In this document: positions 1 through 64,000 of the stretch, piece after piece
How positions within the stretch are numbered: position 1 is the first letter of the stretch
Layout of the letters: each line of letters starts with the position of its first letter
Sequence record: MN794232.1
Direction: 5' to 3' (one strand)
Length of the DNA stretch: 64,000 nt
The notes under the pieces: model-generated
What the model saw: only the letters and a program-made list of their open reading frames with translations
Told to the model about the DNA's origin: nothing
Database searches by the model: none
Translations under genes and position numbers: made by a program

Positions 1-106
1 TGCGAAGTGACACGCTCGTATCAATGCGCGAAAGCGTAACGAACGAAATCATGGCAGAACGTTACGAGAAAATTGCTCGTGACTTAAAACACATTGTAGG
101 TGCGTA

Positions 107-589
107 ATGAAAGTAATTGCAATTCACATTAACAACTTAACAACCGGTATGATGTGCGGGTCGCCACTCGCACAAGGTTCTTTCAATCTAATCGTTGATC
201 GTCTACCTAGCGAAGCAGTGTATGAACGACACGGGAGATTTCTGATCAGCAACACAGACGGTGTTTGGCGTCACTTTACAATCGGCGAACAAGGCGGATT
301 TGCAGGTCGTACGTTCAAACTACGCATGAAGGGTGGTACTGTATTCAAGAACAAAGGTTATCATTATGAAGAATTCAAAGGTAATCTGTGGGATACTGCT
401 GCGGGATTGCAAAAGTGTATGGAACTTGCTGGCGGTCCCTTGATGAGCGTTTCATTGCGTAGTTGTCGAGACAATGGCTGTTTCATTGGTGGATATTACT
501 TCAGTCAAGAAGAAGTTCTTTTGAAGTTCAGTCACTTGATTCGTTTTGCACCATCGACTCAAAACAGCGCGATTACATTCGGTGAGTAA
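107..589 (+). CDS. hypothetical protein
   Basis: 160-aa ORF in a co-oriented gene run; overlaps upstream stop. Confidence 0.7.
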   Translation: MKVIAIHINNLTTGMMCGSPLAQGSFNLIVDRLPSEAVYERHGRFLISNTDGVWRHFTIGEQGGFAGRTFKLRMKGGTVFKNKGYHYEEFKGNLWDTAAGLQKCMELAGGPLMSVSLRSCRDNGCFIGGYYFSQEEVLLKFSHLIRFAPSTQNSAITFGE

Positions 590-590
590 T

Positions 591-1223
591 ATGAAGATCA
601 ACAAGTTTCAAGTAGACGGCAAGCCGTTCTTGATGATTGATGACTTTCTACCTAGTGAAGTTGTTGATGAAATCGAGAACACGTTAAAATCAATTAACGA
701 TTGGGATCACGCCGACAACATCTTTGACTTCAATACGATTGTCAAAGACAAAACCGCGATACTGCAAGGTGACCAATATCGTTTGCGAACGGGTGTGTTA
801 GCTGAACTCGCAGAATCGACGCTCGACCGAATTCTTGAAATACTCGAAATTGAATTCGGGTGCAAGTATGACAAGTCAGAACTTCGCAAAATAAACGAAT
901 GGGAATATGCGTTTCGTTTTAATACATCGTATTATGAAAAAGTAAACGATGAAATGTTGTTTCATTATGACAGCAAAGGCGTAACATTCATGTATATGCC
1001 ATGTGAACAACACGACGACGGTACGTATTTCTTCGCTGACGGTGATCGTGACAAGCACGTATACACACTGAAACATAAGCGCGGGTCAGTTGCGATATTC
1101 AATGCAAGCGATATTATGCATTGTAGCGCAAAACCGTCGCCGCTTGATGACTACCGATACACTATGGTATGGCAGTTTGTGTTCCCGTCTCATCTTAAAC
1201 CAATTAGAGAAGTAATCGCATGA
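591..1223 (+). CDS. 2OG-Fe(II) oxygenase superfamily protein
   Basis: HxD (FHYD) ... H (DIMH) triad, DGTYF and G-S-V-A-I-F-N strands of the DSBH fold; start moved to MKINK. Confidence 0.75.
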   Translation: MKINKFQVDGKPFLMIDDFLPSEVVDEIENTLKSINDWDHADNIFDFNTIVKDKTAILQGDQYRLRTGVLAELAESTLDRILEILEIEFGCKYDKSELRKINEWEYAFRFNTSYYEKVNDEMLFHYDSKGVTFMYMPCEQHDDGTYFFADGDRDKHVYTLKHKRGSVAIFNASDIMHCSAKPSPLDDYRYTMVWQFVFPSHLKPIREVIA

Positions 1224-1834
1224 AATACGACAAATTTCAAATCGACGGGTGCGCGTTTGTATTGATTGAAGACCTATTGCCAGAAGATTTAGTTGAAAAA
1301 CTCGACAAAGCAATGAAGAAAGAACTTGCATGGCAACACGACGACAACATTTTTAAGTTTTGTCATTACGTTAAAGACCGTTCTGCAACGCTTCAAGGTG
1401 ACATGTTCGAACTTGCCGATGACCAAGAGTTGACTGAACTTTCAAATCAACTTTTACAGCATGTTCTGAATTTCATCAAATCCGAGTTCAATCACGAGTT
1501 CACGATTGAAGAACTAAAGCCAATATTTTCACGTGAACGAATTCACCGATACAAGCCGCATTACTACGACAATGCAAAAGGTAACCTGCTGTATCATAAA
1601 GATGCATGGATGACTATTTTCTACATGCCAGATGCGTATGCAGATGAAGGCACTCATTTTTATGCAAATGAAGACCCAGAGCAGCTTGTGTACACGCTGA
1701 AGCACAAACGTGGTATGATCGCATTATTCAACGGTGACATTCTACACGCACCAGCTAAGATGTCAGAAACAGACACGAATCGAATTGTGTTGACTATGCA
1801 GTATCATACCCACATTCAAGACATAATCTCATAG
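1220..1834 (+). CDS. 2OG-Fe(II) oxygenase, paralog of upstream gene
   Basis: YHKD ... DILH, EGTHF, YTLKHKRG shared with 591..1223. Confidence 0.75.
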   Translation: MKYDKFQIDGCAFVLIEDLLPEDLVEKLDKAMKKELAWQHDDNIFKFCHYVKDRSATLQGDMFELADDQELTELSNQLLQHVLNFIKSEFNHEFTIEELKPIFSRERIHRYKPHYYDNAKGNLLYHKDAWMTIFYMPDAYADEGTHFYANEDPEQLVYTLKHKRGMIALFNGDILHAPAKMSETDTNRIVLTMQYHTHIQDIIS

Positions 1835-1841
1835 GTGATAC

Positions 1842-2369
1842 ATGAACAGCCACAGAGCAGAGATCATCCAATTGAAACGACGTGTTTCTAAGCTAGAAGA
1901 ATTGGTGAAAACTCTCATAAATCGTGACGTTACACCCCGTAACGTTTTCGATGAAGAAGACGAGCACATTTCATTACATCCCGTTGATGACACATTCGAT
2001 ATGTTTCGAATCAAACGTGAGCTATTGCAAGCAATGTCTCAACAATCTGTGCGTTATCTCGATATTACGTTCGAGAACTACCCTGACGTAGCTAGACACA
2101 AAGTGTATCAGAACCATCTAATGCAAGATGTCGGTATGTCAGATGCCGACCGCAAGAAACTTGCAAAGACTCGTTACATGATTGCCGATGAAATGTCAGT
2201 GGGTGATGAGTTCGAATGTCCTGGATGTGGTGAGAAAGTCATTAAGAAATCTTACCAGCATCGTTTCTGTGGTGTGAAGAAACAAGGTCAGAGCAATTGC
2301 AAAGACTTTATCAACAATTGGTTTAATCCAAAGCGTTTAGAACGCACACTCGAATGGCTTGAAAAATGA
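1842..2369 (+). CDS. hypothetical protein with C-terminal Cys zinc-finger motif
   Basis: CPGC...RFC...C motif; N-terminal coiled coil. Confidence 0.7.
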   Translation: MNSHRAEIIQLKRRVSKLEELVKTLINRDVTPRNVFDEEDEHISLHPVDDTFDMFRIKRELLQAMSQQSVRYLDITFENYPDVARHKVYQNHLMQDVGMSDADRKKLAKTRYMIADEMSVGDEFECPGCGEKVIKKSYQHRFCGVKKQGQSNCKDFINNWFNPKRLERTLEWLEK

Positions 2370-2614
2370 AGACAAGAATAGTAAGATTTGAAGACGGTAC
2401 GGGAAAATCACTGTATCGCATACAGTTCAAGAATTGGTATTGGCCATTCTGGACATTTTACAAACGCATGAATGAAGCGGGAAGTGAAGGCATTGTTGAG
2501 TGTGAGACTATTGAAGGTGCAATTGAGTGTCTTCAATGCGACGCTCAACGAGAACTATACAAACAACGCGAGTTCAAAGAAGTTGTAGGAATTTATGATG
2601 ATCAAATCCGTTAA
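2366..2614 (+). CDS. hypothetical protein
   Basis: ORF overlapping the previous stop (ATGA). Confidence 0.65.
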   Translation: MKTRIVRFEDGTGKSLYRIQFKNWYWPFWTFYKRMNEAGSEGIVECETIEGAIECLQCDAQRELYKQREFKEVVGIYDDQIR

Positions 2615-2948
2615 AGCTTTATTCAGTAAACGCAAATGGAATGTGGTAGGTCGTTCTGAAAATCTCGATTTATGGACAGTGACTACTCGCAGACCACAAG
2701 TGAAATGTCGATTACTATTGAAAGAAGATCAGTACGGGAATCGTGATTATGAACTTGACATGCTCGACGACTCTCCTGTTAATTACAATAGTTCAATTCG
2801 CTATTGCATGATTGACCAAATCATCCCGCGTGAATACATTCACAAGTTCTTGAAAGGTTGGTCAGTAGACAAAATCAACCGCATTTACGGGAAGACTGTC
2901 TTTACCATTGAGAAAACGCCATACGAGTCTTTCAAAGACTGGCGTTAA
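2595..2948 (+). CDS. hypothetical protein
   Basis: ORF followed by terminator. Confidence 0.65.
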   Translation: MMIKSVKALFSKRKWNVVGRSENLDLWTVTTRRPQVKCRLLLKEDQYGNRDYELDMLDDSPVNYNSSIRYCMIDQIIPREYIHKFLKGWSVDKINRIYGKTVFTIEKTPYESFKDWR

Positions 2949-2949
2949 T

Positions 2950-2976
2950 AAAAGCCCCTTAATTGGGGCTTTTTTA
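2950..2976 (+). terminator. intrinsic terminator
   Basis: AAAAGCCCC-TTAATT-GGGGCTTTTTT. Confidence 0.85.
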
Positions 2977-3069
2977 GGTTTGATGAAAATAATTGAAAAA
3001 AGTTATTGACGAGTGTTTAGAATTTGCCTAATATGTGTCTATCGAAACGAAACAACGAAAGAGAAAATT

Positions 3070-3399
3070 ATGACTACAATCACATTTACGAGCGACACGC
3101 ACTTCAGTCACGCTTCTGTTTCTTCAAATGATCTAGTGACTAAGCTGTTCAAAGAGATTCTTCGTCAGAACAACATTAGCTATCGCAAATTGTACCGCGA
3201 GAAACGCACGTCAACGCATCGTAGCAACATTAGCGGCAAGAGCGTACGATTCGTCGGGATTAGTCATACAATCGCTGAGAAGCGCATACAAGACGTTTTA
3301 AACGAGTTCAACGCTATCATGCCAGATACTTACGTTGTTGAGTACAACAAGCCATGGTGTCGTTATGCATGTGCATCATTTCAAATTTTTAAGAAGTAG
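3070..3399 (+). CDS. hypothetical early protein
   Basis: AGAGAAAATTATG RBS; upstream TTGACG..TAATAT promoter. Confidence 0.7.
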   Translation: MTTITFTSDTHFSHASVSSNDLVTKLFKEILRQNNISYRKLYREKRTSTHRSNISGKSVRFVGISHTIAEKRIQDVLNEFNAIMPDTYVVEYNKPWCRYACASFQIFKK

Positions 3400-3402
3400 A
3401 TT

Positions 3403-3750
3403 ATGATTAAAAAAGACGTTAGTCGCCTCACGGTAGGCGACATCAATTACGACACTGATTGGACGAGTACTATCATCTTAGATGAAGGCGTCTACAAACT
3501 TTCAGGTGTTCAAAAAGACGGTGAGAAACTGCCTGACTTTGAGCACGAAGAACTTGAACACGTGATCGCGGTTGTTAATCAATCAATCGCTGATAGAACA
3601 AGCGGATCATTCATGCGACAGTTCAATCGTCACATTGTCATTGAATCGACAAACAGCTTGCTGCATGTTCGCTTAGGTTACGGTTCGTATGATAGTAAAT
3701 CACCAATGCATTACTTGCACGAGATTAAAATCGAGGTTAAAAATGACTAA
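3403..3750 (+). CDS. hypothetical protein
   Basis: ORF in operon. Confidence 0.65.
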   Translation: MIKKDVSRLTVGDINYDTDWTSTIILDEGVYKLSGVQKDGEKLPDFEHEELEHVIAVVNQSIADRTSGSFMRQFNRHIVIESTNSLLHVRLGYGSYDSKSPMHYLHEIKIEVKND

Positions 3751-4177
3751 AGGTTGGTCAGATTACGAGCTTGAAGGTCGCTCAAAACAAGAACCTGTTC
3801 GACACAAGATGCAAGATTCAGTCGATGAAATGTGTCGTATTATGCGAGACGAGCATGATCGTTTCAGCGTCTCGACTCACACGGTTGATTTCGACAATGG
3901 TATTGAGTTATGGCGCAGCGATATGACTTGCATTTGGACTGATAGAACTACTCAAAAGGTATTCACGTGGGACCAAGCAAAACAGCTTCGTGATGCATAT
4001 GACGACGGTATGCAGACTAAGAAGACTAAAGCACAAGAAGAAATCGAACGCAAATTCTTGCGCAAAAAACAACGTCCTCAAGAGCCAGTAGCTGAGAAAA
4101 ACAGTGATCGTGGCATTGGCGTCGAAATGGTTGGGATTAAGAAGTCAGATAAACGCTGGTGGGAGTTTTGGAAATGA
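3743..4177 (+). CDS. hypothetical protein
   Basis: GAGG RBS, start MTKGW. Confidence 0.65.
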   Translation: MTKGWSDYELEGRSKQEPVRHKMQDSVDEMCRIMRDEHDRFSVSTHTVDFDNGIELWRSDMTCIWTDRTTQKVFTWDQAKQLRDAYDDGMQTKKTKAQEEIERKFLRKKQRPQEPVAEKNSDRGIGVEMVGIKKSDKRWWEFWK

Positions 4178-4638
4178 AATCACAAGAAGAATTTGCACGT
4201 CAAGCAATGCGCGTAAGAGCAGCCGTTGGCTTGTTTGATACAGACATTAGCTTCCAAGAAGCATTAAACGATGATTTGTCTCATCGTGGTCAGCGTGTCA
4301 TGTCAGCGTTACCAGACAACATTCAGTTCATGTGGCAGAAACGCGACGAAATGAACGAAAAGATTTTAGCTGAAATCAGTTGTATCGAAAAGCGCATTGA
4401 CAAAACGCTATGCGAAATCAACGATCCGTTATATGCAATCGGCAAATACGTAGCGAAGAAATCAGGCAAGCCGTTTAAAGGCGGCGAAGATATTGTCAAA
4501 GTGACGGGTATTACAAGACACCCTCACGTCGATGGGTATGCGTTTACTTACAACTACTCAGAAGAAGACGGTACACTGGCACAATCATACATTCACACAG
4601 CTATGGTAATTATCAACTATTCTAGTTTGAAATTATGA
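4174..4638 (+). CDS. hypothetical protein
   Basis: ATGA overlap with previous stop. Confidence 0.65.
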   Translation: MKSQEEFARQAMRVRAAVGLFDTDISFQEALNDDLSHRGQRVMSALPDNIQFMWQKRDEMNEKILAEISCIEKRIDKTLCEINDPLYAIGKYVAKKSGKPFKGGEDIVKVTGITRHPHVDGYAFTYNYSEEDGTLAQSYIHTAMVIINYSSLKL

Positions 4639-5105
4639 TCATTTATGAAAACGGGATCCCCGTCAAGACTCACGAACATCAACCAGAGAGTAAAACAATG
4701 TTAGAAAAAGTAAACGAATTTGTAAAAGCAAAGCCACTTGTATCACTTGCACTTGCCGTTGCAATCGGTGTAATTGGTACTAAAGTGATTCAATCTGATC
4801 CACTTGCTGAAAAACCGCTATTGAAATACCGCGTCGTGTACGAATACAACAAAGATTACGGCCGTGATTGTGGTGATTTAGGCGACGGTTACTACTGGTA
4901 CACGCAAGAACTCAACGAAGGCATCATCTTCGATAACTGGAAGCCAAGTGGCTGGTGTTCAGAAACTGAATCAGGTGCGCGTGAGTTGGCAGAAAGCGCG
5001 ATTAAAAAGCGCATCGAAACTGAAAACTCGAAAGCGCGTGTATATCAAGCATGGGCAACTAAGGAAGACTCGGTTCGTTTCGAGCCTCTAAAGGTGACTG
5101 AATGA
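4635..5105 (+). CDS. hypothetical membrane-anchored protein
   Basis: hydrophobic stretch LVSLALAVAIGVIG. Confidence 0.65.
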   Translation: MIIYENGIPVKTHEHQPESKTMLEKVNEFVKAKPLVSLALAVAIGVIGTKVIQSDPLAEKPLLKYRVVYEYNKDYGRDCGDLGDGYYWYTQELNEGIIFDNWKPSGWCSETESGARELAESAIKKRIETENSKARVYQAWATKEDSVRFEPLKVTE

Positions 5106-5431
5106 TCTCACTAGGTACATTGATTGCACTGTTCGCAGTGCATTTCATTGCAGATTTCTTCGTACAAACTGAACATCAAGCAATGAACAAGAGCAAAGAC
5201 ATATGGCCATTAGCTAGACACTGCCTAACATACGCACTGTGCTTCTTGCCATTTGGTATTATGTTCGCAATCGTAACTGGTATGCTGCACATGGTTGTCG
5301 ATTACATGACTTCAAGAATGACAAGCTCACTTTGGGCGAAAGGTGAAACTCGTAAATTCTTCCAAGTCATCGGGTTCGATCAGTTCTTACATGCAGTTAG
5401 TTTAGTAACGATGTACGTAATTTTGAATTAA
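5102..5431 (+). CDS. DUF3307-like membrane protein
   Basis: HFIADFFVQT...H...H..VDY...GFDQFLH pattern. Confidence 0.65.
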   Translation: MISLGTLIALFAVHFIADFFVQTEHQAMNKSKDIWPLARHCLTYALCFLPFGIMFAIVTGMLHMVVDYMTSRMTSSLWAKGETRKFFQVIGFDQFLHAVSLVTMYVILN

Positions 5432-5438
5432 TTAAAGA

Positions 5439-5474
5439 AAAGTGGTTGCTCTATGCAGCCACTTTCTGTATTAT
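5439..5474 (+). promoter_or_regulatory. sigma70-type early promoter overlapping a terminator-like hairpin
   Basis: TTGCTC-17-TATTAT; -35 lies in stem AAAGTGGTTGC/GCAGCCACTTT. Confidence 0.6.
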
Positions 5475-5513
5475 AGCTACATCAAGTGACGAGTTAAACA
5501 AAAAGAGAACATT

Positions 5514-5762
5514 ATGAAAATCAATCTTCGCAAACTTCTAATGTGGTGGGACGAAAACGAACAAGCTGCTGACGAGTTCACGAACTTCGTGCTTGAGTAT
5601 GCAATGAAAGCTGGTAGTGACAACTTCATTTCAGATTATGCAACTCACTTGCGTGATTCTGGCAAGTACACTGTACCAAATCTAGCTGATTTAGAATCTC
5701 TTCTTCGTCATGCGGGATTAAAATCTGAGTTTGATGGTCGTCACACTCGCATCGTTCTATAA
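5514..5762 (+). CDS. hypothetical early protein
   Basis: AGAGAACATTATG start motif. Confidence 0.7.
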   Translation: MKINLRKLLMWWDENEQAADEFTNFVLEYAMKAGSDNFISDYATHLRDSGKYTVPNLADLESLLRHAGLKSEFDGRHTRIVL

Positions 5763-5771
5763 GAGGTCAAT

Positions 5772-6191
5772 ATGTTAAAGAAAATATGGCAAACATTATT
5801 TCCAGACCCTGAATGGAAAGTAGCAGCATACACAGCTCAGAAGTCGTTCGATGTATCTAGCTCTTGGTGTAATAAAGGGGTTATTAAGTGTCGTGCAGTT
5901 ATTCTAGTAGACAAGCATGACCGCCGACAAGTCAGAGTCGTATTCGATGAGTACGATTATGGTCGAGAAATATCAGCGTACAATGAGAACTTAATTCGAA
6001 AAATCTTATCGAGTAATAGTCTGGCATTGATTCGAGGCTCGATGAGTACCAGAAAGTTGAATAGCTATGATGGATTTGATCTGTGCGAACACCACGAAGC
6101 ATTCTACGATTGGGAAACATTCAAGAATAACTTCATTTATGGTGAAGTTGATTTATGCGGGAACTTAATTGAGAAAAGCGAAGCGGAATAG
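5772..6191 (+). CDS. hypothetical protein
   Basis: GAGG RBS. Confidence 0.65.
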   Translation: MLKKIWQTLFPDPEWKVAAYTAQKSFDVSSSWCNKGVIKCRAVILVDKHDRRQVRVVFDEYDYGREISAYNENLIRKILSSNSLALIRGSMSTRKLNSYDGFDLCEHHEAFYDWETFKNNFIYGEVDLCGNLIEKSEAE

Positions 6192-6271
6192 CCAACTGAG
6201 GCGGAAAAATTCCGCATCATCTTAGTAGAATTAGTGGTTTTAGTGAAGTTAGTAATATTAGGAGTATTAGA

Positions 6272-6967
6272 ATGAAGAAGCTCGTACTTGTAGCTGCCGC
6301 TGCTGTAGCTCTTGTTGGATGTGGTGAATTGCCACGTCTGGAAACTAAGACAGACAAGAAATTCACCACGGTTAATGCAGTTGTGAACAAAAAAGAGCGT
6401 GAAATGATTAACTACTGGATGGCAGATGCTGACGGTAGTAACTATCTTTACAACAAGCTTTGGACTGCTCTTGCTACTCGTAACAAATACGGTTCTAATG
6501 CTGTGCGTCGTTCAGATGATGAAGTCCCGTTCTGTGATGTCATTGTAGCCCTTGCTAAATCTGAAGAAGGTATTCGAAGCACGTACGAGCGCACATTTAA
6601 CAATCAGTGGCGAACTCAATACGGCATTAGTCTTAATCAGCAATGTGGTTATACTCCACCAGAAACACTCGAAGAGCAAGCAGAGCGCATTGAGCAACTT
6701 GAAATGCAAGCTGATTTGAAAAAGCGTGAGCAACAAGCACAGAGTATTGAAACACTTGATGACGTTGCCGACGCGACGACTGAGCTACTTGATCCGCATG
6801 AATACGACTATCTGATCGAATCGGCACGCGAGTGTAATCGAGCCAAAACCAAATTGCTTGAACTAACGCAAGCAGGCAAACCTCTGACACAAGCTGACGG
6901 CTCAGATGCACGTAAGCTAATTATCGAATGCAAAATGCATAAACTTGAAGTTGAATTGAATAAGTGA
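6272..6967 (+). CDS. putative lipoprotein (paralog of 18811..19530)
   Basis: signal peptide with lipobox LVGC; shared EVPFCDVI, CNRAK, KLEVELNK. Confidence 0.75.
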   Translation: MKKLVLVAAAAVALVGCGELPRLETKTDKKFTTVNAVVNKKEREMINYWMADADGSNYLYNKLWTALATRNKYGSNAVRRSDDEVPFCDVIVALAKSEEGIRSTYERTFNNQWRTQYGISLNQQCGYTPPETLEEQAERIEQLEMQADLKKREQQAQSIETLDDVADATTELLDPHEYDYLIESARECNRAKTKLLELTQAGKPLTQADGSDARKLIIECKMHKLEVELNK

Positions 6968-6974
6968 GAAAAGC

Positions 6975-7757
6975 ATGTTGAGAACAAATATTGCGATTGA
7001 AGAACTGAAAATCCGAATGCATCCGTTCGATCAAGTTGCGAACGCAAACAACGACGATAGCTCAGTTCGCGACTGGCGGCAAATCCCTGACGTTGCTAAT
7101 GACAATATCCTGAAGAACTCGGTTCTACCGTCGTGGGTAATTCGAGAGTTTCACTGGCGTGATATTTCATTCAATCAACCATCAATGGGTGATCTGCCCG
7201 TTGAGTACAAAACAGAAGCAGGTGAAATTGGTAAGTGCCAATCGCATTATCTCGGTGAACTTGATGATTGCAAGTTCTGGCGCCCTGACATTGTATCTTT
7301 GAATGCTCAGTTCATTGATTCAAAAGACGTTGATAAAGCCCTTGCCGAATTGCAAGCCGTTGATGTGTTTGACGCTTCACAAGGATTCGCTGACGGTCGA
7401 CCTGACCCGGTTAGTCACAATGAACACGGTATCACCGATGATGAGCTTGAAGCTGCAATCGTCGAAGCTGAAATGGCAGCGGCTGTGGATGCTTTAAAAG
7501 TTGAGTCGCAATCGTTGTTCGATCCAGATCATGTTTATTACATGAATGAAAAGTATTATATTATCGGTGACGACCCGTTTGACGAAAATTACTGCTATGC
7601 GTTGAATGCTGCAAAATACCCACAGCGTATTGCAAAATCTCAACTCGTAACCGATGAGCAATACAAAGAAGCTGAAGTTTTGAAGAGTCAGTTCCCACAG
7701 ATGTGGACTGCTCAAGATTACGCAAAGCTTGCTAAGTTCATTCGCAGCAAAAAGTAG
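6975..7757 (+). CDS. hypothetical acidic protein
   Basis: 260-aa ORF. Confidence 0.7.
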   Translation: MLRTNIAIEELKIRMHPFDQVANANNDDSSVRDWRQIPDVANDNILKNSVLPSWVIREFHWRDISFNQPSMGDLPVEYKTEAGEIGKCQSHYLGELDDCKFWRPDIVSLNAQFIDSKDVDKALAELQAVDVFDASQGFADGRPDPVSHNEHGITDDELEAAIVEAEMAAAVDALKVESQSLFDPDHVYYMNEKYYIIGDDPFDENYCYALNAAKYPQRIAKSQLVTDEQYKEAEVLKSQFPQMWTAQDYAKLAKFIRSKK

Positions 7758-7785
7758 TTCCGATGCGGGTTGTTACGACATCCCG

Positions 7786-7793
7786 CATAAATA
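7786..7793 (+). promoter_or_regulatory. T4-type late promoter variant
   Basis: CATAAATA (consensus TATAAATA) 32 nt before ATG 7826. Confidence 0.6.
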
Positions 7794-7825
7794 GTTCTAT
7801 ATGGACTAACAAGGAAATTACGACA

Positions 7826-8356
7826 ATGCCAACTCCTACAACAGGTGCGATTTCAATCGGTACCGTTCGTGATTATTTCAGTAGAACCGGCGCTGCTTCA
7901 TTGTCTCAGTACTACAGAGGCGGCGGTATTGTTCCTGATATTACTGAAAATGCTCACGTACCAACTTCAGGCGCGATTAGCTTGAATGACTTGCGCGGTG
8001 TATATCGCTTGTCAACGTATACGACATCGTTTACGACAACATACAACACCACGGTTTCGACATCGAATACGACTTCGCGTAGTACGTCAAGAAGTACAAC
8101 TAGAAGTACTGCATACAATACAACTCGCTCGACTGCGTATACTACTACTTGGACAACTAGCCGAACTACGTCGGTGACTAAAGGTTCGTATTCGACATCA
8201 TACACGACTTCTCGTGCTACATCACGTTCAACATCATATAGCACGACACGTTCAACAGCTTATACGTCTACGTGGACAACATCATGGACAACTACGTACA
8301 ACACAACAATATCAACATCAAACACAACCTCGCGAAGCACGCAAGTTGCAGTTTAA
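7826..8356 (+). CDS. Ser/Thr-rich repeat protein, putative virion/tail-tip adhesin
   Basis: AAGGA RBS; N-terminal PTTGAIS...SLSQYYRGG...VPTSGAISL domain; 74 of 110 C-terminal residues are S/T. Confidence 0.75.
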   Translation: MPTPTTGAISIGTVRDYFSRTGAASLSQYYRGGGIVPDITENAHVPTSGAISLNDLRGVYRLSTYTTSFTTTYNTTVSTSNTTSRSTSRSTTRSTAYNTTRSTAYTTTWTTSRTTSVTKGSYSTSYTTSRATSRSTSYSTTRSTAYTSTWTTSWTTTYNTTISTSNTTSRSTQVAV

Positions 8357-8368
8357 CAGGGTTAAATT

Positions 8369-8587
8369 ATGAGCTACAATGAAGAACACGAGAACCGAAT
8401 CAACGAGCTTGAGAACAAGGTTTCAAAGCTTGAGTCGATAATTGAAAATCTGGTTGAGTCAATGACTTCGAACAGCGAAGCTATTATCGAACATATTGCA
8501 TCACTTGAGACCGAGAGAGATTCGATTCTTGCATCATATGATGACAAACTTAATGAGATCGTGACCAAATATGAACCCAAGCAATAG
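8369..8587 (+). CDS. small coiled-coil protein
   Basis: heptad pattern INELENKVSKLESII. Confidence 0.7.
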   Translation: MSYNEEHENRINELENKVSKLESIIENLVESMTSNSEAIIEHIASLETERDSILASYDDKLNEIVTKYEPKQ

Positions 8588-9425
8588 AGAAATGACTGGG
8601 TTCAATAACATTTCTCGCACCGGTAAGTTGAAATTACAAGCCGATGCAGACAACGTCCGTGCCATGTGTATGGACGTTGTTCGTTTATTGAACTCCAAAA
8701 ATATACCATCTAACTTCGACATCAATCACAATGACGGTGGTAACATCGGCGTGCATGAATGGGTGTCACAAATCCGCTTCATTCACTTGAAATACATGAA
8801 CGTTAATTTCCAAACGAAGATTTTCAAGCATGCCTATCATAACACTGAAAACGTCGTTGACTATTTTGACACGTTCAAACATTCTGACAAATATCATCTT
8901 TCAGCGAAGCCTCGATTCTTAGAATATGAAAACGTCGTATTTCTATGCGGATCGAATGTACTTGAAGTGGCAATTGACTTTGACAAGATTGATGCGTTGG
9001 TCGAACAATATCCCGATTTAGTGATCAAACCTCATCCGATTACGACGCTGTATTACATCAATATGCTTAAAACTCGATATGGATCGAATCGCGTGCTTTC
9101 TCAGAAGATCAGCGGTGTTGATGTTCTTAAATCTGCTAAACGTGTTTGGCTGCCTTCAACGTCTGAGTTCTGGTTTAGTGCCTTGAACTACGACAAAGAA
9201 ATCGGGTTTATCTCTAAAGATGGTTTCTGTGGAACGTACACGTCAATCATCAACGCAGTATGGGAATTGCATGAAGAAACCGGTGAGCCATTGAAAGATA
9301 TTGTGAATAAAATTATCTCGTCACCTTACTCAGGTCTGTATGGTAGTATGGCAGACTTTGAAGAGCATCACGAGAAATACTGTAATGTGATTCTAGAACT
9401 AGGGGGTAATTTCGATAATGTATGA
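8571..9425 (+). CDS. GT-B fold glycosyltransferase-like (capsule-synthesis/KpsS-like C-terminus)
   Basis: LVIKPHP and AKRVWLPSTSEFWFSALNYDKEI resemble KxHP and D-V-x-T-x-x-S-T/S-x-x-x-E-A-L motifs. Confidence 0.5.
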   Translation: MNPSNREMTGFNNISRTGKLKLQADADNVRAMCMDVVRLLNSKNIPSNFDINHNDGGNIGVHEWVSQIRFIHLKYMNVNFQTKIFKHAYHNTENVVDYFDTFKHSDKYHLSAKPRFLEYENVVFLCGSNVLEVAIDFDKIDALVEQYPDLVIKPHPITTLYYINMLKTRYGSNRVLSQKISGVDVLKSAKRVWLPSTSEFWFSALNYDKEIGFISKDGFCGTYTSIINAVWELHEETGEPLKDIVNKIISSPYSGLYGSMADFEEHHEKYCNVILELGGNFDNV

Positions 9426-10050
9426 TTATGTAATTCACACTTCGATTAGTGACAAAAGTCAGTTAAACCAACTAGCAATGTTTGTCGGGTCTTTCATCGA
9501 GACGCACAAAAAAGGTCGCGTGGTCTGCGTGACTGATCTTGAACTTGATTTCACGATGCCTCGATTGTCATTTGAGAAAAAACTACCCGAAGAGTACGTT
9601 TTCATTTCAGTTGACAATCTATTTTTGCAAAAAACGTACGGTGTGGTTAGCTACATTGATAGCGGCACTTGGCGATGTACTTGGCAAAAGAATGATCATG
9701 ATGAGTTCGTTATTAAAAAGCATGGCGAAAGAAGCGGGTTGATTCACCCTGATATTGCAATTGCAAATTACAATGTTTCTAGACATGGCGATCTCGACAT
9801 GTATTACAACGCGCTTCGTTATATTGAGAACGCCATCACGATCAACTGCAAAGACTTTGCTCCTGCTGCTGAGAATAAAATCAACAGCTTTTACACGCTT
9901 GTATTTCCATGGGAGATTTATTTTCACGTCATGATCACTTACCAAGAGTATATTGATTCTGAATACGTTGAGCGAGTTCGCGCTAACTGTCATAAGTTCG
10001 CACACTCAGTTTATTACAGAAAATCGGGGTTGTTGCGTGATGGGTTATGA
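9418..10050 (+). CDS. hypothetical, possibly GT-A-like transferase
   Basis: N-terminal beta-alpha-beta pattern (YVIHTSISD...VVCVTD); weak. Confidence 0.35.
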   Translation: MYDYVIHTSISDKSQLNQLAMFVGSFIETHKKGRVVCVTDLELDFTMPRLSFEKKLPEEYVFISVDNLFLQKTYGVVSYIDSGTWRCTWQKNDHDEFVIKKHGERSGLIHPDIAIANYNVSRHGDLDMYYNALRYIENAITINCKDFAPAAENKINSFYTLVFPWEIYFHVMITYQEYIDSEYVERVRANCHKFAHSVYYRKSGLLRDGL

Positions 10051-10723
10051 TGAGATAATTTTAGTATCTGGGCTTGATAGCTTAGTTCTATACGAATTTC
10101 TTGAACGAAAGCCACACCCTGTTTACTTTAAATGGGGATTTGCTATCGACGAACTTGAAATGGCTTCTTTGCCTGAAGAAACAACTATCATAGAAATGCC
10201 AGAGATTTTGCATTTGAAACATGATCCGTATGAGTTCAAGACGCCACGAAATCCCGATTTGATTGGTCGGAATACGTTGATGTTTAACTCAGTTTTTCAT
10301 GCATTCAGACCGAACGTAATTTATCGCGGGATGTTGAAGGGTGATGATTTCTATTACGACGCATCGCCTACGCATTCAGATGAAATCGCAGCTATGTGGT
10401 CGAAAATGCTGAATAAAGATTGTCGAATTGAACAACCGTTCAAAGACAAAACGAAACGTGACATAATGCAAATGGCGGTTGAATACGGGATTGACGCGAA
10501 TTCATTGCAGCATTGTTACAATCGAGAACATAACTGTGGTCGATGTAGCAAGTGTGTGGATGCACATGTTAATTCTATGTACACCGACAACCCAGACATC
10601 ATGTGGCTGAAACGAATAGTTAATGACTCGGGTATGGCATCATTGGCTAATCACATGTTTGGTGTTGATACAGTTGACAGAATAAAGGAATTTCTAGATG
10701 AATTTGATCGAACAGACTGCTGA
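10040..10723 (+). CDS. QueC-like PP-loop adenylyltransferase family protein
   Basis: VSGLDS PP-loop, RNTLM, PFKDKTKRDI, C..C-G-R-C-S-K-C zinc motif. Confidence 0.7.
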   Translation: MGYDEIILVSGLDSLVLYEFLERKPHPVYFKWGFAIDELEMASLPEETTIIEMPEILHLKHDPYEFKTPRNPDLIGRNTLMFNSVFHAFRPNVIYRGMLKGDDFYYDASPTHSDEIAAMWSKMLNKDCRIEQPFKDKTKRDIMQMAVEYGIDANSLQHCYNREHNCGRCSKCVDAHVNSMYTDNPDIMWLKRIVNDSGMASLANHMFGVDTVDRIKEFLDEFDRTDC

Positions 10724-11591
10724 TAAATTCGAGCATAGTTACCGAGAAGACGTTCAAGGTGTACAGTGGTATTTCGGTAGTCGAACGCATGATTTTTATC
10801 TGTATGGAATAGACTCTCTTATTGATAAAGTCAAAGACTGTGATTTTATTGAAATCAAGCATGTTCAAGAGGGTACGCTGGTTAAACGAGGCGAAGCTGC
10901 GGTCACGGTTACGATTACAGATCATAGTCGTATCGCATATGGGAACATGATTGAAACATTGTTGTACAATGAGTTGTGGTATTCGAGCACGGTCGGTACG
11001 ATTTTACACCGTTGTCTTGATGTGTTGCATGAAAACGGCTATGACGCTCGTTCAGCATACCCTCAAATCGGACGGGCGAGTTCAACGCCAGAACAGTCAG
11101 CTAAAGCAAGGGATGTGTTCGCACGTATATTTTATCAATCGTCGAATGAGAAAATACCCGTTGCGATGCACAGTGATATTCTAATCAACGGCGAGGAATA
11201 TTGCATGGAACATTATAACGGCATCATGATTGATACTTTCGATAAGCAAGCTTGCATTGACTTGATCAACAAGAAAGACTTTCGAGGGACTGTGATGGTT
11301 GACTCTCAGCCAATAATTGAAACAATTGAGAGAGTTCTAGCTGAAACAAAATGCTTTGTTGCACAAGCTGAAAGTGTTACACTCGATGAGTGGATAGAGA
11401 TAGTGCGACATTTTAAAGGCAATAAGCGAATTTTCTACGGGATTGGTAGCTTTGCATTTAGCAATATATCACGAGACACATTTGGTTTGATTTACAAAGT
11501 GTGTGCAGTTAAGAAAAACGACAACTGGATCGGAGTTTCAAAGATGACGACAGGTAAACAAACATCGGCTGGTTATAAGGTTATAGGTTAG
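10698..11591 (+). CDS. divergent NAPRTase/NAMPT-family phosphoribosyltransferase
   Basis: VQEGTLV, IETLL...LWYSSTVGT, MHS, IDTFD, VDS, GIGS, RDTFGLIYK parallel nadV motifs; short (297 aa). Confidence 0.65.
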   Translation: MNLIEQTADKFEHSYREDVQGVQWYFGSRTHDFYLYGIDSLIDKVKDCDFIEIKHVQEGTLVKRGEAAVTVTITDHSRIAYGNMIETLLYNELWYSSTVGTILHRCLDVLHENGYDARSAYPQIGRASSTPEQSAKARDVFARIFYQSSNEKIPVAMHSDILINGEEYCMEHYNGIMIDTFDKQACIDLINKKDFRGTVMVDSQPIIETIERVLAETKCFVAQAESVTLDEWIEIVRHFKGNKRIFYGIGSFAFSNISRDTFGLIYKVCAVKKNDNWIGVSKMTTGKQTSAGYKVIG

Positions 11592-11593
11592 TT

Positions 11594-12583
11594 ATGAATT
11601 ATTGTATAGCGCCGTTTACATCGCCGTCTATTACACCAGACGGTTTTAAAATTTGCAGCATGCCAGGTCAGAAAGTATACCCTGATATTTCATTCTGGAA
11701 TAGTGATGAAGTGATCAAGATTCGCGAACAGATTATCGCTGGTGAAATTCCTGAATCGTGCAAGGCATGTCGTAGTATGCGTGACGGGTTGATTGTGTCA
11801 AAAGAAAAACCAACTGATACTCATGTTGACTTGAATTTCAAAGCTCTTTACATTGCGCGGTCGAACAAGTGTGAATATGCTTGTGAAATGTGCAGTTCAT
11901 CAATCTCACATAGCTATGACAAGAAATACAATGACGGTAAGTTGGGGATTATTGAGAATGACTTTGATGTTATTCCGTATCTGCACGAAACACAAGCCGT
12001 TGCTATTTCGGGCGGGAACCCTGTCATTGACAAAAAGGTTGCAGAGATTCTTGAGAATCTAGACCCTGACGTGGTAGAACGTTTCATTATTACTTCAAAT
12101 GGGACAGTCTTTCCAGACAGATTCTTGAATGCAATTAAGAGATTGAAATGTGACGCGACTTTGATATTCTCTATGGACGGACCGAAAGAGTTTAATGAAG
12201 TGGTTCGATCTGGTGCGAAGCAAGAGAGAATCTATCGCACCATTAATCGAGTTCTTGACGAGATTGAAGATTACCCAAACTTGCATGTGGCAATTGAGTA
12301 TACTTTCACGAATAAGTCAATTCATCACTACGTTGATTTGTATGATGAAATGCTCTTCGAGATCAACCCGAAGCATTTGAAAAACAACTCAGTTAAAGTG
12401 ATTGCGAATATGTGTACATACCCGCATCACCTTAGCGTTACAACTGTTCCCAAAACCGTCATTGATGACATATTGTTCAATCAGTTGCCGTATTTGAGAC
12501 AGCAACCCAGCCCATTGTCAAATCAATTCAAACTTGGCTATGATAAGTTTTTGACTCAGTATCACAACAGCGTGATTATGTGA
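11594..12583 (+). CDS. radical SAM protein with N-terminal SPASM/twitch-like Cys domain
   Basis: CEYACEMC; ISGGNP; N-terminal CIAPF...C...CKAC. Confidence 0.85.
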   Translation: MNYCIAPFTSPSITPDGFKICSMPGQKVYPDISFWNSDEVIKIREQIIAGEIPESCKACRSMRDGLIVSKEKPTDTHVDLNFKALYIARSNKCEYACEMCSSSISHSYDKKYNDGKLGIIENDFDVIPYLHETQAVAISGGNPVIDKKVAEILENLDPDVVERFIITSNGTVFPDRFLNAIKRLKCDATLIFSMDGPKEFNEVVRSGAKQERIYRTINRVLDEIEDYPNLHVAIEYTFTNKSIHHYVDLYDEMLFEINPKHLKNNSVKVIANMCTYPHHLSVTTVPKTVIDDILFNQLPYLRQQPSPLSNQFKLGYDKFLTQYHNSVIM

Positions 12584-13700
12584 TCAGATCATACGCTTTG
12601 ATATGTGAGTAAAACTCTGGACACGCAGACGATAAATTAGTTTTCGTCTTCGTGTCTATTCTTTTGTTAAGAACAAAGAATTCAGGGTTGAATTTACAAA
12701 CACTGTGTTCCAGAGTAAGACATTCAGCAACGTGCTTAAATGGTCTAGCCAAATCCTCACGCCCATCTTTTAAATACGCTTCTTCTTTCACTTTGAATCT
12801 TGATAATAGCTGGTCTCGAAATGCAACTGGAATGTTGTAAATTGAGTATGGATTATCAGGCTCACCGACGACATGCACAGACAAACGTACACGTTTACCA
12901 TCATAAAGCGAATCAAAATCTGAAACCAATGTTTCAAGATGTTCAAGAGTCACGTTTGACACGGTCGCAGTGATAACTACATCAAAGTGTTGCTTGATGA
13001 CTTCAATGTTTGATTTGACTTTTTTGATGTCTGCAAACAATCGAATATAATCTTGGTATTCTCGTAGACCGTCGATTGATACGAACACCGTTGATGCATT
13101 AGCTTCTTTAAGCGATTTGATGAGATCTGAGCCATCGGCTAACACTAGTGATGAGCCATTCGTGAAAATATTCACTGCGGCTTTAATGTCGCCTACGTTG
13201 CGAAGAACTTCAGGAGCATTTGACGAGCGGGTAATTTCACCGCCTAGAATTGTCAATGACGAAAGTCCTTTGCTGATTGTGTTGATTGTCGTACTCAAAT
13301 CATTGAATCGAGTACTTGAATCTTCTTCATTGAACAATCTAGCCTTCAAGTCTGATAATTTGCTGTAGCAGTAACGACAAGCTTGATTACATTCATTACT
13401 AGGGAATACTTGTAGCCAGCGAACTGAATCAGCGGGCATAATAGGTGAAACTTCAGAATCGTGTTCTGTTAGACGCTGTGGGTCATTATCAGTAATGCAC
13501 ATTTGACATGCCTTTGACAGCTTGCTCATGTCGTGGTTTAGCATTGCTTCACGATAAGCGACAAGCTTTTCATCATTCCAAGCGTCTGCTAGTGTTTTTT
13601 CATCAGTAAACCATTCATAATCAGCCGAACAGCAAAACGTAATTTGATTGTTTGCTCGTGTGATGAACTGCTTGAACGGCATATAACATAGTGGTTTCAT
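12576..13700 (-). CDS. radical SAM protein with N-terminal SPASM/twitch-like Cys domain
   Basis: CNQACRYC; LGGE; CYMPF...CC...CQMC. Confidence 0.85.
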   Translation of the reverse strand: MKPLCYMPFKQFITRANNQITFCCSADYEWFTDEKTLADAWNDEKLVAYREAMLNHDMSKLSKACQMCITDNDPQRLTEHDSEVSPIMPADSVRWLQVFPSNECNQACRYCYSKLSDLKARLFNEEDSSTRFNDLSTTINTISKGLSSLTILGGEITRSSNAPEVLRNVGDIKAAVNIFTNGSSLVLADGSDLIKSLKEANASTVFVSIDGLREYQDYIRLFADIKKVKSNIEVIKQHFDVVITATVSNVTLEHLETLVSDFDSLYDGKRVRLSVHVVGEPDNPYSIYNIPVAFRDQLLSRFKVKEEAYLKDGREDLARPFKHVAECLTLEHSVCKFNPEFFVLNKRIDTKTKTNLSSACPEFYSHIKAYDLIT

Positions 13701-13710
13701 GTTTCTGTCC

Positions 13711-14283
13711 TTAGTTAAAAATGCTACTTGTATATATAGCAGTCTTCAGGGCATTGAAATGATCGTCAACTCTATTCACGTGTATGCATTCAATGTCAAA
13801 TCTTTCTTGGATTTCTCGGATGTTGTCTAGCGAGTCGTCGATGAAGTATTTCACCTCATGCAGTTCACACAGCTTCTCGACATACTTTGCCTTCGAGTCG
13901 AAGTACTCAATCGAAATCACCTCACTTATCATCCCTGGGAATAACGCATTTAGATTATACACGCGATTTGACCATGAAGTTCTACTCATGCTGAACTTGG
14001 TTAGTGCAATGATGTTATATCGGTCTGAGAGTTCGCGTAACGCATCGTAAGCGTCTTCATATGCGGGTATGTACTTTGCACACTCATGTTCATTGTATGC
14101 GCCTATAAGCTTTCCTAGTTGCATGTCACTCACGTTAATAAATAAAGAGCGTGCATCGGTATCAGTATTTGAACCGTTGATATTCAAATTATCAAGCATG
14201 CCTAATTGCATCATGAAGAATGGCAAGTTGGCTTTCCAGTTAAGCAAAACCCCGTCTACATCTATGATGATCGTCTTTTTCAT
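13711..14283 (-). CDS. HAD-family phosphatase (5'-nucleotidase-like, T4 30.2-like)
   Basis: DVDGVL motif I; FIDDS motif IV. Confidence 0.8.
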   Translation of the reverse strand: MKKTIIIDVDGVLLNWKANLPFFMMQLGMLDNLNINGSNTDTDARSLFINVSDMQLGKLIGAYNEHECAKYIPAYEDAYDALRELSDRYNIIALTKFSMSRTSWSNRVYNLNALFPGMISEVISIEYFDSKAKYVEKLCELHEVKYFIDDSLDNIREIQERFDIECIHVNRVDDHFNALKTAIYTSSIFN

Positions 14284-14416
14284 TACTACCTCGAAAAAAA
14301 TTAAAATTTTTCGAAAAAAAGTATTGACACTTAGTTTCGTTCATGTAATACTTATCTCAACTTAACGAAACAAGTTAAACAAACAAGACAACATTTAATC
14401 AAAAAAGGAAATACAC

Positions 14417-14653
14417 ATGAAAAACTTCAAATCAATCGCAACTGCACTTCTTCTAACTATGACTTTCTCTGCTGGTGCTTTCGCACACGGCTCAGGCGGT
14501 ACGCTAGGTGGTAACCTTGGCATCGAAATGTGCAAAATCGGAGCAATCAACTGCGGCTTCCCTAAACAAGAAGTTAAAGTTGAAAAAGAAGCACCAAAAG
14601 CTGAAAAGGCTGAGGTGAAAGAAGTTAAGCTGGCAACTGATCTGACAGCTTAA
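14417..14653 (+). CDS. small secreted protein
   Basis: signal peptide ending AFA; own promoter TTGACA..TAATAC at about 14324-14352. Confidence 0.7.
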   Translation: MKNFKSIATALLLTMTFSAGAFAHGSGGTLGGNLGIEMCKIGAINCGFPKQEVKVEKEAPKAEKAEVKEVKLATDLTA

Positions 14654-14752
14654 TTGAAATGTGCAGATTCGTCTGCACATTTTGTTTAATAACGACTCAT
14701 CGAGACATATACTAAAGTCTCACACAATCAAGCATAAAATGGGAGCCATACA

Positions 14753-16246
14753 ATGCTAAATCTTAATCAAAATATCGCAATCGCAACTGACAGCTACAAA
14801 GTTTCACACTGGTCTCAATTCCCTCGTGGTCTAGAGTACAGCCAATATTACGTCGAAAGCCGGGGTGGTAAGTTCGACAAAATTATGGTCGATGGTATGG
14901 CATACATGTGTCGTATTCTCGAAAAAGGTGTTTCGATGAACGATGTCAAGCGTGCGAAACGTCTGTTCAAAAAGCACTTCGGTTCTGAAGTCTTCAATGA
15001 CAAGGGTTGGGACATCATCGTTAACGAACTGAAAGGCAAACTGCCTATTAAGATTCGTGCGGTCAAAGAAGGTACTGTAGTACCAGTTAAACACCCTATC
15101 TTGACGATTGAGAACACTGATCCACGTTTTGGTTGGCTGCCTGGCTATCTTGAAACGTTCATCTTGCGTGCTCTTTGGTACCCGACGACTGTAGCAACGA
15201 TCTCGTTCGAAGTGAAGAAAATCATTCGCCAATTCATGAAGAAAACGGTTGATGATGAACGCATTGCAGAACAAGAGCCATTCAAACTTCACGACTTTGG
15301 TTCTCGTGGTGTATCAAGTGGCGAATCTGCGGCTATCGGCGGCTCTGCTCACTTGAAAAACTTCTTGGGTACTGACACTGTAGAAGCACTTGTTGCAGTT
15401 GAAGAACTTTACGCTGAAGATGTTGAAGACTTCATTGCAGGATTCTCAATCCCTGCACGTGAACACTCAACAACTACAATCTACAAAGAAGCTGGTGAAG
15501 ACCAAGCATTCTTGAACTCTATTGAGCAATGGGGTGCTGCATTATACGCTTGTGTAATGGACAGCTACGACTACGAAGCAGCAATGAATCGTGTCTCGAC
15601 TGGTCGCTTCAAAGAGCTAATCATCAGCAAAGGCGGTACGTTTGTTGCTCGTCCTGACTCTGGTGTGCCTGTAGATGTAGTAATGAAAGGTCTTGAGATT
15701 CTTGGTAAAAACGTTGGTTATACAATCAACAGCAAGGGTTACAAAGTATTGCACCCTAGCTACCGTATCATTCAAGGTGACGGCGTGAACATCGAAGAAA
15801 TTCGTCGAATCTTGTCTTACATGGAAAGTAAAGGCTGGTCGGCAGAAAATATTGCATTCGGTATGGGTGGCGGGTTGCTTCAACAACTTGACCGTGATAC
15901 TCAACGCTTTGCAATGAAAATGTCAGCGGCAATCATCAACGGCGAATACGTTAGCGTGTTCAAAATGCCGAAGACTGATCCGACAAAAGCATCAAAAGCA
16001 GGTTTCTTGGATTTGATTGCAGTTGATGCAGACAATCCGAACCCAGCGGCTCGTGGTTACGTGACGTTCTCTTCTGAAGATTACGACAATCGCGTTCACC
16101 CGAAAAGCGTGATGCAGACAATCTTCGAAGACGGTGTAACAGTTGCTGACTTCTCACTCGAAGAAGCTCGTAAACTGTCTGACGTACAAGCTGATTTCCT
16201 GAACGAAGGTGAATGGAAAATCGCGAAAAAGATTCAAACTGCGTAA
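14753..16246 (+). CDS. nadV: nicotinamide phosphoribosyltransferase
   Basis: TDSYKVSHW, LHDFGSRG, PAREHS, RPDSG, IIQGDG, FGMGGGLLQ...RDT motifs. Confidence 0.95.
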   Translation: MLNLNQNIAIATDSYKVSHWSQFPRGLEYSQYYVESRGGKFDKIMVDGMAYMCRILEKGVSMNDVKRAKRLFKKHFGSEVFNDKGWDIIVNELKGKLPIKIRAVKEGTVVPVKHPILTIENTDPRFGWLPGYLETFILRALWYPTTVATISFEVKKIIRQFMKKTVDDERIAEQEPFKLHDFGSRGVSSGESAAIGGSAHLKNFLGTDTVEALVAVEELYAEDVEDFIAGFSIPAREHSTTTIYKEAGEDQAFLNSIEQWGAALYACVMDSYDYEAAMNRVSTGRFKELIISKGGTFVARPDSGVPVDVVMKGLEILGKNVGYTINSKGYKVLHPSYRIIQGDGVNIEEIRRILSYMESKGWSAENIAFGMGGGLLQQLDRDTQRFAMKMSAAIINGEYVSVFKMPKTDPTKASKAGFLDLIAVDADNPNPAARGYVTFSSEDYDNRVHPKSVMQTIFEDGVTVADFSLEEARKLSDVQADFLNEGEWKIAKKIQTA

Positions 16247-16279
16247 AACGTGACATTGATCACTAAAAATCGTAAATTT

Positions 16280-16312
16280 AGGGTTGCTTCGGCAGCCCTT
16301 TTTTCGTATTAT
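16280..16312 (+). promoter_or_regulatory. terminator hairpin overlapping early promoter
   Basis: AGGGTTGC-TTCG-GCAGCCCT-T-run; TTGCTT-17-TATTAT. Confidence 0.65.
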
Positions 16313-16353
16313 AGCTACATCGAAACGAGATACGAAAACAAAGAGAGAACATT

Positions 16354-16680
16354 ATGCAACTAACTTCTAAAATGACTAAAGCTCAAAAAACTAAAGTTGT
16401 TGAAGGTTTCAACTTCGAGCGTGAAACAGGTCAAAGTCAATACAAATACCGCAACGGTACTTACAACATGGAAGGCGGTGATGTTGCACGTCGATTCAAT
16501 CTAATCTCTACTATCGTGACTGGTAAGCCAGCGATTATTCCTGAAGCGACAGTTGCTGATTTTGATCGCATTGTTCTTATGCAAGCAATGACTGATCAGT
16601 TCTTAACAATGAGTGCTGGTAAAGCTTCTCTTGAAGAATCTAACGAATTTGGTAAAAAAGTGCTTGCACACTTCGCTTAA
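16354..16680 (+). CDS. hypothetical early protein
   Basis: AGAGAACATTATG. Confidence 0.7.
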   Translation: MQLTSKMTKAQKTKVVEGFNFERETGQSQYKYRNGTYNMEGGDVARRFNLISTIVTGKPAIIPEATVADFDRIVLMQAMTDQFLTMSAGKASLEESNEFGKKVLAHFA

Positions 16681-16721
16681 TTCAATTAGAATACTTACAT
16701 CAACTGAGAAGAGAGAACATT

Positions 16722-16964
16722 ATGAAAGCAACTATCCCACAGCTTAAAAAGAAAATCAATTCACTTGCTGACCGATACGGTTACGCTTTTGACAAAAACG
16801 CACCGTACTACGTAAACGACGGTCGCATCAAAGCAATCGAAGCTGCCATCATTACTGTCAAAGAAGACGGTGAAGCGAATCCAACTCGTCGCTACGAAAT
16901 CAGCGAAAAGCAGCTTGTATCATTGAACAATTGGGTTCGTGATTTGAAACACAAATATCTGTGA
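16722..16964 (+). CDS. hypothetical early protein
   Basis: AGAGAACATTATG. Confidence 0.7.
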   Translation: MKATIPQLKKKINSLADRYGYAFDKNAPYYVNDGRIKAIEAAIITVKEDGEANPTRRYEISEKQLVSLNNWVRDLKHKYL

Positions 16965-16970
16965 GGTAGT

Positions 16971-17210
16971 ATGTACGCAATACAAGCAACTAGTCATTTC
17001 GTTCAATTCGTTCTAAAGAGCGTGAGCGTAAATGGCTTCCCGAAATACGTGCCAATGTATACGTTTAATTTGGGAATCATAACAACATTCGCAACTCTTG
17101 AAGAATGTCAAAAGTTCATCGACGAGTACGATCCCAACCCCGACGCATGTCTGCCATGGCGTGCATATAAACTACACGATCTTGAAATCGCTCAACTGGA
17201 GACAAAATAA
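16971..17210 (+). CDS. hypothetical protein
   Basis: GAGG RBS. Confidence 0.6.
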   Translation: MYAIQATSHFVQFVLKSVSVNGFPKYVPMYTFNLGIITTFATLEECQKFIDEYDPNPDACLPWRAYKLHDLEIAQLETK

Positions 17211-18478
17211 TGGGTTCATTTAACACTACTTGCGCAATCACTCGTACACCAATTCAAGAAGGCGGTCTTGCGCGTGTCTTTTTCTTAGAAATGGACGCAT
17301 TTGCAACAAACTATTACGGTCGTCAAGGTCTGTTTAAGAACATCATGATGGGATGTGGTTGCTACCCATGGGATAATTTCAAGATCATCGGTTACCCGCT
17401 GCTCGGCAAATATGCCGATTACAACAATTACGAGTTTGAAGATGCAGATATGGCTAATATGACGCTGGCTGCAATCAACAAACGATACGTACCAAATCGA
17501 GTAGCTGAAGGCAAGACGCTTGAAGATTACAATGAATATCATGATTACATGGAAATCGACGAGATTTCAGACATGAGTCAGCTTCAAGACATGGAACACA
17601 GTGGTTCGCTTCGAGTTAAAGGCGCGCATGGTAATGTAACTGCGGTTGTTAAAATGGCAATGCATGAAGAAGTGTACCAAATGATGCTTGAAGGTAACGT
17701 GACTGAGGGTTGGGGTGATGATGCGAAGACATATTCATTTGCCGACGATTTGAAACGTCTCACAGATAAGTATAGTGGTTCAGTATCAGGTTTTGATGCA
17801 TTAACCGAGCAACAACAGAAGCGAATGAATGACATGCGTGATGAGCTTTACGCTAAGGCTGACGCGGGCGAAATCAATGAACGCACTGGCGAACCATATA
17901 CTCGTGAACATGCTGACAAGAGCTTCGAACAAATGGTTGAATGGCTTGCTGAAGACCGTATTGAGCTTGGCGGCGAACGCGCTGAATGGTTTGCACATCA
18001 ATCTCATAGCCGAGATATGGCAGATCTTAAAGACAATCAAGAACTAGTTCACAAACTAGCTGAAGCAGTCGTAGGTGCAAAATGGTGTGCTCGATGGATG
18101 ATGCGTAACAACTACGAATTTGCACCTGTGATGACATGCGGTCAAGATTACGATACTGCTTCTCATGCGTCGCGTCTTCGTAAGCTTGCTGACATCATCG
18201 AATCGAAGAAAAACAAATATCACTACGAAGAGCACGTTGAACTTGATGTAGTTCGTTCTGAGCGCGTTGAACTGTCTCTAAGTAATCTGAAAGAGCGTTT
18301 TGCTGATTGGTACGATGAAGGTGATGAAGAATACCAAGATTTACTGTCAGTGATTGAAAGTGTAAAAGAACAATCAAGCTTTGTTTACGGTGATGGTTCT
18401 ATTTTCGATAAATTCATTGAAGCATACGACGTTCTACGTGATGTTGAAGAAAATACACAAATTCATTTCAAAAAGTAG
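17210..18478 (+). CDS. hypothetical protein
   Basis: 422-aa ORF, MGSFNTTCAIT start. Confidence 0.75.
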   Translation: MGSFNTTCAITRTPIQEGGLARVFFLEMDAFATNYYGRQGLFKNIMMGCGCYPWDNFKIIGYPLLGKYADYNNYEFEDADMANMTLAAINKRYVPNRVAEGKTLEDYNEYHDYMEIDEISDMSQLQDMEHSGSLRVKGAHGNVTAVVKMAMHEEVYQMMLEGNVTEGWGDDAKTYSFADDLKRLTDKYSGSVSGFDALTEQQQKRMNDMRDELYAKADAGEINERTGEPYTREHADKSFEQMVEWLAEDRIELGGERAEWFAHQSHSRDMADLKDNQELVHKLAEAVVGAKWCARWMMRNNYEFAPVMTCGQDYDTASHASRLRKLADIIESKKNKYHYEEHVELDVVRSERVELSLSNLKERFADWYDEGDEEYQDLLSVIESVKEQSSFVYGDGSIFDKFIEAYDVLRDVEENTQIHFKK

Positions 18479-18538
18479 TTGACAAGGTGCGTGAGTGGCT
18501 GTAATATGTCACTCAACGCCTAACGAGAGAACAATATT

Positions 18539-18799
18539 ATGAAAGATGAAATTACTCTGCACATTAAGAATCATTGGTTGCACCGTCGCGCACATTTCGT
18601 ACTTTACAATAAACCGATGAAATTCAGAAAGAAAGCATTGGCTGAGTGGGAAGAAAAACGCAGTGAATTTTGGTACGTAGTTCAACGACTTAATCCTGAG
18701 TTTTTCGAGCAATGTCCTGACGGTATGCAACCGTATTTGACTTGCGTACCAACACCGCGCACTGGCGCACAATACTTCTACATCAAATTTGACAAATAA
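18539..18799 (+). CDS. hypothetical early protein
   Basis: upstream TTGACA..TAATAT, GAGAGAAC RBS. Confidence 0.65.
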   Translation: MKDEITLHIKNHWLHRRAHFVLYNKPMKFRKKALAEWEEKRSEFWYVVQRLNPEFFEQCPDGMQPYLTCVPTPRTGAQYFYIKFDK

Positions 18800-18810
18800 G
18801 AGAGAACAAC

Positions 18811-19530
18811 ATGAAAAAATTAATCGCAATCGTAGCACTAGCAGCATCAGTAGCAATGACTGGTTGTACTGACACCATCGACAATTCAGCAACTGATCAG
18901 CTAAAAGCAGCTATGCCAGTTCTTTCTCAAACTGAAAAAGATATGCTGAACGTATTCGCTGCTCCGAACTTCTTGAGCCGTTACGACAACATGTATGCAG
19001 AAGTGGTCAAAAATCGCGTACACTTCGGTCAGAAGCCGATCCCTCGTGCAGATACAGAAGTTCCTTTCTGTGATGTAATCGACGCTGTAATCGCAGCAGA
19101 ACGCGAAAACAATCTAACAGAACGTGATTACTCACTGAGCAATCAATGGAAGATGAAATACGGCATCACACTTCTTGAGCAATGTAATCAATCAGACCGT
19201 GCTCGTATTGAAATGCAGATCGCTAAAGCAAAAGCCGATGCTGAAGCAGCTAAAGATCGCGTAATCATCGAAGAACAAGAATTCAGCAAGAAAGAAATCA
19301 AAGCTGAGAAAATCATCGAAGACACCGTTGTAATCAAAGATGATGTGCTACTATCACCTGAACTTGTTCGCGAACTACGTGGATCAGTTAAAGACTGTAA
19401 TCGCGCTAAAGTCAAGCTAATGAGTGTAGTTGATGCTGGTGAGCAGCTAACTACAAAGCACTACGACGAAGTTAAAGGTCTAGTTCTACAGTGTGAAATG
19501 TTGAAACTAGAAGTCGAACTCAACAAATAA
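18811..19530 (+). CDS. putative lipoprotein (paralog of 6272..6967)
   Basis: lipobox MTGC; shared motifs. Confidence 0.75.
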   Translation: MKKLIAIVALAASVAMTGCTDTIDNSATDQLKAAMPVLSQTEKDMLNVFAAPNFLSRYDNMYAEVVKNRVHFGQKPIPRADTEVPFCDVIDAVIAAERENNLTERDYSLSNQWKMKYGITLLEQCNQSDRARIEMQIAKAKADAEAAKDRVIIEEQEFSKKEIKAEKIIEDTVVIKDDVLLSPELVRELRGSVKDCNRAKVKLMSVVDAGEQLTTKHYDEVKGLVLQCEMLKLEVELNK

Positions 19531-19545
19531 CATGACTTGAATAAC

Positions 19546-19571
19546 AAAAAGCCCCAATTAAGGGGCTTTTT
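19546..19571. terminator. bidirectional intrinsic terminator
   Basis: AAAAAGCCCC-AATTAA-GGGGCTTTTT between convergent genes. Confidence 0.85.
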
Positions 19572-19575
19572 CGTT

Positions 19576-20628
19576 TCAATTTACCATTTTGATTTGAATT
19601 TGATTGTCCATGTAAGCCATTTTCTTTTCAAATTCAACATCATATTCTGGTCGATGTTCGTATTCGACTGAAAGCATTTGCTTCAGACAACGGTACAATT
19701 CCGACTTGTAATACCCTTCTTTCATTCCCTTCATCTGTTCATATTGCTTTTTCATAGCAGCTTTGATTATCTTCGGGTCCATGAATTTGATTGACATTTC
19801 TCGCGGTGCTTTTACTGTGCCAAAGTCAACAAACACCTGAGCCTTTTCAGCTACTTGAATGAAGTCATAAATCGTGTCATAACTCATTCGACTTAGCGTG
19901 TGGTGCATACAAACATGTTTGCTATGTTCTTTTAGCAACGGTACATTTGCAAGCATCAAGTCGTGGTCGATGTTCTGACGAATGTATTCGTTGCGCTCTT
20001 TTCCGCCGTCACATGAAATTGTAAACACTAGACGATGTTTGTACTTTTTACATATGGCTAGAATCTTCTTCGCAAGTGGCGTATGCAACACAGTACCATT
20101 TGTCAGGATGTAAACTTCCGCGTTTGTTTCTTCCATGACTTCAGTCAGAACTTCGACTGTTCTCTTGTCCATGAACGGTTCGCCGCCGTATAGCACAACA
20201 GTTTCAACACCCTTCGGGATGCTGAAATCGAGTTGTGTGTAATCGTAGTGGTCGTCAATGTCATACAAGTCCATGTATGTTTTGCTATTCTTGCCATAGC
20301 ACATTCGACACGCTAGGTTACATTTGTTTGACATCAATATTTGAATTGTTCTAGGATGCTCTTCGAGTGCTTCATATTCGAAGTACTTCTGATCAGACAA
20401 TTCGCCATAACTCATACATTCTTTGCAGTATTCTGGTAAAGTGTCATACTCAAACATTTTGGCACGATGTTCATTGATGATGTCACTGTGCCACCAGTCT
20501 TCAACGTTCGGGAATGGTTCACTTAGCTGAGAACAGCAAATGTGATACCCATCTGGTTTTGCGTCACGTGTATTAAAGGGAGAGCCACAAAGTGGTCTCT
20601 TCCCGTCTTTAAATCCGAATTTATCCAT
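19576..20628 (-). CDS. radical SAM protein with N-terminal SPASM/twitch-like Cys domain
   Basis: CNLACRMC; YGGEP; CGSPF...CC...CKEC. Confidence 0.85.
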   Translation of the reverse strand: MDKFGFKDGKRPLCGSPFNTRDAKPDGYHICCSQLSEPFPNVEDWWHSDIINEHRAKMFEYDTLPEYCKECMSYGELSDQKYFEYEALEEHPRTIQILMSNKCNLACRMCYGKNSKTYMDLYDIDDHYDYTQLDFSIPKGVETVVLYGGEPFMDKRTVEVLTEVMEETNAEVYILTNGTVLHTPLAKKILAICKKYKHRLVFTISCDGGKERNEYIRQNIDHDLMLANVPLLKEHSKHVCMHHTLSRMSYDTIYDFIQVAEKAQVFVDFGTVKAPREMSIKFMDPKIIKAAMKKQYEQMKGMKEGYYKSELYRCLKQMLSVEYEHRPEYDVEFEKKMAYMDNQIQIKMVN

Positions 20629-20900
20629 TAATCTATCTCATCGAGAAGTGATTGAAATTCTTCGTCGCGTTCAGCGTCGATTGTGCCAGTCATCAACTCT
20701 GTTAGAGTCTTCAACGACTTGATCTCTGGTGGTTGAGGGCGTAGATCTTCGAGAATGTGAATGATTGACTCGGCTGGGAGATCGTGATTTACGATCTCAT
20801 CTGGCAGGTGGTGTTTGTAAACGCAGTCGTCGCCCCAATCAATAACTACTGCATGTTCCCATTTGTCGATTTCTAGTATTTTAAAATTTGGTTTCATCAT
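20628..20900 (-). CDS. hypothetical protein
   Basis: ORF coupled to both neighbours; start MMKPNF. Confidence 0.6.
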   Translation of the reverse strand: MMKPNFKILEIDKWEHAVVIDWGDDCVYKHHLPDEIVNHDLPAESIIHILEDLRPQPPEIKSLKTLTELMTGTIDAERDEEFQSLLDEID

Positions 20901-21898
20901 AAGCCCCAGAGTTCTTTCCAATGTGTTTTAGCATCTTGTCGATACTTCTCAATGTCAAATTTTTGATATTTCTGTTCGATTGCATCATCAATGACGCGAA
21001 TCAACGTATCATTGTTTATATCAGCACGAATCACTGGGAAAATAAAATCCCTTGTGTAAGGTGCGTCATGCTGAACAATACAAGGTATGTACTGACATGC
21101 TTCTAATAACGCATATGGCATAATCTCGATTCGAGACATGTGAAGCAAAACTTTACTTTTCATCATATGTGCTATGACTCGCTCACGCCGTTGACAAGTT
21201 TCGACTATACAATCAACCCCACTCGGGATTCTTATTGATTCGGTTGTGAATAGACGAATTTTAAGACCGCTGTATGCAAGCGCGTTTAGCATTTCGGGTA
21301 TCTGCTTACGTTTGTATGCACCTGACACGATAATCACGTCAGACGCTTCAGCAGCGTCAATATCAGCTTGTGATATAGACGGAAGCTCAAATGGTTCAAA
21401 TGCAGTCACATGTTTGCCACCAATTACTTCTCGACCCCATTGTGCAATCCCGTTCGATTGAGCAATGTTAGTGACTAATGACGTTGACATCATGTGTCGC
21501 CATTGAGGTAAATTGTAAATTTGATGAATGTCCATGTATTCGCGATATGAATCTGGTACTATCAAGTCACCGAAATGATGTTGGTTGTAACAACGGCGCT
21601 TCGCTTCGATACATGCGCGGAGTGCTTCATATGAATGCGTGTAGATAATCGCTTCGCTATCAATCGCGTTGATAACCATTGCGTTTGCCTTGTAGTCTTT
21701 ATAAGACCGTTTCGTTAAAATGAAGTCACACTCGAAATCCCATTTACTCACGTGTGGACACGATTCGTCTCCGAGTACAATAACTTTGACATCACAGTTT
21801 AGTGATTGCATTAAACGAACGTGATCTTGAATGAATGTGTAAATACCGCCGCCAATTCCCAACATAAAGTCAGTTACTACGTAGCGAACTTTTTTCAT
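20897..21898 (-). CDS. GT4-family glycosyltransferase
   Basis: N-terminal GIGGG; C-terminal SRIEIMPYALLEA (E-x7-E). Confidence 0.7.
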   Translation of the reverse strand: MKKVRYVVTDFMLGIGGGIYTFIQDHVRLMQSLNCDVKVIVLGDESCPHVSKWDFECDFILTKRSYKDYKANAMVINAIDSEAIIYTHSYEALRACIEAKRRCYNQHHFGDLIVPDSYREYMDIHQIYNLPQWRHMMSTSLVTNIAQSNGIAQWGREVIGGKHVTAFEPFELPSISQADIDAAEASDVIIVSGAYKRKQIPEMLNALAYSGLKIRLFTTESIRIPSGVDCIVETCQRRERVIAHMMKSKVLLHMSRIEIMPYALLEACQYIPCIVQHDAPYTRDFIFPVIRADINNDTLIRVIDDAIEQKYQKFDIEKYRQDAKTHWKELWGL

Positions 21899-21967
21899 AA
21901 AAAGTGTTGACTCCTACTGTGTTTGTCTGTAGACTAATTGTATCTCAAGCAGACTGGGAATTAAACA

Positions 21968-22174
21968 ATGCGACTATTATCTCAAGACCTAGTTCGCTTA
22001 CGTGTAGAAGAGCTACCGTTCGTGAATTTAAGTGTTGAAACGCAGATCAAAATATGCGATTATCTCAACACGCTCGACGATGAGACTATTTACTCGCTTG
22101 AGAAGCATACTGAGACACCGCAAGGTGCAAGAAAACTATTAAACTTTTTATTAAAGAAGATTGGAGACACATAA
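21968..22174 (+). CDS. hypothetical protein
   Basis: ORF with RBS. Confidence 0.55.
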   Translation: MRLLSQDLVRLRVEELPFVNLSVETQIKICDYLNTLDDETIYSLEKHTETPQGARKLLNFLLKKIGDT

Positions 22175-22175
22175 T

Positions 22176-22652
22176 ATGGCATATGAATCAGTTTTTAACG
22201 GTACAAACCGTTACAAAGTTCTACGTGAGGGTCGTGAATACATCAACAAAGTTGCGCATCGTCATGGCGCAGTTGACAAAGGTATTTACGTCACTATGGA
22301 CTATCATGTGATAGATCGCATCATGGATCACTCGTTCCCTGCACGTGTATTTGAAATCATCGTTGGTCGATTGATCAAAAATCACCAAGACGAGATTTTG
22401 AAAATCGCGAATATGCCAGCAGAAGAACGACCGAAGCACATCAATGTGTACGGCAACAAGCCAGATTCGCCGTACATGGTTGGCATTACAATCAACAAAG
22501 CGCAAACAGGTAAAGTTTATGTGAACTTGAGAACGTGCTATAAAGAACGCAACAGCAAATACCGTCAACGCATCATCGAAGCATACAAGATTCGTGTAAA
22601 ATCTTCTTCAGAACTTGAAGGCGCAGAAAGTGAGGTTGATTCAGATCAATAA
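22176..22652 (+). CDS. hypothetical protein
   Basis: GGAG RBS, start MAYES. Confidence 0.7.
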   Translation: MAYESVFNGTNRYKVLREGREYINKVAHRHGAVDKGIYVTMDYHVIDRIMDHSFPARVFEIIVGRLIKNHQDEILKIANMPAEERPKHINVYGNKPDSPYMVGITINKAQTGKVYVNLRTCYKERNSKYRQRIIEAYKIRVKSSSELEGAESEVDSDQ

Positions 22653-22681
22653 ATAGAAAACAATTAACAAACGAGGGAATT

Positions 22682-24910
22682 TTGATGCTTGTAGTGAAGT
22701 CTTCTGGCATTACAGAAGAATTTGAAGAAAGTAAATTGATGCGCGTACTTGGTGACGCATGTAAGAATACGACAATTGATCCACATCAATTACTTGCCCG
22801 CGTGAAAGCTCAACTTAGCGACGGGATGACGAGCAAAGACATTCAAAAGGCAGCGATCAAAATCGCTGCCGATAGCATTTCAGTAGAAGAGCCAGATTAT
22901 CAATACGTCGCGGCTCGACTGGCTATGTATGGTCTTCGCAAAGATGTATATGGTCAATTCGACCCTATTCCATTCAAACAACTCATTGAAAGAAACACTG
23001 CAATCGAAGTTTACGATTCAGAGATTCTTGAAAAATGGTCAGACTCAGAACTAGAATACCTAGAATCTCAAGTCAAGCATGAACGCGACTTTGATTTTGC
23101 ATATGCAGGTGTAATGCAATTCAAAGAAAAATACTTGTGCAAAAACCGTGGTACAGGTGCGATTTACGAAACACCGCAATATGCTTACATGCTCATTGCT
23201 ATGTGTTTGCACCAAGAAGAGAAATTCGACCGATTAAAGCACGTTATTGACTTTTACAACGCTGTTTCGACTCAAAAACTTTCACTACCTACACCGATTA
23301 TGGCAGGCGTTCGTACCCCGACACGTCAATTTAGCTCGTGTGTGAAAATCGAATCTGGCGACTCGCTGCGTTCGATCAACAAGGTATCTGAAGCTATCGT
23401 TGATTACATCAGTAAGCGTGCGGGTATTGGCGTAAACGGTGGTGCAATTCGAGCAGAGGGTTCGGTTGTACGTGCGGGCGAAATTCGTCACACTGGTGTG
23501 ATTCCGTTCTGGAAACACTTTCAGACTGCGGTTAAATCGTGTTCTCAAGGTGGTGTGCGTGGCGGTGCTGCGACTCTGACTTACCCGATCTGGCACTTAG
23601 AAGTAGAAAAGCTTCTTGTTCTGAAGAACAACAAAGGTGTTGAAGAGAACCGTATTCGTCATCTTGACTACAGCGTATCAATTAACCGATTGATGATGCA
23701 ACGTCTGGTTAATAACGAATACATCACGTTATTCAGCCCCGATGAGCGTCACGGTGCTCTTTACGGTGAGTATCACACAAACCCAGAAGAGTTTGAGCGT
23801 CTTTACCTAGAGCTTGAAGCTGATCCGAAAGTGCGCAAGAAACGCATCAAAGCAACTGAACTATTCAGTATCTTTGGTCAAGAGCGTTCAAGTACGGGTC
23901 GTATCTACCCGATCTTCGTAGATAACTTGAATGCACAGTCACCGTACATCGAAGCGATCAAGCAATCGAACTTGTGTATGGAAATCGCTCTACCTACGTA
24001 CCCGCTTGGTACTTCATATGAAGAAATCGCACTTTGTACGCTTGCTGCTTACAACTTAGGTGCAATCGAATCGCCAAGTGAATTTGCTCGACTGGCGCCA
24101 ATCGTTATTCGTGCGCTTGATAATCTACTAGATTACCAAGATTATCCAGTAGAAGCCGCTGAAAAAGCAAAATATCGTCGCGCATTGGGTATCGGTATCA
24201 CTAACTTTGCATATTTCTTGGCAAAGAACTTCGTCGGATACGACTCATCAGCTAAGTATCTCGTGCATGAATGGATGGAAGCAATGTCTTACTACAACAT
24301 TCAAGCATCAATGATGTTAGCAAAAGAGCGTGGTGCGAACAAATGGCATCGTAAGACGCGCTGGGCTAAAGGTCAGTTGCCAATTGACTGGTACAATAAA
24401 AATGTTGATAAGCTTGTCAAGCCGAATTATAATCTAGACTGGGAAGCACTTCGCGCTGACGTAATTCGTTACGGTATGCGAAATGACACCACTTCAGCTT
24501 TCATGCCATGTGAAAGTAGTTCTCAGATTAGCAACAGCACGAACGGTATTGAGCCACCTCGTGGTCTAGTATCGACTAAGCAATCAAAAGACGGCGTTTT
24601 CAACCAAGTTGTGCCTGAAGTTGACTTGCTGAAAGATGAATACGGACTTGCGTGGAAAGTTTGCGAAAAGGATAACTTTGGTTATCTGACGCTAGTTGCA
24701 ATCATGCAGAAGTTTGTTGATCAAAGCATTTCAGCGAACCAATATTACGATCCTTCTAAATTCCCAAATGGGAAGATTCCGATGGAACGTATTTTTGAAG
24801 AACTAGCGTTCTGTAGCCATTACGGTATCAAGACTCTTTATTATTCTAACACTCGTGACGGTGCTGACGGCACTGAAGACGGGGAAGACTGTGACGGTTG
24901 CAAAGTTTAA
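22682..24910 (+). CDS. nrdA: class Ia ribonucleotide reductase alpha subunit
   Basis: ATP cone, PTRQFSSC, QSNLCMEI, CTLA, TLYY, C-terminal CDGC; TTG start. Confidence 0.97.
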   Translation: MMLVVKSSGITEEFEESKLMRVLGDACKNTTIDPHQLLARVKAQLSDGMTSKDIQKAAIKIAADSISVEEPDYQYVAARLAMYGLRKDVYGQFDPIPFKQLIERNTAIEVYDSEILEKWSDSELEYLESQVKHERDFDFAYAGVMQFKEKYLCKNRGTGAIYETPQYAYMLIAMCLHQEEKFDRLKHVIDFYNAVSTQKLSLPTPIMAGVRTPTRQFSSCVKIESGDSLRSINKVSEAIVDYISKRAGIGVNGGAIRAEGSVVRAGEIRHTGVIPFWKHFQTAVKSCSQGGVRGGAATLTYPIWHLEVEKLLVLKNNKGVEENRIRHLDYSVSINRLMMQRLVNNEYITLFSPDERHGALYGEYHTNPEEFERLYLELEADPKVRKKRIKATELFSIFGQERSSTGRIYPIFVDNLNAQSPYIEAIKQSNLCMEIALPTYPLGTSYEEIALCTLAAYNLGAIESPSEFARLAPIVIRALDNLLDYQDYPVEAAEKAKYRRALGIGITNFAYFLAKNFVGYDSSAKYLVHEWMEAMSYYNIQASMMLAKERGANKWHRKTRWAKGQLPIDWYNKNVDKLVKPNYNLDWEALRADVIRYGMRNDTTSAFMPCESSSQISNSTNGIEPPRGLVSTKQSKDGVFNQVVPEVDLLKDEYGLAWKVCEKDNFGYLTLVAIMQKFVDQSISANQYYDPSKFPNGKIPMERIFEELAFCSHYGIKTLYYSNTRDGADGTEDGEDCDGCKV

Positions 24911-24919
24911 GGTAGATAC

Positions 24920-26044
24920 ATGTCTAAGACGATTTTCAATAAAAATAAGGTTGACCATCTTGGTCAACCTCTTTTCTTGGGCGAAGACCCAAACATTTCA
25001 CGATTCGAAACGGTAAAACACGGCGTATTCGAACAGCTTACTGAAAAACAACTTTCATTCTTCTGGCGTCCAGAAGAAGTCGATTTGACTCTTGACTCTC
25101 AAGAATTTGATCGAATGCCTGAACACTGGAAACACGTGTTCACGCAAAATCTGAAGTATCAATCACTGCTAGACTCAGTGCAGGGTCGTGCGCCTAATAT
25201 CGCGTTCTTGCCTATCTGTAGTGACAACTCGCTTGAAAACTGGATCACTACGTGGGACTTCAGTGAAACTATTCACAGTCGCTCTTACACGCACATCATG
25301 CGTAACTTGTATTCAAACCCGAGTGCGGTGTTTGACGAGATTGTACTCGACAAGTCAATCATGGCACGTGCTGAAGCAGTTACCGAGCATTATGACAAGC
25401 TAATTGCCGAAACGCAAAAGCTAAATCAGCTCAAAACTATGAATCTAGATGAAGCTCACATTCTTATGCAAGAGAGTGCAGTGAAAGAAGCTCTTTATCT
25501 GTGTATGCACGCAGTAAATGCGCTTGAAGCTATTCGATTCTACGTTTCATTCGCGTGTACGTTCAACTTTGCCGAGCAAGGCATTATGGAAGGTAACGCT
25601 AAAGTAATGAAGCTGATTGCTCGTGATGAACAGCTTCACTTGAAAGGTACACAAGCGTTAATCAGCATCTGGCAGAACTACAAAGACGACCCGGAAATGG
25701 CAGAAATTTCGCTTCGCCTTCAACCAGAAGCCGAAAAGATTTTCATGCAAGTCGTTGATCAAGAGAAAGAATGGGCACATTCTCTGTTCTCACAAGGTAC
25801 AGTTCCAGGTCTAAACGCTCAAATTCTTTGTGAATATGTTGAATATCTTGCAGATAGTCGTATGCGTTCAGTTGGTTTGAATAGTCCGTACCCTCGACGT
25901 AAACACCCACTTCCGTGGATTCGTAAGTGGCTAAATAGTGATTCAGTACAAGTGGCAGCGCAAGAAGCTGAACTTAGTTCGTACCTTGTTGGTCAGATTG
26001 ATTCGACAGTACGCCCTGAATTCCTAAAAACGTTAGAGGTGTAA
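24920..26044 (+). CDS. nrdB: ribonucleotide reductase beta subunit
   Basis: FWRPEEVD, DSVQGR, ETIHSRSY, EAIRFYVSF, RDEQLH. Confidence 0.97.
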   Translation: MSKTIFNKNKVDHLGQPLFLGEDPNISRFETVKHGVFEQLTEKQLSFFWRPEEVDLTLDSQEFDRMPEHWKHVFTQNLKYQSLLDSVQGRAPNIAFLPICSDNSLENWITTWDFSETIHSRSYTHIMRNLYSNPSAVFDEIVLDKSIMARAEAVTEHYDKLIAETQKLNQLKTMNLDEAHILMQESAVKEALYLCMHAVNALEAIRFYVSFACTFNFAEQGIMEGNAKVMKLIARDEQLHLKGTQALISIWQNYKDDPEMAEISLRLQPEAEKIFMQVVDQEKEWAHSLFSQGTVPGLNAQILCEYVEYLADSRMRSVGLNSPYPRRKHPLPWIRKWLNSDSVQVAAQEAELSSYLVGQIDSTVRPEFLKTLEV

Positions 26045-26045
26045 T

Positions 26046-26345
26046 TTGGTAGAAATATTTGGTTGGGACGAAAGCGATTTTCGCTGCGTTCCTTGCTTGA
26101 AAGCAAAACGACTAGCTGAAACACGCGGCATGATCTTTGACTTCATTCCGCTTGCAAAAGAAAAGGTAACAGACGCACACAAACACAATCGAGAAGAACT
26201 AGAAAGGCGAATGCATGAAATGGGTAAAGAGCTAAAGACTCTCCCTCAAGTGTTCTTCGACGGTGTTCATGTGGGTGGTTTTGACGACTTCAAGGCTAAG
26301 ATACATTCCATTGAAGAAGCTCGTTGGGATGCACGCATCAAATAA
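26046..26345 (+). CDS. nrdC: glutaredoxin
   Basis: CVPC active site, TLPQVF, GGFDDF; TTG start. Confidence 0.85.
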   Translation: MVEIFGWDESDFRCVPCLKAKRLAETRGMIFDFIPLAKEKVTDAHKHNREELERRMHEMGKELKTLPQVFFDGVHVGGFDDFKAKIHSIEEARWDARIK

Positions 26346-26419
26346 TTAAAGAAAAGGGTTGACACATGTCAGCCCTTTTTTGTATGCTTCGTTTGCTAAA
26401 TCGACAAGGAGTGAGAAAT

Positions 26420-26992
26420 ATGAAAAAGCTAATGACACTGCTTCTAGCAGTTTGCGCGTTCAATGCATCTGCAAGCAATGTATGTCACGTCAAGTTCAAC
26501 GGTCAAGAACTATCCGAGAAGCAATGGCACAATGTTCGTGCTGTGTTCATCAACGGTTGGTACAATGACTTGAGTTGGTCACTTGCTGCTATCGCTATTG
26601 TCGAATCTAGTGCTGGTGAGCAAATGATTAACAATCGAACGAAAGATTATGGTTTGATGCAAAACAACATCAAAACTGCGACTGCTCGATTGAAACGTTG
26701 GGAGAAAGCAGGTCGAGACTTCGGTCCCTATGATCTCAACAATCCAGAAGATGTAAAAACAATATTGCTTACTGACCGTACGGTTTCCGTTCAGCTTGCA
26801 ATTGAAGAGCTTGAATACTGGAAGAAGATACGCGGTAAAAACAACTGGCGTGAAATCTATGCGAGTTACAATGGGGGTTTTTACAAAGATAAAACATGGG
26901 AAGCGCGTGCTGAAAAGTACTCTGACAAAATTGTAATGACTATGCGCAAACTAAAACCTTGCAAAGAGCAACTATTGAGAGGGTTATACTAA
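26420..26992 (+). CDS. lytic transglycosylase (SLT-like) with signal peptide
   Basis: AIAIVESS, YGLMQ, ASYNGG. Confidence 0.75.
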   Translation: MKKLMTLLLAVCAFNASASNVCHVKFNGQELSEKQWHNVRAVFINGWYNDLSWSLAAIAIVESSAGEQMINNRTKDYGLMQNNIKTATARLKRWEKAGRDFGPYDLNNPEDVKTILLTDRTVSVQLAIEELEYWKKIRGKNNWREIYASYNGGFYKDKTWEARAEKYSDKIVMTMRKLKPCKEQLLRGLY

Positions 26993-27177
26993 TGGGACAG
27001 ATATTAATTTGGGCAACTGCATGGGCTATTGTGATGAACAATCAGTGGATGTTGAAAATCTTTTGTGCGTTTAATTGGCACACATGGGAATATACGAAAG
27101 GCAGTAAGCGCGTATGTAAGCATTGCCAGAAGCGTCAAAGCCTAATTCGTGTCGGTAATGACACTGAATGGAAATAA
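26989..27177 (+). CDS. small hypothetical protein
   Basis: GAGG RBS; C..H.W...CKHC motif. Confidence 0.55.
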   Translation, partial: LMGQILIWATAWAIVMNNQWMLKIFCAFNWHTWEYTKGSKRVCKHCQKRQSLIRVGNDTEWK

Positions 27178-27278
27178 ATTTAAAAAAAAATGAAAAAAGT
27201 GGTTGCGTTGGTCTCAAAAATCATTAATATAGACGGTGTTGAAGAGAACAACGCAACTAACTAAAGAGAGAACATTAT

Positions 27279-28283
27279 ATGCAAGCTATCATCACTAACG
27301 CACTTTACCGCAACACTGAAATCAACGGCACTTACACTCTAATCGAGAAAGTTTGGAATAGCTCAGACGCAGCACCAAAAAATGGTCGTATGAAAATCAT
27401 GCTTGACGGTGCAGTACGTACTATTCGCGTTAACAAAGAAGACGTGCAATACGTTGATGAAGCTGACGCATCACAAACAGCAATCCCTGCACTTGCACCA
27501 GTGATTGAAGCTGAAACTGAAGAGCAAATCGCACAACGCATCACTGAAGCGTTTGAAGCAATGGACATTTTCACAATCGGTGCTATCGCTGGTCACGTTA
27601 AATCACTAATTATCTCTGGTGCAGCAGGTGTTGGTAAGACGTTCACACTTGAGCGCGAACTAAACAAAGCTCAAGATCGCGGTGACATCAACTTCAAGAA
27701 AGTTGCTGGTACATGTTCTGGTATCGGTCTGTTCACTAAGCTTTGGGAATGTCGCAACCCAGGTGATGTTCTTCTTCTAGATGACGTAGACGTTTTCAAA
27801 GACGAAGATCAACTAAACCTTCTTAAAGCAGCACTAGACACTGGTGAAGAGCGTTGGGTTTCTTGGATGAAAGCAAGTTCTTACCTAGAAGAGCAAGGTA
27901 TCGAACAAGAATTCTTGTTTGAAGGTACAGTAATCTTTATCTCAAACAAAGACTTCGACCGCGAACTTGATGCAAACACAAAGTTATCACCGCACTTCAG
28001 CGCACTGATTTCACGTAGCATCTACCTTGACCTTGGTGTTCACACTAAAGAAGAAATCATGGTTCGCATCAAGCAAGTTGTTACAGCAACTACAATGCTA
28101 GAAGACCTTGGTCTAAACGGCGAGCAGATTGCTGAAATGCTAGTGTGGATTGAAAAGCACATGCTTGAACTGCGTACACTATCACTACGCACATGTTTAC
28201 ACATTGCAGACATGATGCTAACATCGCCTACTAAATGGGAAATGCTTGCGAAGATGACTATGCTATCTAAGAAGCGTAAATAA
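27279..28283 (+). CDS. AAA-family P-loop ATPase
   Basis: Walker A GAAGVGKT, Walker B LLLDD, SR sensor. Confidence 0.85.
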   Translation: MQAIITNALYRNTEINGTYTLIEKVWNSSDAAPKNGRMKIMLDGAVRTIRVNKEDVQYVDEADASQTAIPALAPVIEAETEEQIAQRITEAFEAMDIFTIGAIAGHVKSLIISGAAGVGKTFTLERELNKAQDRGDINFKKVAGTCSGIGLFTKLWECRNPGDVLLLDDVDVFKDEDQLNLLKAALDTGEERWVSWMKASSYLEEQGIEQEFLFEGTVIFISNKDFDRELDANTKLSPHFSALISRSIYLDLGVHTKEEIMVRIKQVVTATTMLEDLGLNGEQIAEMLVWIEKHMLELRTLSLRTCLHIADMMLTSPTKWEMLAKMTMLSKKRK

Positions 28284-28328
28284 ACTCTTTGAGGGGCTGA
28301 AAAGCCCCGTTTTTCATATGAGGGATAT

Positions 28329-29615
28329 ATGCAACGTACACTATCAAGTATCGTTAATGACGAAGCGTTAGAATACGCTATGTATACCATCGAGAACCGC
28401 GCACTGGCAAACGGGATTGATGGTCTTAAACCTGTTCAGCGATTTGTTCTGTACAACGTGATTAAAGACGCTAGTACATCGTTTGACAAGGTCGCAGCGT
28501 TAGGTAGCTCAGTGTCAAAGATTGGTTACAATCACGGTGAGACTTCGGCACAAGACGCTCTAGCACTAATGGCAGCAGAATGGCAGAACAATGTCCCGAT
28601 TGTACAAGGTCGCGGCAACTTCGGTTCTCGAATGGTTAAAGAGTCGGCTTCTGCTCGTTACGTTTATGCAAAACTGCATGACAATTTTGATCTGTACTTC
28701 AAAGACATTCACTTGTCGCCTGAACATAAAGATCTCGAACACGTACCGCCACAGTTTTATGTGCCTGTACTTCCGATGATTCTCATGAACGGTGTTCAAG
28801 GGATTGCGACGGGTTTCGCGTGTAACATTCTACCCCATGACCCTGAGTGGGTTAAGAAAGCTGTTCTTGAATATCTAGCGGGTAAAGAAATCAGCGAACC
28901 AGTTGTTAAGTTCCCTGAGTTTTACGGCAAGATTGAAAAGCTCGAACATAACAAATATGCTCAGATTGGTACAGTTGAAATTAGCGGTCTGACTGCGGTT
29001 GTTACTGAAATCCCGACAGGATTCGATCACGCGAAATACATCATTGAACTTGACAAACTCGTTGAGAAAGGTAAAATCAGTAGCTACGTAGACGAGACTA
29101 GCGAAACGTTTCAGTTTCGTGTGCGATTCAAACGTGGCGCGAAGATGACTGAAGAATCTGTAATCAAGACTCTGAAGCTGCAAAGCACATTCACGCAGAA
29201 CATCAACGTCATCGACGAGAACTATCAAATTCGTCATTTTGACGACGTGAGAGAACTTGTGAAGTGGTTTGTTGATTTTCGCATGTCGTTCTTACCTAAA
29301 CGCATTCAAGACTCGACAGAGCGCACAGAGAAGCGTGCTTCTCTAGCAATTGCAAAAGTTGAGTTTATCAAACGTGTTGTTTCGGGTACAATTATATTAT
29401 TCGGTAAGAAGCGTGCTGAAGTAGCAGCAGAACTTAAAGCCGATGAAGCATTTTCTGAGCATGTTACAGAGCTTCTAAATATGTCGGTCGACAAAATGAC
29501 TGACGATGAGATTGCTCGTCTTGAGAAAGATGCCGCAGTAGCTCAGAAAGAACTTTCCTACTGGCAGAAAACAACTGCACAGAAAGAGTTTATCAAAGAC
29601 ATCAAGGCAATATAA
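28329..29615 (+). CDS. 52: DNA topoisomerase II medium subunit (gp52)
   Basis: DGLKPVQR, YNHGETS, GNFGSR, ASARY catalytic Tyr, GIATGF. Confidence 0.95.
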   Translation: MQRTLSSIVNDEALEYAMYTIENRALANGIDGLKPVQRFVLYNVIKDASTSFDKVAALGSSVSKIGYNHGETSAQDALALMAAEWQNNVPIVQGRGNFGSRMVKESASARYVYAKLHDNFDLYFKDIHLSPEHKDLEHVPPQFYVPVLPMILMNGVQGIATGFACNILPHDPEWVKKAVLEYLAGKEISEPVVKFPEFYGKIEKLEHNKYAQIGTVEISGLTAVVTEIPTGFDHAKYIIELDKLVEKGKISSYVDETSETFQFRVRFKRGAKMTEESVIKTLKLQSTFTQNINVIDENYQIRHFDDVRELVKWFVDFRMSFLPKRIQDSTERTEKRASLAIAKVEFIKRVVSGTIILFGKKRAEVAAELKADEAFSEHVTELLNMSVDKMTDDEIARLEKDAAVAQKELSYWQKTTAQKEFIKDIKAI

Positions 29616-29857
29616 TGAACATAATCGTCGAAAACGGCAACATTTTGCCGACTGATCAAGCGACGTTATTTGCTGACGAAGAAGTATTGAGAGTGCCTGG
29701 CACTTTCAATCTTACTGACTTGGTTTGTCATCTTGGTCTTTACAAATCAAAATCACAAGCCAGACAAGCGAATCGTGTCGGTGAAATCCCGACTGGTTAC
29801 ACTGAATTCAAAGGCAATAAGAAAACGCCTTTGTACGTCTGGAATCCAACAGAGTAA
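29615..29857 (+). CDS. small protein with S4-like RNA-binding motif
   Basis: LVCHLGLYKSKSQARQ resembles the S4 signature L..xGL..SKSEARR. Confidence 0.45.
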   Translation: MNIIVENGNILPTDQATLFADEEVLRVPGTFNLTDLVCHLGLYKSKSQARQANRVGEIPTGYTEFKGNKKTPLYVWNPTE

Positions 29858-29865
29858 GGTAAATT

Positions 29866-30747
29866 ATGCAGGTAAGATGGACAGAAATGTTTTACAGCAT
29901 TCAAGGCGAAGGGAAATACACTGGTCAAGCTAGTTTATTCTTTCGCTTCTGGGGTTGTAACTTAGAATGTCACGGCTTCGGGCAAGAAGATCCGACGAAT
30001 AAAGATACATGGGTATTAGACTTCAAAGACTACGACCCGAAAGCTAACAACGTGACTTCAGTCGAAGATCTGCCTGTATGGACTCGTGGATGTGACTCTT
30101 CTTACACGTGGGCTAAAAAGTATGCTCATCTTGCTTCAAAGTCTGAAGTTGCAGACGTATGCGAAGCAATGCTTGAGAAACTGCCTAATCGAGTTTGGGG
30201 AGATATTCATTGGGTAATTACAGGTGGTGAGCCGATGATGAATCAAGCTCAAATCATCGAAATGATGAATTACTTCATCAAAATTGACAATTATCCAAAA
30301 CATGTCACGATTGAAACTAATGGTACGCGAGAACTCAAGCCAGAATTTGCAGAGCGTTGGGCGCTAATTCAGTGGAATACGCATCGTAATGTTCACTTGA
30401 GTTTCAGCGTGTCAGTTAAGTTGTACAACGTAACGGGCGAAGTGCATGAAAAAGCAATCAAGCCAAAAGTTGTCAACAAGTATGCACGCATCGGAGAAGT
30501 CTGGCTCAAGCCAGTCGTCGTAGACAAGGAAGCGTGTTGGGACGAGCTTGATGCTGTGATCGCACAGTTCAAAGCAGAACGCAACTTACACAACGTTCCA
30601 GTGTATATCATGCCATGTGGTGCTACTCAAGAAGAGCAAGAGCAAGATGGTTATATGGCGTCAATCGCAGGGAAAGCATTGGCGCGTGGTTACAACGTTT
30701 CTGTACGAACACACGTATGGATTTGGGGTAACGCGGTGGGCACGTAA
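29866..30747 (+). CDS. queE: 7-carboxy-7-deazaguanine synthase (QueE-like radical SAM)
   Basis: FYSIQGEG, FWGCNLEC...CDS, ITGGEP, IETNG, SVRTH. Confidence 0.8.
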   Translation: MQVRWTEMFYSIQGEGKYTGQASLFFRFWGCNLECHGFGQEDPTNKDTWVLDFKDYDPKANNVTSVEDLPVWTRGCDSSYTWAKKYAHLASKSEVADVCEAMLEKLPNRVWGDIHWVITGGEPMMNQAQIIEMMNYFIKIDNYPKHVTIETNGTRELKPEFAERWALIQWNTHRNVHLSFSVSVKLYNVTGEVHEKAIKPKVVNKYARIGEVWLKPVVVDKEACWDELDAVIAQFKAERNLHNVPVYIMPCGATQEEQEQDGYMASIAGKALARGYNVSVRTHVWIWGNAVGT

Positions 30748-30782
30748 GTGCCCTTTTATTCCCTTTGAAGTGAGAAATTATT

Positions 30783-31037
30783 ATGATTCTATTTGGTCAC
30801 GTGGTTGGTACAATCGGTATGATTCTAATCTGTCTAGCATTCTGGATGGTGACGAGTGAAAAATATAAGCCTACCGATGATAAGTACTTGTGGACTAATA
30901 TGTCGGGTGCTATACTGCTTACGATTAGCTTGCTAATCAACTTCAATCTCGGTAGCTTCATGATTGAGCTATTCTGGATTTACATTAGCGGCACCGCGCT
31001 ATACAAGAACTACAAATTGCGAAAAAACGCTAAATAG
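30783..31037 (+). CDS. small multi-pass membrane protein
   Basis: three hydrophobic segments. Confidence 0.7.
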   Translation: MILFGHVVGTIGMILICLAFWMVTSEKYKPTDDKYLWTNMSGAILLTISLLINFNLGSFMIELFWIYISGTALYKNYKLRKNAK

Positions 31038-31102
31038 TAGTTGATAAGCTTGTCGATTCGTGTATAATCAACTGCGAATCGACAAACAAACTGGAGAATC
31101 TA

Positions 31103-31261
31103 ATGTCTAAAAATAAAAAGCCAAGCAATAAGCCACAAAACTTCGTTGCAAAGCACATGAATACTTTCAATCATGCTTCAGTTGAAGAAGATAGAAAGAA
31201 GAAATCAAAGCGTTTAACTAAGCGCAAAATGAAACACAAAGGGAAAGCCTATGATGAATGA
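31103..31261 (+). CDS. small basic protein (not in ORF track)
   Basis: GGAG RBS; MSKNKK...NFVAKHMN..., 52 aa. Confidence 0.6.
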   Translation: MSKNKKPSNKPQNFVAKHMNTFNHASVEEDRKKKSKRLTKRKMKHKGKAYDE

Positions 31262-31550
31262 TGTTTTAGCTGGTATACCCATGCCGCCTCAGAAACCCAA
31301 GTTCATCCCAGAATCTGACGACCATCAATTCTTTCACGATTGTGCTGGGTTTGATTGGTTCTATCAATTCAGTGATGATCACAGCGTATATCTTCGCGGT
31401 GAACGTGAATTGTCTAAGCTAAAGTCGCGAATGACAAACGAACGCAGAAATAAAATCTATGAAGCGTGGTGTCAGTATATGTTCAGCGGTCCCAATTTCG
31501 GGCTAGAGCAGCACCCTGAACCAAAGTGGGAAGATTTTAAAGATGCATAA
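31251..31550 (+). CDS. hypothetical protein
   Basis: ORF in operon. Confidence 0.65.
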   Translation: MMNDVLAGIPMPPQKPKFIPESDDHQFFHDCAGFDWFYQFSDDHSVYLRGERELSKLKSRMTNERRNKIYEAWCQYMFSGPNFGLEQHPEPKWEDFKDA

Positions 31551-31812
31551 AGATGTACTCGGCAATGTAATCGAAATGAAAGATATTGTGTTTCGTCTTT
31601 CGAAAGAGAGATTATGCGTCGAACCGTGCATCGTAACCGGGTTTACACAGTACAAAGTGCTGTTAAATGATGGTCTTCAATGCGACCCAAATCGTGTCGT
31701 CGTTGTGACCGAACAAATTCAAAATAACGGTATCGACTTGTGGTCAAACACACTCGAATTCAAATATCGTGAGTATATCATCAAAGGCTATAAACGCCTG
31801 CAAAATAAGTGA
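31543..31812 (+). CDS. hypothetical protein
   Basis: ORF in operon. Confidence 0.65.
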   Translation: MHKDVLGNVIEMKDIVFRLSKERLCVEPCIVTGFTQYKVLLNDGLQCDPNRVVVVTEQIQNNGIDLWSNTLEFKYREYIIKGYKRLQNK

Positions 31813-31819
31813 GAAAAAC

Positions 31820-32092
31820 ATGACATTCTTTCAAAAACTAGTAGCAATCTTCACCAACACTCCTCGTCCAACAGAAGACATTCTGGAAGACATGAATCAG
31901 AAAGCGAACGAACTTCGCGCACGTGCTCAATTTGACCAAGAACAAATTGAGGCAAACGAAGCTGAAGAGCGTCGCGCACGTGAAGAAGTCGAGCGTCGTG
32001 CGCAAGAACTGGCAGCGCGAAATGCAGTACATGCGCAGTCTAAAGAGCGTGCAGAACGTGTTGCGAAGCGAGTTGAAGAATTTACTGCGTAA
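31820..32092 (+). CDS. coiled-coil protein
   Basis: start MTFFQKL; E/R/A-rich helix. Confidence 0.65.
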   Translation: MTFFQKLVAIFTNTPRPTEDILEDMNQKANELRARAQFDQEQIEANEAEERRAREEVERRAQELAARNAVHAQSKERAERVAKRVEEFTA

Positions 32093-32206
32093 TGTTCTAG
32101 AAACGTAACATAATACCTAAAAAGCCCCGTTAATGTGCTCATTCAGTAACATTATCACGGGGCTTTTTTGTGTCTGTCATAAATACAAATAAAATGTGAG
32201 GATGCA

Positions 32207-33325
32207 ATGAAAAATCTAAAATCTTTTATGGAAGAACTTCAATCATTGAACGAAGTCTTCATTCGTGGCGGTCGACCACGAAACGGGTCTAAGGTTCTTG
32301 CGAACGGCAAGAATATTTGGGTATGGAATAGCGATAGAGAGTTCGAACGTCTAGCGCCATTTATCAATCGCGAACTCGGAACCGACTTTGAAGAAGAGTA
32401 CGATCTAGACTCTTGGTACGAAGAGGGCGCACAAGCGGTATACGCGACGATTGAAAACGGCAAGCTAGATATGCAAGGGCAATCATCTTATCGCCCGTCT
32501 GTAGCGTCTGACACGCTTCGCAAGACTATTAAAGCCCTTAACCTGAACGGCGTGACTCGTCGAACGCAATCATTTAACCCTGATTACGATGAAGTTGAGC
32601 ACGATTTCGAGACCGACCGTCGAGAATTCAACAAGAAACTGTCTCAGAAGACGTTCTATCACGGTACATCGACTACGTTCATCGAATCAATGTTGAAATT
32701 TGGTCTGAAACCGAATCCGAATGAAACTCAATTCGATAATATTGAACATGCTGATAAAGTCTTTATTACAACAGAACTTGACAAAGCAATGTTCCACGCG
32801 ACACACTCAGCGAACCGAAACAACTCGTTCCCTGTGATTATCGAGCTACGCATTCCAGACGAAAGCAAGCTTGTATCTGACTATGACGTTGTAATTGATG
32901 TTCTGGGCGCTAATTCAGAAGAAGCATCCGAGCTTGGGTATGCTGACATCTTCTATCAAATGCCACATTCGCGTGGTGACGGTACGAAGTATCACCGAGA
33001 CGACATCGAAAGTCGATTTGGTAAACGTCTAGGCGGATTGAGTACTCGCATCGGTATCTTCGGGTACAAAGGTCGAATCCCTGCAAGTCATTTCAATTTC
33101 ATCTACGCTGACGGTGACGTGATCGAAGAGTCAATGCCAGAAATGTATTGGGAAATGGACGGCGAATTCGACATGGCAGAAATGCGTACTGAATCAGTCA
33201 ACCATCGTTCGTTCGACTACTGGGATCAATTCAAACCCACTAAATTCATTGCTCACTTCGAAGAACTTTGGGATGATCTCAAAGATGAATACGAAGACGA
33301 GGAAGAAGACGAAGATTGGGACTAA
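32207..33325 (+). CDS. ADP-ribosyltransferase-fold protein, probably capsid-packaged
   Basis: FYHGTS...GLKP...VFITT...PVIIEL; N-terminus MKNLKSFMEE; upstream CATAAATA. Confidence 0.6.
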   Translation: MKNLKSFMEELQSLNEVFIRGGRPRNGSKVLANGKNIWVWNSDREFERLAPFINRELGTDFEEEYDLDSWYEEGAQAVYATIENGKLDMQGQSSYRPSVASDTLRKTIKALNLNGVTRRTQSFNPDYDEVEHDFETDRREFNKKLSQKTFYHGTSTTFIESMLKFGLKPNPNETQFDNIEHADKVFITTELDKAMFHATHSANRNNSFPVIIELRIPDESKLVSDYDVVIDVLGANSEEASELGYADIFYQMPHSRGDGTKYHRDDIESRFGKRLGGLSTRIGIFGYKGRIPASHFNFIYADGDVIEESMPEMYWEMDGEFDMAEMRTESVNHRSFDYWDQFKPTKFIAHFEELWDDLKDEYEDEEEDEDWD

Positions 33326-33366
33326 ATACTAGGGAGCAATAACGCTCCCTTTTTTAGGACTGAATC

Positions 33367-33852
33367 ATGTATAAATGTAAACATTTCAAAATCCAAGAGC
33401 TTGTAACTCCACAAATGCACGCTGCATGGGGTGAAAGATGTTGGTCACTTTTCGACGACCGTCTATTACGCACGCTAGACGCGCTCAGAGAACGTTTCGG
33501 TCCCTGCACCATAAACGATTGGAGTTGGGGCGGATCGTTCAAATACAGCGGTTTCAGAGACGAAAACTTCTACGGATCGACACAAAAGTACCTTGATAGC
33601 CGTTCTCAGCACAAATACGGTCGTGCAGCCGACTGCAAATTCAGAAATCACACCGCAGATCAAGTGCGTAAATACATCTTAGAGAACCCAGAAGAATTCC
33701 CTTATGTGAAATTCATTGAATGTAGCCCGCTTGCAAACGGAACATCTATGTCATGGGTTCACATCGACGTACGTAACAGCGAAGATGTTCAATGTTGGTC
33801 TCCAAAAGAAGGCTTTATTGATGCTGACGAAGTAATCCGCAGAAAACTTTAG
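33367..33852 (+). CDS. peptidase M15 family (probable endolysin)
   Basis: SGFR, SQHKYGRAAD, WVHID zinc ligands. Confidence 0.85.
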   Translation: MYKCKHFKIQELVTPQMHAAWGERCWSLFDDRLLRTLDALRERFGPCTINDWSWGGSFKYSGFRDENFYGSTQKYLDSRSQHKYGRAADCKFRNHTADQVRKYILENPEEFPYVKFIECSPLANGTSMSWVHIDVRNSEDVQCWSPKEGFIDADEVIRRKL

Positions 33853-33916
33853 TTTATCTGCCGATACATTGCCGTTACTATAAATCTGTCAAACAACACA
33901 ACAAAAGGTCTACTAC

Positions 33917-34624
33917 ATGGGCAAAAAGAAGAACTCTGAAGAACGCACACTACAACGCATTGAGTTACTGACCTTCAACCAAGAGCAATACGCGGCTGCA
34001 TTGCAGGAAGAAGTCGGTGAAGACGGCTCAGGTGCATTTGTATTTGCGATTGGTTCTGCGGGTACAGGTAAGACATGGCTTGCAACGACTCTAGGTGCAG
34101 ACATGTACTCAGCTTTTGACTACACCGAATTCATCATCTTGAAGCCGACGCTTTCATGCGGTGAAGAACTCGGTTACTTACCCGGTACTCTTGAAGAAAA
34201 GATGGAACCTTGGATTCAAACAGTAACGCAGCCATTGAAAGACCGACTAGGCGCAGATAAATTCAAATGCGACTGGAACAAACGCATTCACGCTGAACCT
34301 ATTCAATTCGTTCGAGGCAAGACATTCGACAACTGTTTCATCGTCGTCGATGAAGCTCAGAACTTAACTAAAACTGAAATTCAGACCATCATGACTCGTA
34401 TCGGCGAGAATACGAAAATGGTTTTCTGCGGCGACTTGAAACAAGACGACCATAAGATGATCTATCGTACTGGTCAGAAAGAAATCAGTGGTCTAGCGTG
34501 GATGGTAAATGAAATTCGTAATCAGCAACGCTCAGGCATCGAGATTATTGAGTTCACAAACAAGGACGTAGTTCGTTCTGGTGCTTGTAAGCTTGCTCTT
34601 GACATCATCGACAAGGCTCAATAA
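33917..34624 (+). CDS. phoH: PhoH-like ATPase
   Basis: GSAGTGKT, LGYLPG, RGKTF, VDEAQN, GDLKQ, VVRS. Confidence 0.93.
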   Translation: MGKKKNSEERTLQRIELLTFNQEQYAAALQEEVGEDGSGAFVFAIGSAGTGKTWLATTLGADMYSAFDYTEFIILKPTLSCGEELGYLPGTLEEKMEPWIQTVTQPLKDRLGADKFKCDWNKRIHAEPIQFVRGKTFDNCFIVVDEAQNLTKTEIQTIMTRIGENTKMVFCGDLKQDDHKMIYRTGQKEISGLAWMVNEIRNQQRSGIEIIEFTNKDVVRSGACKLALDIIDKAQ

Positions 34625-34932
34625 TGGGAAAAATGATTGTAAATCAGACTGTGAAAATCACTGATACAGGCAATTTCAATACACTAGTCAAGCACTGGTA
34701 TTCAGTCGGCGGAACTAACGATTCGGTTGAGCTTCAATTAGAAGTCGGCGAAATCGTTAACATCAAGTCGTTCCAAGACCCAACAGTTCCTGGTGGCGTG
34801 TATTCTCACATCACAAAAACTTCGAAACATTACACGAACGTGCTAGGCGTTTTAATTCAAGACCGTAATTCACCGGATTACGACATGAAGAAAGACCGAC
34901 ATAGAATTCAGGTAACTTCGAAACTCAATTAA
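34624..34932 (+). CDS. hypothetical protein
   Basis: coupled to phoH. Confidence 0.65.
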   Translation: MGKMIVNQTVKITDTGNFNTLVKHWYSVGGTNDSVELQLEVGEIVNIKSFQDPTVPGGVYSHITKTSKHYTNVLGVLIQDRNSPDYDMKKDRHRIQVTSKLN

Positions 34933-35166
34933 CAAAGCGCCTCCGGGCGCTTTTTTTGTTTAGAACTCCCTAAACTTACATTAAAATATCTAGACGGGAG
35001 GTGTCGATGAAAGACAAGCAACAATTGAAAGTTCGATGTTCTATTCATATCGCAGAACAACTAATGCAGTTACCCGAATTTCGTGACATGTCGGTTACGA
35101 AAATCTTCCAAACACTATCTACAGATTATCTCAACAAGAGTGCGTTTCAGCACGTCGGGGCGATTA

Positions 35167-35898
35167 ATGGAAAGAGCAGAAATCATCATTCCTACGAAAA
35201 GTGTAAGGAATGCGGGGTATGAGTTCGAAGTGATCGATACTAGCAAACTCGATCACTATCACGTGCGCTGTGTTACAAACACACTGTACGATAATAGAAT
35301 CAAAGGGTCAAAACTAGATGGGTTCAGAGCAGAAATTACGCTAATGGACGCGGAATCACTAGTTTTTTTAAACTCGATGAATCTATATGCTAACTTCACT
35401 GAATCTAACAGAGCAAACAACGGCATGAAGCGTATCAAATCGGCAAGATACGACTATCATCATTATTATCAGCAACAAGAAGATTGGTTCAAATCAATAT
35501 TACGTCAACACAAAATCAAAGTGAAATATCCAAACGGAGAGACTCGCGAGAAATTACCGATGTTCTACACGTGCGGATTGCGACTTTCGAACGTTCGACG
35601 TTCAGCGGATAAAGCATGTGCAATGCTCGTTCTAGATGAGAATCAAAAGCCGAAGCTGTATGCATTTGCAATAGGTAAACTTAGGTATGTTGTAGACGCT
35701 TATGACAAGACCGCTAACCTAAACTGTCCAGCGCAGATCGGGAAGAAGACGGTTGACGTTATTGAGTGTTTAGACTATAATGATGAAGACGATTGGAATG
35801 ATGAAAATGAACTCGAAGAAGTTCACAAAAAGATTGTTATTCCAGATGTATCCGATTTAGATAAAGTATTAATGTCGTTAGACGAAGAAGAGTTTTAA
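35167..35898 (+). CDS. hypothetical protein
   Basis: start MERAEII; acidic C-terminus. Confidence 0.7.
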   Translation: MERAEIIIPTKSVRNAGYEFEVIDTSKLDHYHVRCVTNTLYDNRIKGSKLDGFRAEITLMDAESLVFLNSMNLYANFTESNRANNGMKRIKSARYDYHHYYQQQEDWFKSILRQHKIKVKYPNGETREKLPMFYTCGLRLSNVRRSADKACAMLVLDENQKPKLYAFAIGKLRYVVDAYDKTANLNCPAQIGKKTVDVIECLDYNDEDDWNDENELEEVHKKIVIPDVSDLDKVLMSLDEEEF

Positions 35899-35901
35899 TT
35901 T

Positions 35902-36201
35902 ATGAAAGAAGTATCAACAACAACTTACAAAAGCACTCCAGAACTGGCTCTTGATATTGCAGCATATGCATCACTGTTAGTCAAGATGGGATATGATGAG
36001 TGTGTCACAAATCAGAAACTCTTTGTTGAAATGTGCAATGAAGCAGGATTTAGAACTACAACGGGCAAAGAATTCACGCAGATGTCGTTTCGACAGATGT
36101 TTGCTCGTCTTCCGCAAGGGACTAAGCGCGAAGTTCGTGAATCGTTCTCGTGGGGTAATGTCCCGCAAGGTGAATCAATTTTAGAAAGCATTTATGTTTA
36201 A
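35902..36201 (+). CDS. asiA: anti-sigma70 factor AsiA homolog
   Basis: ASLLVKMG...NQKLFVEMCNEAG...QMSFRQM parallels T4 AsiA ASILIKFS...NRANFIAFLNEIG...QNSFRK. Confidence 0.8.
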   Translation: MKEVSTTTYKSTPELALDIAAYASLLVKMGYDECVTNQKLFVEMCNEAGFRTTTGKEFTQMSFRQMFARLPQGTKREVRESFSWGNVPQGESILESIYV

Positions 36202-36209
36202 GGTAAATT

Positions 36210-36506
36210 ATGAATTTTGGAAATGCACTTGAATCTTTAAAAGCCGGTCGAAAAATCTCACGCGAAGGTTGGAATGGTAAGGGTATGTTTATCGTTCTTA
36301 TGCCAGCACTTTACTTGCCGCCTTTTAGCACGCAAGACACAATGCGAAAAGTCAATGATCGAACTGCAAAACACATCGGCGAAGATACGCCACTAGACAG
36401 TCAACCGTATATTGCAATGTTCACGGCTGAACAGAAATGGCAACCGGGATGGGTAGCGTCTCAGGCTGATATTTTAGCTGAAGATTGGGTAGTTCACGAC
36501 GAATAA
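36210..36506 (+). CDS. DUF2829 / Tad2-like anti-defence sponge protein
   Basis: MNFGNALESLKAGRKISREGWNGKGMF...PYIAM...GWVASQADILAEDW. Confidence 0.85.
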   Translation: MNFGNALESLKAGRKISREGWNGKGMFIVLMPALYLPPFSTQDTMRKVNDRTAKHIGEDTPLDSQPYIAMFTAEQKWQPGWVASQADILAEDWVVHDE

Positions 36507-36509
36507 AGA

Positions 36510-36545
36510 AAAGGGAGAGTACAACTGTTACTCTCCCTTTTTTTG
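36510..36545. terminator. bidirectional terminator
   Basis: AAAGGGAGAGTA...TACTCTCCCTTTTTT. Confidence 0.8.
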
Positions 36546-36546
36546 G

Positions 36547-37122
36547 TCACTGTACTTTCTTAGTTCGCTTGTCAATCTCGTGAACTTTACTTTCAAGATT
36601 GTCAATACGAGTATTAAGCATTTCTCCATCTTTCCCTGTAAAGCGGTCAGTTGAATCAATGTTAATCAATGTCTCGACTCTGGCTAAATCAGTCTCAATC
36701 TTAGAGTAACGTGAATGGGTACTGTCTATCTTAGTAATAATGGCGTTCTGAGTACTTTTAATACTCTCCACTGAGTTTACTAGATTTTTGTCGCCCAACT
36801 CCGACGCACTCCTCAATGCTCTTACTTCGCTCTCAAGACTACCATAGTTTACAAGCACTTGATCTTGCTTTTTAACGATAAGAGCTTGCGCCCCTTCTAA
36901 GCCAATCAGTTGTTGTGCCTGCGTTGCGTTTGTTAGTTTGATGTCAGTTATTTCTTGCATGATTTTAGCGTTTTGAGCAACTGCGGTTTTACCTTGTTCT
37001 TGGACAACTTGTAATGCTTCTTGCATACTACCGTAGTTTGTCGCAACGCTCATTGAGGTGATAGCCAGAGGGATAAGAATAGTACCTATAACAGCTAACA
37101 AAAATTGCGCCATTTTACTCAT
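36547..37122 (-). CDS. membrane-anchored coiled-coil protein, late (position of holin in T4-like gene order)
   Basis: N-terminal TM; exact late promoter upstream. Confidence 0.55.
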   Translation of the reverse strand: MSKMAQFLLAVIGTILIPLAITSMSVATNYGSMQEALQVVQEQGKTAVAQNAKIMQEITDIKLTNATQAQQLIGLEGAQALIVKKQDQVLVNYGSLESEVRALRSASELGDKNLVNSVESIKSTQNAIITKIDSTHSRYSKIETDLARVETLINIDSTDRFTGKDGEMLNTRIDNLESKVHEIDKRTKKVQ

Positions 37123-37169
37123 AGTATTGGTTCCTATGTTGGTTTATCTTATTCTCTGACTGTCAGGTG

Positions 37170-37177
37170 TATTTATA
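37170..37177 (-). promoter_or_regulatory. T4 late promoter
   Basis: TATAAATA on minus strand. Confidence 0.75.
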
Positions 37178-40100
37178 AACGAAGCAACTTCTTCCACCAT
37201 GGGCGTTTAAGCTCTTGTACTTCGTTCTGAAGCGTGTCTACTTTTGCATTAAGCTCTTTAATAGCTTCAATCAAAAGACCGTTCATATTGCCGTACGCGA
37301 CTGATAGAATACGATCTTCGTCGTCACTTTCCATCACTGCTTCTGGCAGTACTTTTTCCACTTCTTGCGCAATCACACCCGTTTCACGAATATATTCGTC
37401 GGAATCGAATGAACTACGCTTGTCATATGTATACCCGTTTAATTCACCTACTTTATTGAGTGCATTGTCAATAAGCTTGATGTTTTTCTTCAAACGTCGG
37501 TCTGAGTACGCTGTCACGTTACCTGGAGCAGTGAAGTTACCAGTTGAATACTGAAATGACCACTGCTTAGTCGTTGAGCTATTCAGAGACGATACGATCT
37601 GAGCCGTATGCGCTCCCGAAGAACTCAAAATTGCACCGAATGAGTGCTGATAACGACCACCCGAGTGGTTAATATCACCTTTCATGAAAGCATGATATTC
37701 ACTACTACCCGAACTTGATTTGTAGTGGTAAAACGGAGCTTGTGACGTGTAATGCGAAGCATATGCATATGATGCCGCAGATCCGTAAGCCGTCATCCTA
37801 CCCGTAGACAACAATGCACTTTGAACTGTTACATCAGTAAAGTCATTCCCATAGTTGACAATCAAGTTTGACGTTGTACCAACCAATGCTCTCTTATCAC
37901 GAATCTTGAAATCTTGACCGCCATTTGAGCTAATCAAAGAAGACCCGAGATAGGTTGCTGTGGTAGCAGTCGTAGCCGATGTCGCCGTCGTAGCCGATGT
38001 CGCGTTGCCACTCAGAGAACCCACGAATGTCGGCGCTGTTACACTATGCGCAAACACCGCAGTTCCGTTTTCGTTCAACCTGAAGTCATCAGATGCACTA
38101 CCGTTGTATCTAAACGCCATGACGCCGTTTTGATGGTCAAGCTGCCAGTAGTTATCGCTGTACGTACTGTCCATCAAGTTCAATTGAACATTCGTGTGTC
38201 GAATCGTCAACTGTCCATTGATCGTATCCCCTGCTTTGCTAACCGCACCAATTTCAGCTAATGACCATGCAACGTTAGCAGATCCGTTTACTGATTTGCC
38301 AGTGTTACCGATTGTCAATGTACGAGCCGTTGTCCATGTGTCGGCATTCGGGTGATAAATGTCGGTGAATACCTGAGCCCATGATTTCCATATACCATTT
38401 TCTTGCGTTCGAACAAACCATTTATTCAAACGCCAGTCACTTGCCAGTTGAGTTTGCCACAAATCACTATAGGATTGTGTCAAAACTGCATGATCTTGAC
38501 CCGACGGCTTATTAGTAGCAGTTGACGTAGCATACATGAATGAATATCCGCTACCATCACCCGCTGTATCGAGGTTGCTCGTGCTAATGTTAGACAAATA
38601 TGGCGTTAAGATTCTTCCAGTGAATGTATCCCCTGCAACATTCGCGAATCGAGCATCAGATTCAGCTTCAGTGTAGTATCGACCATCGTGAGTATGAGAG
38701 TCATTTGCCACGGTAACTGTCATTGTCGCATTTGAGCTACCGTCAAACGAAACTGCGCCACTTACATCGCCGTTTAGCGTCAGCGTACGAGCAGTTGTCC
38801 ATTTGTCAGCATTCGGATGATAACCGTCATGAAATACATTGTTGCTTCCGTATTTCAAAGTACCGTCAATCGAAGATAAAACCCCATCAATACCCCAGAA
38901 ATTAGGGTGATAGTTGCCGCCAGTATTGACAAACTCATGGTAAACTTCAACAGTATAGTTCGATGTGTGCCATGTCGAAACAGCAGGATCCCCATCTACA
39001 TCAATGAAGAAATTGATTCTATTACTACTTGCCGCAGATTGAGTAGTATTAACAACTGTCCATGCTCCGTTGATATTAGTGAATGTCGCGCTAGATGCCG
39101 AGTCAGTAGTTCCAGTGCCCGTAATTACAGCTCGTACACGGATAGAGCCTTGCGTAATCGCAGCCCCATTTTGGTCTAACAACTTAGCAGGAGCATTGAT
39201 GTTTACTGCATAGTCTCTGCGATACTTGTACATCCCGCCGTAGAAATCACCCGTGATCTCTTTAGCTGTCCATGTTACATTACTCGTACCATCTACTGAC
39301 TTACCAGTGTTACCGATTGTCAACGTTCTTGCAGTTGTCCATTTGTCAGCATTCGGGTGATAAGCATCGTGAAACACACGTTGGTTTACTTTCGCGAAAA
39401 TCTCACCTTCAACTTCAAGACCAGCAGGTGAAGCAACACCGCCATTCTGACGCAGAATCAATGCCTGACCATTACCACCAGCCGTGTTAATATCACCGTC
39501 AGTGATCTCGTGAATCAACTCAAGGTTTTGACCAGCACTTGTAATCCAGTTGATGCCTGAATTGTTGTTTGCGTAATCAGTTTCATTGAAACTCAAACGC
39601 CCGCCAGCTTTGCTAATTGCAACGTTACCAGTGAACGTATCGCCAGCCACGTTAGCAAAACGAGCATCAGATTCTGTTTCAGTGTAGTAACGACCATCAT
39701 GCGTGTGTGAATCGTTCGCTACAGTCGCTGTAACGGTCACAGTTGCGTTAGCCGACCCATCAATCGTCATAGACGCAGAACCGCTTACATCGCCCGTTAG
39801 AGTCGTTGTGAGCGTGCGTGCAGTTGTCCACTTATCAGCATTTGGATGATAACCGTCGTGAAACACATTGTTATCTTTGTACTTGATCGCAGTTGTATTA
39901 ACAACAAACCCACTTGCAGTCGCTGAACCGACTTGCAACGTACCATCAGTACGAACTAGAGACGAGCCGAAGTATACCCCAGTTGTAAATGCGGCTTGGT
40001 CATTGATTCTCAACCATGAATCAAATCCGCGAAATGCAGTTTTCGCGTTGATGTCAATGTTCTCAATGCCGAAGTTTGCTGCCGTTGCATCAATACGAAA

Positions 40101-40502
40101 TCGAGTTGTCGCTGTATCATTTTCACGTAAACTAAAATTACCACCATCGTTGATCAGATACCAACGCTTTGTACCGTCATTATCTTGAAGCAACAGACGC
40201 GGAGAACCACCTCGAATCTCAATTTCATTCGCCGTATTTGTCAGTTTACCCGTCATCGTATCGCCGATCTTTTGAACGTAGCCACCGCCCGCAATCGGGG
40301 CAAATCGAGCATCAGATTCAGCTTTTGTAAATGCAGAAGTCGTCCCACCGTTACCTAGTTCGCCTGGCAGTGGTGTGTCGTGTTCTGTGTAAATTTTGTA
40401 GCCTTGGTAGCGGATAGTCTCGCCTTGCGGGTCAAAGCGAAGATTTCCTCCGTGCCAGACTATATTACCACCAATTGCGGTAGTTGATCTTAGTTCTGCC
40501 AT
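37173..40502 (-). CDS. long tail fibre distal subunit (gp37-like) with C-terminal peptidase S74 chaperone
   Basis: fibre repeats; YSDRRLKKNI...GVIAQEV...VAYGNM. Confidence 0.9.
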   Translation of the reverse strand: MAELRSTTAIGGNIVWHGGNLRFDPQGETIRYQGYKIYTEHDTPLPGELGNGGTTSAFTKAESDARFAPIAGGGYVQKIGDTMTGKLTNTANEIEIRGGSPRLLLQDNDGTKRWYLINDGGNFSLRENDTATTRFRIDATAANFGIENIDINAKTAFRGFDSWLRINDQAAFTTGVYFGSSLVRTDGTLQVGSATASGFVVNTTAIKYKDNNVFHDGYHPNADKWTTARTLTTTLTGDVSGSASMTIDGSANATVTVTATVANDSHTHDGRYYTETESDARFANVAGDTFTGNVAISKAGGRLSFNETDYANNNSGINWITSAGQNLELIHEITDGDINTAGGNGQALILRQNGGVASPAGLEVEGEIFAKVNQRVFHDAYHPNADKWTTARTLTIGNTGKSVDGTSNVTWTAKEITGDFYGGMYKYRRDYAVNINAPAKLLDQNGAAITQGSIRVRAVITGTGTTDSASSATFTNINGAWTVVNTTQSAASSNRINFFIDVDGDPAVSTWHTSNYTVEVYHEFVNTGGNYHPNFWGIDGVLSSIDGTLKYGSNNVFHDGYHPNADKWTTARTLTLNGDVSGAVSFDGSSNATMTVTVANDSHTHDGRYYTEAESDARFANVAGDTFTGRILTPYLSNISTSNLDTAGDGSGYSFMYATSTATNKPSGQDHAVLTQSYSDLWQTQLASDWRLNKWFVRTQENGIWKSWAQVFTDIYHPNADTWTTARTLTIGNTGKSVNGSANVAWSLAEIGAVSKAGDTINGQLTIRHTNVQLNLMDSTYSDNYWQLDHQNGVMAFRYNGSASDDFRLNENGTAVFAHSVTAPTFVGSLSGNATSATTATSATTATTATYLGSSLISSNGGQDFKIRDKRALVGTTSNLIVNYGNDFTDVTVQSALLSTGRMTAYGSAASYAYASHYTSQAPFYHYKSSSGSSEYHAFMKGDINHSGGRYQHSFGAILSSSGAHTAQIVSSLNSSTTKQWSFQYSTGNFTAPGNVTAYSDRRLKKNIKLIDNALNKVGELNGYTYDKRSSFDSDEYIRETGVIAQEVEKVLPEAVMESDDEDRILSVAYGNMNGLLIEAIKELNAKVDTLQNEVQELKRPWWKKLLRL

Positions 40503-40548
40503 GTTATTCTCTCATTGAGTACGTTTATCATGTATTTATGAAGATACA

Positions 40549-40572
40549 AAAAAAGCTCCCGAAGGAGCTTTT
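40549..40572 (-). terminator. intrinsic terminator
   Basis: AAAAGCTCC-TTCG-GGAGCTTTTT on minus strand. Confidence 0.85.
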
Positions 40573-40573
40573 A

Positions 40574-43500
40574 TTAACTTAGTAGTGCTTCTAGTCTAGC
40601 GATTCGTTCTTCAAGAGCTTCGCGTTTGCGCTTCTCTTCTTTAATACCCTCAATCAATAGACCAACCATGTTTCCATATGCAACTGCATAGTGACCGTCA
40701 GCATCGCCACCTGATTCAACAACAGCTTCTGGTAGAACTTCAAGAACTTCTTGAGCAATCACACCAGTTTGTCGTGGACATTCAACGTCTGTACGATCAT
40801 ATGTATAACCGTTCAGGCGGTCAATCTTCTCAAGCGGATTTGTGATTCGCTCAACGTTAGTCTTGACTCGCGCATCCGAGTATGCTGTAATATTACCAGC
40901 AGATTGAATGCTTTGGTAGTAGTAGAAACCACTCGTCGCATCAGTTGAGTTATGAATCCATGATGTATTACGAGCACCGAAATGCCATGTCTTGCCGTTG
41001 TCAGAACGGAAAACCCAACTACCTTCGTTTGCCGAGTTTTGCATATAACGTGTCGTATCGCCACCCAATGCAATGACGTTCTTAACCATCAGGTTACCAC
41101 CAGTCGTCAACGACATTGCACCATCAGTTGCTGCGTCACCCTCATCACGCCACAAGAATCCACGATCCGTATCGTTGTTCATTGTGAACGTCATTGCGTA
41201 GTCATTCAACCAACCAAAGGATTGTGCGCTTGCCATGCCGATTGTATATGAACCACTAGACCACACTCGAATCTTATCATAAGAAGAAACACCAGTTGAG
41301 ATCAATGTCCCATTGACTGTGAAGCTCCCATCAGAATGAGTATGATTATGTGAATCATCAGCAACCGCAACAGATAATGTAACGTTTGCACTACCGTCGA
41401 TTGAAGCTGAACCACTTACATCACCATTCAGTGTCAGAGTACGAGCAGTAGTCCATTTATCAGCCAATGGGTGATATGATGAGTTGTAGTTCGCACGCCA
41501 TCCCGGTGAATACCCGGACCCATTATCAATGTAAATGAATTCTTGTCTAGCCGTCGCACCCGAAGCAGTTGTAGGTGTAATGACTTTGATTGTGCAGTTT
41601 GTTGTTGAAGTACCATGAACTTCAATCACAGAACCCGCAGTACCAAACACACCAAATCCCGTGTCTACTGTCACCTGAGCAGCATACGACCAGCTACCAC
41701 GACATGTCCAGTACCAAGTTGAGAACGCGCCTCGTGCAGACAGTAATGAAATAAATTCAGCCGTCGTTACGCGGTTATTTGACCCAAATGAAATTTGCCC
41801 TGCACCGTTAGTACCTGTAACTTCTTGAGTCGACCATGATACGTTCGCAGTACCATCTACGGACTTAGCAGTTTTCCCGATTGTCAACGTACGAGCAGTT
41901 GTCCACTTCGTCGCCTGTGTAGCTGAAGTCGCAGATGTCGCAGTCGTAGCGTTACCACTCAATGCCCCGATGAATGTCGGTGCTGTGATATTGACAGTCG
42001 ATGTAATTGAAGTACTCTTCACTGAAAACTGTTTGTTGTCAGCTAGTATACCGCCCACACCAAGAGCAATTTCACCCGCCGCATTCGAGTTGTGCAAATA
42101 CACAGCACCGCGGTTACCAATCAATCCGAACTTATCAACTTTAATCGTCTCAGATGCAGGAGCAGTATTACCAGCAGAGTCAGTGATGATCAATGATGAA
42201 CTCATCGTATCACCGGTTTTCTGCACGTAGCCACCACCCGCAATAGGCGCGAATCTTGCGTCAGCTTCAGTCTCGGTGTAGTAACGACCATCGTGAGTGT
42301 GCGAGTCATTAGCAACCACAACAGACAATGTAACGTCTGAACTACCGTCAATTGAAGCTGAACCGCTAACGTCGCCATTCAACGTCAACGTTCTTGCAGT
42401 TGTCCACTTATCAGCCAACGGGTGATATTCATCATCAAAGATCTTCATCCACGCTGAACTAACACCAGACTCTCTACGTTTCCACCATAGGCGATTCGTA
42501 TTCTGACCCATTGCAAGAGTCATTGCATAACCGTTGCCGTTGTTGTGCTCAGTATGAACACCCCACATCCAGCCAGTCTCTTCAGCAGGCGTACCAGTTA
42601 TCGAACTATTTACATCAATGAAGCCGCTTCGTTGATAATCATCAATGTCACCAGACGATAGCTGCATCGAGCCGATTTTACCCGCAGATGTTCCACCGAA
42701 ACCGTAAACCACGTTACTAGACTGAGCTTGAGTAGTAGGCACGTTCAAGTAACCAGTCATCGTATCGCCAGTTGAGTTTACGAAACGAGCATCGGATTCT
42801 GCTTCGGTGTAGTAACGACCATCGTGAGTATGAGAGTCGTCAGCAACTGTAACTGCGAGTGAAATATTCGAGCTACCATCAAACGAAACTGATCCACTAA
42901 CATCACCAGATAACGTTAACGTTCTTGCAGTTGTCCACTTATCGGCTTCTGGGTGGTAGCCAGTATGGTACATGTAAACCCAGTCTTCCCACACGTCTGC
43001 GTATCTCGTACGAAGTGCAATTGTACCTGAGTTGCCAGATATACCATATGGATAAGCAACTTGAGTCGCGTTAGTAGTCGAACCATATGTCATTGTCTGA
43101 GCATACCAGTAACCAGTAAACCCAGCAGGTCGATTTAGACCTTGTGACAACTTGTTGTAAAATCCACCACGATAAAGAGTATCCCAGTCCACTGTAGTAT
43201 CAACACCCGATAGAGTACGCCCTGTAGCGATATACTCTGGGTTACTCGCGCTCAGACCGACTTCAGCGTATGTCGTATGATTCGGGACAACTGTGCTGAT
43301 CGTGACGTTTGAACTACCATCAATTGAAACTGAACCAGTTACTTCGCCTGATAGAGTAAGCGTTCTTGCAGTCGTCCATTTATCGGCATTTGGGTGATAG
43401 TTGTCTGCAAAAATTCGCTGCGTTGTGTTTAGATACCCAATACCGTTGATAACAACGTTGTTGTTTGATCTAGAACCGTACATGACAACCGATTCAGAAT

Positions 43501-43849
43501 TCGATTCACGTCTGATAATCTGCCATTGATTGACATCACCATCATAGTGATAACGCACACCGTGATTTCCGTTGTCTTCCGTTAGATATAGACTAGCATC
43601 GGTGTTTGCAGTACTGCTCAAATGCAATTGCGCAGTCGATTTAGCGATTTGCAAATCGCCACTCATGACATCACCCGCACGTTTAACAACAGACTCGGTT
43701 AAATCTGTATGAGGGTCTGGCTTGTCATTTTCTGTATAAAGTTTGTAGCCATTGTAAAGTACTGTTTCTCCTTGCGGATCGAAACGCAAATTACCGCCAT
43801 GCCAAACTATGTTACCGCCAATCGCGGTTGTTGAACGTAATTCTGCCAT
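40574..43849 (-). CDS. second long tail fibre distal subunit (gp37-like) with S74 chaperone
   Basis: same 29-aa N-terminus MAELRSTTAIGGNIVWHGGNLRFDPQGET; YSDARVK...GVIAQEV...VAYGNM. Confidence 0.9.
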   Translation of the reverse strand: MAELRSTTAIGGNIVWHGGNLRFDPQGETVLYNGYKLYTENDKPDPHTDLTESVVKRAGDVMSGDLQIAKSTAQLHLSSTANTDASLYLTEDNGNHGVRYHYDGDVNQWQIIRRESNSESVVMYGSRSNNNVVINGIGYLNTTQRIFADNYHPNADKWTTARTLTLSGEVTGSVSIDGSSNVTISTVVPNHTTYAEVGLSASNPEYIATGRTLSGVDTTVDWDTLYRGGFYNKLSQGLNRPAGFTGYWYAQTMTYGSTTNATQVAYPYGISGNSGTIALRTRYADVWEDWVYMYHTGYHPEADKWTTARTLTLSGDVSGSVSFDGSSNISLAVTVADDSHTHDGRYYTEAESDARFVNSTGDTMTGYLNVPTTQAQSSNVVYGFGGTSAGKIGSMQLSSGDIDDYQRSGFIDVNSSITGTPAEETGWMWGVHTEHNNGNGYAMTLAMGQNTNRLWWKRRESGVSSAWMKIFDDEYHPLADKWTTARTLTLNGDVSGSASIDGSSDVTLSVVVANDSHTHDGRYYTETEADARFAPIAGGGYVQKTGDTMSSSLIITDSAGNTAPASETIKVDKFGLIGNRGAVYLHNSNAAGEIALGVGGILADNKQFSVKSTSITSTVNITAPTFIGALSGNATTATSATSATQATKWTTARTLTIGKTAKSVDGTANVSWSTQEVTGTNGAGQISFGSNNRVTTAEFISLLSARGAFSTWYWTCRGSWSYAAQVTVDTGFGVFGTAGSVIEVHGTSTTNCTIKVITPTTASGATARQEFIYIDNGSGYSPGWRANYNSSYHPLADKWTTARTLTLNGDVSGSASIDGSANVTLSVAVADDSHNHTHSDGSFTVNGTLISTGVSSYDKIRVWSSGSYTIGMASAQSFGWLNDYAMTFTMNNDTDRGFLWRDEGDAATDGAMSLTTGGNLMVKNVIALGGDTTRYMQNSANEGSWVFRSDNGKTWHFGARNTSWIHNSTDATSGFYYYQSIQSAGNITAYSDARVKTNVERITNPLEKIDRLNGYTYDRTDVECPRQTGVIAQEVLEVLPEAVVESGGDADGHYAVAYGNMVGLLIEGIKEEKRKREALEERIARLEALLS

Positions 43850-43913
43850 TAGTTTCATTCCATTTATTGAAATTTTTCATATGACAGTATTTATTATGCC
43901 GTAAAAAAGGGCG

Positions 43914-44438
43914 CTATTTGCGCCCTTTACGATTTGCCTTATTTGCTTTTCTTTTTGCTCTACGCAATTCTTTGCGTTTTGCGATTTTGTCTGCACGTCT
44001 AACTGCATCATAATCCGCAGCACACGACGCAGCAAACGCATCAGGCTTGAAAACGGGTTCTTGACCCACGTATCCCAAGATAGTGCCCTTAGCTTCGTTA
44101 TACGCAACGTGTGAACGATGGGATGGATCTGGGTTGATGTCAACGTGAACTTCAAACCCACGAGTACCACACATTGGCTTAACACGCAGAGCAGTTTCAC
44201 CTGCTTTATAGACTTCATTCATCAAACGACTACGAATACCATCTTTACAAGACATGTACGCTGGTTCAGTTTCGATAGATTTGAATACTTGAGCGCCTTT
44301 ACTACCCTCAAGGTGAATGATGATTACAGTAGCGTAACTAATCATATCACTCTTACGCTTGCTATCACACCCAACATAAATCGTACTGTTCGGATGACTG
44401 TTATTGATAGCTGTTTCAATTGCTTCCCAATCGAACAT
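43914..44438 (-). CDS. RNase H-like YkuK (DUF458) family protein
   Basis: IYVGCDS, YATVIIIH, RLMNEV, EVHVDIN, KPDAFAASCAAD. Confidence 0.8.
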   Translation of the reverse strand: MFDWEAIETAINNSHPNSTIYVGCDSKRKSDMISYATVIIIHLEGSKGAQVFKSIETEPAYMSCKDGIRSRLMNEVYKAGETALRVKPMCGTRGFEVHVDINPDPSHRSHVAYNEAKGTILGYVGQEPVFKPDAFAASCAADYDAVRRADKIAKRKELRRAKRKANKANRKGRK

Positions 44439-44489
44439 TTTCACCTCTGTACAAAAAAAGGGCAGCACAATGCCGCCCTTATCACTTAT

Positions 44490-45929
44490 TTAAAAGCTGT
44501 AGCGATCAACGCCTACAGTTTTCAGCATGATCTTGACTGGCTCAAGCTCACCACCTAACAATGAAGTCAGGATAGATGGGCTACAACCCGATACCAGTGC
44601 AGTACCCGCTTCGCCAGCTTTAACCGGAACGTTGCCAAGACGACCACGAATGTTCCAGAAGACTAGTTGTGGCATTTCATAGCCAGCACGTGCGTACATA
44701 GCTTTGATTGCGTCGAAGTTTGCACGTTCGCCGCGACCGTACCAACCACCACCAGTATTTGCTTGGTCGAATTCCATGTCGCTCATGATAAGCAACTTAG
44801 TTGGCATTTCTTCTTGTGAAAGATTTGCACGTTTTGCACGCTCTAACAGAACGTTGAAGCACTTACCGATGTTTGTGCTCATGTCTTCACCTGAGCGATT
44901 CATGTTGTCAAGACGCTCTTTTAGTGAGCTACCGCGCAACTGGTGGAAGTGCGGATCGCTTGAGAACGAAATGAACTGATCTTTGAAGATTCCTTCATTG
45001 CGTTCAGCAACATAGATGCCAAGAGACATTGCAACTTGCTTACAAGTCACGCCAGAACGATCTGTACCTGCGTTGATTGGCGTGCTCATAGAGCCAGATA
45101 CGTCAACAACAGGGATGATGCGCTCATCAGAGCCTTCCATGTAGTTCGGCAGAGCTTTCCATTGCTCGTTCGCTACAGACGCATTGCCATGACTAACGCT
45201 CTTAACGACATCATATGGGAACAATGCACCAGCGTTGATCTTCGCTTCACCTTTTTGAAGTGACTCGATGTAGCTTGTGTAACGAGCAGAAGCGTTACGA
45301 CCGAATGCTTGTTGATAACGAGCAGACGCTACAGATGGCAACTTACCAAAGTCGATTGCATCCCATTCTTGCGCACACATCTTCTGTTCAACAGTGTCAG
45401 ACAAAAGTGCTAGAATCTTACGCCACTGCTTCGCAGTTACACCAAGAGACTTGATTGTGCGCTTGAACACATGACCGTTTTTGCTGTTTTCACGTGGGAA
45501 CCACTTAGCAGCAAGACTATTCTTGTCGTTTACAATCGCGTTTGACCACAATGTGATCGCGTCTTTCTCAAGTCTTGTACCGAACGCAGAAATCAAGTCG
45601 TCGAAACGACCTAGTTCTGGAATTTTCGACATTACAGCACGAGCTACGTCAGGCTGCTCATTACAAAGCTTAGTGAATAGAGTACGGAAAGTACCACGTT
45701 CACCCGCACCACCGCGAACATCACGAGACCACAAAAGAATGCGTGTCGCTAGTTCTGGGTTTTCTGCAAACGCACGACCGAACAGTGTTTTAGACTGATC
45801 GTTGCCACGCATAGCAGCAATACCGAAGAACAAGTTTAGACACTCGTTACCTGAAGTGCTGTGAGTAACTGCACCGTTTGCTGTACGTGAATCGTTTGAT
45901 TGCATAGCGTTCATAAATAGACTAGTCAT
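44490..45929 (-). CDS. TROVE-like DUF2828 / vWA protein (Ro60-related architecture)
   Basis: TANGA...SG..CLNLFF, RDVRGGAGER, AAKWFPR, MIDAS DVSGSM, MSTN, SDMEFD, VFWN; start set by GGAG SD. Confidence 0.8.
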   Translation of the reverse strand: MTSLFMNAMQSNDSRTANGAVTHSTSGNECLNLFFGIAAMRGNDQSKTLFGRAFAENPELATRILLWSRDVRGGAGERGTFRTLFTKLCNEQPDVARAVMSKIPELGRFDDLISAFGTRLEKDAITLWSNAIVNDKNSLAAKWFPRENSKNGHVFKRTIKSLGVTAKQWRKILALLSDTVEQKMCAQEWDAIDFGKLPSVASARYQQAFGRNASARYTSYIESLQKGEAKINAGALFPYDVVKSVSHGNASVANEQWKALPNYMEGSDERIIPVVDVSGSMSTPINAGTDRSGVTCKQVAMSLGIYVAERNEGIFKDQFISFSSDPHFHQLRGSSLKERLDNMNRSGEDMSTNIGKCFNVLLERAKRANLSQEEMPTKLLIMSDMEFDQANTGGGWYGRGERANFDAIKAMYARAGYEMPQLVFWNIRGRLGNVPVKAGEAGTALVSGCSPSILTSLLGGELEPVKIMLKTVGVDRYSF

Positions 45930-45962
45930 TGCTGTAAGCTCCATTATCAAGGATCAAAAAAT

Positions 45963-46565
45963 ATGTTTCACATTGTATATCAAATCACAAACTTAATAAA
46001 CAATAAAATTTACGTCGGTAAACATTCAACAGAGAACATCTACGACGATTACATGGGCTCGGGTAAATTGTTAACCAGAGCCATTTCAAAGTACGGTAAA
46101 GAAAATTTCATCAAAGAGATATTATTCGTTTCACATGATGAGACTGAAGCATATCACAAAGAGTCTGAAATTGTCAACGAAAACTTTGTTTTGCGTCAAG
46201 ACACATACAATTTAAAAATCGGTGGTCTTGGTGGATCATCAGGAATCGAATCACCATGTAAAGGTCGTGCGTTGAGTGAAGATACTAAACGAAAAATGAG
46301 AAAAAGTAAACAATTTTCTCAAAATCATTTAGATTATCTGTCAGATAAGTTAACATCATACAACAAATCTCGCACAGGACAATCAAGAGACGACCTTAAA
46401 GGGTGTTCGAACCCGATGCATAAAGGAATGTGGGTTACACCCGCAGGTAAATTTGAATCGTCCAGCGAAGCTGCATTGGTGAACAATTGCAGTCAATCAA
46501 CTGTAGTTCGACGCTGCAAAAACCCAAATTTCGACGATTGGTTTATCGAAAATTCATCCGAGTGA
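45963..46565 (+). mobile_element. GIY-YIG (Seg-like) homing endonuclease
   Basis: IVYQITNLINNKIYVGKH...YMGSG...YNLKIGG; antisense to neighbours; CATAAATA at 45912. Confidence 0.9.
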
Positions 46566-46857
46566 GATTCGTACCGTTTTCGTAAATCTCAACGAGAACA
46601 CGACCGCCCGTTTCGTAAGACGTGCGAAGAGAACGATAACCATGTTCTTCAAAGAATGCACGAATAATCGACGCGCCACGCTTGTCTTTATCAGCAGCGT
46701 GAATAGGCACTTTCACGATGATAGGGAAAGTAGAACCCGACTCAACGGCGTGCATGAATTCTTTATCACATTCGCTCGTGTAATGCTCGGTAAGAATTCG
46801 TTTTTCTTCTGCTTCACGAGCGTGAATTTGTTGTTTGAGTTCATTATGATTAATCAT
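46543..46857 (-). CDS. hypothetical protein
   Basis: ORF in minus-strand operon. Confidence 0.6.
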   Translation of the reverse strand: MINHNELKQQIHAREAEEKRILTEHYTSECDKEFMHAVESGSTFPIIVKVPIHAADKDKRGASIIRAFFEEHGYRSLRTSYETGGRVLVEIYENGTNLTRMNFR

Positions 46858-47189
46858 TGAAACCCCGCTTGTTTGTTTTCTCGAATTGTCAATTTGACAA
46901 AAGAATATGAGTAATCTCTCATATCACGCGGATCGCCAGAGTAATGTCCGAACTGTGCGTCGAAGTTATGAAAACCCTCGCGTCGCATGACGCCTTTGAT
47001 GAGAGACATCATTTCATCACAACATTCATTGCGGTCAACATTCACCTGAATCGTGATTGGAAACTGAAACCCAGCAACGCCACCGATTTTGCGCTCGATT
47101 GCTTTGCGCATTTCAACTACGAAGAGTTCTTCACGAGTTGAGCGATTCTGTTTGACTTTTTGAATTAATGTATCGTATAAATTACCCAT
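46854..47189 (-). CDS. hypothetical protein
   Basis: start MGNLY; loosely similar to downstream ORF (FP-I-x-x-x-V). Confidence 0.6.
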   Translation of the reverse strand: MGNLYDTLIQKVKQNRSTREELFVVEMRKAIERKIGGVAGFQFPITIQVNVDRNECCDEMMSLIKGVMRREGFHNFDAQFGHYSGDPRDMRDYSYSFVKLTIRENKQAGFQ

Positions 47190-47556
47190 CAATATATTCC
47201 TTAATCGGCTTAGAAAAGTGACGAATACAAGAACTGTCAAGACGCTTGCGACCATCACCGTCTATATCTGGTAGCGTGTAATCGTCATTGAATGGCTGAC
47301 CGCTTTCTTTCGCAATCTCATAGGCATCGGCTCGATTGAAGTATTCACCACAATAGTTGATAAACCCTTGACCGCGATCACCAAGTTCGCTTCGATGTTC
47401 ATACGTGCAGCCAAGCTCTTTCAATAGCTTGAAGACTGATTGCATGTTTCGACCGAAATGACAGCTATCGGCAACAACAATGTCGCGCACTTCACCGTTC
47501 GGTAGTGTTACTCGAATTGCATTAGCAGCAGACGATATTACATTGACGTGCGACAT
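47182..47556 (-). CDS. hypothetical protein
   Basis: RH...QGFIN..GEYFNR..AY.IA motif common in phage proteins. Confidence 0.65.
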   Translation of the reverse strand: MSHVNVISSAANAIRVTLPNGEVRDIVVADSCHFGRNMQSVFKLLKELGCTYEHRSELGDRGQGFINYCGEYFNRADAYEIAKESGQPFNDDYTLPDIDGDGRKRLDSSCIRHFSKPIKEYIDG

Positions 47557-47897
47557 GTATCGTACCTCATAAAAATTGAACCAACGCGCTTATACTGACC
47601 AGAGTGAGAAAGCAACAGAGCCATTTTACTATGACCAACGGGATTACTTGTCACTAGAACAACAGTGCGCGGAAAATTACGATGATCAATCGCATGAGAG
47701 AGAATATCGTATCCCTCTCTACCAACATCATCACCTAGATCGTTGTCCATGAATAGCGTGATGTCAGTTAGATTTGTGTGCTTGACGAAATTCATACCGT
47801 CTTCGAATGTTCGAAGCACGAGTTTTTCACCATCACGTACGTAATCAGACGTGAACTTATCAATATCACGCAGATCATCAATCATAACATAAAACAT
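47538..47897 (-). CDS. cyclic-phosphate-processing receiver-like domain protein
   Basis: IDDLR, DNDLG, GYD, TSNPVG motifs. Confidence 0.7.
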   Translation of the reverse strand: MFYVMIDDLRDIDKFTSDYVRDGEKLVLRTFEDGMNFVKHTNLTDITLFMDNDLGDDVGREGYDILSHAIDHRNFPRTVVLVTSNPVGHSKMALLLSHSGQYKRVGSIFMRYDTCRTSM

Positions 47898-47934
47898 ATA
47901 AATACTCTTGTTATCATCAAACAGGACGGTCTAC

Positions 47935-48480
47935 ATGAACTATTTGAAAATTTATGACAGTATAGTGAAACGAGCACAAAAACGCAAGACAATTTCAGGG
48001 TATTTTGAAAGCCATCACATTTTACCGAGGTGTATGGGAGGCAATAACAAAAAATCAAACATCGTTAGATTGACCGCAAAGGAGCACTACATTTCACACT
48101 TATTGTTAGCTAAGATTCACAACACTCGCGGTTTATGGTTAGCCGTCGCATCAATGAGGGGATGCAATGGCGGAGGTGTGAGATTTACAGGATCTATGTA
48201 CGAAACTGCAAAACGAAAAATTTCCGAAAGTATCCGAGGTGAGAATAACCCGAATTACGGTGGTCTCAGAGAAGAAACAAAACAAAAACTTTCAATCAAA
48301 GCCACTGGCAGAAAACACTCACAAGAGACTAAAGATGCTATGAGCAAAAATCGTCGAGGTGAGAATAACGGCATGTACGGAAAGAAACAACCTACCGAAA
48401 CATGCATTCACTGTGGAAAGATTGCGTCGAAATCAAACATCAAACGCTGGCACAATGATAACTGCAAGTTAAATACATGA
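47935..48480 (+). mobile_element. HNH (Mob-like) homing endonuclease with NUMOD3-like repeats
   Basis: ESHHILPRCMGG...NIVRLTAKEHYISH; exact TATAAATA at 47897-47904; antisense. Confidence 0.9.
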
Positions 48481-48506
48481 TACAGTATCAACAAACGGAA
48501 GTCAAC

Positions 48507-48878
48507 ATGAAAGACGAAAAAATTATTTCTTTCGATGAATATCTAAATGAAGGATGGTTTGAGAGGCAATGGTCTCGATACAAAGCAGGGGAAGATGCAC
48601 GCAGCATAAAGAAACTAGCTAAGATGCATACCAAGCTTCTGCACATCGAACAGAAAGCAAAGCAAAACAAATACCGATACGAAGCCGTACGGTTCAACTA
48701 CGAACACATCAAAATGAATGTGCTCGATGCCAAGAAGCTAATTAACAAGCTGCGATACAAGAAAGGGATTAGTCAAGAGCTAGTTCAGGCAATGGATAAA
48801 CTAGACATTGAACTTGATAGACTCAACGACTTTGCCGTTGAGGGATTGCATGAGCTAATGATTCAACATAAGCTATAA
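48507..48878 (+). CDS. hypothetical protein, possible internal head protein
   Basis: IISFDEYLNE N-terminal motif. Confidence 0.6.
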   Translation: MKDEKIISFDEYLNEGWFERQWSRYKAGEDARSIKKLAKMHTKLLHIEQKAKQNKYRYEAVRFNYEHIKMNVLDAKKLINKLRYKKGISQELVQAMDKLDIELDRLNDFAVEGLHELMIQHKL

Positions 48879-48908
48879 AAGAAAAGCCCCGTTTTGGGGC
48901 TTTTTTGT

Positions 48909-49121
48909 TTAATGTGAGTGGCGTAACTTCTTTTCGATCATTCGATCTACAATCGTGGAGTACATAAGATGCTCTTTGTAGTATTTCTCATCAACTCGAT
49001 TGCACTGGAATTGTCGAAAATCTTTGCGTAAGCGGGCAATGAATTTATTAAGTGCTTTGCGCACTTTGCAAACTTCAGACAGTTCCATGCTTTTTAGTGT
49101 ATCTTCAGAAAGTATTTCCAT
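48909..49121 (-). CDS. hypothetical protein
   Basis: GAGG RBS. Confidence 0.6.
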   Translation of the reverse strand: MEILSEDTLKSMELSEVCKVRKALNKFIARLRKDFRQFQCNRVDEKYYKEHLMYSTIVDRMIEKKLRHSH

Positions 49122-49150
49122 GATTGTTCACCTCTTAGTTAATAGAATAC

Positions 49151-49195
49151 GGGAGACACGGGAATCGAACCCATTGCCTTGACCACATATCTCCC
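49151..49195 (-). pseudogene. tRNA minihelix remnant (acceptor + T arm only)
   Basis: GGGAGAT/GTCTCCC stem, ATGGG-TTCGATT-CCCGT; no CCA. Confidence 0.6.
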
Positions 49196-49219
49196 ACTGA
49201 GAGTTACGCCAATCTGATT

Positions 49220-49444
49220 TTAATGTGCTAGACTCATCAAACGGCGCATACGTTCGCGTTCTGAAAGCTCATCCAAATTATCTACTTTCACCTCTTTGAC
49301 TTCTTCTTTCGGCTCTTCTGGCTCATCTTTTTTACGAGCATCAGGACCGATGTTTTTCCAAAGTGGACTATTGCGCCAGTTGTCGTTGAAACCATTGCCT
49401 AGACCACGACCTTCGCGTGCGTGCGATTTGTTATGAATGCTCAT
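49220..49444 (-). CDS. hypothetical protein
   Basis: coupled ORF. Confidence 0.6.
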   Translation of the reverse strand: MSIHNKSHAREGRGLGNGFNDNWRNSPLWKNIGPDARKKDEPEEPKEEVKEVKVDNLDELSERERMRRLMSLAH

Positions 49445-49647
49445 TATTCGTTTGATTTCTTTGTTACTTGTCTTGCAATACCTACAGCAGCAGCACCAGC
49501 AGCTACTTTAGCACCTGTCTTTGCCGCTTTACCGGCTTTCTTTGCACCAGATTTGACTCGATCTTTGATAGAACGTTTCTTTTTCTTATCTTCTGGTCGA
49601 GATTCTTCAATTTCTGACATGAATTTGTCAAAGGTCTTTTCACTCAT
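49444..49647 (-). CDS. small basic protein, possible internal head protein
   Basis: MSEKTFDKFMSE; K/A-rich. Confidence 0.65.
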   Translation of the reverse strand: MSEKTFDKFMSEIEESRPEDKKKKRSIKDRVKSGAKKAGKAAKTGAKVAAGAAAVGIARQVTKKSNE

Positions 49648-49754
49648 GACTCTTATCTCCAGTTAGTTGAGTTCATCTGTATTTAGAAGATATTTCACAT
49701 CATTCACTCTATGATGATAAATACATAAAGTAAACAATAAAAGAGAATCGAAAA

Positions 49755-50093
49755 ATGGCATTCACTAAGATCGAACTCCCCGCAAAGAGAAGCAGAAGAA
49801 GCATTTATATACCTGCGGGTCAGTACTATGCAGATCTAGACATGACACACCCACAACAACGAGACGGTAATTATTTTTCAGTTCTTGCAACGTTTGGGGA
49901 TGTGCAGATTGCATTCGGCGGGAGATGGTATGACAAGAAAAATCCACAAGACCCCGATGACCCGTTGCCTTCATTCCCTGAAGATTTCATTTTAGTTTCG
50001 TATAATGGACATTATGAAGCACAAGGCAATTTATTCAACACGAGCACTAGAATTTGGTTTAGTTCGATTTCTGGCTGCACACTACTATATTAA
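49755..50093 (+). CDS. hypothetical late protein
   Basis: GATAAATA upstream. Confidence 0.65.
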   Translation: MAFTKIELPAKRSRRSIYIPAGQYYADLDMTHPQQRDGNYFSVLATFGDVQIAFGGRWYDKKNPQDPDDPLPSFPEDFILVSYNGHYEAQGNLFNTSTRIWFSSISGCTLLY

Positions 50094-50102
50094 GGACACA
50101 AA

Positions 50103-51818
50103 ATGAGTTCTATCAATTTACCTGGCGGAGGACAACCTCTACCAAAATACGTAGAAGAAGCGCCTGCAAATGGGTTGCTATATGGACGTAAAGATGAGAC
50201 ATGGGAGCCGATTCCTGAAGACTCACTAACGCCGTTTCCATTAGGTGCGACCCCTAATTCATTCGATGCAAGAACCGGCGACAGAGACGCAGCAATCGCT
50301 CTAAGAGACGCTCATGCATCAGAAAACCCGTCGTGGGTTGCGTTTTATGTAAACAACCCGACATCGGCGATTGACCTTGTATATGAAGACATTTCGGTTG
50401 GCGGAACCGTTGCTGAAAGACAAACGTATACAGGAACACAATGGATTTCACAGCGTATTGTTGAAGGCATACCAGGTCCGATTGGGCCATCAGGTGAAGG
50501 GTCAATTCCCCCATTCGCGTCGATTGCCGAGCGAGATTCATTCTTCGCGTCATCGGGGAATAAATCACTATTGAAAAAAGGTTTGCCTGTATTCGTTCAA
50601 GAATTTGAAGGTCGAGCAAGCTCATATTATTGGAGAGGCGAGACAAACCCAAATACGTACGATGCTTCTAAGTTCTCACTAGCCGCAGTTCAATCAGGGA
50701 ACGGTGATTTATACTTAGCAAATACGCATAGAATATCTTCGTCAGGACAGAATATAGCAGTAACTAATATCATCGACAACGTGAGCTTTCACCCCGTATG
50801 GCAGACATATGAAGAAGGGAATACTGCAACGGTACGTGTGCGTTCTATCGAGTCTGTCAATGAATACTCAGATAAATCAGCACAGATAACTAACCCAAGA
50901 TGGGAACTAATGCAGATGCCAAACAACAGAACGTTATACTCAGTTGTAGTTGATTTTGTCAATGCATACGCTGAAATTGATGTTGTCGTTTATAAAAACA
51001 CAGATGAATATTATCAAACTAAAATATTCGATATTACACCAGGAGAAGTTGATGTATTAATCGAGCCACCGTTTGACATTCGTTCAATGGACACACTTGA
51101 GATTGAGTTGCGCAACCCGAACTTAGATGTTGTAGTATGGGGTAACTTATCAACAGGCATCCCATGGAATAAACCAACAACACGTGATTTTACCGACGAG
51201 ACGGTTGTAATTCAATCTGATTTAGATGCAGTCGAAACAAGAGTAAGTGACATCGAAGCAAACGCGATTGTCATCGGGGATAATGTTTCTAAGCTGACAA
51301 ATGACGCGGGATATATTAGCGACAAAGACATCATTTTCCAGAAGAGCAATAATACAGGAACTAATGTGTTAACGCTAAACGGGGCAGGTGATGAGGGTAC
51401 TATCCCACTATCACAAACCGATGAAAACGGTGTGTTATTCGAATACTCGTCAACTACTGGCAATTTCAGACCGCTTGAAGATAAACCAATGCACATTAAA
51501 CTTAGAATAAGTATTGATCGTTCTGGGGGTGGGTCAAATCCTGAGATTATAACGTGGGTTGAATCAGCAGCGACAGACACGACAGTTCCTAATGCTTTCA
51601 CACAAGAAACATCGGCATTTCGCATGGATGACCTGCAAACCGACCGTACATTATTTTTAATTGATACGATTTTAAATATGAACTCAAGTCGTTATTATCG
51701 CATAAGACTTCGTAATTTAAACGGCGATAATTTTGATGTTGATACATTCGGCCCGTTTGCAACAAGTTCGGGTAATGATATTTTTGCACCCGCAGTTGAG
51801 TTTATGATTAGTAGATAA
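50103..51818 (+). CDS. fibre-like virion protein with N-terminal foldon-like motif
   Basis: YVEEAPANGLLYGRKDETW; GIPGPIGPSG; coiled coil; VSKLTNDAGY. Confidence 0.7.
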   Translation: MSSINLPGGGQPLPKYVEEAPANGLLYGRKDETWEPIPEDSLTPFPLGATPNSFDARTGDRDAAIALRDAHASENPSWVAFYVNNPTSAIDLVYEDISVGGTVAERQTYTGTQWISQRIVEGIPGPIGPSGEGSIPPFASIAERDSFFASSGNKSLLKKGLPVFVQEFEGRASSYYWRGETNPNTYDASKFSLAAVQSGNGDLYLANTHRISSSGQNIAVTNIIDNVSFHPVWQTYEEGNTATVRVRSIESVNEYSDKSAQITNPRWELMQMPNNRTLYSVVVDFVNAYAEIDVVVYKNTDEYYQTKIFDITPGEVDVLIEPPFDIRSMDTLEIELRNPNLDVVVWGNLSTGIPWNKPTTRDFTDETVVIQSDLDAVETRVSDIEANAIVIGDNVSKLTNDAGYISDKDIIFQKSNNTGTNVLTLNGAGDEGTIPLSQTDENGVLFEYSSTTGNFRPLEDKPMHIKLRISIDRSGGGSNPEIITWVESAATDTTVPNAFTQETSAFRMDDLQTDRTLFLIDTILNMNSSRYYRIRLRNLNGDNFDVDTFGPFATSSGNDIFAPAVEFMISR

Positions 51819-52149
51819 AAGAGCCTTTCGGCTCTTTTAATTTGCAGAAACAAAAAAACCTGCTCAAGGCAGGTTTAGATGTGCAATACACAGACATTCG
51901 AGAATTGTTTTATCGTCTTTCCTTAAATCTCAATTGACTATCTCGATGTTTCTCATCAAGAGAATACCCATGATTCGGCATGAGACCTATTTCGTTTTAC
52001 AGTACGAACACCGTCTTAATGGTCATTTCCTACCACGAGAATGCGACAGGCTCACGTCATCACTGAGAAAGCAGCTAGTGCGCCTCATTACTATTAAAGT
52101 TTGCTTCTTTGATTAGTAATAGTTGCTGTACAATGTCTTATTGCGAATT

Positions 52150-52238
52150 TGGCGGAGATACTGGGAATCGAACCCAGAGAACGCTATTAACGTCCGACAC
52201 CTTAGCAGGGTGCTGTCATACCTTTAGACCATATCTCC
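52150..52238 (-). tRNA. tRNA-Ser(GCT)
   Basis: cloverleaf, long variable arm, CCA. Confidence 0.93.
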
Positions 52239-52243
52239 GTAGA

Positions 52244-52423
52244 TTATTTTTTACCACGCTCTGCTTTGCTAATCTCGACAGCAGCGATTTGTGCGTTTGC
52301 TTCTTTCTCAGTATCATGAGTACCAAGTACTCTACCTTTAGATGAAAGAGCAACCCATTTGTCGCCACGCTTCTCGACTTTCTCAACAAGCTTGTGATAT
52401 TCATCAAATGTTTTAAGTTTCAT
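52244..52423 (-). CDS. 59-aa probable internal head protein (not in ORF track)
   Basis: MKLKTFDEYHKLVE...; GAGG RBS; TATAAATA at 52449-52456. Confidence 0.7.
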   Translation of the reverse strand: MKLKTFDEYHKLVEKVEKRGDKWVALSSKGRVLGTHDTEKEANAQIAAVEISKAERGKK

Positions 52424-52625
52424 GTGTCATCCCTCAGTTAGTTTATTGTATTTATAACTGAACGACTTTTAAACAGTGGCATGCTGCTCTCATGCTCAGA
52501 CACATATTTGCTCTTATTGCAGGCGTGTGCCACGCGCAGCGCAGATCCCTTTTGATAATTTAATGACCAGCGGGACTCTTAGCAGGTCTATTCACTCTCT
52601 TTCGATTCGCGTTGCTAAGTGAATT

Positions 52626-52702
52626 TGGTGCCCAACCCGAGATTCGAACTCGGAACTTCTAGTGTTTGAAACTAGCGACTCTGCCAATTGGCCTAGTTGG
52701 GC
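52626..52702 (-). tRNA. tRNA-Leu(CAA), short variable loop
   Basis: CTAGT-TTCAAAC-ACTAG; CCA. Confidence 0.88.
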
Positions 52703-52706
52703 TTGA

Positions 52707-52809
52707 ATAAGCTGCCGCAACTCTTTAATCCCTAACACCTGTCAGCTTTCGCTCGGCTGAGACCGTTTTTCAACGGCGGTAGTCTAGCTTCGTATAGAAC
52801 GCGGCTTAT
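52707..52809 (-). ncRNA. candidate structured RNA
   Basis: closing ATAAGC/GCTTAT stem; two GAAA-capped hairpins. Confidence 0.45.
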
Positions 52810-52818
52810 GCTAGAGTT

Positions 52819-52895
52819 TGGTACGCACGGGCGGATTCGAACCGCCATCCCTGAGATTTTAAGCCTCATGCCTCTGCCAATTGGACCACGTGCGC
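52819..52895 (-). tRNA. tRNA-Leu(TAA), short variable loop
   Basis: TGAGG-CTTAAAA-TCTCA; CCA. Confidence 0.88.
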
Positions 52896-52897
52896 AT

Positions 52898-52971
52898 TGG
52901 AGCCCGAACAGAGAATCGAACTCTGACCGCGGGATTTGCAATCCCTCATACTTCCATTATACGATTCGGGC
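52898..52971 (-). tRNA. tRNA-Cys(GCA)
   Basis: cloverleaf, CCA. Confidence 0.92.
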
Positions 52972-53074
52972 AATATGTTAGTGCATTGCATGAGCTACTG
53001 GCGATCTTAATGGGTATTTCAAGCATTCAGAATTCCCATGCGCTACTACAATGCTTTTTTCGCTAAATGCACTT

Positions 53075-53151
53075 TGGGGTGACAGACGGGGATCGAACCC
53101 GCATCTTCCGGAATCACAACCCGGGGGTATTTCCACTTCACCCACTGCCAC
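53075..53151 (-). tRNA. tRNA-His(GTG)
   Basis: cloverleaf, C73; position -1 is T. Confidence 0.9.
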
Positions 53152-53205
53152 ACCAAAGTACACTTTGGGATGTTTACGACATCAAACGAATGCGCTCCCT
53201 GTGCA

Positions 53206-53448
53206 TTAATCAGATTTCTTTAAGTAGATACTATCAGGCGATAATTCTCTTGTAAACATATTTTTGAAATAAATTTCAATGTCTGCTTCAGTTGTTGAAG
53301 ACTCAATTTCAAGAGCACGCTCAAGAATCTTGTTACGCTTAAACCCAGCTCGCCAACAATCAAACATAAGTCTGTCCATACGTTGAAGCTTTTCAATTTG
53401 ATTCGAGTTTACGTATTCGTGAGTTTCAAGTAATGCAGGCGTATTCAT
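53206..53448 (-). CDS. hypothetical protein
   Basis: ORF between tRNAs, start MNTP. Confidence 0.55.
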   Translation of the reverse strand: MNTPALLETHEYVNSNQIEKLQRMDRLMFDCWRAGFKRNKILERALEIESSTTEADIEIYFKNMFTRELSPDSIYLKKSD

Positions 53449-53472
53449 AATATAGTTCTCATCATAAAAGAA

Positions 53473-53546
53473 TGGTAGCCCCTGACGGATTCGAGCCGTC
53501 TCTACTTCTGTGTAAAAGAAGCGTACTCCCATTATACTAAGGGGCT
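53473..53546 (-). tRNA. tRNA-Val(TAC)
   Basis: cloverleaf, CCA. Confidence 0.9.
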
Positions 53547-53552
53547 AGAATT

Positions 53553-53628
53553 TGGAGCGTCTACACGGATTCGAACCGAGACGAGTGACTTGGAAGGACA
53601 CCATGCTACCAATTGACATCATAGACGC
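53553..53628 (-). tRNA. tRNA-Gly(TCC)
   Basis: cloverleaf, CCA. Confidence 0.9.
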
Positions 53629-54053
53629 ATTGTTAATCTGAAGCATCAAACAAATCACGTATAGCACGTAGATTTGTAAGCTCTACTGTAAGTGTTCTAA
53701 TAAAGAACGGGTTGGTCTCTTTTGCGAGACGTTTTTCAACATCACGAATTTTATCGCGAATGTTGCCCTTGCTTAGTGTAAAGTAGTCATGCTTCTTTCT
53801 CTTCGTTTGAGGTTAAAATCAGGTTAACGTGCTCATTCACTTCTTGCTCGATTTGCCACTGTTCGTAGACATACTCAGCGTATAAAAGTGTTTCGTACAT
53901 GTTCACCCTTTTTGAATGAATTTAAGCTTACGTTTAAGCTTGCCACGAGATTTATGTCGCTTACACAGTTTAGCACCGTGATAGCTATGATATTGATAAA
54001 AGCTAGTTAGCTTCTTATACAATGATTTCATGCATACCTCATGTTTTTGAATT

Positions 54054-54129
54054 TGGTGGAGACACCGATACTCGAAATCGGATCTAATGGCTTATGAGAC
54101 CATTGCTCTACCACTTGAGCTACATCTCC
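54054..54129 (-). tRNA. tRNA-Met(CAT), probably elongator
   Basis: cloverleaf, CCA. Confidence 0.85.
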
Positions 54130-54155
54130 AAAATCAGTAATTAACTCATTTAATC

Positions 54156-54475
54156 GCACACGGGCTGACACCATATATTTATGGTCTGAGCGAGGAACCA
54201 CATAGTGGGTACTGTCACCTCATCTTAGTTTTGATTGTTTTACATGACGATAACTAGAAACGTTCATAATAATGCCACGCGATACTTCCTGTATCACGGC
54301 TAACTGAGTTAGCAAACTTGCCTTGCGGCTGTAGTGTCGTTTCCGACGAATTAAGTACAGACAATACCGAAGTGTTTTTTCGTCTTTTGCATTAATCGGA
54401 GTTGACTAGCTTATTGATTCTCAACAAGCAAATATCGTCTGTTTCAGCGACGCGCCTATCTGACTATTTCTAGGC
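54156..54475 (-). ncRNA. candidate large structured ncRNA (about 320 nt)
   Basis: no ORF; at least 8 hairpins incl. C(UUCG)G, GAAA and GCAA tetraloops. Confidence 0.6.
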
Positions 54476-54576
54476 AGAGAGAATCTTTCCTTTCAAGCTG
54501 CGCCGAAGCACTACCCAGGTTAAGATCATCACTTCTTTTAAGTAATTTTCAATTGTTTGCTGTATATTGTCTCTCT
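54476..54576 (-). ncRNA. CAGCAA-module RNA G
   Basis: AGAGAGA/TCTCTCT closing stem, ATACAGCAAACAAT. Confidence 0.6.
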
Positions 54577-54634
54577 AATCATACTCATGATATGCCGAAG
54601 CAAAGTATCATTCGCCGCATGATAGAGCTTAATT

Positions 54635-54710
54635 TGGCATCCCCAGAGGGATTTGAACCCACAACCCACGACTTAGAAGGTCGTTGCTCTTCCAATTGAG
54701 CTATGAGGAC
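54635..54710 (-). tRNA. tRNA-Arg(TCT)
   Basis: cloverleaf, CCA. Confidence 0.93.
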
Positions 54711-54786
54711 ATTAAAAGAATTCGATCCATGAGCTATTGCGCAGACGATGGTAGTAAAGAGACTCTGCACTCATGTGATCGAAATT

Positions 54787-54861
54787 TGGTGGACACGCAG
54801 GGAGTCGAACCCTATCCTCCTCATTGCAAGTGAGGCGCTTTCCCAATTAAGCTAACGGCCC
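54787..54861 (-). tRNA. tRNA-Ala(TGC), imperfect acceptor stem
   Basis: G3-U70 present; stem pairs only with a bulge. Confidence 0.75.
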
Positions 54862-54871
54862 AATGTTCGTT

Positions 54872-55081
54872 TTACAACTGTGTGATTGAGATATGATCCC
54901 ATCCGTATAAACCTTCAAGTTCTTCAATAGGCTCACAAACAATGTCAGAAATATATTCAGCAACTTTTGCTTCAATTTCTTCATCAGATAGCTTTTCATC
55001 AATTGCAAAAGCATCTTCATTATTGTTGCCACCGAAATAGCCGCCAATGTCATATTCACACCATACTGAAATATAGTTCAT
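54872..55081 (-). CDS. hypothetical acidic protein
   Basis: GAGAATAACATG; MNYISVWCEYD. Confidence 0.65.
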   Translation of the reverse strand: MNYISVWCEYDIGGYFGGNNNEDAFAIDEKLSDEEIEAKVAEYISDIVCEPIEELEGLYGWDHISITQL

Positions 55082-55105
55082 GTTATTCTCACAGTTGTTT
55101 GAAAA

Positions 55106-55181
55106 TGGTGCCCTGACACGGATTTGAACCGCGAACCTGCTCATTACAAGTGAGCTGCACTGCCAGTTGTGCTATCAGGGC
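55106..55181 (-). tRNA. tRNA-Thr(TGT)
   Basis: cloverleaf, CCA. Confidence 0.93.
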
Positions 55182-55187
55182 GTTACT

Positions 55188-55300
55188 GAGTGTTATTACT
55201 TGCGTCGTCCAGACCAGAGATACCAACTCTGAAAGGGAATCGAACCCCAAACATTTCTTTTCGTAAGAAGAATATTAGTAATTGTTTGCTGAAAACACTC
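55188..55300 (-). ncRNA. circularly permuted tRNA mimic (YrlA-like) RNA F
   Basis: terminal stem, CAGCAAACA bulge, inner stem, variable-like hairpin, T arm, capped acceptor hairpin, D-like hairpin. Confidence 0.75.
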
Positions 55301-55309
55301 TTCGGTATT

Positions 55310-55383
55310 TGGCAGGGGATAACGGATTCGAACCGGTACTGCGTGAGTCAAAGTCACGTATGCTGCCTTTACATCAATCCCCT
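55310..55383 (-). tRNA. tRNA-Gln(TTG)
   Basis: cloverleaf, CCA. Confidence 0.92.
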
Positions 55384-55402
55384 ATTATTCTTAAATTATC
55401 TT

Positions 55403-55478
55403 TGGCGGAACCGACGGGGCTTGAACCCGCTTCCTTTCCCGTGACAGGGGAATATGCACCCAGTTACACCTCGGCTCC
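55403..55478 (-). tRNA. tRNA-Asp(GTC)
   Basis: cloverleaf, CCA. Confidence 0.93.
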
Positions 55479-55550
55479 CCAAAGACAACTTAAAGTAGTT
55501 GCTTTGTTTTTTTTTCAAGTTCACACTTAACGGCAGTGACTCTCCGAATT

Positions 55551-55626
55551 TGGCGGACCGCCCGAGACTCGAACTCGGAACTCCTCGCTTAACAGGCGAG
55601 CACTCTAACCATTGAGTTAGCGATCC
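55551..55626 (-). tRNA. tRNA-Asn(GTT)
   Basis: cloverleaf, CCA. Confidence 0.93.
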
Positions 55627-56000
55627 ATATTCTTTTGTAATGCGTGTTCTTCACGATGGCAGTTAGAACAAAGCATAATGCACTTATCTAACTCAGTTTC
55701 GATTCTCGACCATGATATAGTCTGACTAGAGATACCGAAATCTTTCTCGTTTGGATCAAGATGATGAAACTCTAATGCTTCAATGCATCTATCATACCCG
55801 CATCGTTCACAACAACCACCTTTATATTCAACGGCTCTTAGTTTAGCACGCTTTCTATAAGAAATGACTGCTTCTTTATTCTTTCGTTTTCGTTCAGCAT
55901 CAGTGTGCTTTCGTCGATTCTTACCGTTGTATAAACCAGCACATCGACGACTACAGAATTTATTAAGTGCGTCTGCACCACACTCTAAGCATTTATTCAT
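55617..56000 (-). mobile_element. HNH endonuclease in tRNA cluster
   Basis: CLEC..CSRRC; CERCG...LEFHHLDP...LCSNCHREEH. Confidence 0.85.
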
Positions 56001-56144
56001 TTTTTGAGTTACCTATTTAAGTTTAAAAGATAACTCAGTGATAAAGTGTTTAGGCGCCACATTCGTAAGTGAATGACTCTATTACTACTTAGCAATTACA
56101 TTCAAGCGTTACCAAGAATCATGCCACGTAGCTTTAAATTAAAC

Positions 56145-56202
56145 AGCAATCCTTTTCTCTTTTTGCAAATAAAAGTTTTGTATTGTTTGCTGAAAGATTG
56201 CT
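56145..56202 (-). ncRNA. minimal CAGCAA-module RNA H
   Basis: AGCAATC/GATTGCT stem, TTTCAGCAAACAAT. Confidence 0.55.
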
Positions 56203-56208
56203 TAATTC

Positions 56209-56282
56209 TGGCAGGGACATAGAGATTCGAACTCTAACGAACGGGTTTGGAATCCGCCATGCTGCCGTTACATCATGTCCCT
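56209..56282 (-). tRNA. tRNA-Trp(CCA)
   Basis: cloverleaf, CCA. Confidence 0.9.
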
Positions 56283-56288
56283 AAAATT

Positions 56289-56362
56289 TGGTAGCCCCAG
56301 ACAGACTCGAACTGTCAACGTGCGATTATCGGTCGCGTGTTTTACCGTTAAACTATGGAGCT
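56289..56362 (-). tRNA. tRNA-Ile(GAT), C at position 33
   Basis: loop CCGATAA. Confidence 0.85.
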
Positions 56363-56426
56363 AAAGTGAGCACATTTCAGTGCTCGTGTTAATCGGTTAA
56401 GTGACTAAACTTCCCGGTTAACTAAT

Positions 56427-56525
56427 TGGCGGAAGACTAGGGATTCGAACCCTAACATCACCTCCCGGTGACCGACGGTTTTCAAGACCGTTGCCGCTAC
56501 CCAGAATCTTTCGGCTAAGCCTTCC
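56427..56525 (-). tRNA. tRNA-Ser(TGA), enlarged D loop
   Basis: 99 nt, long variable arm, CCA. Confidence 0.88.
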
Positions 56526-56532
56526 ATTAATT

Positions 56533-56608
56533 TGGTAGCGAGTGCCAGAATCGAACTGACCTAAACTAGCTTATGAGACTAGTGAGTTCACCAGAACTCT
56601 AACTCGCA
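56533..56608 (-). tRNA. tRNA-Met(CAT), initiator-like
   Basis: 1:72 mismatch and A11-U24; lacks the three G-C anticodon-stem pairs. Confidence 0.75.
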
Positions 56609-56710
56609 ATTATTCAACAGCTTGCGTTCTTTGGTCTGTTTATCGCTGTCTGAACTGAGTTCGCCGAGCGATCAATAGATTAAGTTGAATTGCAGTATGC
56701 AAGCTAAATT

Positions 56711-56796
56711 TGGTGGAGCGTAGAGGAATCGAACCTCTCTTCCCATTACGGGACACGGATTTACAGTCCGCTGCCGCACCTTGCGGCTTACGCTCC
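56711..56796 (-). tRNA. tRNA-Tyr(GTA)
   Basis: cloverleaf, variable arm, CCA. Confidence 0.93.
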
Positions 56797-56802
56797 AGAA
56801 TT

Positions 56803-56876
56803 TGGTACTCGATACGGGAGTCGAACCCGTCCTACTTCCTTGAAAGGGAAGTGACCTACCGATAGTCGAATCGAGC
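56803..56876 (-). tRNA. tRNA-Glu(TTC)
   Basis: cloverleaf, CCA. Confidence 0.92.
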
Positions 56877-56939
56877 ATTAAATTGTATATTGATTTGCAA
56901 GCTAATCAACTCGCAAAGCGATACACAATGTATCTAATT

Positions 56940-57016
56940 TGGTACGCCGCCCTGGACTCGAACCAGACACCTGAGAGTTAAAAGCTCCCTGCTCTTCCAT
57001 GATGAGCTACCGACGC
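56940..57016 (-). tRNA. tRNA-Lys(TTT)
   Basis: cloverleaf, CCA. Confidence 0.92.
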
Positions 57017-57027
57017 ATTATAAAATC

Positions 57028-57102
57028 TGGTGGGTCGCAAGAGATTCGAACTCTCACCGTTCTGGTTAAAAGCCAGATGTACTACCGTTATACGAACGAC
57101 CC
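57028..57102 (-). tRNA. tRNA-Lys(TTT), second copy
   Basis: cloverleaf, CCA. Confidence 0.92.
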
Positions 57103-57108
57103 AGAATG

Positions 57109-57183
57109 TGGTGCACCCCCTCGGAATCGAACCGAGCACTGCGGGACTTCAATCCGTCGCTTTTCCTGATAAGCTAAGGGTGC
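57109..57183 (-). tRNA. tRNA-Phe(GAA), distorted anticodon arm
   Basis: GGA-TTGAAG-TCC gives a 6-nt loop, or a mismatched stem with a 7-nt loop. Confidence 0.65.
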
Positions 57184-57184
57184 A

Positions 57185-57262
57185 TGGTACGCAAGAAGAG
57201 ATTCGAACTCTTAACTTCTGGTTTCTAAGACCAGTGCCTCTGCCAGATTGGGCTACTTGCGC
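57185..57262 (-). tRNA. tRNA-Leu(TAG), short variable loop
   Basis: CTGGT-CTTAGAA-ACCAG; CCA. Confidence 0.88.
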
Positions 57263-57297
57263 ATTGTTTGTTTTTGAACGTTACTTCGTTCTTCTTC

Positions 57298-57418
57298 ATT
57301 GTACATGATGTTTATATCGTTGTAAACATCTTTTTTGAAAAACTTTTCATTAACTTTTGAATGATATTTCGCTTTTCTCTATTGTACATGATGTTTATAT
57401 CGTTGTAAACATCTTTTT
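57298..57418 (-). repeat. exact 38-bp direct repeat = tandem promoters
   Basis: 57298-57335 and 57381-57418; TTTACA-17-TACAAT with 8-bp inverted repeat. Confidence 0.85.
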
Positions 57419-57574
57419 AAATTTATTTTGAAGAACTTAACGTTTTCATTTTTCTATGTGTTAATCTTAACACTCGCTCAAGACATCTTAAACACTAATT
57501 TGTGAAAAAGTTCGTTAAATTCTATCATCACGACAGTACTTAACGAGATACGGTCCTAAGCGTATCAAATTAAT

Positions 57575-57700
57575 TCAGAATGGTGAGACTTGAACTCACT
57601 TCGAGTAATAGCGTAAACTAACAGTTGTTGCCAGAGGCTATCAATTATTCTCTACCGAGTATGTTGCAACTCTGCATTTCCCCATTTCTAGGCATTCTGA
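57575..57700 (-). ncRNA. tRNA-like RNA E (acceptor + T arm, expanded core, no CCA)
   Basis: TCAGAATG/CATTCTGA; GTGAG-TTCAAGT-CTCAC. Confidence 0.6.
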
Positions 57701-57704
57701 AATA

Positions 57705-57780
57705 TGGCACCCCACAGAAGATTCGAACTTCTAACCTGCGCCTTCGTAGGACGCTGCTCTTCCAATTGAGCTAGTAGGGC
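57705..57780 (-). tRNA. tRNA-Arg(ACG)
   Basis: cloverleaf, CCA. Confidence 0.93.
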
Positions 57781-57787
57781 ATTAAAC

Positions 57788-57864
57788 TGGTCCGTGACAA
57801 GCGATTCGAACGCTTAACTTCTCCGCCCCAAACGGAGTACTCTACCAGATTGAGCTAGTCACGG
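57788..57864 (-). tRNA. tRNA-Pro(TGG)
   Basis: cloverleaf, CCA. Confidence 0.93.
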
Positions 57865-57873
57865 ATTTTAAAT

Positions 57874-57947
57874 TGGTCGGGACGAAGAGACTCGAACTCT
57901 TACCACATGCTCCCAAAGCATGAACGCTACCTTTACGCCACGTCCCG
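57874..57947 (-). tRNA. tRNA-Pro(TGG), second copy
   Basis: cloverleaf, CCA. Confidence 0.92.
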
Positions 57948-58079
57948 TTTGTTCTTTAACTTTGTTTATCATACTCTGCTTTCAAAGTACGTTAAACAAA
58001 ATTTTTGATTTTCTTTCGCCCATAAAAAAGGACGCTACGTGCGTCCTCAAGTATACTTCTATGTTATACTATTGGACTA

Positions 58080-58206
58080 CGTTTGTGGAGACCACTCTTG
58101 TTTCGCACACGGATTCGCTAGATACACAAATTCTGAGCGCAGAAAATCGCTGCGTAAAATCATATCAGAATGTGTATTCGAATGTGTCATGGAAACTCTC
58201 TAAACG
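58080..58206 (-). ncRNA. candidate rod-shaped ncRNA
   Basis: nested stems CGTTT/AAACG, ATACACA/TGTGTAT, TTCTGA/TCAGAA, CGCAG/CTGCG; downstream terminator at about 58025-58049. Confidence 0.5.
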
Positions 58207-58315
58207 TTAAAATAAAAATGTTTTTGTTTGTATAATAGTACTTATAACACCAAATTTGACGATTTGCGGTATTTTCGCAGAAAATTGAAAAAAAAATCAA
58301 CTTTCTGCGATTTTC

Positions 58316-58561
58316 TTATCGACCTAGGTGTTTTCGCTTGTTCATTTCAACGAGGATTTCATCGTTGTAATGACGGTTCAGTTCAACATACTTCTTGTGC
58401 TGATCTGAAGTCAACTCGTTGGTGTCATTCAGATGTTTCAAGAATCCAAGAGGTTTGCGAAACGACTTGCGATATTCGTTCAGACGCTCGTCCGTTAGAT
58501 TATGCAGTTGTTTCGGAGTCAGTAACGTTTTATTGATGTCAAAACTCATGTTGTACCTCAC
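58316..58561 (-). CDS. hypothetical protein
   Basis: GAGG RBS before MSFD. Confidence 0.6.
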   Translation of the reverse strand: MRYNMSFDINKTLLTPKQLHNLTDERLNEYRKSFRKPLGFLKHLNDTNELTSDQHKKYVELNRHYNDEILVEMNKRKHLGR

Positions 58562-58574
58562 TTGTTATTAAAAT

Positions 58575-58690
58575 TGGTAGTCGGGGCTGGATTCGAACCA
58601 GCGACCACGTGCTTAACAGGCAATTGAAGGAGTGCTGGAGCGATACTTGACAGTATCATTCTTCGTGCTCTACCACTGAGCTACCCGACT
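58575..58690 (-). ncRNA. tRNA-Asn-like RNA A with 41-nt insertion in anticodon stem
   Basis: removing the insert gives a perfect 75-nt tRNA-Asn(GTT) with CCA. Confidence 0.85.
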
Positions 58691-58695
58691 ATGAA

Positions 58696-59217
58696 TTATT
58701 TAACTTTGAACTTCAAATTACGCCAGTCAAAGTTTCGTTTGTTCTTTGTGTTGTAGAACGTGCCCCAATCAATAGCAATCGGACAGTTCTTACTACCTAC
58801 ACGAGCGATAAAGACATCGTGAGTCTCGCTGTAACGCTCTCTAAGCTCTTTTAAACGCTTATCGTAGTTAGCGATATACTCTGCACACGCTTTGTTGTAA
58901 GCTGCTTTAGAGAAGCGTTCGTCACTCGAAAATACATTACCCAGATAAGGTCGAATAACACGAACTCGTTCTTTAGACCAACCCATACTAAAGCTGTTTT
59001 CAATCTCACCTGAGATTTCACCAGTCTTCTTACATCTAGCAAGAATGACCCAGCAACGTTCACGCCGAAAATCTTTTCGTACGTACACGTTAACGTGCTT
59101 GTCAATGTACTCTTGATAACGAGCGTTATACTCAGCACGCAGTTTATTGCGCACTTCAGGCGACATTGCAGCCCGTTCTTCTTTCGAAAACGCTTGTGCG
59201 AATTTCAATGGTTTCAT
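58696..59217 (-). CDS. hypothetical basic protein
   Basis: GAGGA RBS, start MKPL. Confidence 0.65.
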   Translation of the reverse strand: MKPLKFAQAFSKEERAAMSPEVRNKLRAEYNARYQEYIDKHVNVYVRKDFRRERCWVILARCKKTGEISGEIENSFSMGWSKERVRVIRPYLGNVFSSDERFSKAAYNKACAEYIANYDKRLKELRERYSETHDVFIARVGSKNCPIAIDWGTFYNTKNKRNFDWRNLKFKVK

Positions 59218-59230
59218 TATAATTTCCTCT

Positions 59231-59470
59231 TGGCGCCGCTCGTGTGAATCGAACACACGTCAAACACAACACCTCGTCCACCCAATTAGAGTTTCGAAGT
59301 AAGAGCTAATCAGCATTTCGGAGCAGTCGAGCGTTATTTCTACGAGTGAGCTTTCGACAACTCACACGCACTTTCTACCCGGTCCCAGTGATTCGGTACC
59401 AACGCAGGTTGCGAACCTACGTCTGCACTAATGCTGGGAAAACACTGCGTATTGTACACCAGTTAGCGGC
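59231..59470 (-). ncRNA. 240-nt RNA I with tRNA-like ends and CCA
   Basis: GCCGCT/AGCGGC-G-CCA; GTGTG-TTCGATT-CACAC. Confidence 0.75.
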
Positions 59471-59472
59471 AT

Positions 59473-59703
59473 TTAAAGATAGCTATCAAAGACAGCATCA
59501 TCAACTTCTTCAATATTGATGTCAGCGTAACACTCATTCGCAATTGCTTGAATTTCATCTATTGAAACTGTACCTGCGTACAATACAACAGCGTCGTTCG
59601 GAATCACGACATCACACATGTATTTGTTAAACATTGCAGTTCTGAAATCAGAATCAACAGAGTAACCGTGCATTGATGTGATAACTAGCAATTTATGTGA
59701 CAT
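59473..59703 (-). CDS. hypothetical protein
   Basis: GAGGA RBS; upstream TTGACA promoter. Confidence 0.65.
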   Translation of the reverse strand: MSHKLLVITSMHGYSVDSDFRTAMFNKYMCDVVIPNDAVVLYAGTVSIDEIQAIANECYADINIEEVDDAVFDSYL

Positions 59704-59782
59704 AATGTTTTCCTCGTGTAGTTGATAATGTGTATACTACACGTTGATGAAACGCCTGTCAACAACTTTTTCAAATTATTTT

Positions 59783-59859
59783 TGGTAGCCCCTCTCGGAT
59801 TCGAACCGAGAACCTGACGATTATGAGTCGTCTGCTACTACCGTTACAGCTAAGGGGCT
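59783..59859 (-). tRNA. tRNA-Ile2-like (CAT)
   Basis: AGCCCCT acceptor and GACTCATAATCG arm resemble enterobacterial Ile2. Confidence 0.8.
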
Positions 59860-60226
59860 ATCGTTCTAGAAATCTACCGACTTTAGCAGCGAAGATGTTT
59901 GCTTCTTCTGCAATCAAAGCAGTTGATTTCATTTGATGAAAAGCGTCTTGTTGATGCAGAACATCTAGTTTACCAGCGCATTTCATCAGTTCTTTTACTG
60001 ATTGCATAATCTCAATGTTATCAAGCTGACTCGTGTCAGGGTGATGATTGAGACTATCCAAGACAGGGAGTACTTGTTGATAGTAACCCATGCCGATGAA
60101 GTTTATCATAAGTCTGTACTGCATTTCAACAGCAAATGTACAATATTTTCGAAGATTGCGTTTTACAATCTCACAGCGATGTAAGATACAATCAAGTTCG
60201 TCATTTATGTCATCAAACTTATTCAT
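59858..60226 (-). CDS. hypothetical protein
   Basis: GAGG RBS, start MNKFDD. Confidence 0.6.
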   Translation of the reverse strand: MNKFDDINDELDCILHRCEIVKRNLRKYCTFAVEMQYRLMINFIGMGYYQQVLPVLDSLNHHPDTSQLDNIEIMQSVKELMKCAGKLDVLHQQDAFHQMKSTALIAEEANIFAAKVGRFLER

Positions 60227-60240
60227 AAAACCTCGAAAAT

Positions 60241-60360
60241 TGGTGGAGAGTGATGGATTTGAACCACCGACCAAAAGATTTACCAGTTAAGGTTTGCAGC
60301 ATGAATGCTTGTCAGTATTCTTTAACATTCTTTTGCTCTACCAGACTGAGCTAACTCTCC
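60241..60360 (-). ncRNA. tRNA-like RNA B with 50-nt structured anticodon loop
   Basis: canonical acceptor, D and T arms and CCA; AAAGA/TCTTT stem encloses module. Confidence 0.85.
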
Positions 60361-60365
60361 ATTGT

Positions 60366-60476
60366 ATTACTACTTTGTTTCGCTTGTCAGGGCGTCGAAA
60401 CGCTACCTAACCAAGGATTCGAACCTTTTAACCAACACCTCGCGAAAATTATTTTTCTCGTTGGCAAAGTAGTAAT
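60366..60476 (-). ncRNA. second permuted tRNA mimic RNA J
   Basis: 12-bp terminal stem, hairpin, AAGG-TTCGAAT-CCTT T arm, UUCG-capped hairpin. Confidence 0.6.
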
Positions 60477-60487
60477 GTAAAAACATA

Positions 60488-60613
60488 TAGTTGCGGGTGC
60501 AGGATTCGAACCTACATCACGATCTTATGAATGATATGCGAAATTGATTGCCGTACAGATTCTTATCAGAATCAGTTTTGTGCTACGTGTGCTACCACTT
60601 ACACCAACCCGCA
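60488..60613 (-). ncRNA. tRNA-like RNA C with module insertion
   Basis: D and T arms canonical; 15-bp terminal stem 60484-60621; ends ACTA, not CCA. Confidence 0.8.
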
Positions 60614-60882
60614 ACTATATGCTTTCGGGATGCTTACGCAGGTTCTTCTCTACGTAAGCACAGTTCCTCAATGTATATTTTGCCTTAGCCAATCACAACA
60701 CAACCCAACCCAATATCGTGCGCTTTAATTACGGGATTGATGACCCGTTCGCATGTGATTAGCGTAAAAGTATGATTACGCACCTTTTCTTCTTCAATGT
60801 CCAAGGCAAAGAGGACTATGAATACTAGTGCGAGAAGATATACAATCAAATTGCTCACCTCGCTTAATAAGTGAGAGTACAT

Positions 60883-61005
60883 TGGTCGAGTGTAACGGAA
60901 TCGAACCGTTCCCACGATCTCCCTATGATATGCGTAAATTGGTTGCTGAATATAATCATGTCTGATTACAGTATGCTACGTGTGCTGCCACTACACCAAC
61001 ACTCG
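60883..61005 (-). ncRNA. tRNA-like RNA D with module insertion
   Basis: paralog of C; CCA present; 21-bp perfect inverted repeat 60873-60893/60999-61019. Confidence 0.82.
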
Positions 61006-61020
61006 ACCAATGTACTCTCG

Positions 61021-61172
61021 ATATTTTAAATGTGCGCTACTTGCACGCCGACTGAGCGAATTTTAACTCAGCTAGTTTTTGATTGAGACCTCGTCCGCTA
61101 AGACTATTCCCTGCACGCCAGAACTTATACTGGCTCTATGTATTCATTGCGGCTAACGCACATTTAAAATAT
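61021..61172 (-). ncRNA. candidate 152-nt structured RNA
   Basis: 16-bp perfect closing stem, internal GCCAG/CTGGC and CTGAG/CTCAG hairpins; strand inferred from cluster. Confidence 0.55.
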
Positions 61173-61284
61173 TACTCATCTTCAGCGAAGAGACAGAAAC
61201 GATGAGTCTAGTCTGTTTAATCAATGTTGTTCATCTTCAAGAAGAGGCGAGAACGATGAACTCAGCTCGCTTAATCAACTGTGT

Positions 61285-61410
61285 TAATCTTATCAGCTTC
61301 TCAGCGAAAGTCAACATCTTTTTCAAATATTTCATCGAGTTGAAAGTTTGTTTTCTGTCTCTCGACTCGATGAAATACATTCTACATCCTTTTCAGATGA
61401 AGTCAACAAC
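61285..61410 (-). promoter_or_regulatory. tandem sigma70-type promoters heading the tRNA/ncRNA cluster
   Basis: TTGACT-17-TAGAAT and TTGACT..TAAGAT with A-rich UP regions. Confidence 0.65.
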
Positions 61411-61422
61411 TATTTTAACTTT

Positions 61423-61677
61423 TTAAACGGAAATGATAATGCCGCTTTCAGTCTCACCTCGTTCAAGCGCAGCGTGCTTGATCTGAAGTTGTGATACTGC
61501 TTGCTGAAGTTCAATAATAGCTTTGTCATAAAGCTTGTTGTTCTCTTTAAGCAAAGCAATCTGATCGGTCTGCATACCAATGATGTACGTTAGTAGAACA
61601 ACGTTCTCATCAGTCGTCAGCGTTTCAGGCGCTTCATTGTACTTCTTCAGCACCGCTTCGGTAGATAGATCAGTCAT
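61423..61677 (-). CDS. hypothetical coiled-coil protein
   Basis: coupled to 57B. Confidence 0.65.
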   Translation of the reverse strand: MTDLSTEAVLKKYNEAPETLTTDENVVLLTYIIGMQTDQIALLKENNKLYDKAIIELQQAVSQLQIKHAALERGETESGIIISV

Positions 61678-62125
61678 TATTAGCAACCCATTCTAGATCT
61701 AGTGGTTCGATATATTCATCGACAAGGCGAACCTCTGTATTGATGAACATAGGTGTGATTACGTCGTCATAAGATAATGTGACGTGCGGAGTATAGTCAG
61801 GGTAATCGTGAGTACCACCGATAGAGATAAGGTCTTCGTGACGTTCTACAAGAGCAGGACATGACATCTTAGCAACGACCGCGTGTTTACCGTCTTGCGT
61901 TTTCCAACAGTCAACTTGTTCAACAGTGGCAACGAAAGTGGTATCTACAACAGGCACATCAATTTGCTTACGACTATAAAGCACAGTCACGTGAAATTTA
62001 TCTGGATCTAACGGATTTTTTAGACGAAGCGTTTTTTGCAAGCGAACTAGCTCTTGCTTACTTGCTTCGTCTAATTTGATACCAACGTAAGTTCCCTGAC
62101 TCTCAAGGAACTTAGATAGTTTCAT
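61670..62125 (-). CDS. 57B: gp57B / Acb1-like 2H phosphoesterase
   Basis: two HxT motifs (HVTVLYS, HVTLSY); synteny with 57A and 1. Confidence 0.88.
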   Translation of the reverse strand: MKLSKFLESQGTYVGIKLDEASKQELVRLQKTLRLKNPLDPDKFHVTVLYSRKQIDVPVVDTTFVATVEQVDCWKTQDGKHAVVAKMSCPALVERHEDLISIGGTHDYPDYTPHVTLSYDDVITPMFINTEVRLVDEYIEPLDLEWVANND

Positions 62126-62391
62126 TATTCAGCTTCTTTCTCTTTTTCGCCGTCGCCTTCTACAGGGCGTTCAGCTTTACCGGTTAGATAAGCGACTTCA
62201 TCAACATAGTTCTGTAGAGAACTTGCTTTTTCTTGATCGAAGTCTAGCAGTTGAGCTAGTACACCAACGAATTGACCAAATGAATTGCGTTCAGCTTGAA
62301 GTGCTTCTTGCAAGTCAAATGTACGAACTTTCAGATCTTTGATTTGCGCTTCTTTCTGTTCGATTACTTGTTCTGGAGTTTGTTGTGACAT
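62125..62391 (-). CDS. 57A: tail fibre chaperone gp57A
   Basis: MSQQTPEQ...LKVRTFDLQ similar to T4 gp57A; synteny. Confidence 0.8.
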   Translation of the reverse strand: MSQQTPEQVIEQKEAQIKDLKVRTFDLQEALQAERNSFGQFVGVLAQLLDFDQEKASSLQNYVDEVAYLTGKAERPVEGDGEKEKEAE

Positions 62392-62400
62392 TTCTTCACC

Positions 62401-63039
62401 TTAAAATAATTTGTTGATTTGTTCATGTAGTTCTTCAAGAGAACCATTATTGTCTATTTGAATTGCGTCTTCAATAAAACCCAATTCAGTATCGCTAACG
62501 TGATTAGATGCAAGCGAACCTTCTCGGTTAACTTGAAGCATCGTGCCACCAAGCTCTTGTACCAATTCTAATTCGTTTTGAAAACGAACATCAGTGATTA
62601 TAAACACCAAATCCGGGTTTTTAAACACTAGCTCATTGTATTTATTACGTGCGTAATTGATCCAATGTTGTTCATCAAGCGAACGTGCAACGTCAGTGCC
62701 AGTCATTTGCAGTAAATCACGAATGCTGAACAGTTTCGTGTGAGGGAGCAACGTGTAGTAGACATAATCATAATCAGCGTCTACATTTGCGTACTCACAA
62801 CAAGTCAAAACAAGTTCAATTGCTTCGTCGAGGGTAAATGTCGGGACTTCTCTATCAAAATTGTTTTGCCCGTCGATGTCTGCATACTCATAGCCATATT
62901 CTTTCAATCCAATGTACAAACCCTCTTTAATCGGGTCTGCAAACTTGTAAATGTAAGCATTATCACTATGAATATCTTGAATGGCTTGAGCTACAGTATC
63001 TTTGCCTGAGCGTTTTTGTCCATTTATTCCTATTATCAT
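62401..63039 (-). CDS. 1: deoxynucleoside monophosphate kinase gp1
   Basis: GQKRSGKDT, FADPIK, RDLLQMTGT, ITDVRF.NE. Confidence 0.93.
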   Translation of the reverse strand: MIIGINGQKRSGKDTVAQAIQDIHSDNAYIYKFADPIKEGLYIGLKEYGYEYADIDGQNNFDREVPTFTLDEAIELVLTCCEYANVDADYDYVYYTLLPHTKLFSIRDLLQMTGTDVARSLDEQHWINYARNKYNELVFKNPDLVFIITDVRFQNELELVQELGGTMLQVNREGSLASNHVSDTELGFIEDAIQIDNNGSLEELHEQINKLF

Positions 63040-63271
63040 AATGAGTTACCAGTCAATAGTGTGTTTCGTCTCTTGATTATACGACGAAAGTGCTATCTTC
63101 TAAACATGCACCAGGCATACTAGTTTCTCTAATATTTCTAATATCTCTAACTTCACTAAAACTACTAATACTACTAAGATGATGCCCAATTTTTGGGCCT
63201 CAAATCCAATCCTGCCGCTTCGCTCTAGATTCAGATACAAAAAAGCCCCGAAAGGGGCTTATTGCTTTTTA

Positions 63272-63805
63272 CTAACCCATATAGGGTGTGATGACTTCTT
63301 CTTTGCCATCGACTTTATGGATCATTTCAAAGTACGAGTATTCAAACTCAACATCACACGTTACAGTTTCAACATCACCTGCTTCAGTGTAGTTCCATTC
63401 AATAGCACTTAGAGACTTTGGAAACGCATTGACAAAGCGATACGTTGCAACAATCTTGTCTTTGTTATTGTCTAAAACATGAAGCAACATAGTAACTGGA
63501 ACAATCCCGTCACTTGTACTAGCACCAGTTGGGTTATTCATAGTGATTAACCACTTGTATAACTCAGCATACGTACGCATTTCTTCATCGACTAGAAACT
63601 GAATAGACAGGTCATCGTAAGATGTACCAGAACCTGCTACATGGTTGTTTGCTAGTTTGGCATACTTGGGACCTCGTGTAATACTTGCAATTTCCATATT
63701 AACACCCGGGATAGTGGCAGTTTGAATCTGCCACTGGAACGTTTGTGTTGCGTTATTATCTGGGATGTCGATTCGGAAATTATTCTTCATCGTCAAGTTT
63801 TTCAT
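63272..63805 (-). CDS. 3: tail completion / sheath stabiliser gp3
   Basis: NFRIDIP...IPGV...YDDLSIQFLVDE.M..Y.ELY.W. Confidence 0.88.
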   Translation of the reverse strand: MKNLTMKNNFRIDIPDNNATQTFQWQIQTATIPGVNMEIASITRGPKYAKLANNHVAGSGTSYDDLSIQFLVDEEMRTYAELYKWLITMNNPTGASTSDGIVPVTMLLHVLDNNKDKIVATYRFVNAFPKSLSAIEWNYTEAGDVETVTCDVEFEYSYFEMIHKVDGKEEVITPYMG

Positions 63806-63999
63806 TAGTTCACGTTACCTCTTGTAGACGGGATCTTAGCTTCACCACTTGTAGTCAATGGACGAGTGAAGTTGGTTGTATTTTGCACTGAGCTTACAGC
63901 GTTGTTGACGAAGTTCGTCCCAACTTCTTTTGTTTGCTGTGCTGCTCTGTATGCTGCTTCACGCGCTGCTACAGCTTCTAAGATTACTGAACGCTTAAT
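63805..63999 (-). CDS. partial CDS (C-terminus) running off the window
   Basis: open frame ending ...STRGNVN-TAA overlapping gp3 ATG. Confidence 0.6.
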   Translation of the reverse strand: MKRSVILEAVAAREAAYRAAQQTKEVGTNFVNNAVSSVQNTTNFTRPLTTSGEAKIPSTRGNVN

Positions 64000-64000
64000 C

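Follow-up and report, generated by a model that had tools for sequence, protein, structure and literature searches.

Mycobacteriophages and other actinophages encode glycosyltransferases that O-glycosylate Ser/Thr-rich extensions of capsid and tail proteins. The locus described here resembles these systems in that putative transferase genes adjoin a structural-type gene with a Ser/Thr-rich C-terminal region. It lies in a 64,000-nt stretch of sequence record MN794232.1 ("the window"), which belongs to Vibrio phage VH1_2019, a Schizotequatrovirus of the KVP40 type, and comprises homologues of KVP40.0254-0262, closely packed 3' of the Ser/Thr-rich (S/T) gene. The features that the original prediction had placed at 7786-12583, read there as a late operon for a mucin-like repeat protein with dedicated modification enzymes, are all present in the sequence at those places; as the end of the unit, 12583 is too short and 14283 is better, since two minus-strand genes beyond it are co-conserved with the rest. 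The features are:

7763..7788, plus strand: hairpin between the KVP40.0253 homologue and the S/T gene, its 3' arm overlapping the promoter-like box
7786..7793, plus strand: promoter-like box CATAAATA, 32 nt 5' of the S/T gene ATG
7826..8011, plus strand: N-terminal module (N-module) of the S/T protein, residues 1-62, from sequence conservation
8012..8356, plus strand: Thr/Ser period-4 repeat region, residues 63-176 and stop codon, from composition, periodicity and repeats
8369..8587, plus strand: 72-aa helical/coiled-coil protein, KVP40.0255 homologue (phrog_5851, 2.3e-19; otherwise weak coiled-coil matches)
8571..9425, plus strand: 284-aa GT-B-like transferase candidate with a K-P-H-P motif, KVP40.0256 homologue (predicted fold, invariant motif)
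9418..10050, plus strand: 210-aa protein, tentatively GT-A-like, KVP40.0257 homologue (weak fold matches)
10040..10723, plus strand: QueC-family PP-loop enzyme, KVP40.0258 homologue (Pfam QueC 5.5e-9, above the gathering cut-off)
10698..11591, plus strand: truncated NAPRTase/NadV-like protein, KVP40.0259 homologue (Pfam NAPRTase 1.6e-6; phrog_448, 4.3e-37)
11594..12583, plus strand: radical SAM enzyme 1, N-terminal-twitch type, KVP40.0260 homologue (Radical_SAM 2.9e-9)
12576..13700, minus strand: radical SAM enzyme 2, a paralogue, KVP40.0261 homologue (Radical_SAM 1.3e-11; NF033640, 5e-37)
13711..14283, minus strand: HAD-like/T4 30.2-like protein, KVP40.0262 homologue (phrog_420, 9.7e-39; weak HAD match)

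The S/T protein (ORF 7826-8356, plus strand, 176 aa) joins the conserved 62-aa N-module to a 114-aa Thr/Ser C-terminus. Ser and Thr make up 64.5% of its last 110 residues, slightly less than the 67% first given, with the strong S/T richness upheld. The four-residue periodicity is clear from the autocorrelation of the non-S/T residues (27, 26 and 25 at lags 4, 8 and 12, versus ~10 at neighbouring lags; normalised values 0.51, 0.48 and 0.42), and the internal duplication is real, comprising an exact 10-mer found twice (residues 78 and 163), a 7-mer found twice (70 and 155) and another 7-mer found three times (91, 99 and 140). The array is built of the unit (bulky or basic)-x-T-(S/T), in which R, Y, W and N dominate the non-S/T positions at fixed spacing, and a short V-T-K-G-S turn separates its two arms; in 6E35.1a, F86 and D479 two Cys flank this turn. 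Across all five Vibrio lineages that carry the protein the repeat sequence has diverged and the pattern has been retained.

The late promoter proposed at 7786 is plausible because an identical 7-base core lies 29-30 nt 5' of the ATG in each of the window's two S74-bearing fibre genes, one of which also shares the C variant of the S/T gene box. Related, late-type boxes precede the S/T orthologues as well as the corresponding genes of VH7D and nt-1 (see below), and we infer from these parallels that the box may serve as a promoter and that the whole array may be transcribed late. The overlapping hairpin (-14.3 kcal/mol, z -3.2, with none of 200 shuffles as good) keeps its stem arms in QD01, where the loop differs. 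The two fibre genes are located ~30 kb from the cassette, which is surrounded by non-structural genes; the earlier remark that no gp38 follows the two fibres needs the correction that a 191-aa late-looking ORF does come after them.

The whole cassette was found in 35 Vibrio phage (Straboviridae) records representing five lineages, with 35-80% protein identity and conserved gene order. In 16 sister records that retain the upstream neighbour the block is missing and the slot is occupied by other cassettes. The enzymes are co-conserved with the S/T protein: the N-module protein, KVP40.0256, KVP40.0257, the QueC-like protein and radical SAM enzyme 1 have orthologues in the same 35 records, the 16 sister records having none of these five, and the KVP40.0262 homologue adjoins the cassette also in QD01, D479, 6E35.1a and F86. 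Among the sister cassettes, sugar enzymes include GT8 and GT4-like proteins in K566, an NTP-transferase in 6E35.1a and a heptosyltransferase-like protein in QD01; the K566 slot also holds a lipoprotein-like gene, and PagP is encoded at the same slot in sister phages. In two of the sister groups without the cassette, the first gene of the slot encodes the N-module with a different C-terminal domain; as first gene of this slot, VH7D gp152 combines it with an unrelated C-terminus and nt-1 ORF127 with an FG-GAP propeller (7e-64), which marks the slot as a place for N-module proteins.

Among the 14 KVP40-group records the N-module has an identity of 100% in 13 and of 98.5% in one; in the 6E35.1a, D479 and F86 lineages identity is 49-55%. 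Its suggested occurrence beside fibre genes was confirmed: it is present in small proteins encoded directly 3' of tail-fibre genes in Xanthomonas phage RTH11, Stenotrophomonas phage DLP_6, Ralstonia phage YL1 and Burkholderia phage JC1, and it is also N-terminal in the database relatives P0001 and P0002, the latter being a fusion with a Gly_rich_2 domain. Against a virion location, JC1 gp60, one of these N-module proteins, was undetected in virions, although so were two of the three JC1 fibres (PMC9144972). The only relevant virion proteome is that of phage 6E351A, for which the annotation used had not called the S/T gene (PMC12028318); its virions yielded no cassette enzyme (PMC12028318), in line with an enzymatic rather than a structural role.

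KVP40.0256 represents a family of 121 unannotated phage proteins without a Pfam domain. The AF2 model (pLDDT 84, pTM 0.85) and the Foldseek analysis agree with the original prediction of a GT-B-like fold, with the beta-Kdo transferase WbbB as the best PDB match (E 1.2e-4, prob 1.0, TMq 0.43-0.45), followed by KrkA, LpxB, WaaC and SdgB; the GT-B matches include the protein O-glycosyltransferases SdgB and GtfA/B. Matches in the BFVD library were annotated as "capsule polysaccharide biosynthesis protein" or as glycosyltransferases. Independent weak sequence matches to GT52, Capsule_synth/KpsC and polysialyltransferase, all under the family thresholds, align the same H-P region. Across 85 sequences the K, H, P and T of K-x-H-P-x-T, a G-x-N and a K-Y are invariant. 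From the modelled structure and its moderate fold match, KVP40.0256 is predicted to be a member of the GT-B-like fold class.

Analysis of the gene neighbourhood revealed that members of this family repeatedly adjoin Thr/Ser-rich repeat proteins in distant phages. All contexts read consist of a long fibre-like late protein and a coiled coil of 49-66 aa, followed by the KVP40.0256-family gene; they include distant T4-like phages, where the arrangement lies just 5' of the neck genes gp13/gp14, the Caulobacter phage Cr30 and the podophage Lullwater. Five of the six non-Vibrio clades have an upstream protein with short-period repeats and an extreme Thr/Ser content (loci L017, L020, L021, L022 and L033, Lullwater gp41, Cr30 gp254); in a large clade (DLP_6, L015, L019, L030-L032) the fibre-like protein contains only 22-26% S/T and is devoid of such repeats. 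Within 531 kb of fetched loci, 18 of the 24 ORFs of at least 100 aa with at least 40% S+T are exactly the gene upstream of the family. The KVP40.0255 homologue is kept in all five Vibrio lineages, with 16 invariant columns; the ~50-65 aa coiled-coil gene that likewise precedes KVP40.0256 homologues elsewhere aligns to it with an hhalign probability of only 17%, too low to establish homology. The recurrence of the repeat-protein/transferase pairing in distant phages points to a candidate, hitherto undescribed virion glycosylation module.

For KVP40.0257, confined to the 35 Vibrio phage records (12 relatives in an exhaustive search), the original GT-A assignment is tentative: the Foldseek matches of its model (pLDDT 72.8, pTM 0.76, residues 76-117 unreliable) are all of GT-A/Stealth type (CpsY, WrtF, B4GALNT1, glycogenin, and a GT8 protein with TMq 0.46), however weak, the best E-value being 5.7e-3 for CpsY. 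Taken as a whole, the original prediction is partly supported: its claims on the N-module near fibres, the co-conservation and the GT-B-like fold were upheld, and this assignment is weak. The QueC-like, PRTase-like and radical SAM assignments agree with the Pfam scores listed above. KVP40.0258 matches the PADLOC QueC profile over its full length (4.9e-13) and carries a variant P-loop S-G-(L/I)-D-S and a four-Cys motif in all five lineages; its identification as a canonical QueC (preQ0 synthase) was rejected at 28.5 bits versus the curated NCBIfam equivalog cut-off of 150. KVP40.0259 shares 33% identity over 78 aa with the window's own NadV, of which it lacks the first ~70 residues. Radical SAM enzyme 1 (NF033640, 3.4e-34, under the curated cut-off) has four N-terminal Cys and a C-x3-C-x2-C motif at residue 93, and its orthologues (at least 50% identity) occur only in the 35 cassette-bearing records; enzyme 2, with the motif at residue 104, is convergent with it, with an 8-nt overlap. 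A search of the cassette for a gene supplying an activated ulosonic-acid donor identified none, which speaks against the glycosylation reading. Outside Vibrio phages the module lacks the QueC-like, PRTase-like and radical SAM genes; only synteny within Vibrio phages ties them to the S/T protein, and this might be mere synteny, which would likewise speak against that reading.

Our preferred interpretation, to which we assign a probability of about 0.5, is that the cassette encodes a late accessory appendage protein together with its own decorating machinery, a candidate O-glycosylation system. The appendage would be hydroxyl-rich and late, and probably virion-borne. The 62-aa N-module could be a docking head, a proposal based on unrelated phages in which small proteins with this module are encoded next to tail-fibre genes, and the C-terminal 114 residues would present a hydroxyl-rich four-residue array, as two arms around the short turn, as O-glycosylation acceptor for KVP40.0256. 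The latter would be a GT-B-like enzyme and belong to the HP-motif class, among whose members are the CMP-ulosonic-acid (Kdo, sialic acid) transferases; the coiled-coil protein and the GT-A-like KVP40.0257 would probably assist it. We speculate that the QueC-family ATP-dependent enzyme, the NadV-derived PRTase-like protein, the two twitch-type radical SAM enzymes and the HAD-like protein form a Vibrio-phage-specific extension that makes or tailors the donor sugar or the attached glycan.

The genes VP6E351A_0314-0326 have been termed an "ancestral anti-defense island", replaced in K566/K567, with CBASS__QueC (1.6e-6) and pVip (2.6e-4) entries in Table S8 (PMC12028318). On this interpretation, nucleotides or host immune signalling would be the targets of the QueC-family, radical SAM and NadV-like enzymes, and the S/T protein would have no relation to the genes beside it. 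The PADLOC matches obtained here (QueC as above; pVip 3e-12 and 1.4e-6), the protein deazaguanylation by QueC-family proteins in type IV CBASS and Qat systems and the adjoining NAD-reconstitution gene nadV agree with the published label. We nonetheless consider it doubtful: the pVip matches cover the radical SAM core only, NF033640 fitting both enzymes far better (E-34 and E-37), no CD-NTase, TGT-like protein, QatA/B/D or other partner is present, and PADLOC reports no match for the S/T protein, KVP40.0256, KVP40.0257, the PRTase-like or the HAD-like protein. Moreover, the KVP40.0256 family is found elsewhere in structural gene clusters, and the K566 replacement cassette, with its many glycosyltransferases and PagP, indicates surface chemistry. 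Such chemistry might instead be directed at the host envelope, the enzymes modifying lipopolysaccharide or capsule during infection, for instance to block adsorption of progeny to debris or to exclude other phages, with the S/T protein not a substrate. The nearest solved relatives of KVP40.0256 are indeed lipopolysaccharide/capsule enzymes (WbbB, KpsC, LpxB, WaaC), and the PagP, lipoprotein-like, GT8 and GT4-like genes of the sister slots and the heptosyltransferase-like gene near the QD01 cassette point the same way. Envelope remodelling is unlikely, however, being hard to square with the repeated adjacency of the family to Thr-rich or fibre-like proteins in neck/tail clusters of lytic phages of unrelated hosts, and with Vibrio cassette genes that overlap or abut the S/T gene 3' of a late-type box.

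Two further explanations concern the repeat protein itself. Small coiled-coil proteins and dedicated chaperones commonly adjoin fibre genes in T4-like phages, and beta structure is favoured by Thr, Tyr, Trp, Val and Ile; the repeats could form a long beta-hairpin or beta-helical fibre that is left unmodified, with the coiled coil and KVP40.0256 as folding or attachment chaperones, the latter merely retaining a transferase-like fold. The conserved turn between the two arms, Cys-flanked in three lineages, and the lack of the helpers from 6E351A virions would fit such a fibre, which we find distinctly unlikely: the K, H, P, T and G-x-N residues do not vary across the 85 diverse sequences and lie in the nucleotide-binding half characteristic of HP-motif transferases, a conservation expected of a catalytic or ligand site; the other cassette enzymes would also be left without a role. 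The fixed spacing of R, Y, W and N would suit a RiPP-like modification of a full-size protein, in which these four residues are linked through C-C or C-O bonds by the two twitch-type radical SAM enzymes. Both enzymes weakly match many peptide-modifying SPASM/twitch maturases and the coiled coil marginally matches a CXXX-repeat peptide modification system protein (E 0.034), but these matches are far under the cut-offs, the Thr-rich repeat proteins of other phages lack adjoining radical SAM genes, and a radical SAM paralogue that lies at another site of the window, and also occurs in nt-1, is unlinked to any repeat protein, so that cross-linking appears very improbable.

Read as a candidate glycosylation system, the cassette differs from those of actinophages in host phylum and phage family. 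In place of GT2/GT4-type enzymes its transferase belongs to an unannotated HP-motif GT-B-like family, and the role of acceptor would fall to a separate, small and modular protein or to a giant fibre of Thr repeats. With WbbB (GT99), KpsC/KpsS (GT107) and GT52/GT38, KVP40.0256 shares the invariant H-P in the C-terminal Rossmann-like half, although even for WbbB, its best structural match, the TM-score is only ~0.45 and the sequence scores fall under the family thresholds; unlike in beta-Kdo and sialyltransferases, its N-terminal half is much reduced and its presumed acceptor is a protein instead of a glycolipid. The Gram-positive serine-rich-repeat and Ser-Asp-repeat adhesins likewise place a long hydroxyl-rich short-period repeat protein beside dedicated GT-B-type enzymes (GtfA/B, SdgA/B), of which GtfA/B and SdgB are among the fold matches of KVP40.0256, a likeness at the level of fold class only; the phage repeat is instead a Thr-centred tetrad with aromatic or basic residues and has no export system. 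KVP40.0258 is, like Cap9 (type IV CBASS) and QatC, a non-canonical QueC, but it is found without their partner proteins, with a variant P-loop and among sugar-type enzymes. The S/T protein showed no similarity to T-even gp38 in any sequence or family search, and 30 kb separate its gene from those of the fibres; like gp38, however, it is a small modular protein with a conserved, putatively fibre-docking N-terminus and a variable C-terminus, and the parallel extends to the glycine-rich domain joined to the N-module in P0002.

The region at 7700-12700 of the window is 100% identical to Vibrio phage VH1_2019 and 96.5-98.5% identical to KVP40 and twelve more records of the same group, and its genes are the counterparts of KVP40.0254-0260. 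The first of them is an ORF at 7826-8356, the 176-aa product of which (here called the S/T protein) contains 64.5% Ser+Thr in its last 110 residues, with a non-Ser/Thr residue at every fourth position. The next gene starts 12 nt after the stop codon, the subsequent genes overlap by 17, 8, 11 and 26 nt, and a radical SAM gene follows after a 2-nt gap. The sequence features from which the original prediction was made, i.e. the ORF, its Ser/Thr content and period, the duplications (exact as quoted) and the tight packing of the array, were all confirmed. The array is met from the minus strand by two convergent genes, one for a further radical SAM protein and one for a HAD/T4-30.2-like protein; both are co-conserved with it, so that the unit (the cassette) extends from 7763 to 14283.

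Genes of the cassette, named after their KVP40 counterparts
0254, 7826-8356, plus strand: the S/T protein, consisting of an N-terminal module (N-module, residues 1-62) and a Thr/Ser repeat region
0255: coiled coil, 72 aa
0256: GT-B-like candidate, 284 aa
0257: tentatively GT-A-like protein, 210 aa
0258: QueC-like protein
0259: phosphoribosyltransferase (PRTase)-like protein
0260, plus strand: radical SAM 1
0261, minus strand: radical SAM 2
0262, minus strand: HAD/T4 30.2-like protein

The tblastn searches of 50,697 phage records with five queries (the N-terminal 66 residues of the S/T protein, 0256, 0257, the QueC-like gene and the orthologue of radical SAM 1) matched the same 35 Vibrio Straboviridae records in every case. 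These records represent five lineages (the KVP40 group; QD01, VS1 and VS2; the 6E35.1a, D48x and K5xx group; D479; F86), between which the proteins are about 35% to 80% identical and the gene order is the same, except that radical SAM 1 has moved upstream in D479 and that one extra gene is present in 6E35.1a and F86. The upstream neighbour, KVP40.0253, is found in 49 records, 16 of which are without any cassette gene (VH7D, ValKK3, phi-Grn1, phi-ST2, PVA23, XZ1, Va3, R10Z, R11Z, nt-1, CZ01, K566, K567). The cassette behaves as a single accessory block and is inherited as such. Co-conservation of the enzymes with the S/T protein, on which the original prediction had staked itself, is borne out because the probed genes are either all present (35 records) or all absent (16 sister records). 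The KVP40.0253 homologue and NadV delimit the slot in which cassettes are exchanged (fetched phage loci L023, 9812-10913; L025, 10789-14168; L024, 9835-18735).

Content of the slot in three sister phages
VH7D: 177-aa protein and a PagP-like gene
nt-1: 402-aa protein, then NadV
K566: lipoprotein-like 475-aa gene, several radical SAM genes, GT8, a GT4-like gene and PagP

The profile HMM of the N-module identified the same module at the start of the VH7D protein (E 1.9e-14) and of the nt-1 protein (E 9e-15), where it is followed by an unrelated domain and by an FG-GAP propeller (7e-64), respectively; the slot thus encodes N-module proteins with exchangeable C-terminal parts. In QD01 (locus L002, 11920-13095), the 30.2-like gene is separated from NadV by an extra ADP-heptose:LPS heptosyltransferase-like gene, which is not present in the window.

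Upstream of the S/T gene, a stable hairpin at 7763-7788 (-14.3 kcal/mol, z -3.2) has its 3' end inside the CATAAATA box, which is separated from the ATG by 32 nt. The 8-base search pattern was what we take to be the T4 late-promoter consensus; as the yardstick for the promoter inference we used not this pattern, but the window's own two fibre genes. These share the 7-base core of the box, at distances of 29 and 30 nt upstream of their ATGs, and in one of the two genes the C variant is identical as well. Boxes with a TAAATA core are found at a similar distance in three of the four orthologues (QD01, 6E35.1a and F86; no clear box was found upstream of the D479 orthologue), and the replacement genes of VH7D and nt-1 also have similar boxes. 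The region shows no excess of sigma-70-type promoters (26 vs 23.5 expected). As the boxes of the fibre genes, of three orthologues and of the replacement genes are alike and sigma-70-type sites are not in excess, late transcription of the cassette is a reasonable inference from the sequence. No clear intrinsic terminator was found inside the array. In 6E35.1a (locus L005, about 8945-9000), the arms of the hairpin flank the box rather than precede it, i.e. the hairpin-plus-box arrangement is kept but reorganised.

Direct family searches with the S/T protein returned nothing in Pfam and only a low-complexity "serine-rich" match in NCBIfam; the label "cell wall mannoprotein" found in some records was rejected as a composition artefact. 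Among the five Vibrio lineages the C-terminal region has diverged beyond simple alignment, while T and S remain its leading residues, followed by R, Y, W and N, and the period of four is kept, as is a central turn that splits the repeat into two arms (V-T-K-G-S in two lineages, a Lys-Gly pair between two Cys in three). Within the KVP40 group, the N-module exhibits 0-1 non-synonymous codon changes and the repeat region 1-10 non-synonymous vs 3-16 synonymous changes, with constant length. Thr/Ser-repeat genes are often missed by gene finders (loci L005, L006, L007 and L021; PMC12028318, Table S8): D479, F86 and the re-annotated 6E351A have short spurious ORFs in place of the S/T gene, and a 953-aa Thr-rich ORF (3987-6845) of contig L021 has no gene call. 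Since such genes are uncalled, their proteins are missing from the databases used in proteomics searches.

The N-module (about 62 aa) matches no Pfam family. It heads small proteins encoded directly after tail-fibre genes in Xanthomonas phage RTH11, Stenotrophomonas phage DLP_6, Ralstonia phage YL1 and Burkholderia phage JC1, and is a modular N-terminal head common to these proteins and the S/T protein, in agreement with the original prediction, which placed such a domain in small proteins next to tail fibres. At least two N-module paralogues follow the giant fibre gene of RTH11, and two metagenomic proteins combine the module with other C-terminal domains, one of which is Gly_rich_2. The fibre-adjacent occurrences support the idea that the N-module may serve as a docking head, and the S/T protein would be carried on the particle. 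The giant tail-fibre gene of the jumbo phage RTH11 is followed by a row of four small genes (locus L008, 5001-7154), of which two or more start with the N-module, and this run suggests a set of alternative tip or accessory proteins. The JC1 fibre gene preceding the N-module gene is endosialidase-like according to its authors; the N-module protein gp60 was not detected in JC1 virions, and two of the three JC1 fibres were likewise missed (PMC9144972).

The more specific proposal of an adhesin that docks like T-even gp38 found no support, as no Pfam or PHROG match to gp38 was found for the S/T protein and its gene lies about 30 kb from the fibre genes, not directly after the distal fibre.

Features of the fibre locus
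37173-40502 and 40574-43858, minus strand: paralogous fibre genes (1,109 aa and 1,094 aa), each gp36-like in the N-terminal part and ending in a Peptidase_S74 chaperone domain
36547-37122, minus strand: 191-aa ORF (KVP40.0297 homologue) directly after the second fibre gene; no Pfam match; own box 47 nt upstream

In the RefSeq entry of KVP40, one of the two fibre genes is annotated and the other falls in a 3.4-kb unannotated gap. The earlier statement that no gp38 follows the fibres left the 191-aa ORF unmentioned; the box of this ORF is an exact match to what we take to be the T4 late-promoter consensus, and its product is a candidate fibre-associated protein.

KVP40.0256 represents a family of functionally unannotated proteins. 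A word-based homologue search with 0256 alone identified two clusters only; a profile built from the phage loci retrieved 121 database proteins, none of them with a Pfam domain or an informative name. The AF2 model (85 sequences) has a pLDDT of 84 and a pTM of 0.85. Foldseek searches of the PDB reported four matches with E <= 0.001, all to the WbbB beta-Kdo transferase (best E 1.2e-4, probability 1.0, TMq 0.43-0.45), followed by KrkA, LpxB, WaaC, SdgB, GtfA/B and other GT-B enzymes. The fold thus corresponds to the GT-B type in part: almost all PDB matches are GT-B enzymes, and the N-terminal half is reduced. In BFVD, the query itself and a Cr30-like protein came first, and subsequent matches included a "capsule polysaccharide biosynthesis protein" and glycosyltransferases. 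K153, H155, P156 and T158 are invariant in the 85 family sequences, as are the motifs K-x-H-P-x-T, G-x-N and K-Y; 0256 therefore possesses the H-P motif in its predicted nucleotide-binding half, and profile alignment sets this segment on the H-P segment of KpsC with a non-significant E of 0.15. Weak but concordant sequence matches around the segment point to GT52, KpsC/Capsule_synth and polysialyltransferase; none exceeds the curated family thresholds (GT52: 18.8 bits vs cut-off 26.1), and those to Capsule_synth (6.1e-3) and polysialyltransferase (0.26) each appear in one family member only. On the basis of the fold matches, these signals and the invariant motifs, we regard 0256 as a GT-B-like, HP-motif transferase candidate and assign it to no CAZy family.

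The genomic context of the family outside Vibrio phages was read in 13 cases; each time the 0256 homologue is preceded by the gene of a long late protein and by a gene for a coiled coil of 49-66 aa. In T4-like genomes the homologue is followed by a partner gene of 250-330 aa and then by the neck genes gp13, gp14, gp15, terminase and sheath; in contigs L021 and L022 the partner gene is present and followed by non-neck genes, and in the podophage Lullwater the homologue comes after a tail-fibre gene and a 215-aa protein.

Classes of the upstream late protein (L-numbers: fetched phage loci or contigs)
Class A (DLP_6, L015, L019, L030-L032): 1,200-1,380 aa, non-repetitive, fibre-like, 22-26% S/T
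Class B (L017, L018, L020, L021, L022, L033, Lullwater gp41, Cr30 gp254): extreme Thr/Ser content, short-period repeats, 116 to 1,329 aa

The S+T content of class B is 40-51%, with the exception of the Thr/Tyr-rich Cr30 gp254 (27%), and Lullwater gp41 has a period of four as well (autocorrelation 0.38). In a census of 531 kb of fetched loci (1,106 ORFs of >=100 aa), 24 ORFs had S+T >=40%, and 18 of the 24 are the gene preceding the coiled coil and the 0256 homologue. The association of the GT-B-like family with Thr-rich late proteins thus recurs in distant phages, the hosts of which are Vibrio, Caulobacter and uncultured bacteria of freshwater and the sea. Of all the evidence, this recurrent pairing speaks most strongly for a possible joint action of the repeat protein and the transferase-like one. 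The repeat would be glycosylated. No homology was found between the Vibrio coiled coil 0255 and the other small coiled coils (hhalign probability 17%), the relationship of which would be a positional analogy only. The class-A proteins (L015 4182-7787, L019, L030-L032) have a common N-terminus with two short segments of the "S-x-L/I-S-D-V" type, reminiscent of the N-module, the HMM of which does not match them. In L022 (9537-12478), a gene faintly matching sialyltransferase family 29 and a radical SAM/SPASM gene are found close to the 0256-family module.

Outside Vibrio phages, none of the remaining enzymes (0257, the QueC-like and PRTase-like proteins and the radical SAM proteins) occurs together with the 0256 family; what links them to the repeat protein is the block inheritance and the sugar enzymes of neighbouring or replacing cassettes, namely GT8 and the GT4-like gene (K566), an NTP-transferase (6E35.1a) and the heptosyltransferase-like gene (QD01). 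0257 was found nowhere but in the 35 Vibrio records and 12 relatives, and no named relative was found by phmmer and profile searches of the PDB or by an exhaustive phmmer search. In its medium-quality model, residues 76-117 fall below pLDDT 50, and the fold matches are weak (E 5.7e-3 or worse) and limited to GT-A/Stealth-type enzymes; the nearly invariant D96 falls in the unreliable stretch. Homology of 0257 to the 250-330 aa partner gene of other phages was considered and rejected as a shown relationship (hhalign probability 2.8%).

0258 was compared with the QueC hallmarks (PP-loop and zinc-binding Cys cluster) described in PMC13082051. A variant P-loop S-G-[LI]-D-S and the Cys cluster, with a shorter spacing ahead of the Cys triad, are kept in all lineages, and the scores are 36.3 bits vs 22 for Pfam QueC, 28.5 vs 150 for the NCBIfam equivalog and 4.9e-13 for PADLOC QueC. 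0258 thus belongs to the QueC family but is not a canonical QueC, given the score below the equivalog cut-off, the variant P-loop and the shorter Cys spacing. 0259 (Pfam 28.5 vs 20.8, NCBIfam 63.5 vs 405) has no counterpart of the first ~70 residues of NadV, with which it has 33% identity over no more than 78 aa; it is a truncated distant paralogue of the phage's own NadV rather than a full-length phosphoribosyltransferase. PRPP-dependent ribofuranosylation of glycans may be linked to a PRTase and phosphatase pair. Both radical SAM proteins exhibit the C-x3-C-x2-C motif and N-terminal Cys pairs, with NF033640 (N-terminal twitch) as the best match (E-34 and E-37; 118.6 and 127.9 vs cut-off 170). 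The QueE label given to the radical SAM genes in the VH1 record was rejected, as QueE models score 1e-6 to 1e-7 vs E-34 for NF033640. A third radical SAM gene of the N-twitch type (350 aa), followed by 97-aa and 333-aa genes, is located at 19576-21898 on the minus strand, with the same trio in nt-1; the 333-aa protein is assigned to PF00534 (GT4) in the KVP40 record, and here no Pfam family matched it at E 1e-3. The extra enzymes of the cassette would tailor the modification of the repeat.

The published alternative is that the cassette serves against host defence: its counterpart in 6E351A has been labelled an "ancestral anti-defense island", from weak QueC/CBASS and viperin model matches (PMC12028318). 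PADLOC found no partners of type IV CBASS, Qat or viperin in the cassette: apart from the QueC and radical-SAM-core hits, none of its proteins corresponds to a PADLOC model. Participation of the QueC-like and radical SAM genes in a DNA 7-deazaguanine pathway was considered and rejected, as a separate core cluster exists for it (PMC12028318) and nt-1, for which DNA modification is reported, is without the cassette. VP6E351A_0311-0326 are all missing from the 94 proteins of the 6E351A virion proteome, among which NadV and an upstream protein do appear (PMC12028318); this shows that the cassette enzymes are not virion parts. In the annotation of this phage, the region of the uncalled S/T gene is covered only by a fragment of 36 aa, a 29-aa ORF on the minus strand and an extended version of the coiled-coil ORF (PMC12028318), and the proteome is for this reason uninformative on the S/T protein; a literature search found no virion proteome of KVP40.

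We favour a late appendage protein encoded together with the machinery that decorates it, with a probability of roughly 0.5, the rest being split among the anti-defence reading and those of envelope remodelling, a chaperone role or radical cross-linking. The original interpretation is partly supported, namely by the block co-inheritance, the N-module in fibre-adjacent proteins and the GT-B-like character of 0256; a match to gp38 was not found. A bolder reading, which we consider rather improbable, is that "threonine-tetrad" proteins of 116 aa to over 1,300 aa are widespread undescribed phage appendages built or decorated by an adjacent family of ulosonic-acid-type transferases, and that KVP40-type phages add QueC-family, phosphoribosyltransferase-like and twitch radical SAM chemistry to produce a new kind of posttranslational modification, for instance a sugar that has been amidated, ribosylated or radical-tailored, or an adduct of the nucleobase type.

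The analysis offers a concrete alternative to the "anti-defence island" label and turns an odd KVP40 gene into a recognisable module, composed of a Thr-rich or fibre-like late protein, a small coiled coil and an unannotated GT-B-like family, located by neck and tail genes. If confirmed, the module would provide a function for about 120 "hypothetical" phage proteins and an explanation for a class of genes of extremely low complexity that often escape gene callers. Glycosylation of virion proteins is documented in actinophages, and to our knowledge it has hardly been explored in phages of Gram-negative hosts, T4-like ones included; a confirmed module would add a new layer of surface chemistry to marine and freshwater phage particles, with a bearing on their adsorption and stability.

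Follow-up and report, generated by a model that had tools for sequence, protein, structure and literature searches.

Two overlapping genes of a Vibrio phage, one encoding a QueC-like protein and the other a shortened protein of the NAMPT fold, recur as a pair in unrelated phages and probably make an unusual nucleotide. The genes were found in a 64,000-nucleotide stretch of sequence record MN794232.1 (referred to here as the window) from Vibrio phage VH1_2019, a KVP40-type phage with 99% identity to KVP40. Both open reading frames are on the + strand and share 26 nt, and a Shine-Dalgarno sequence (AAGGA) lies 8 nt 5' of the ATG of the second (Table 1). An intact nadV is 3.2 kb downstream of the pair and a probable queE is ~19 kb downstream. 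A preliminary description of this DNA had reported a QueC-fold protein with a VSGLDS PP-loop, encoded by a gene overlapping that of a PRTase paralogue, with a full nadV 3 kb away and a queE 18 kb away. The open reading frames, profile matches and AF2 models described below confirm this.

Table 1. Features of the pair and its surroundings (positions in the window)
Feature	Position	Strand	Remarks
72-aa ORF, first cassette gene in large phages	8369..8587	+	homologues lie before the cassette in L008 and L017 (large-phage contigs); absent from VH7D
Gene for 284-aa protein with a sub-threshold GT52-like match	8571..9425	+	overlaps the 210-aa gene; kept in L008, L017 and QD01
Gene for 210-aa protein	9418..10050	+	11-nt overlap with the QueC-like gene
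QueC-like gene (KVP40.0258 homologue)	10040..10723	+	227 aa; minimal QueC fold as in Cap9, extended by helices at the C-terminus
Variant PP-loop VSGLDS of the QueC-like protein	10064..10081	+	aa 9-14; family motif SGGxDS
Intact Cys4 zinc motif C-x6-CGxCxxC of the QueC-like protein	10514..10555	+	aa 159-172; clade-invariant
Gene for mini NAMPT-fold type II phosphoribosyltransferase (identical to KVP40.0259)	10698..11591	+	297 aa
VAMHS motif with His158 of the NAMPT-like protein	11160..11174	+	invariant in 9/9 family members
Radical SAM enzyme 1, N-terminal twitch type	11594..12583	+	metagenomic protein P0008 joins this enzyme to a QueC-like domain
Radical SAM enzyme 2, N-terminal twitch type	12576..13700	-	
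HAD-family phosphatase-like protein (T4 30.2-like)	13711..14283	-	accompanies the cassette in large phages; not seen at the VH7D locus
Intact nadV (true NAMPT), context outside the pair	14753..16246	+	Pfam NAMPT_N and NAPRTase
Probable queE (KVP40.0284), canonical 7-deazaguanine pathway, context	29866..30747	+	293-aa radical SAM ORF

We found that the first protein has the fold of QueC but only some of its motifs. It matched Pfam QueC (4e-9), PHROG 1550 (2e-50) and the PADLOC Cap9-type QueC model (5e-13), and its AF2 model (pLDDT 84.9) matched the QueC structures 2pg3 and 3bl5 and Cap9 (9nto_B). Its score on the equivalog model TIGR00364 was 28.8 bits, compared to a cut-off of 150.3 bits. The motif set of QueC consists of SGGxDS, YxQxHxxE, VPxRN, YPDC and C(x)8CxxCxxC, and Y35, R99 and Y131 are essential (loop definition from Libby et al. 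2026). Canonical QueC (TIGR00364; PF06508 cluster 1) and the QueC-like protein share the Cys4 zinc motif, the Arg of VPxRN (only GRN is retained), the Tyr and acid of YPDC (YYDA here, YxES in relatives) and the lysine of PF(x)4K. They differ in the PP-loop, which is SGGxDS in QueC and [VLMI]SG[LIF]DS in 7/7 members of the QueC-like clade, and in YxQxHxxE, which is replaced by FKWGFAIDELE with an invariant Glu (E40) at the position of the Gln. D13, S14, R77, P133, K139 and the Cys4 motif are retained across the clade. An xSGxDS loop is common to every NAMPT-paired QueC-like protein, including the sister protein P0024 (ISGIDS), which retains three substrate motifs known from QueC and Cap9 (YGQ, GR and YxD). 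The partners differ as well. Canonical queC is accompanied by queD and queE, whereas the QueC-like gene is flanked by the NAMPT-like gene and radical SAM genes rather than queD, queE or folE.

The preliminary description had proposed a phylogeny against true QueC. In this tree, the seven closest NAMPT-paired QueC-like proteins formed a clade of their own, separate from canonical QueC and from the Cap9-like proteins and adjoining the phage QueCs of preQ0 pathways. The Cap9-like proteins were a separate clade (SH-aLRT 97).

Cap9, from type IV CBASS, shares the minimal QueC architecture and was both the best PDB sequence match (E 4e-5) and the best match by TM score on the target. Cap9 is paired with the TGT-like Cap10, and the QueC-like protein is likewise paired with an enzyme from a family that forms N-glycosidic bonds. 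In contrast to Cap9 and QatC, the QueC-like protein is phage-encoded, with no QatA, QatB or QatD nearby and no CD-NTase in any context. Its PADLOC score was 47.5 bits, compared to 150-222 bits for Cap9-like proteins. The Cap9 motifs are also changed: LxSGGxDS is altered, Y/FxQ(x)5E has become E-x-E, and H(x)4YxDCxxxF reads YYDA or YxES.

The second protein retains the residues for ribose-phosphate chemistry without the nicotinamide pocket, a pattern that fits a novel nucleotide product. It matched Pfam NAPRTase (1.6e-6) and PHROG 448 (4e-37), and its AF2 model (pLDDT 90.9) superposed on human and mouse NAMPT with a TM score of ~0.8 at 18% identity. There was no match to NAMPT_N (PF18127), and the score on NCBIfam model NF006629 was 63.5 bits, compared to a cut-off of 405 bits. 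The protein had been described as truncated. It is indeed short, at 297 aa compared to ~470-500 aa for NAMPT (~490 aa for NAMPT/NadV), but it is not a simple truncation: it begins at the normal N-terminal motif, has several internal deletions that remove subdomains, and lacks ~70 C-terminal residues.

Ten residues are invariant in the NAMPT-like family: R29, H158, D179, D202, G250, R259, D260, K267, K282 and K287. The VAMHS motif aligns with AREHS of the NadV encoded in the window, and we take His158 to be the equivalent of the catalytic, autophosphorylated His247 of NAMPT. The human NAMPT numbers that we assume for the other positions (R196, D313, R392, K400, K415 and K423) were transferred through the same NadV. 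The invariant set includes the catalytic, phosphate and ribose residues of NAMPT (H158, D202, R259, K267, K282 and K287); at the R196 position, R126 is replaced by Lys in one member. The nicotinamide pocket is different. Y18 is replaced by Asp and F193 by Gln in the proteins of the window and the Vibrio phages, F193 is lost in all members, and the position of D219 is Ser or variable and never Asp. The R311 position is hydrophobic, and the acid that aligns with D354 is not conserved in one member. Both observations go against a ribonucleotide product, as does the use of pyridines by all known type II PRTases.

Among PDB sequences, the NAMPT-like protein matched Namat best (9w5x; E 1.6e-5, in an alignment covering only aa 51-113 and 242-269). 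Namat, which has an adenine-binding selectivity clamp, belongs to NARP1, a two-gene NAD reconstitution operon with a NAMPT homologue. Like the NAMPT-like gene, it shares a phage operon with one other gene, for a protein that uses ATP (presumably so in the case of the QueC-like protein). However, the partner of Namat is the PRPP-synthetase-like Adps, whereas here it is the QueC-like protein, and none of the contexts has an adjacent Adps-like gene.

We found that the phage also carries a canonical queC. This gene, queC_2, is at 73924-74640 of VH1_2019, ~60 kb from the pair, and in KVP40 it lies beside folE, queD, dpdA2 and queF. The QueC-like gene is thus not the only queC of the genome, a possibility that had been raised beforehand, and we rejected it as the queC of the phage. 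The phage has a supply of 7-carboxy-7-deazaguanine (CDG) of its own. Because canonical queC and intact nadV are both present, the pair is not the machinery of the phage for preQ0 or NAD salvage, as the preliminary description had anticipated.

The two genes of the pair occur together. They matched the identical set of phage records (35/35), and they also lie next to each other on three contigs from unrelated small phages and on two metagenome contigs from large phages. KVP40 and 6E35.1a are among the phages that carry the pair, whereas nt-1 and VH7D lack it. In L011 (SU10-like), L021 (a second SU10-like element), L008 and L017 (both large-phage contigs), the two genes lie side by side or overlap; in L013 (sipho-like), an unrelated RlmN/Cfr-like radical SAM gene sits between them. 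Protein P0008, from one large-phage metagenome contig, is a QueC-like domain fused to radical SAM enzyme 1. The identical records and the adjacency in unrelated phage contigs indicate that the pairing is not due to chance. Both reading frames are intact in the 35 genomes and in the distant phages, and dN/dS was <0.1 where it could be computed, with dS saturated. The sequence comparisons support the view that the pair is a single functional unit, subject to purifying selection.

The surroundings of the pair vary. In large phages it lies among NAD genes, with a NatV-like gene besides in L017. In L011, L013 and L021 it sits within a tail or tail-fibre module. No FolE, QueD, QueE or DpdA was found in the ~20 kb read along the L021 and L014 contigs, a minor part of each genome. 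The missing FolE, QueD and QueE in these parts count against a CDG route, and small phages of this kind would have to rely on CDG from the host.

The pair is rare. Only 5 clusters (<1e-10) were found among 1.84 billion representatives. KVP40 alone was returned from IMG/VR, motif scans with the NAMPT-like alignment found no relatives in JGI metagenomes or GTDB genomes, and a word search with the long form of the NAMPT-like protein matched only itself. A literature search yielded no paper that connects QueC-like and NAMPT-like proteins; a survey of the QueC family, which covers only the ten largest clusters, makes no mention of a group linked to a PRTase or belonging to Vibrio phages.

Based on the confident folds, the pairing, the P0008 fusion, the retained and lost residues, the position of the QueC-like clade and the dN/dS, we suggest, with a probability of roughly 45%, that the two enzymes together make a non-canonical ribonucleotide, whose base would most likely be of the CDG type. 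The CDG supply of the phage and the precedents of TubE and RoyL are also consistent with this. We infer catalytic activity, the substrate, the order of steps and the use of the product as follows. The pair would form the conserved core of a pathway that has two enzymes and is specific to phages. The NAMPT-fold enzyme would bind PRPP or a related activated ribose phosphate and, through its conserved His, Asp, Arg and Lys, form an N-glycosidic bond; the base would not be nicotinamide but another aromatic carboxylate or carboxamide. Its carboxylate would be activated by the QueC-like enzyme with a nucleotide triphosphate. CDG could suit such an enzyme, as its N9-C8-C7(carboxyl) geometry resembles the N1-C2-C3(carboxamide) of nicotinamide. 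In the large Vibrio phages, the radical SAM enzymes, the HAD phosphatase and other genes may tailor the product further.

A similar logic is found in the deazapurine pathways of Streptomyces (ToyM, ToyH and ToyI for toyocamycin, TubE for tubercidin and RoyL for roseomycin). These combine an enzyme of the QueC family with a phosphatase, tailoring enzymes and a transferase that depends on PRPP and takes carboxylated 7-deazaguanine as its base. TubE is a CDG-specific PRPP transferase, and RoyL-type QueC homologues join CDG to amino acids. The Streptomyces PRTases differ in being type I (PF00156) and in being encoded by actinomycetes in clusters with FolE, QueD and QueE, whereas the enzyme here is type II and phage-borne.

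A more specific version of the proposal is tentative and rather doubtful: that a type II PRTase was re-tooled in phages to ribosylate a 7-carboxy-, 7-amido- or 7-cyano-7-deazaguanine base, with a dedicated QueC-like ligase. Two points count against the proposed route in either form. A type II PRTase (NAMPT, NAPRT or QPRT fold) that acts on a purine-like base is not known; the known ones all use pyridines. The QueC-like proteins of Vibrio phages have E-x-E in place of YxQ and an altered PP-loop, and it is not certain that they bind CDG or use ATP.

Our results might also indicate a role in NAD metabolism, for salvage or as a counter to host defence. The NAMPT-like enzyme could phosphoribosylate nicotinic acid or a close pyridine carboxylate, and NAD+ would be rebuilt after its destruction by host defences. 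The QueC-like protein might then amidate the carboxylate, as NadE or NMN synthetase would, or activate the ribosyl donor in the way that Adps serves Namat. The type II PRTases characterized so far act on pyridines, and the PP-loop enzymes NadE and LarE act on nicotinate nucleotides. The nearby nadV, the NAD genes around the pair in large phages, the example of NARP1, the match to Namat and the loss of the amide-recognizing Asp at position 219 are all consistent with this role. However, the stacking residues Y18 and F193 are gone, the QueC-like protein is a zinc-ribbon QueC and not of the NadE or LarE type, and sister protein P0024 retains CDG-type motifs. In addition, there is no Adps-like partner, and the pair would be redundant in large phages that have their own NadV and, in L017, a NatV-like gene. 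We consider a role in NAD metabolism unlikely. It is less likely still that the pair modifies macromolecules, with the QueC-like protein joining a carboxylated base to a nucleic acid or to a protein amine, for example on a tail fibre or virion, and the NAMPT-like protein supplying, binding or transferring the base in the manner of Cap10. Protein deazaguanylation by the QueC family is established (type IV CBASS and Qat), the PADLOC Cap9-type model outscored Pfam QueC, Cap9 was the best PDB match, and three small phages have the pair in a tail module. The low PADLOC score, the position outside the Cap9-like clade and the missing CD-NTase and QatB partners argue against this, as do the retained PRPP-type residues, which favor small-molecule catalysis. 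The pair of the Vibrio phages is also in an early-type region, and no T4-type late promoter was found near the cassette.

The preliminary description had proposed that the pair makes a novel nucleotide or an activated donor for adjacent transferases. The residue pattern of the PRTase fits the first part; use of the product by neighbouring transferases was not supported. Such a use would make the whole cassette (8369-14283) the functional unit, with the GT-like and radical SAM enzymes transferring or modifying a donor made by the pair. Between 8571 and 12583, five genes follow one another with overlaps or end to end, P0008 joins two of the activities, and the cassette is kept as a block in KVP40-like phages, QD01, D484, F86, L008 and L017 and is missing as a block from VH7D. 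However, the GT-like gene and the N-twitch radical SAM genes do not accompany the pair in three unrelated small-phage lineages: L011 and L021 lack these neighbours, and L013 has only the RlmN/Cfr-like gene. No homologue of the 284-aa protein was found beside the pair in small phages, and the 266-aa gene upstream of the L013 pair shows no relationship to the cassette proteins of 284 and 210 aa. For the 284-aa protein, the match to GT52 was below threshold (E 1e-3; 18.8 compared to 26.1 bits), and PDB sequence searches with this protein and the radical SAM enzymes gave generic matches or none. Sigma-70-like and terminator-like sites at the cassette were at chance level, and no sequencing run recorded as RNA contained this DNA. 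Use of the product by the cassette as a whole is improbable. A pair of decaying or non-catalytic paralogues, perhaps with a regulatory or scaffold role, would account for the degenerate PP-loop, the lost nicotinamide pocket, the strongly shortened PRTase, the rare distribution and the empty JGI and GTDB scans. We regard this as very improbable, given the intact frames, the low dN/dS (again with dS saturated), the two confident models and the conservation of the variant loop itself, the catalytic His, Asp, Arg and Lys and the Cys4 motif.

The proposed route to a non-canonical ribonucleotide touches on two areas of phage biology. The QueC family has functions beyond preQ0, in protein deazaguanylation (type IV CBASS and Qat) and in the ligation of amino acids in roseomycin synthesis, and NAMPT homologues are central to the conflict between phages and bacteria over NAD+. 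The two families form a conserved pairing that is restricted to phages and has a signature loop and a remodelled base pocket; this points to a nucleotide product not yet described and bears on how far 7-deazaguanine chemistry in phages extends beyond DpdA-type insertion into DNA. The genes of the pair should not be labelled queC or nadV in KVP40-like genomes. If the base is a 7-deazaguanine, it would be the first purine-like substrate for the type II PRTase class, and the pair would be a nucleotide-level phage route to 7-deazaguanine compounds. Such compounds might be precursors for DpdA-independent modification of nucleic acids, or might serve as a toyocamycin-like antimetabolite or signal.

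We found that the QueC-like and NAMPT-like genes lie in a tightly packed part of a phage genome. Window 8500-16300 matches Vibrio phage VH1_2019 at 100% identity and the T4-like vibriophage KVP40 at 99.1%. The KVP40 counterparts of the two genes are KVP40.0258, which carries the annotation 'QueC-like', and KVP40.0259, which is listed as hypothetical and matches PF04095. The two ORFs overlap by 26 nt, and the Shine-Dalgarno sequence of the NAMPT-like ORF sits within the QueC-like gene. Immediately 5', the 284-aa and 210-aa genes overlap one another and the QueC-like gene, and 2 nt separate the NAMPT-like stop from the start of a radical SAM gene. Because of these overlaps and this spacing, the five chained genes are probably a single compact, translationally coupled unit. 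The KVP40.0258 annotation is one codon longer than the ORF starting at ATG 10040; its start should correspond to GTG at window 10037.

Coordinates and contexts of the pair and related features (window positions unless another record is named)
Feature	Coordinates	Description
QueC-like ORF	10040-10723	227 aa
NAMPT-like ORF	10698-11591	297 aa
Accessory stretch	8369-14653	cassette genes
nadV	14753-16246	intact
Second accessory island	19576-21898 (- strand)	
KVP40.0284 counterpart	29866-30747	radical SAM ORF
queC_2 (VH1_2019)	73924-74640	canonical queC
PagP-like gene, L020 (VH7D)	8462-8965	immediately 5' of nadV, cassette site
L017, L008		metagenomic large-phage contigs; same cassette as window
L008 P0008		558 aa; QueC-like domain fused to radical SAM enzyme 1
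Region 3' of cassette, L008	14266-17579	
L011		SU10-like podophage; QueC-like gene overlaps 289-aa NAMPT-like gene (35% identity, E 1e-59)
L013/L014		sipho-like phage; QueC-like, then 251-aa RlmN/Cfr-like radical SAM, then 404-aa NAMPT-like
L021		another SU10-like element; P0024, then 397-aa protein matching NAMPT-like profile at 3e-51
L024 (contig of L021)	11752-20585	

In line with the preliminary description, the pair is neither the queC nor the nadV of the phage: an intact nadV does lie nearby, and the search for a canonical queC elsewhere in the genome found queC_2 in VH1_2019, which rules out the QueC-like gene as the phage's queC. In KVP40, canonical QueC (Pfam E 5e-55) is encoded about 60 kb upstream of the pair, beside folE, queD, dpdA2 and a queF-type gene. 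The queE placed 18 kb away corresponds to the radical SAM ORF KVP40.0284, graded only as probable queE. The VH1_2019 record labels the QueC-like gene queC_1 and a neighbouring radical SAM gene queE_1, both probably automatic misannotations.

Canonical queC was found in at least 45 vibriophage records, and at least a dozen vibriophage records (including nt-1, VH7D, phi-ST2 and ValKK3) have it without the pair. VH7D is missing the entire accessory stretch and has a PagP-like gene (annotated for lipid A acylation) there instead, before nadV. Since canonical queC occurs without the pair and VH7D misses the whole stretch, the pair is part of an accessory cassette. Compared with phage QD01, the cassette genes are saturated at synonymous sites and share 69-83% protein identity. 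In contrast, the adjacent nadV has a dS of 0.39 and 96% protein identity. Where computable, dN/dS against QD01 was 0.08 in the NAMPT-like gene and 0.05-0.11 across the neighbouring genes of the cassette. From these comparisons, the cassette and its flank seem to differ in history, whether by exchange or by faster evolution. Besides a 97-aa ORF, the second accessory island encodes another N-twitch radical SAM protein, the third (350 aa, 28% identity to radical SAM enzyme 1), and a 333-aa protein to which the KVP40 annotation assigns a PF00534 glycosyltransferase match; the matching stretch of VH7D has three small genes only.

We found that the two genes occur together. tblastn with either protein returned an identical set of 35 phage records, all large vibriophages, and a full HMMER search (1.84 billion representatives) found only five QueC-like clusters below 1e-10. 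The only genes common to all contexts compared are the QueC-like and NAMPT-like genes, which form one unit. Those for the GT-like, 210-aa, N-twitch radical SAM and HAD proteins occur in large phages only and are additions. In L008, a phrog_274-matching gene stands between the two pair genes; the phrog_274 member in KVP40 bears a 2OG-Fe(II) oxygenase Pfam note. The L011 pair is immediately 3' of a tail-repeat protein gene, and the L013/L014 block has tail-fibre genes on one side and lysis genes on the other. The L008 region 3' of the cassette encodes fructosamine-kinase/APH-like (458 aa), NADAR-domain and acyl-carrier-type PP-binding proteins. L024 has genes for a ParE toxin, a replicase of plasmid type and a polyvalent protein of 4618 aa with PBECR1, helicase and LPD39 domains, which suggests that the L021/L024 element is a phage-plasmid.

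The QueC-like protein matched Pfam QueC (4e-9), PHROG 1550 (2e-50) and the PADLOC Cap9-type QueC model (5e-13). Its sole PDB sequence match was Cap9 of type IV CBASS (9nto_B, E 4e-5), and its AF2 model (pLDDT 84.9) matched QueC (2pg3, 3bl5) and Cap9. In the phylogeny proposed earlier, the seven proteins paired with a NAMPT-like gene group as a single clade (SH-aLRT 97), distinct from canonical QueC and the Cap9-like clade, with P0024 as closest outgroup. The clade adjoins phage QueCs from ordinary FolE/QueD/QueE clusters. The variant PP-loop reported previously, VSGLDS, is present at aa 9-14, and xSGxDS replaces SGGxDS in 7/7 clade members and P0024. The loop change is a conserved signature of pairing, not decay. 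SGG is also missing from the loops of the phage QueC-like proteins P0021, P0024 and P0027 (SNGLDS, ISGIDS, LSGMDS); since P0024 retains a YGQ motif, a non-SGG loop need not equal loss of activity. In the clade, D13, S14, R77 (Arg of VPxRN), P133 and K139 are retained, as are the YPDC Tyr and acid and the Cys4 zinc motif. Where QueC has an essential YxQ motif, also present in Cap9, the clade has E/D-x-E, with Glu invariant; P0024 still has YxQ.

The NAMPT-like protein matched Pfam NAPRTase (1.6e-6) and PHROG 448 (4e-37). Its AF2 model (pLDDT 90.9), with which the ESM Atlas model agrees, superimposed on mammalian NAMPT with a TM of about 0.8 at 18% identity. The protein had been called a truncated phosphoribosyltransferase (PRTase). 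It is indeed shortened, with the C-terminal ~70 residues gone, but it starts with a normal N-terminal motif and has several internal deletions; forms of 397-404 aa occur in other phages. Family positions were read from an alignment to the window's own NadV, and the human NAMPT numbering is our assignment. R29, H158, D179, D202, G250, R259, D260, K267, K282 and K287 are invariant. H158 aligns with the autophosphorylated His247 of human NAMPT, D202 with D313, R259/D260 with R392/D393, and K267/K282/K287 with K400/K415/K423. The R196 position is Arg, except for Lys in one member, and at the position aligned to D354 every member but one has Glu or Asp. Of the stacking residues of NAMPT, Y18 is replaced by Asp or His (large phages; three small-phage proteins keep Tyr) and F193 by Gln, Lys or His. 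Variable, too, is the position of D219, the residue that reads the amide, and the R311 position is hydrophobic. Judging from these invariant and replaced positions, the ribose phosphate/pyrophosphate half of the predicted site is retained and the nicotinamide half is rebuilt and more polar.

In membership tests, the QueC-like protein fell outside both canonical QueC and Cap9, and the NAMPT-like protein fell outside NAMPT/NadV. It is probably also distinct from Namat of the NAD reconstitution operon NARP1, as none of the contexts compared has an adjacent Adps-like gene. Our literature search found no paper connecting the two families. The 2026 QueC family survey, which analysed the ten largest clusters only, has no PRTase-linked or vibriophage group, and the vibriophage pan-genome paper describes only the canonical deazaguanine cluster and NARP2.

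Our preferred reading, at a probability of about 0.45, is that the pair makes a non-canonical ribonucleotide. From sequence, the two proteins would work 'like' a QueC-family ligase and a PRPP transferase. All QueC-type zinc-ribbon enzymes characterised so far activate the 7-carboxy-7-deazaguanine (CDG) carboxylate, for attack by ammonia (QueC), amino acids (RoyL) or a protein N-terminus (Cap9, QatC). P0024, sister of the clade, retains the QueC/Cap9-type substrate signature. TubE, a type I enzyme, attaches ribose phosphate to CDG from PRPP and requires the carboxylate. A widened, polar-lined NAMPT pocket could plausibly take a 7-deazaguanine-type base, because the glycosylated N9 and substituted C7 of 7-deazaguanine stand to each other 1,3, like N1/C3 of nicotinamide. 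In the large-phage cassettes, genes for a HAD phosphatase, radical SAM enzymes, and oxygenase-like and kinase-like proteins are reminiscent of nucleoside tailoring steps.

Several points count against a CDG-type base. We know of no type II PRTase acting on a purine-like base, loss of YxQ in the Vibrio-phage proteins would argue against it, and the portions of small-phage genomes covered contained no CDG synthesis genes. For these reasons an NAD-related role, although improbable, stays a serious rival: nicotinate salvage with NMN-synthetase-like amidation, or donor activation, for which NARP1 gives a precedent. Slightly less likely still is Cap9-like modification of a macromolecule, which the location of the pair in the tail module of three phages suggests.

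What the first reader, a model, noticed from the sequence alone, without database searches (positions are those of the whole stretch)
44490..61172. Candidate phage Ro60/Y-RNA-like system: TROVE-like protein plus a family of tRNA-mimic ncRNAs sharing a bulged CAGCAA module
Seen: seven minus-strand elements in the tRNA cluster (A 58575, B 60241, C 60488, D 60883, F 55188, G 54476, H 56145) carry a stem followed by a CAGCAA-like segment. The segments are GCTCCAGCACTC (A), ATGCTGCAAACC (B), TGTACGGCAATC (C), TATTCAGCAACC (D), TTCAGCAAACA (F), ATACAGCAAACA (G) and TTTCAGCAAACA (H). In A-D and F the segment is an 11-12 nt one-sided bulge above a second stem. A-D graft this module into a tRNA anticodon arm, F is its circular permutation, and G and H are stand-alone. 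Established: bacterial Ro60 binds a bulged stem of Y RNAs, and YrlA RNAs are tRNA mimics whose Ro-binding stem replaces the anticodon arm. Inference: the DUF2828/vWA TROVE-like protein is the binding partner and these RNAs tether it to tRNA-acting enzymes or decoy host anticodon nucleases. I do not recall this family being described in T4-like phages, but I could not run a search.
Basis: partly seen in the sequence, partly recalled or inferred. Interest (0 to 1): 0.95.

Follow-up and report, generated by a model that had tools for sequence, protein, structure and literature searches.

The report
Phage Ro60-like protein with partner RNAs
This KVP40-like Vibrio phage encodes a ring-shaped Ro60-like protein and at least nine small RNAs, some built into tRNA-like bodies, that share one bulged "CAGCAA" helix; the same protein-RNA pairing recurs in very distant phages and closely resembles the unexplained Class I RNAs of social amoebae.

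Summary
The window is a KVP40-like Vibrio phage.

**RNAs.** All seven elements exist on the minus strand, and I found two more (I, J). All share [helix]-WWA-C(N)GCAA. The stand-alone RNAs (F, G, H, I, J) have AAG...CUG termini. In A-D the same helix is capped by C-UGNNAA-G, which is those two termini joined, so A-D are circular permutations.

**Protein.** The 44490-45929 product is DUF2828+DUF7788, not Pfam TROVE. Its predicted structure matches only Ro60 structures over its full length.

**Association.** The same RNAs lie beside DUF2828 genes in Felixounavirus, Listeria, Staphylococcus, Campylobacter and Mycobacterium phages. They also occur in 60 of 80 uncultured viral contigs, enriched on the gene's strand next to the gene. 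A covariance model built only from those other phages ranks H, F, G, J, D and I as the six best hits in the window. It finds nothing in the T4 tRNA region or in 266 kb of unrelated viral DNA.

**Known families.** Rfam YrlA does not match any window element. Rfam's Dictyostelium Class I RNA model weakly hits H, with the same motif, stem, ends and length.

**Limits.** Binding and function are inferred, not shown. Verdict: a new variant of the Ro60/Y-RNA kind.

The parts
44490..45929 (-). Gene for the Ro60-fold protein (DUF2828 + DUF7788; helical-repeat N-terminal part plus a vWA domain with an invariant DxSxS MIDAS motif)
   Evidence: Pfam hits; PHROG 850 'RNA-binding protein'. AlphaFold2 model: pLDDT 78, pTM 0.74. 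Foldseek top 11 hits are all Ro60, E 7e-9 to 1e-6, TM 0.51-0.60. Invariant D276-V-S278-G-S280.
45927..45942 (-). GGAGC-UUA-CAGCAA-UG: a copy of the motif between the Shine-Dalgarno sequence and the start codon of the Ro60-like gene; candidate autoregulatory operator
   Evidence: Identical in phage D484; in phage 1.081.O the motif sits at -30. In L052, L060 and L083 a mini-hairpin carrying CAGCAA abuts the SD. No helix partner was found in the window, so this part is tentative.
58575..58690 (-). Element A: tRNA body with encoded ACCA. A 41-nt module interrupts the anticodon stem after nt 28 (module core 58630-58657: GAUAC-UGUCAA-GUAUC-GCUC-CAGCAC). An Asn-like hairpin UGC-CUGUUAA-GCA remains as a side arm.
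   Evidence: Rfam tRNA 49.8 bits with a 54-nt insert. Orthologues show compensatory changes. Annotated as tRNA-Pseudo-3 in KVP40.
60241..60360 (-). Element B: tRNA body with encoded ACCA. The module replaces the anticodon loop (core 60291-60320: GAAUAC-UGACAA-GCAUUC-AUG-CUGCAA).
   Evidence: Rfam tRNA 55.8 bits with a 45-nt insert. Orthologue covariation. A promoter-like site lies directly upstream at 60390-60361.
60479..60625 (-). Element C: tRNA-like elbow (D and T arms), a terminal helix of about 16 bp, no CCA. Module core 60546-60573 (GAUUC-UGAUAA-GAAUC-UGUA-CGGCAA).
   Evidence: consensus fold with compensatory changes.
60871..61020 (-). Element D: paralogue of C with a 20-21 bp terminal helix. 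Module core 60941-60969 (GUAAUC-AGACAU-GAUUAU-AUU-CAGCAA).
   Evidence: The model built from other phages gives 13.9 bits on the module.
55186..55302 (-). Element F: open form. Terminal helix GAGUGUU/AACACUC, UUU-CAGCAA bulge, then a hairpin, a T-arm-like hairpin, a D-arm-like hairpin and a small hairpin. The order is permuted relative to tRNA, as in YrlA.
   Evidence: consensus fold; T-arm and D-like arm covary. Model R1 gives 22.7 bits, E 0.009.
54475..54577 (-). Element G: open form. AGAGAGA ... UCUCUCU-G with a CAAUAUA-CAGCAA bulge.
   Evidence: Model R1 gives 21.8 bits, E 0.014.
56143..56204 (-). Element H: minimal 60-nt open form. (A)AGCAAUC-UUU-CAGCAA ... AAAAG-GAUUGCU-GU.
   Evidence: Model R1 gives 37.8 bits, E 1.9e-6. 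The terminal stem covaries: AGCAAUC, AGUAAUC, GGAUAC. Rfam Dicty_Class_I_RNA gives 27.5 bits.
56617..56707 (-). Element J (new): AGCUUGC-AUA-CUGCAA ... GCAAGCU-GU, between tRNA-Tyr and tRNA-Met.
   Evidence: Model R1 gives 17.9 bits, E 0.12. Conserved in ValKK3 and QD01. No covariation data are available yet.
51888..52140 (-). Element I (new): long open form of about 250 nt at the end of the tRNA cluster. AGACAUU-GUA-CAGCAA ... AAUGUCU-GUGU, followed by an intrinsic terminator at 51876-51856.
   Evidence: Partial R1 hit of 13.5 bits. Long forms with about 200-220 nt between motif and 3' strand are common next to DUF2828 genes.

Best explanation
**What it is.** The 44490-45929 gene encodes a Ro60-like ring protein: helical repeats plus a vWA domain. 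It belongs to the DUF2828/DUF7788 family, which is distinct from Pfam TROVE.

**The shared RNA module.** At least nine phage small RNAs carry one recognition module. A 6-7 bp helix has conserved end pairs A-U and G-C. Its 3' strand is followed by an unpaired G. Its 5' strand is followed by a bulged WWA-CAGCAA that leads into a second helix. I propose that the protein binds this module, as Ro60 binds the bulged stem of Y RNAs, forming a family of ribonucleoproteins.

**The two forms.**
- In the open form (F, G, H, I, J) the helix joins the RNA's own ends (5' AAG ... CUG(U) 3').
- In the capped form (A-D) the same helix is closed by the loop U-G-N-N-A-A and grafted into the anticodon arm of a tRNA-like body. 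The ring would then sit where the anticodon should be, leaving the elbow and acceptor end free.

**Role of the variable parts.** The tRNA bodies with CCA (A, B), the tRNA elbows on long helices (C, D) and the permuted T/D arms (F) are proposed to act as adaptors or decoys. They would connect the ring to proteins that handle tRNA, such as processing, repair or defence nucleases, during infection. A motif copy over the gene's own start codon suggests autoregulation.

**Shown here:** the fold, the RNA anatomy and its covariation, and the genomic co-occurrence across distant phages.

**Inferred:** binding, adaptor or decoy function, and autoregulation.
For: **Fold.** Foldseek's top 11 PDB hits are all Ro60 (Thermus phage phiLo, Xenopus, human). 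The alignments have 500-575 columns, with E 7e-9 to 1e-6; the next hits are isolated vWA domains.

**Family size.** tblastn finds the family in 711 phage records.

**RNA next to the gene in distant phages.** Each of five isolates has 2-4 copies of [helix]-WWA-CAGCAA...[helix]-G in the adjacent non-coding DNA:
- LeBron (L038)
- wV8 (L039)
- Listeria phage LP-064 (L040)
- Campylobacter phage F336 (L041)
- Staphylococcus phage BE02 (L042)

**Enrichment in 80 IMG/VR loci.**
- CAGCAA on the gene's strand occurs 41+32 times in the first 500 nt downstream and 17+13 times in the first 500 nt upstream. Background is about 5 per 250-nt bin, and the opposite strand has 1-8 per bin.
- 60 of 80 loci have at least one copy within 600 nt of the gene.
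- A helix partner of at least 7 bp is found for 61 of 102 copies near the gene against 82 of 335 elsewhere (Fisher p = 1e-10).

**Independent model.** R1 was built from 30 RNAs of other phages.
- In the window its six best hits are H, F, G, J, D and I.
- It gives 13 hits in KVP40-like loci.
- It gives none in 27 unrelated viral contigs totalling 266 kb, and none in the T4 tRNA region.

**Independence from tRNAs.** In this Rfam scan of nine DUF2828 loci, six show no tRNA within 3 kb of the gene. Of those six, L043, L046, L049 and L121 appear in the list of loci with the motif within 600 nt.

**All forms together elsewhere.** In L114 four RNAs lie directly after the gene: an open form, a T-arm form, a 120-nt tRNA with the capped module (loop UGUCAA + CAGCAA; Rfam tRNA 49.8 bits), and a CUGCAA open form.

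**Y-RNA connection.** tRNA mimics in the YrlA order (T arm, then acceptor-like stem-loop, then D arm), closed by the motif helix, lie next to the gene in LeBron (Rfam YrlA 39.8 bits), L093 (39.2 bits) and wV8.

**Termini.** The nucleotide after the 3' strand is G in 30 of 30 RNAs, a feature not used to select them. The 5' end is (A)AG in 25-29 of 30. The capped loops read U-G-N-N-A-A with a C-G closing pair, which is the two termini joined.

**Experiments by others on family members.**
- Bas63 gp130, a Ro60-like gene directly upstream of the tRNA genes in a Felixounavirus, counters the Ppl defence system (10.1101/2024.10.10.617714).
- Over-expressed LeBron gp53 is toxic to M. smegmatis (PMC13148394).
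Against: - No binding or expression data exist for this phage.
- In the window the RNAs lie 6-15 kb from the gene, not next to it.
- The association was measured by anchoring on the gene. The reverse test (do all genomes with the RNA have the gene?) was not run.
- The helix-covariation count on the training alignment is circular, because those sequences were chosen for having a helix.
- Elements A, B, C and J have variant cores (CAGCAC, CUGCAA, CGGCAA). The model scores D and I only weakly.
- The AlphaFold2 model is of moderate confidence (pLDDT 78), and Foldseek rmsd values are 7-9 A.
- The protein does not match Pfam TROVE, and profile searches reach TROVE structures only at E about 1.
Confidence: 0.75

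Rival explanations
1. The CAGCAA-bulged helix is a processing or stability signal of phage tRNA operons, for example a site for a host RNase or for end maturation. It appears next to DUF2828 only because that gene usually lies in or beside tRNA clusters.
For: In wV8, F336, L114 and L122 the gene is embedded in tRNA clusters. In the window all elements lie between tRNAs. The conserved termini AAG...CUG could reflect processing sites.
Against: In LeBron the 9.4-kb locus holds three motif RNAs and no tRNA. In the Rfam scan of nine DUF2828 loci, six show no tRNA within 3 kb of the gene; four of these (L043, L046, L049, L121) are in the list of loci with the motif within 600 nt. The T4 tRNA cluster has no hit. 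The motif also occurs in the leader of the DUF2828 mRNA itself.
Confidence: 0.1
2. A-D are decayed or intron-containing tRNA genes, as the KVP40 record annotates them (tRNA-Pseudo-3/4/5). The insert is either junk or a short intron that is spliced out to give, for example, tRNA-Asn from A.
For: The KVP40 annotation. Removing the 41-nt insert of A leaves a perfect anticodon arm CGUGC-CUGUUAA-GCACG. The 1.081.O record calls the B orthologue tRNA-Asn.
Against: The inserts are conserved and covary across phages down to 72% identity. The same module occurs in different tRNA bodies (the QD01 B slot and D479 M1-M3) and as free RNAs. C and D lack CCA and have 16-21 bp terminal helices. The residual 'anticodon' loops of C/D are not conserved, and the D479 orthologue of A has C at position 33. 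No bulge-helix-bulge or group I features are present, and Rfam reports no intron family.
Confidence: 0.07
3. The RNAs act without the Ro60-like protein. They might be base-pairing regulators that use CAGCAA as a seed, or sponges for a host RNA-binding protein. Co-location with DUF2828 would then reflect shared timing of expression only.
For: The 3' portion before the terminal helix is A-rich, and the interior is variable, as in many regulatory RNAs. The Dictyostelium Class I RNAs, which look alike, have a known direct binder of another kind: the RRM protein Rnp1A (PMC7919456).
Against: The hosts range from mycobacteria to Campylobacter and share no obvious common target or chaperone. The invariant part is a structured helix end plus a bulge, which is typical of a protein site. 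The only gene common to all loci is DUF2828.
Confidence: 0.08

Closest known systems
Ro60 (Rsr) with Y RNAs / YrlA (Rfam RF02553), including Thermus phage phiLo Ro60 with Yrl1/Yrl2
   Same: A ring of helical repeats plus a vWA domain. Small RNAs are encoded beside the gene. The conserved single-stranded motif sits in a bulged helix formed by the RNA ends. At least one partner RNA per genome mimics tRNA, with T and D arms in permuted order (PMC4201824; PMC12135203).
   Different: The protein family is DUF2828/DUF7788, not TROVE. The motif is WWA-CAGCAA, not GNCGAAN0-1G or CGAA. There are many more RNAs per genome (nine or more). A capped, circularly permuted form is grafted into the anticodon arm of otherwise normal tRNA bodies with CCA ends. 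No window element reaches the YrlA model.
Class I RNAs of dictyostelid social amoebae (Rfam RF01414; Kjellin et al. 2021, PMC7919456)
   Same: About 60 nt long. A 6-7 bp terminal stem that covaries. The motif (C)UUACAGCAA lies directly after the 5' stem strand. The 5' end is AAG and the 3' end CUG(U). The 3' part is A-rich and the interior variable. The Rfam model hits H at 27.5 bits and L122 at 36.1 bits.
   Different: The scores are below Rfam's threshold of 41.5 bits. Class I RNAs are eukaryotic genes with a DUSE promoter and are reported as unique to Dictyostelia. Their known direct binder is the RRM protein Rnp1A. I could not test whether Dictyostelium has a DUF2828 protein.
Bas63 gp130 (Felixounavirus), reported by PhageMaP (bioRxiv 10.1101/2024.10.10.617714)
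   Same: A phage Ro60-like protein encoded directly upstream of the tRNA cluster. It probably belongs to the same family as wV8 gp47, which is 46% identical to the window protein. The authors suggest that some neighbouring tRNA genes are Y RNAs, and they show that the gene counters the Ppl defence system.
   Different: No RNA partner or motif was defined there. In wV8 the candidates are four unannotated RNAs between the tRNAs, not the annotated tRNAs. I did not align Bas63 itself.
KVP40 'tRNA-Pseudo-3/4/5' and the T4 stable RNAs rnaC/rnaD
   Same: KVP40's tRNA-Pseudo-3 and tRNA-Pseudo-4 correspond to elements A and B. T4 rnaC and rnaD are likewise stable RNAs of unknown function co-located with phage tRNAs.
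   Different: The elements are conserved structured RNAs, not pseudogenes. The T4 tRNA region has no hit to the motif model, and T4 rnaC/rnaD show no CAGCAA module.

Membership tests
Ro60 / TROVE proteins | Fold: toroid of HEAT-like helical repeats followed by a vWA domain | tested here: met
   AlphaFold2 model (pLDDT 78, pTM 0.74). Foldseek top 11 PDB hits are all Ro60 over 500-575 alignment columns, TM 0.51-0.60.
Ro60 / TROVE proteins | Sequence match to Pfam TROVE (PF05731) | tested here: not met
   Only DUF2828 and DUF7788 match, in the window protein and in five distant homologues. A profile search against PDB reaches TROVE chains only at E = 1.
Ro60 / TROVE proteins | MIDAS motif (DxSxS ... 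T ... D) in the vWA domain | tested here: met
   D276, S278, S280, T352 and D384 are invariant in both alignments.
Ro60 / TROVE proteins | Binds Y RNA on the outer surface and misfolded RNA ends in the central hole | not testable with these tools
   Needs EMSA, RIP or a co-structure.
YrlA / bacterial Y RNA (RF02553) | Reaches the Rfam gathering score (69 bits) | tested here: not met
   No hit on any of the nine elements. The only hits, at 18.9 and 18.8 bits, fall on pairs of ordinary tRNAs. Relatives next to DUF2828 in LeBron and L093 reach 39.8 and 39.2 bits.
YrlA / bacterial Y RNA (RF02553) | 5' motif GNCGAAN0-1G in the terminal stem | tested here: not met
   Absent from all nine elements.
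YrlA / bacterial Y RNA (RF02553) | tRNA-like domain with the T arm before the D arm and the ends in the protein-binding stem | tested here: inconclusive
   F has a T-arm-like hairpin followed by a D-like hairpin inside the motif helix, but no acceptor-like hairpin between them. A-D have the normal tRNA order.
YrlA / bacterial Y RNA (RF02553) | Encoded adjacent to the Ro60 gene | tested here: not met
   In the window the RNAs are 6-15 kb from the gene, on the same strand. In most other phages they are adjacent.
Dictyostelium Class I RNA (RF01414) | 42-65 nt RNA with a roughly 6-bp covarying stem joining the 5' and 3' ends | tested here: met
   H is 58-62 nt and its stem covaries among phages. 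The same holds for the 30 RNAs of other phages, although those were selected for having a helix.
Dictyostelium Class I RNA (RF01414) | Conserved 11-nt motif (consensus CUUACAGCAAU) directly after the 5' stem strand | tested here: met
   H has UUU-CAGCAAA. Other phages mostly have UUA-CAGCAA-W.
Dictyostelium Class I RNA (RF01414) | Conserved ends: 5' AAG and 3' CUGU | tested here: met
   H reads uAAGCAAUC ... GAUUGCUGU. Across the phage RNAs, G follows the 3' strand in 30 of 30 and the 5' end is AG in 25-29 of 30.
Dictyostelium Class I RNA (RF01414) | Reaches the Rfam gathering score (41.5 bits) | tested here: not met
   H scores 27.5 bits and L122 scores 36.1 bits. No hit at E < 1 in L039-L042.
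tRNA (RF00005) | Cloverleaf with a 7-nt anticodon loop and a 5-bp anticodon stem | tested here: not met
   A and B pass the Rfam score only by treating 54 and 45 nt as an insertion. C and D do not pass. ARAGORN calls none of them.

The most novel reading that the evidence does not exclude
The phage RNAs and the Dictyostelium Class I RNAs may be one ancient RNA family, with DUF2828/DUF7788 Ro60-like proteins as the common partner. These proteins are reported in phages and mimivirus-like sequences and mentioned in several plant studies. This would define a second, cross-kingdom Ro/Y-like ribonucleoprotein lineage. It would give Class I RNAs, whose function has been unknown since 2004 and which are described as unique to Dictyostelia, a candidate protein partner and a function. 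In phages the module has additionally been grafted into tRNA bodies with CCA ends, which could carry the ring onto tRNA-handling machinery.
Probability: 0.35. Interest if true: 0.95.

Novelty: new variant of a known kind. Interest (0 to 1): 0.85.

Why it matters
**A testable partner for a large protein family.** DUF2828 proteins occur in at least 711 sequenced phage genomes. They are already labelled 'Ro-like' or 'RNA-binding' without any known RNA. One family member counters a bacterial defence system and another is toxic when expressed alone. A defined recognition module (helix end AAG/CUG plus bulged UUACAGCAA) and a catalogue of partner RNAs make the system directly testable by EMSA, RIP-seq and cryo-EM.

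**Reannotation.** 'Pseudo-tRNAs' and false small ORFs in many phage tRNA clusters can now be read as structured RNAs.

**A natural design.** The capped form shows a protein-binding module transplanted into the anticodon arm of a tRNA. That is a clean example of modular RNA evolution by circular permutation.

**Class I RNAs.** The resemblance to Class I RNAs offers the first lead outside Dictyostelia for that enigmatic family.

Tried and rejected
- **Single-sequence folding of the seven elements**. The z-scores of -0.5 to -3.5 were not decisive and the minimum-energy folds missed the shared module, so I used comparative data instead.
- **Rfam YrlA.** No hit on any element.
- **Exact-pattern scan of IMG/VR for the C/D-type sequence** GCACACGTAGC...CNGCAAYC. 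It returned 29 stretches, of which only KVP40 and VH7D were real; the rest were chance matches in coding DNA. That sequence block is therefore clade-specific.
- **Double T-loop idea.** I considered that the capping loop UGNNAA plus the bulge forms a double T-loop that binds tRNA elbows. I dropped it once the loop was explained as the joined AAG/CUG termini.
- **Short tRNA introns.** Rejected; see the second rival explanation.
- **Homology of A-D to T4 rnaC/rnaD.** No shared module was visible and the model gave no hit.
- **Loose helix search.** A search with any CNGCAH core, a 6-bp helix and a 150-nt window gave too many chance hits to be useful. I tightened it.
- **Sequence searches of PDB.** With the single protein or a profile, they found only designed armadillo repeats, and TROVE chains at E = 1. 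The fold comparison was needed.
- **Supplementary phage list of Chen et al. 2014 and the KVP40 genome paper.** Neither is held in the library.
- **DUF2828 in Dictyostelium.** I could not test this, because the homology tools list only the best 120-150 hits, all of them phage-like.

Full report
**Source and setting.**
- The window is a KVP40-like T4-type Vibrio phage. Window 57900-61300 is 100% identical to Vibrio phage VH1_2019 and 98.8% identical to KVP40.
- The minus strand of 52150-59859 carries 27 ARAGORN tRNAs.
- Rfam adds three more tRNA-type hits. One lies at 54790-54861. The other two are abnormally long, at 58578-58690 and 60244-60360.
- The KVP40 record annotates the long ones as tRNA-Pseudo-3 and tRNA-Pseudo-4.

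**The observation.**
- All seven elements and their quoted segments are in the sequence.
- A and B are complete tRNA bodies with encoded ACCA. Infernal aligns them to the tRNA model only by skipping 54 and 45 nt inside the anticodon arm.
- In A the anticodon stem CG|UGC/GCACG is interrupted after the second pair by 41 nt. The Asn-like hairpin UGC-CUGUUAA-GCA survives as a side arm, and phage D479 keeps it with a compensatory AGC/GCU.
- In B the insert replaces the anticodon loop.
- C and D are paralogues with tRNA-like D and T arms. They have no CCA and a terminal helix of 16-21 bp.
- F, G and H are free-standing RNAs closed by a 7-bp terminal helix.

**Conservation and covariation.**
- I fetched the tRNA clusters of QD01, F86, K566, 1.081.O, ValKK3 and D479, which are 72-90% identical.
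- Orthologues keep every helix through compensatory changes. The module hairpin of D reads GUAAUC/GAUUAU, GCAAGU/GCUUGU, GCUUAC/GUAAGU and GCAAGC/GCUUGU.
- RNAalifold on eleven C/D sequences predicts 49 pairs, and 25 of them have double changes.
- The terminal stem of H changes from AGCAAUC to AGUAAUC to GGAUAC with its partner.
- The T-arm-like and D-arm-like hairpins of F covary.
- D479 has three further members in different tRNA-like bodies, and the QD01 'B' slot holds a different tRNA body with the same module. The module therefore moves between scaffolds.

**The protein.**
- The 44490-45929 product matches Pfam DUF2828 and DUF7788 and PHROG 850 'RNA-binding protein'.
- Sequence and profile searches of PDB are uninformative.
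- An AlphaFold2 model from a 40-sequence alignment has pLDDT 78 and pTM 0.74. It shows a helical-repeat part of about 260 residues followed by an alpha/beta domain.
- Foldseek against PDB returns Ro60 as the top eleven hits: Thermus phage phiLo, Xenopus and human, aligned over 500-575 columns with E 7e-9 to 1e-6 and TM 0.51-0.60. Only after those come isolated vWA domains.
- A DxSxS...T...D MIDAS signature is invariant.
- So the protein has the Ro60 fold but is not a Pfam TROVE member.

**The link between protein and RNAs.**
- tblastn finds the family in 711 phage records of very different hosts, often annotated 'Ro-like RNA binding protein'.
- In Mycobacterium phage LeBron the 360-nt gap after gp53 (31% identical to the window protein) contains a YrlA-like tRNA mimic (Rfam 39.8 bits, E 4e-6) and three copies of CAGCAAU. 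Each copy follows the 5' strand of a helix whose partner lies downstream, and one of these helices is the terminal stem of the YrlA-like RNA.
- The same arrangement, [6-7 nt helix strand]-WWA-CAGCAA-W ... [complementary strand]-G, occurs 2-4 times beside the gene in each of four other phages:
  - Felixounavirus wV8
  - Listeria phage LP-064
  - Campylobacter phage F336
  - Staphylococcus phage BE02
- All five proteins are DUF2828+DUF7788 and none is TROVE.
- Rfam has no family for these RNAs.

**Statistics.**
- I collected 80 IMG/VR loci encoding relatives (42-54% identity) with 3-kb flanks.
- CAGCAA on the gene's strand occurs 41 and 32 times in the first two 250-nt bins downstream, and 17 and 13 times in the first two upstream. 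Farther bins hold about 5 each, and the opposite strand holds 1-8 per bin.
- Sixty of the 80 loci have at least one copy within 600 nt. Typically there is one RNA of about 60 nt and one long form with roughly 200-220 nt between the motif and the 3' strand.
- A helix partner of at least 7 bp is found for 61 of 102 copies near the gene against 82 of 335 elsewhere (Fisher p = 1e-10).
- In the Rfam scan of nine DUF2828 loci, six show no tRNA within 3 kb of the gene. Four of them (L043, L046, L049, L121) are in the list of loci with the motif within 600 nt, so the association is with the gene, not with tRNAs.

**Independent model.**
- I built covariance model R1 from 30 non-redundant short RNAs of these other phages, none of them KVP40-like.
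- Searched over the whole window and the T4 tRNA region, its six best hits all fall on the minus strand inside the tRNA cluster:
  - H, 37.8 bits, E 1.9e-6
  - the 5' part of F, 22.7 bits
  - G, 21.8 bits
  - a new element J at 56617-56707, 17.9 bits, core CUGCAA
  - the module of D, 13.9 bits
  - a new element I, 13.5 bits
- T4 gives nothing.
- Over 27 unrelated viral contigs (266 kb) plus six KVP40-like loci, all 13 hits with E below 1 are in the KVP40-like loci.
- Element I (51888-52140) is a long form of about 250 nt, AGACAUU-GUA-CAGCAA ... AAUGUCU-GUGU, ending at an intrinsic terminator.
- The covariation count on the training alignment is circular, because its members were selected for a helix. 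I do not use it as evidence.

**Why the capped and open forms are the same thing.**
- In the 30 open RNAs the first two pairs are A-U (25/30) and G-C (29/30).
- The nucleotide after the 3' strand is G in 30 of 30, a feature that played no part in selecting them.
- The ends are therefore 5' (A)AG ... CUG 3'.
- In the capped modules of A-D and their relatives, the hairpin is closed by C-G and the loop reads U-G-N-N-A-A: UGUCAA, UGACAA, UGAUAA, UGAAAA, UGGUAA, UGGAAA, UGUUAA.
- That loop is exactly CUG + two nucleotides + AAG, the two termini joined.
- In IMG/VR locus L114 four RNAs follow the gene directly: an open form, a form with a T arm, a 120-nt tRNA carrying the capped module (loop UGUCAA + CAGCAA; Rfam tRNA 49.8 bits) and a CUGCAA open form. 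That is the window's repertoire in miniature, next to the gene.

**Relation to Y RNAs.**
- Chen et al. 2014 (PMC4201824) define YrlA by three features: a GNCGAAN0-1G motif in the terminal stem, a tRNA-like domain in the order T arm, acceptor-like stem-loop, D arm, and a position beside Ro60.
- Hu et al. 2025 (PMC12135203) show that a TROVE Ro60 of Thermus phage phiLo binds two CGAA-bearing RNAs and host PNPase.
- Here the motif differs and is absent from all nine elements, the protein family differs, and no window element reaches the YrlA model.
- Still, RNAs in the YrlA order closed by the CAGCAA helix lie next to DUF2828 genes in LeBron, L093 and wV8. F has a T-arm-like hairpin followed by a D-like hairpin.
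- I read this as a parallel lineage of the same kind of RNP.

**Relation to Class I RNAs.**
- Rfam's Dicty_Class_I_RNA model weakly hits H (27.5 bits) and an RNA at L122 4428-4490 (36.1 bits, E 0.004). The gathering score is 41.5 bits.
- Its consensus is GaUcuC-CUUACAGCAAU-...-AAAA-...-GagAuC-UG.
- Kjellin et al. 2021 (PMC7919456) describe Class I RNAs as follows:
  - about 60 nt long, starting AAG and ending CUGU;
  - a 6-bp covarying terminal stem, an 11-nt motif next to its 5' strand, and a variable interior;
  - reported as found in no other organism;
  - function unknown.
- Every one of these structural features is shared by the phage RNAs.
- DUF2828 is mentioned in several plant studies and reported in mimivirus-like sequences. 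I could not test Dictyostelium, so homology remains a hypothesis.

**Mechanism, with its status.**
- Shown: the Ro60 fold, the RNA anatomy, the covariation and the co-occurrence.
- Inferred: the ring binds the helix end plus the bulged UUACAGCAA, and the variable RNA parts act as adaptors or decoys. In A-D the ring would replace the anticodon while the elbow and acceptor end stay available to tRNA-handling proteins.
- Functional hints come from others. Bas63 gp130, a Ro60-like gene directly upstream of the tRNA genes in a Felixounavirus, counters the Ppl defence, and its authors guessed that neighbouring tRNA genes might be Y RNAs. LeBron gp53 is toxic when over-expressed.
- Possible autoregulation: the motif lies over the start codon in the window and in D484 (GGAGC-UUA-CAGCAA-UG). 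It sits at -30 in 1.081.O. In L052, L060 and L083 it forms a mini-hairpin abutting the Shine-Dalgarno sequence.

**Verdict.** The finding is real. The system is a new variant of the Ro60/Y-RNA kind, with an undescribed RNA family that is widespread in phages. What remains open is direct binding, the RNA ends in vivo, the cellular targets, and the amoebal connection.

Noticed in passing
window 45927-45942 (-); L124 (D484) and L123 (1.081.O) gene starts; L052, L060, L083 upstream of the gene: The mRNA leader of the Ro60-like gene carries its own CAGCAA motif. It overlaps the start codon in the window and in D484, sits at -30 in 1.081.O, and forms a mini-hairpin AAGAAUU-nnnn-CAGCAA-...-AAUUCU abutting the Shine-Dalgarno sequence in three uncultured phages. 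This suggests autoregulation.
   Followed up: partly
window 59260-59480 (-): A non-coding stretch of about 220 nt starts GCCGC and ends ...GUGUGUUCGAUUCACAC-GAGCGGCGCCA. This looks like an acceptor-like pairing plus a T arm and CCA around a large insert. Only faint tmRNA-type Rfam hits lie nearby (59182-59263, 14.8 bits), and the KVP40 record has no annotation here. It may be another tRNA-derived RNA of a different kind.
   Followed up: no
window 60361-60478 (-), between B and C: This stretch holds a T-arm-like AAGGUUCGAAUCCUU and a hairpin whose loop contains CUGACAAG, the sequence of the capping loop. KVP40, QD01 and ValKK3 have a further capped module with core CUGCAU between the C and B elements (KVP40 L001 10525, QD01 L002 10607, ValKK3 L006 10701). 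In KVP40 it lies inside tRNA-Pseudo-5, and the window lacks it. The window stretch may be a remnant of a lost family member.
   Followed up: no
window 54790-54861 (-): A tRNA-type hit (Rfam 45.7 bits) that ARAGORN does not call. KVP40 annotates the orthologue as tRNA-Pseudo-1.
   Followed up: no
window 43914-44468 (-): A gene for an RNase H-like protein (Pfam PF04308) follows the Ro60-like gene directly. The same pair is present in phage 1.081.O. The neighbour is not conserved in wV8, LP-064, F336, BE02 or LeBron.
   Followed up: partly
L040 974-1525 (Listeria phage LP-064): A ROOL-like RNA (Rfam 87.4 bits, gathering score 99.1) lies about 650 nt upstream of the three CAGCAA RNAs and the Ro60-like gene. 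An RtcB-like ligase gene lies downstream.
   Followed up: no
window 45963-46565 (+), 47908-48480 (+), 55617-56000 (-): Homing-endonuclease-type genes (GIY-YIG SegE-like and HNH+NUMOD3) lie between the Ro60-like gene and the tRNA cluster. A cysteine-rich ORF that looks HNH-like by eye (not scanned against Pfam) lies inside the cluster. Such insertions may explain why gene and RNAs are 6-15 kb apart here but adjacent in most other phages.
   Followed up: no
L039 4871-5128 (wV8 gp48, minus strand) and small ORFs annotated over the RNA elements in QD01, F86 and K566 (L002-L004): Several annotated 'hypothetical protein' ORFs overlap the structured RNAs and are probably false gene calls.
   Followed up: no
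window 61670-62125 (-): The gp57B-type 2H-phosphoesterase / 'RNA ligase' gene lies upstream of the RNA and tRNA cluster in the window, in all KVP40-like phages examined, and in T4. It is a possible functional neighbour in RNA repair.
   Followed up: no
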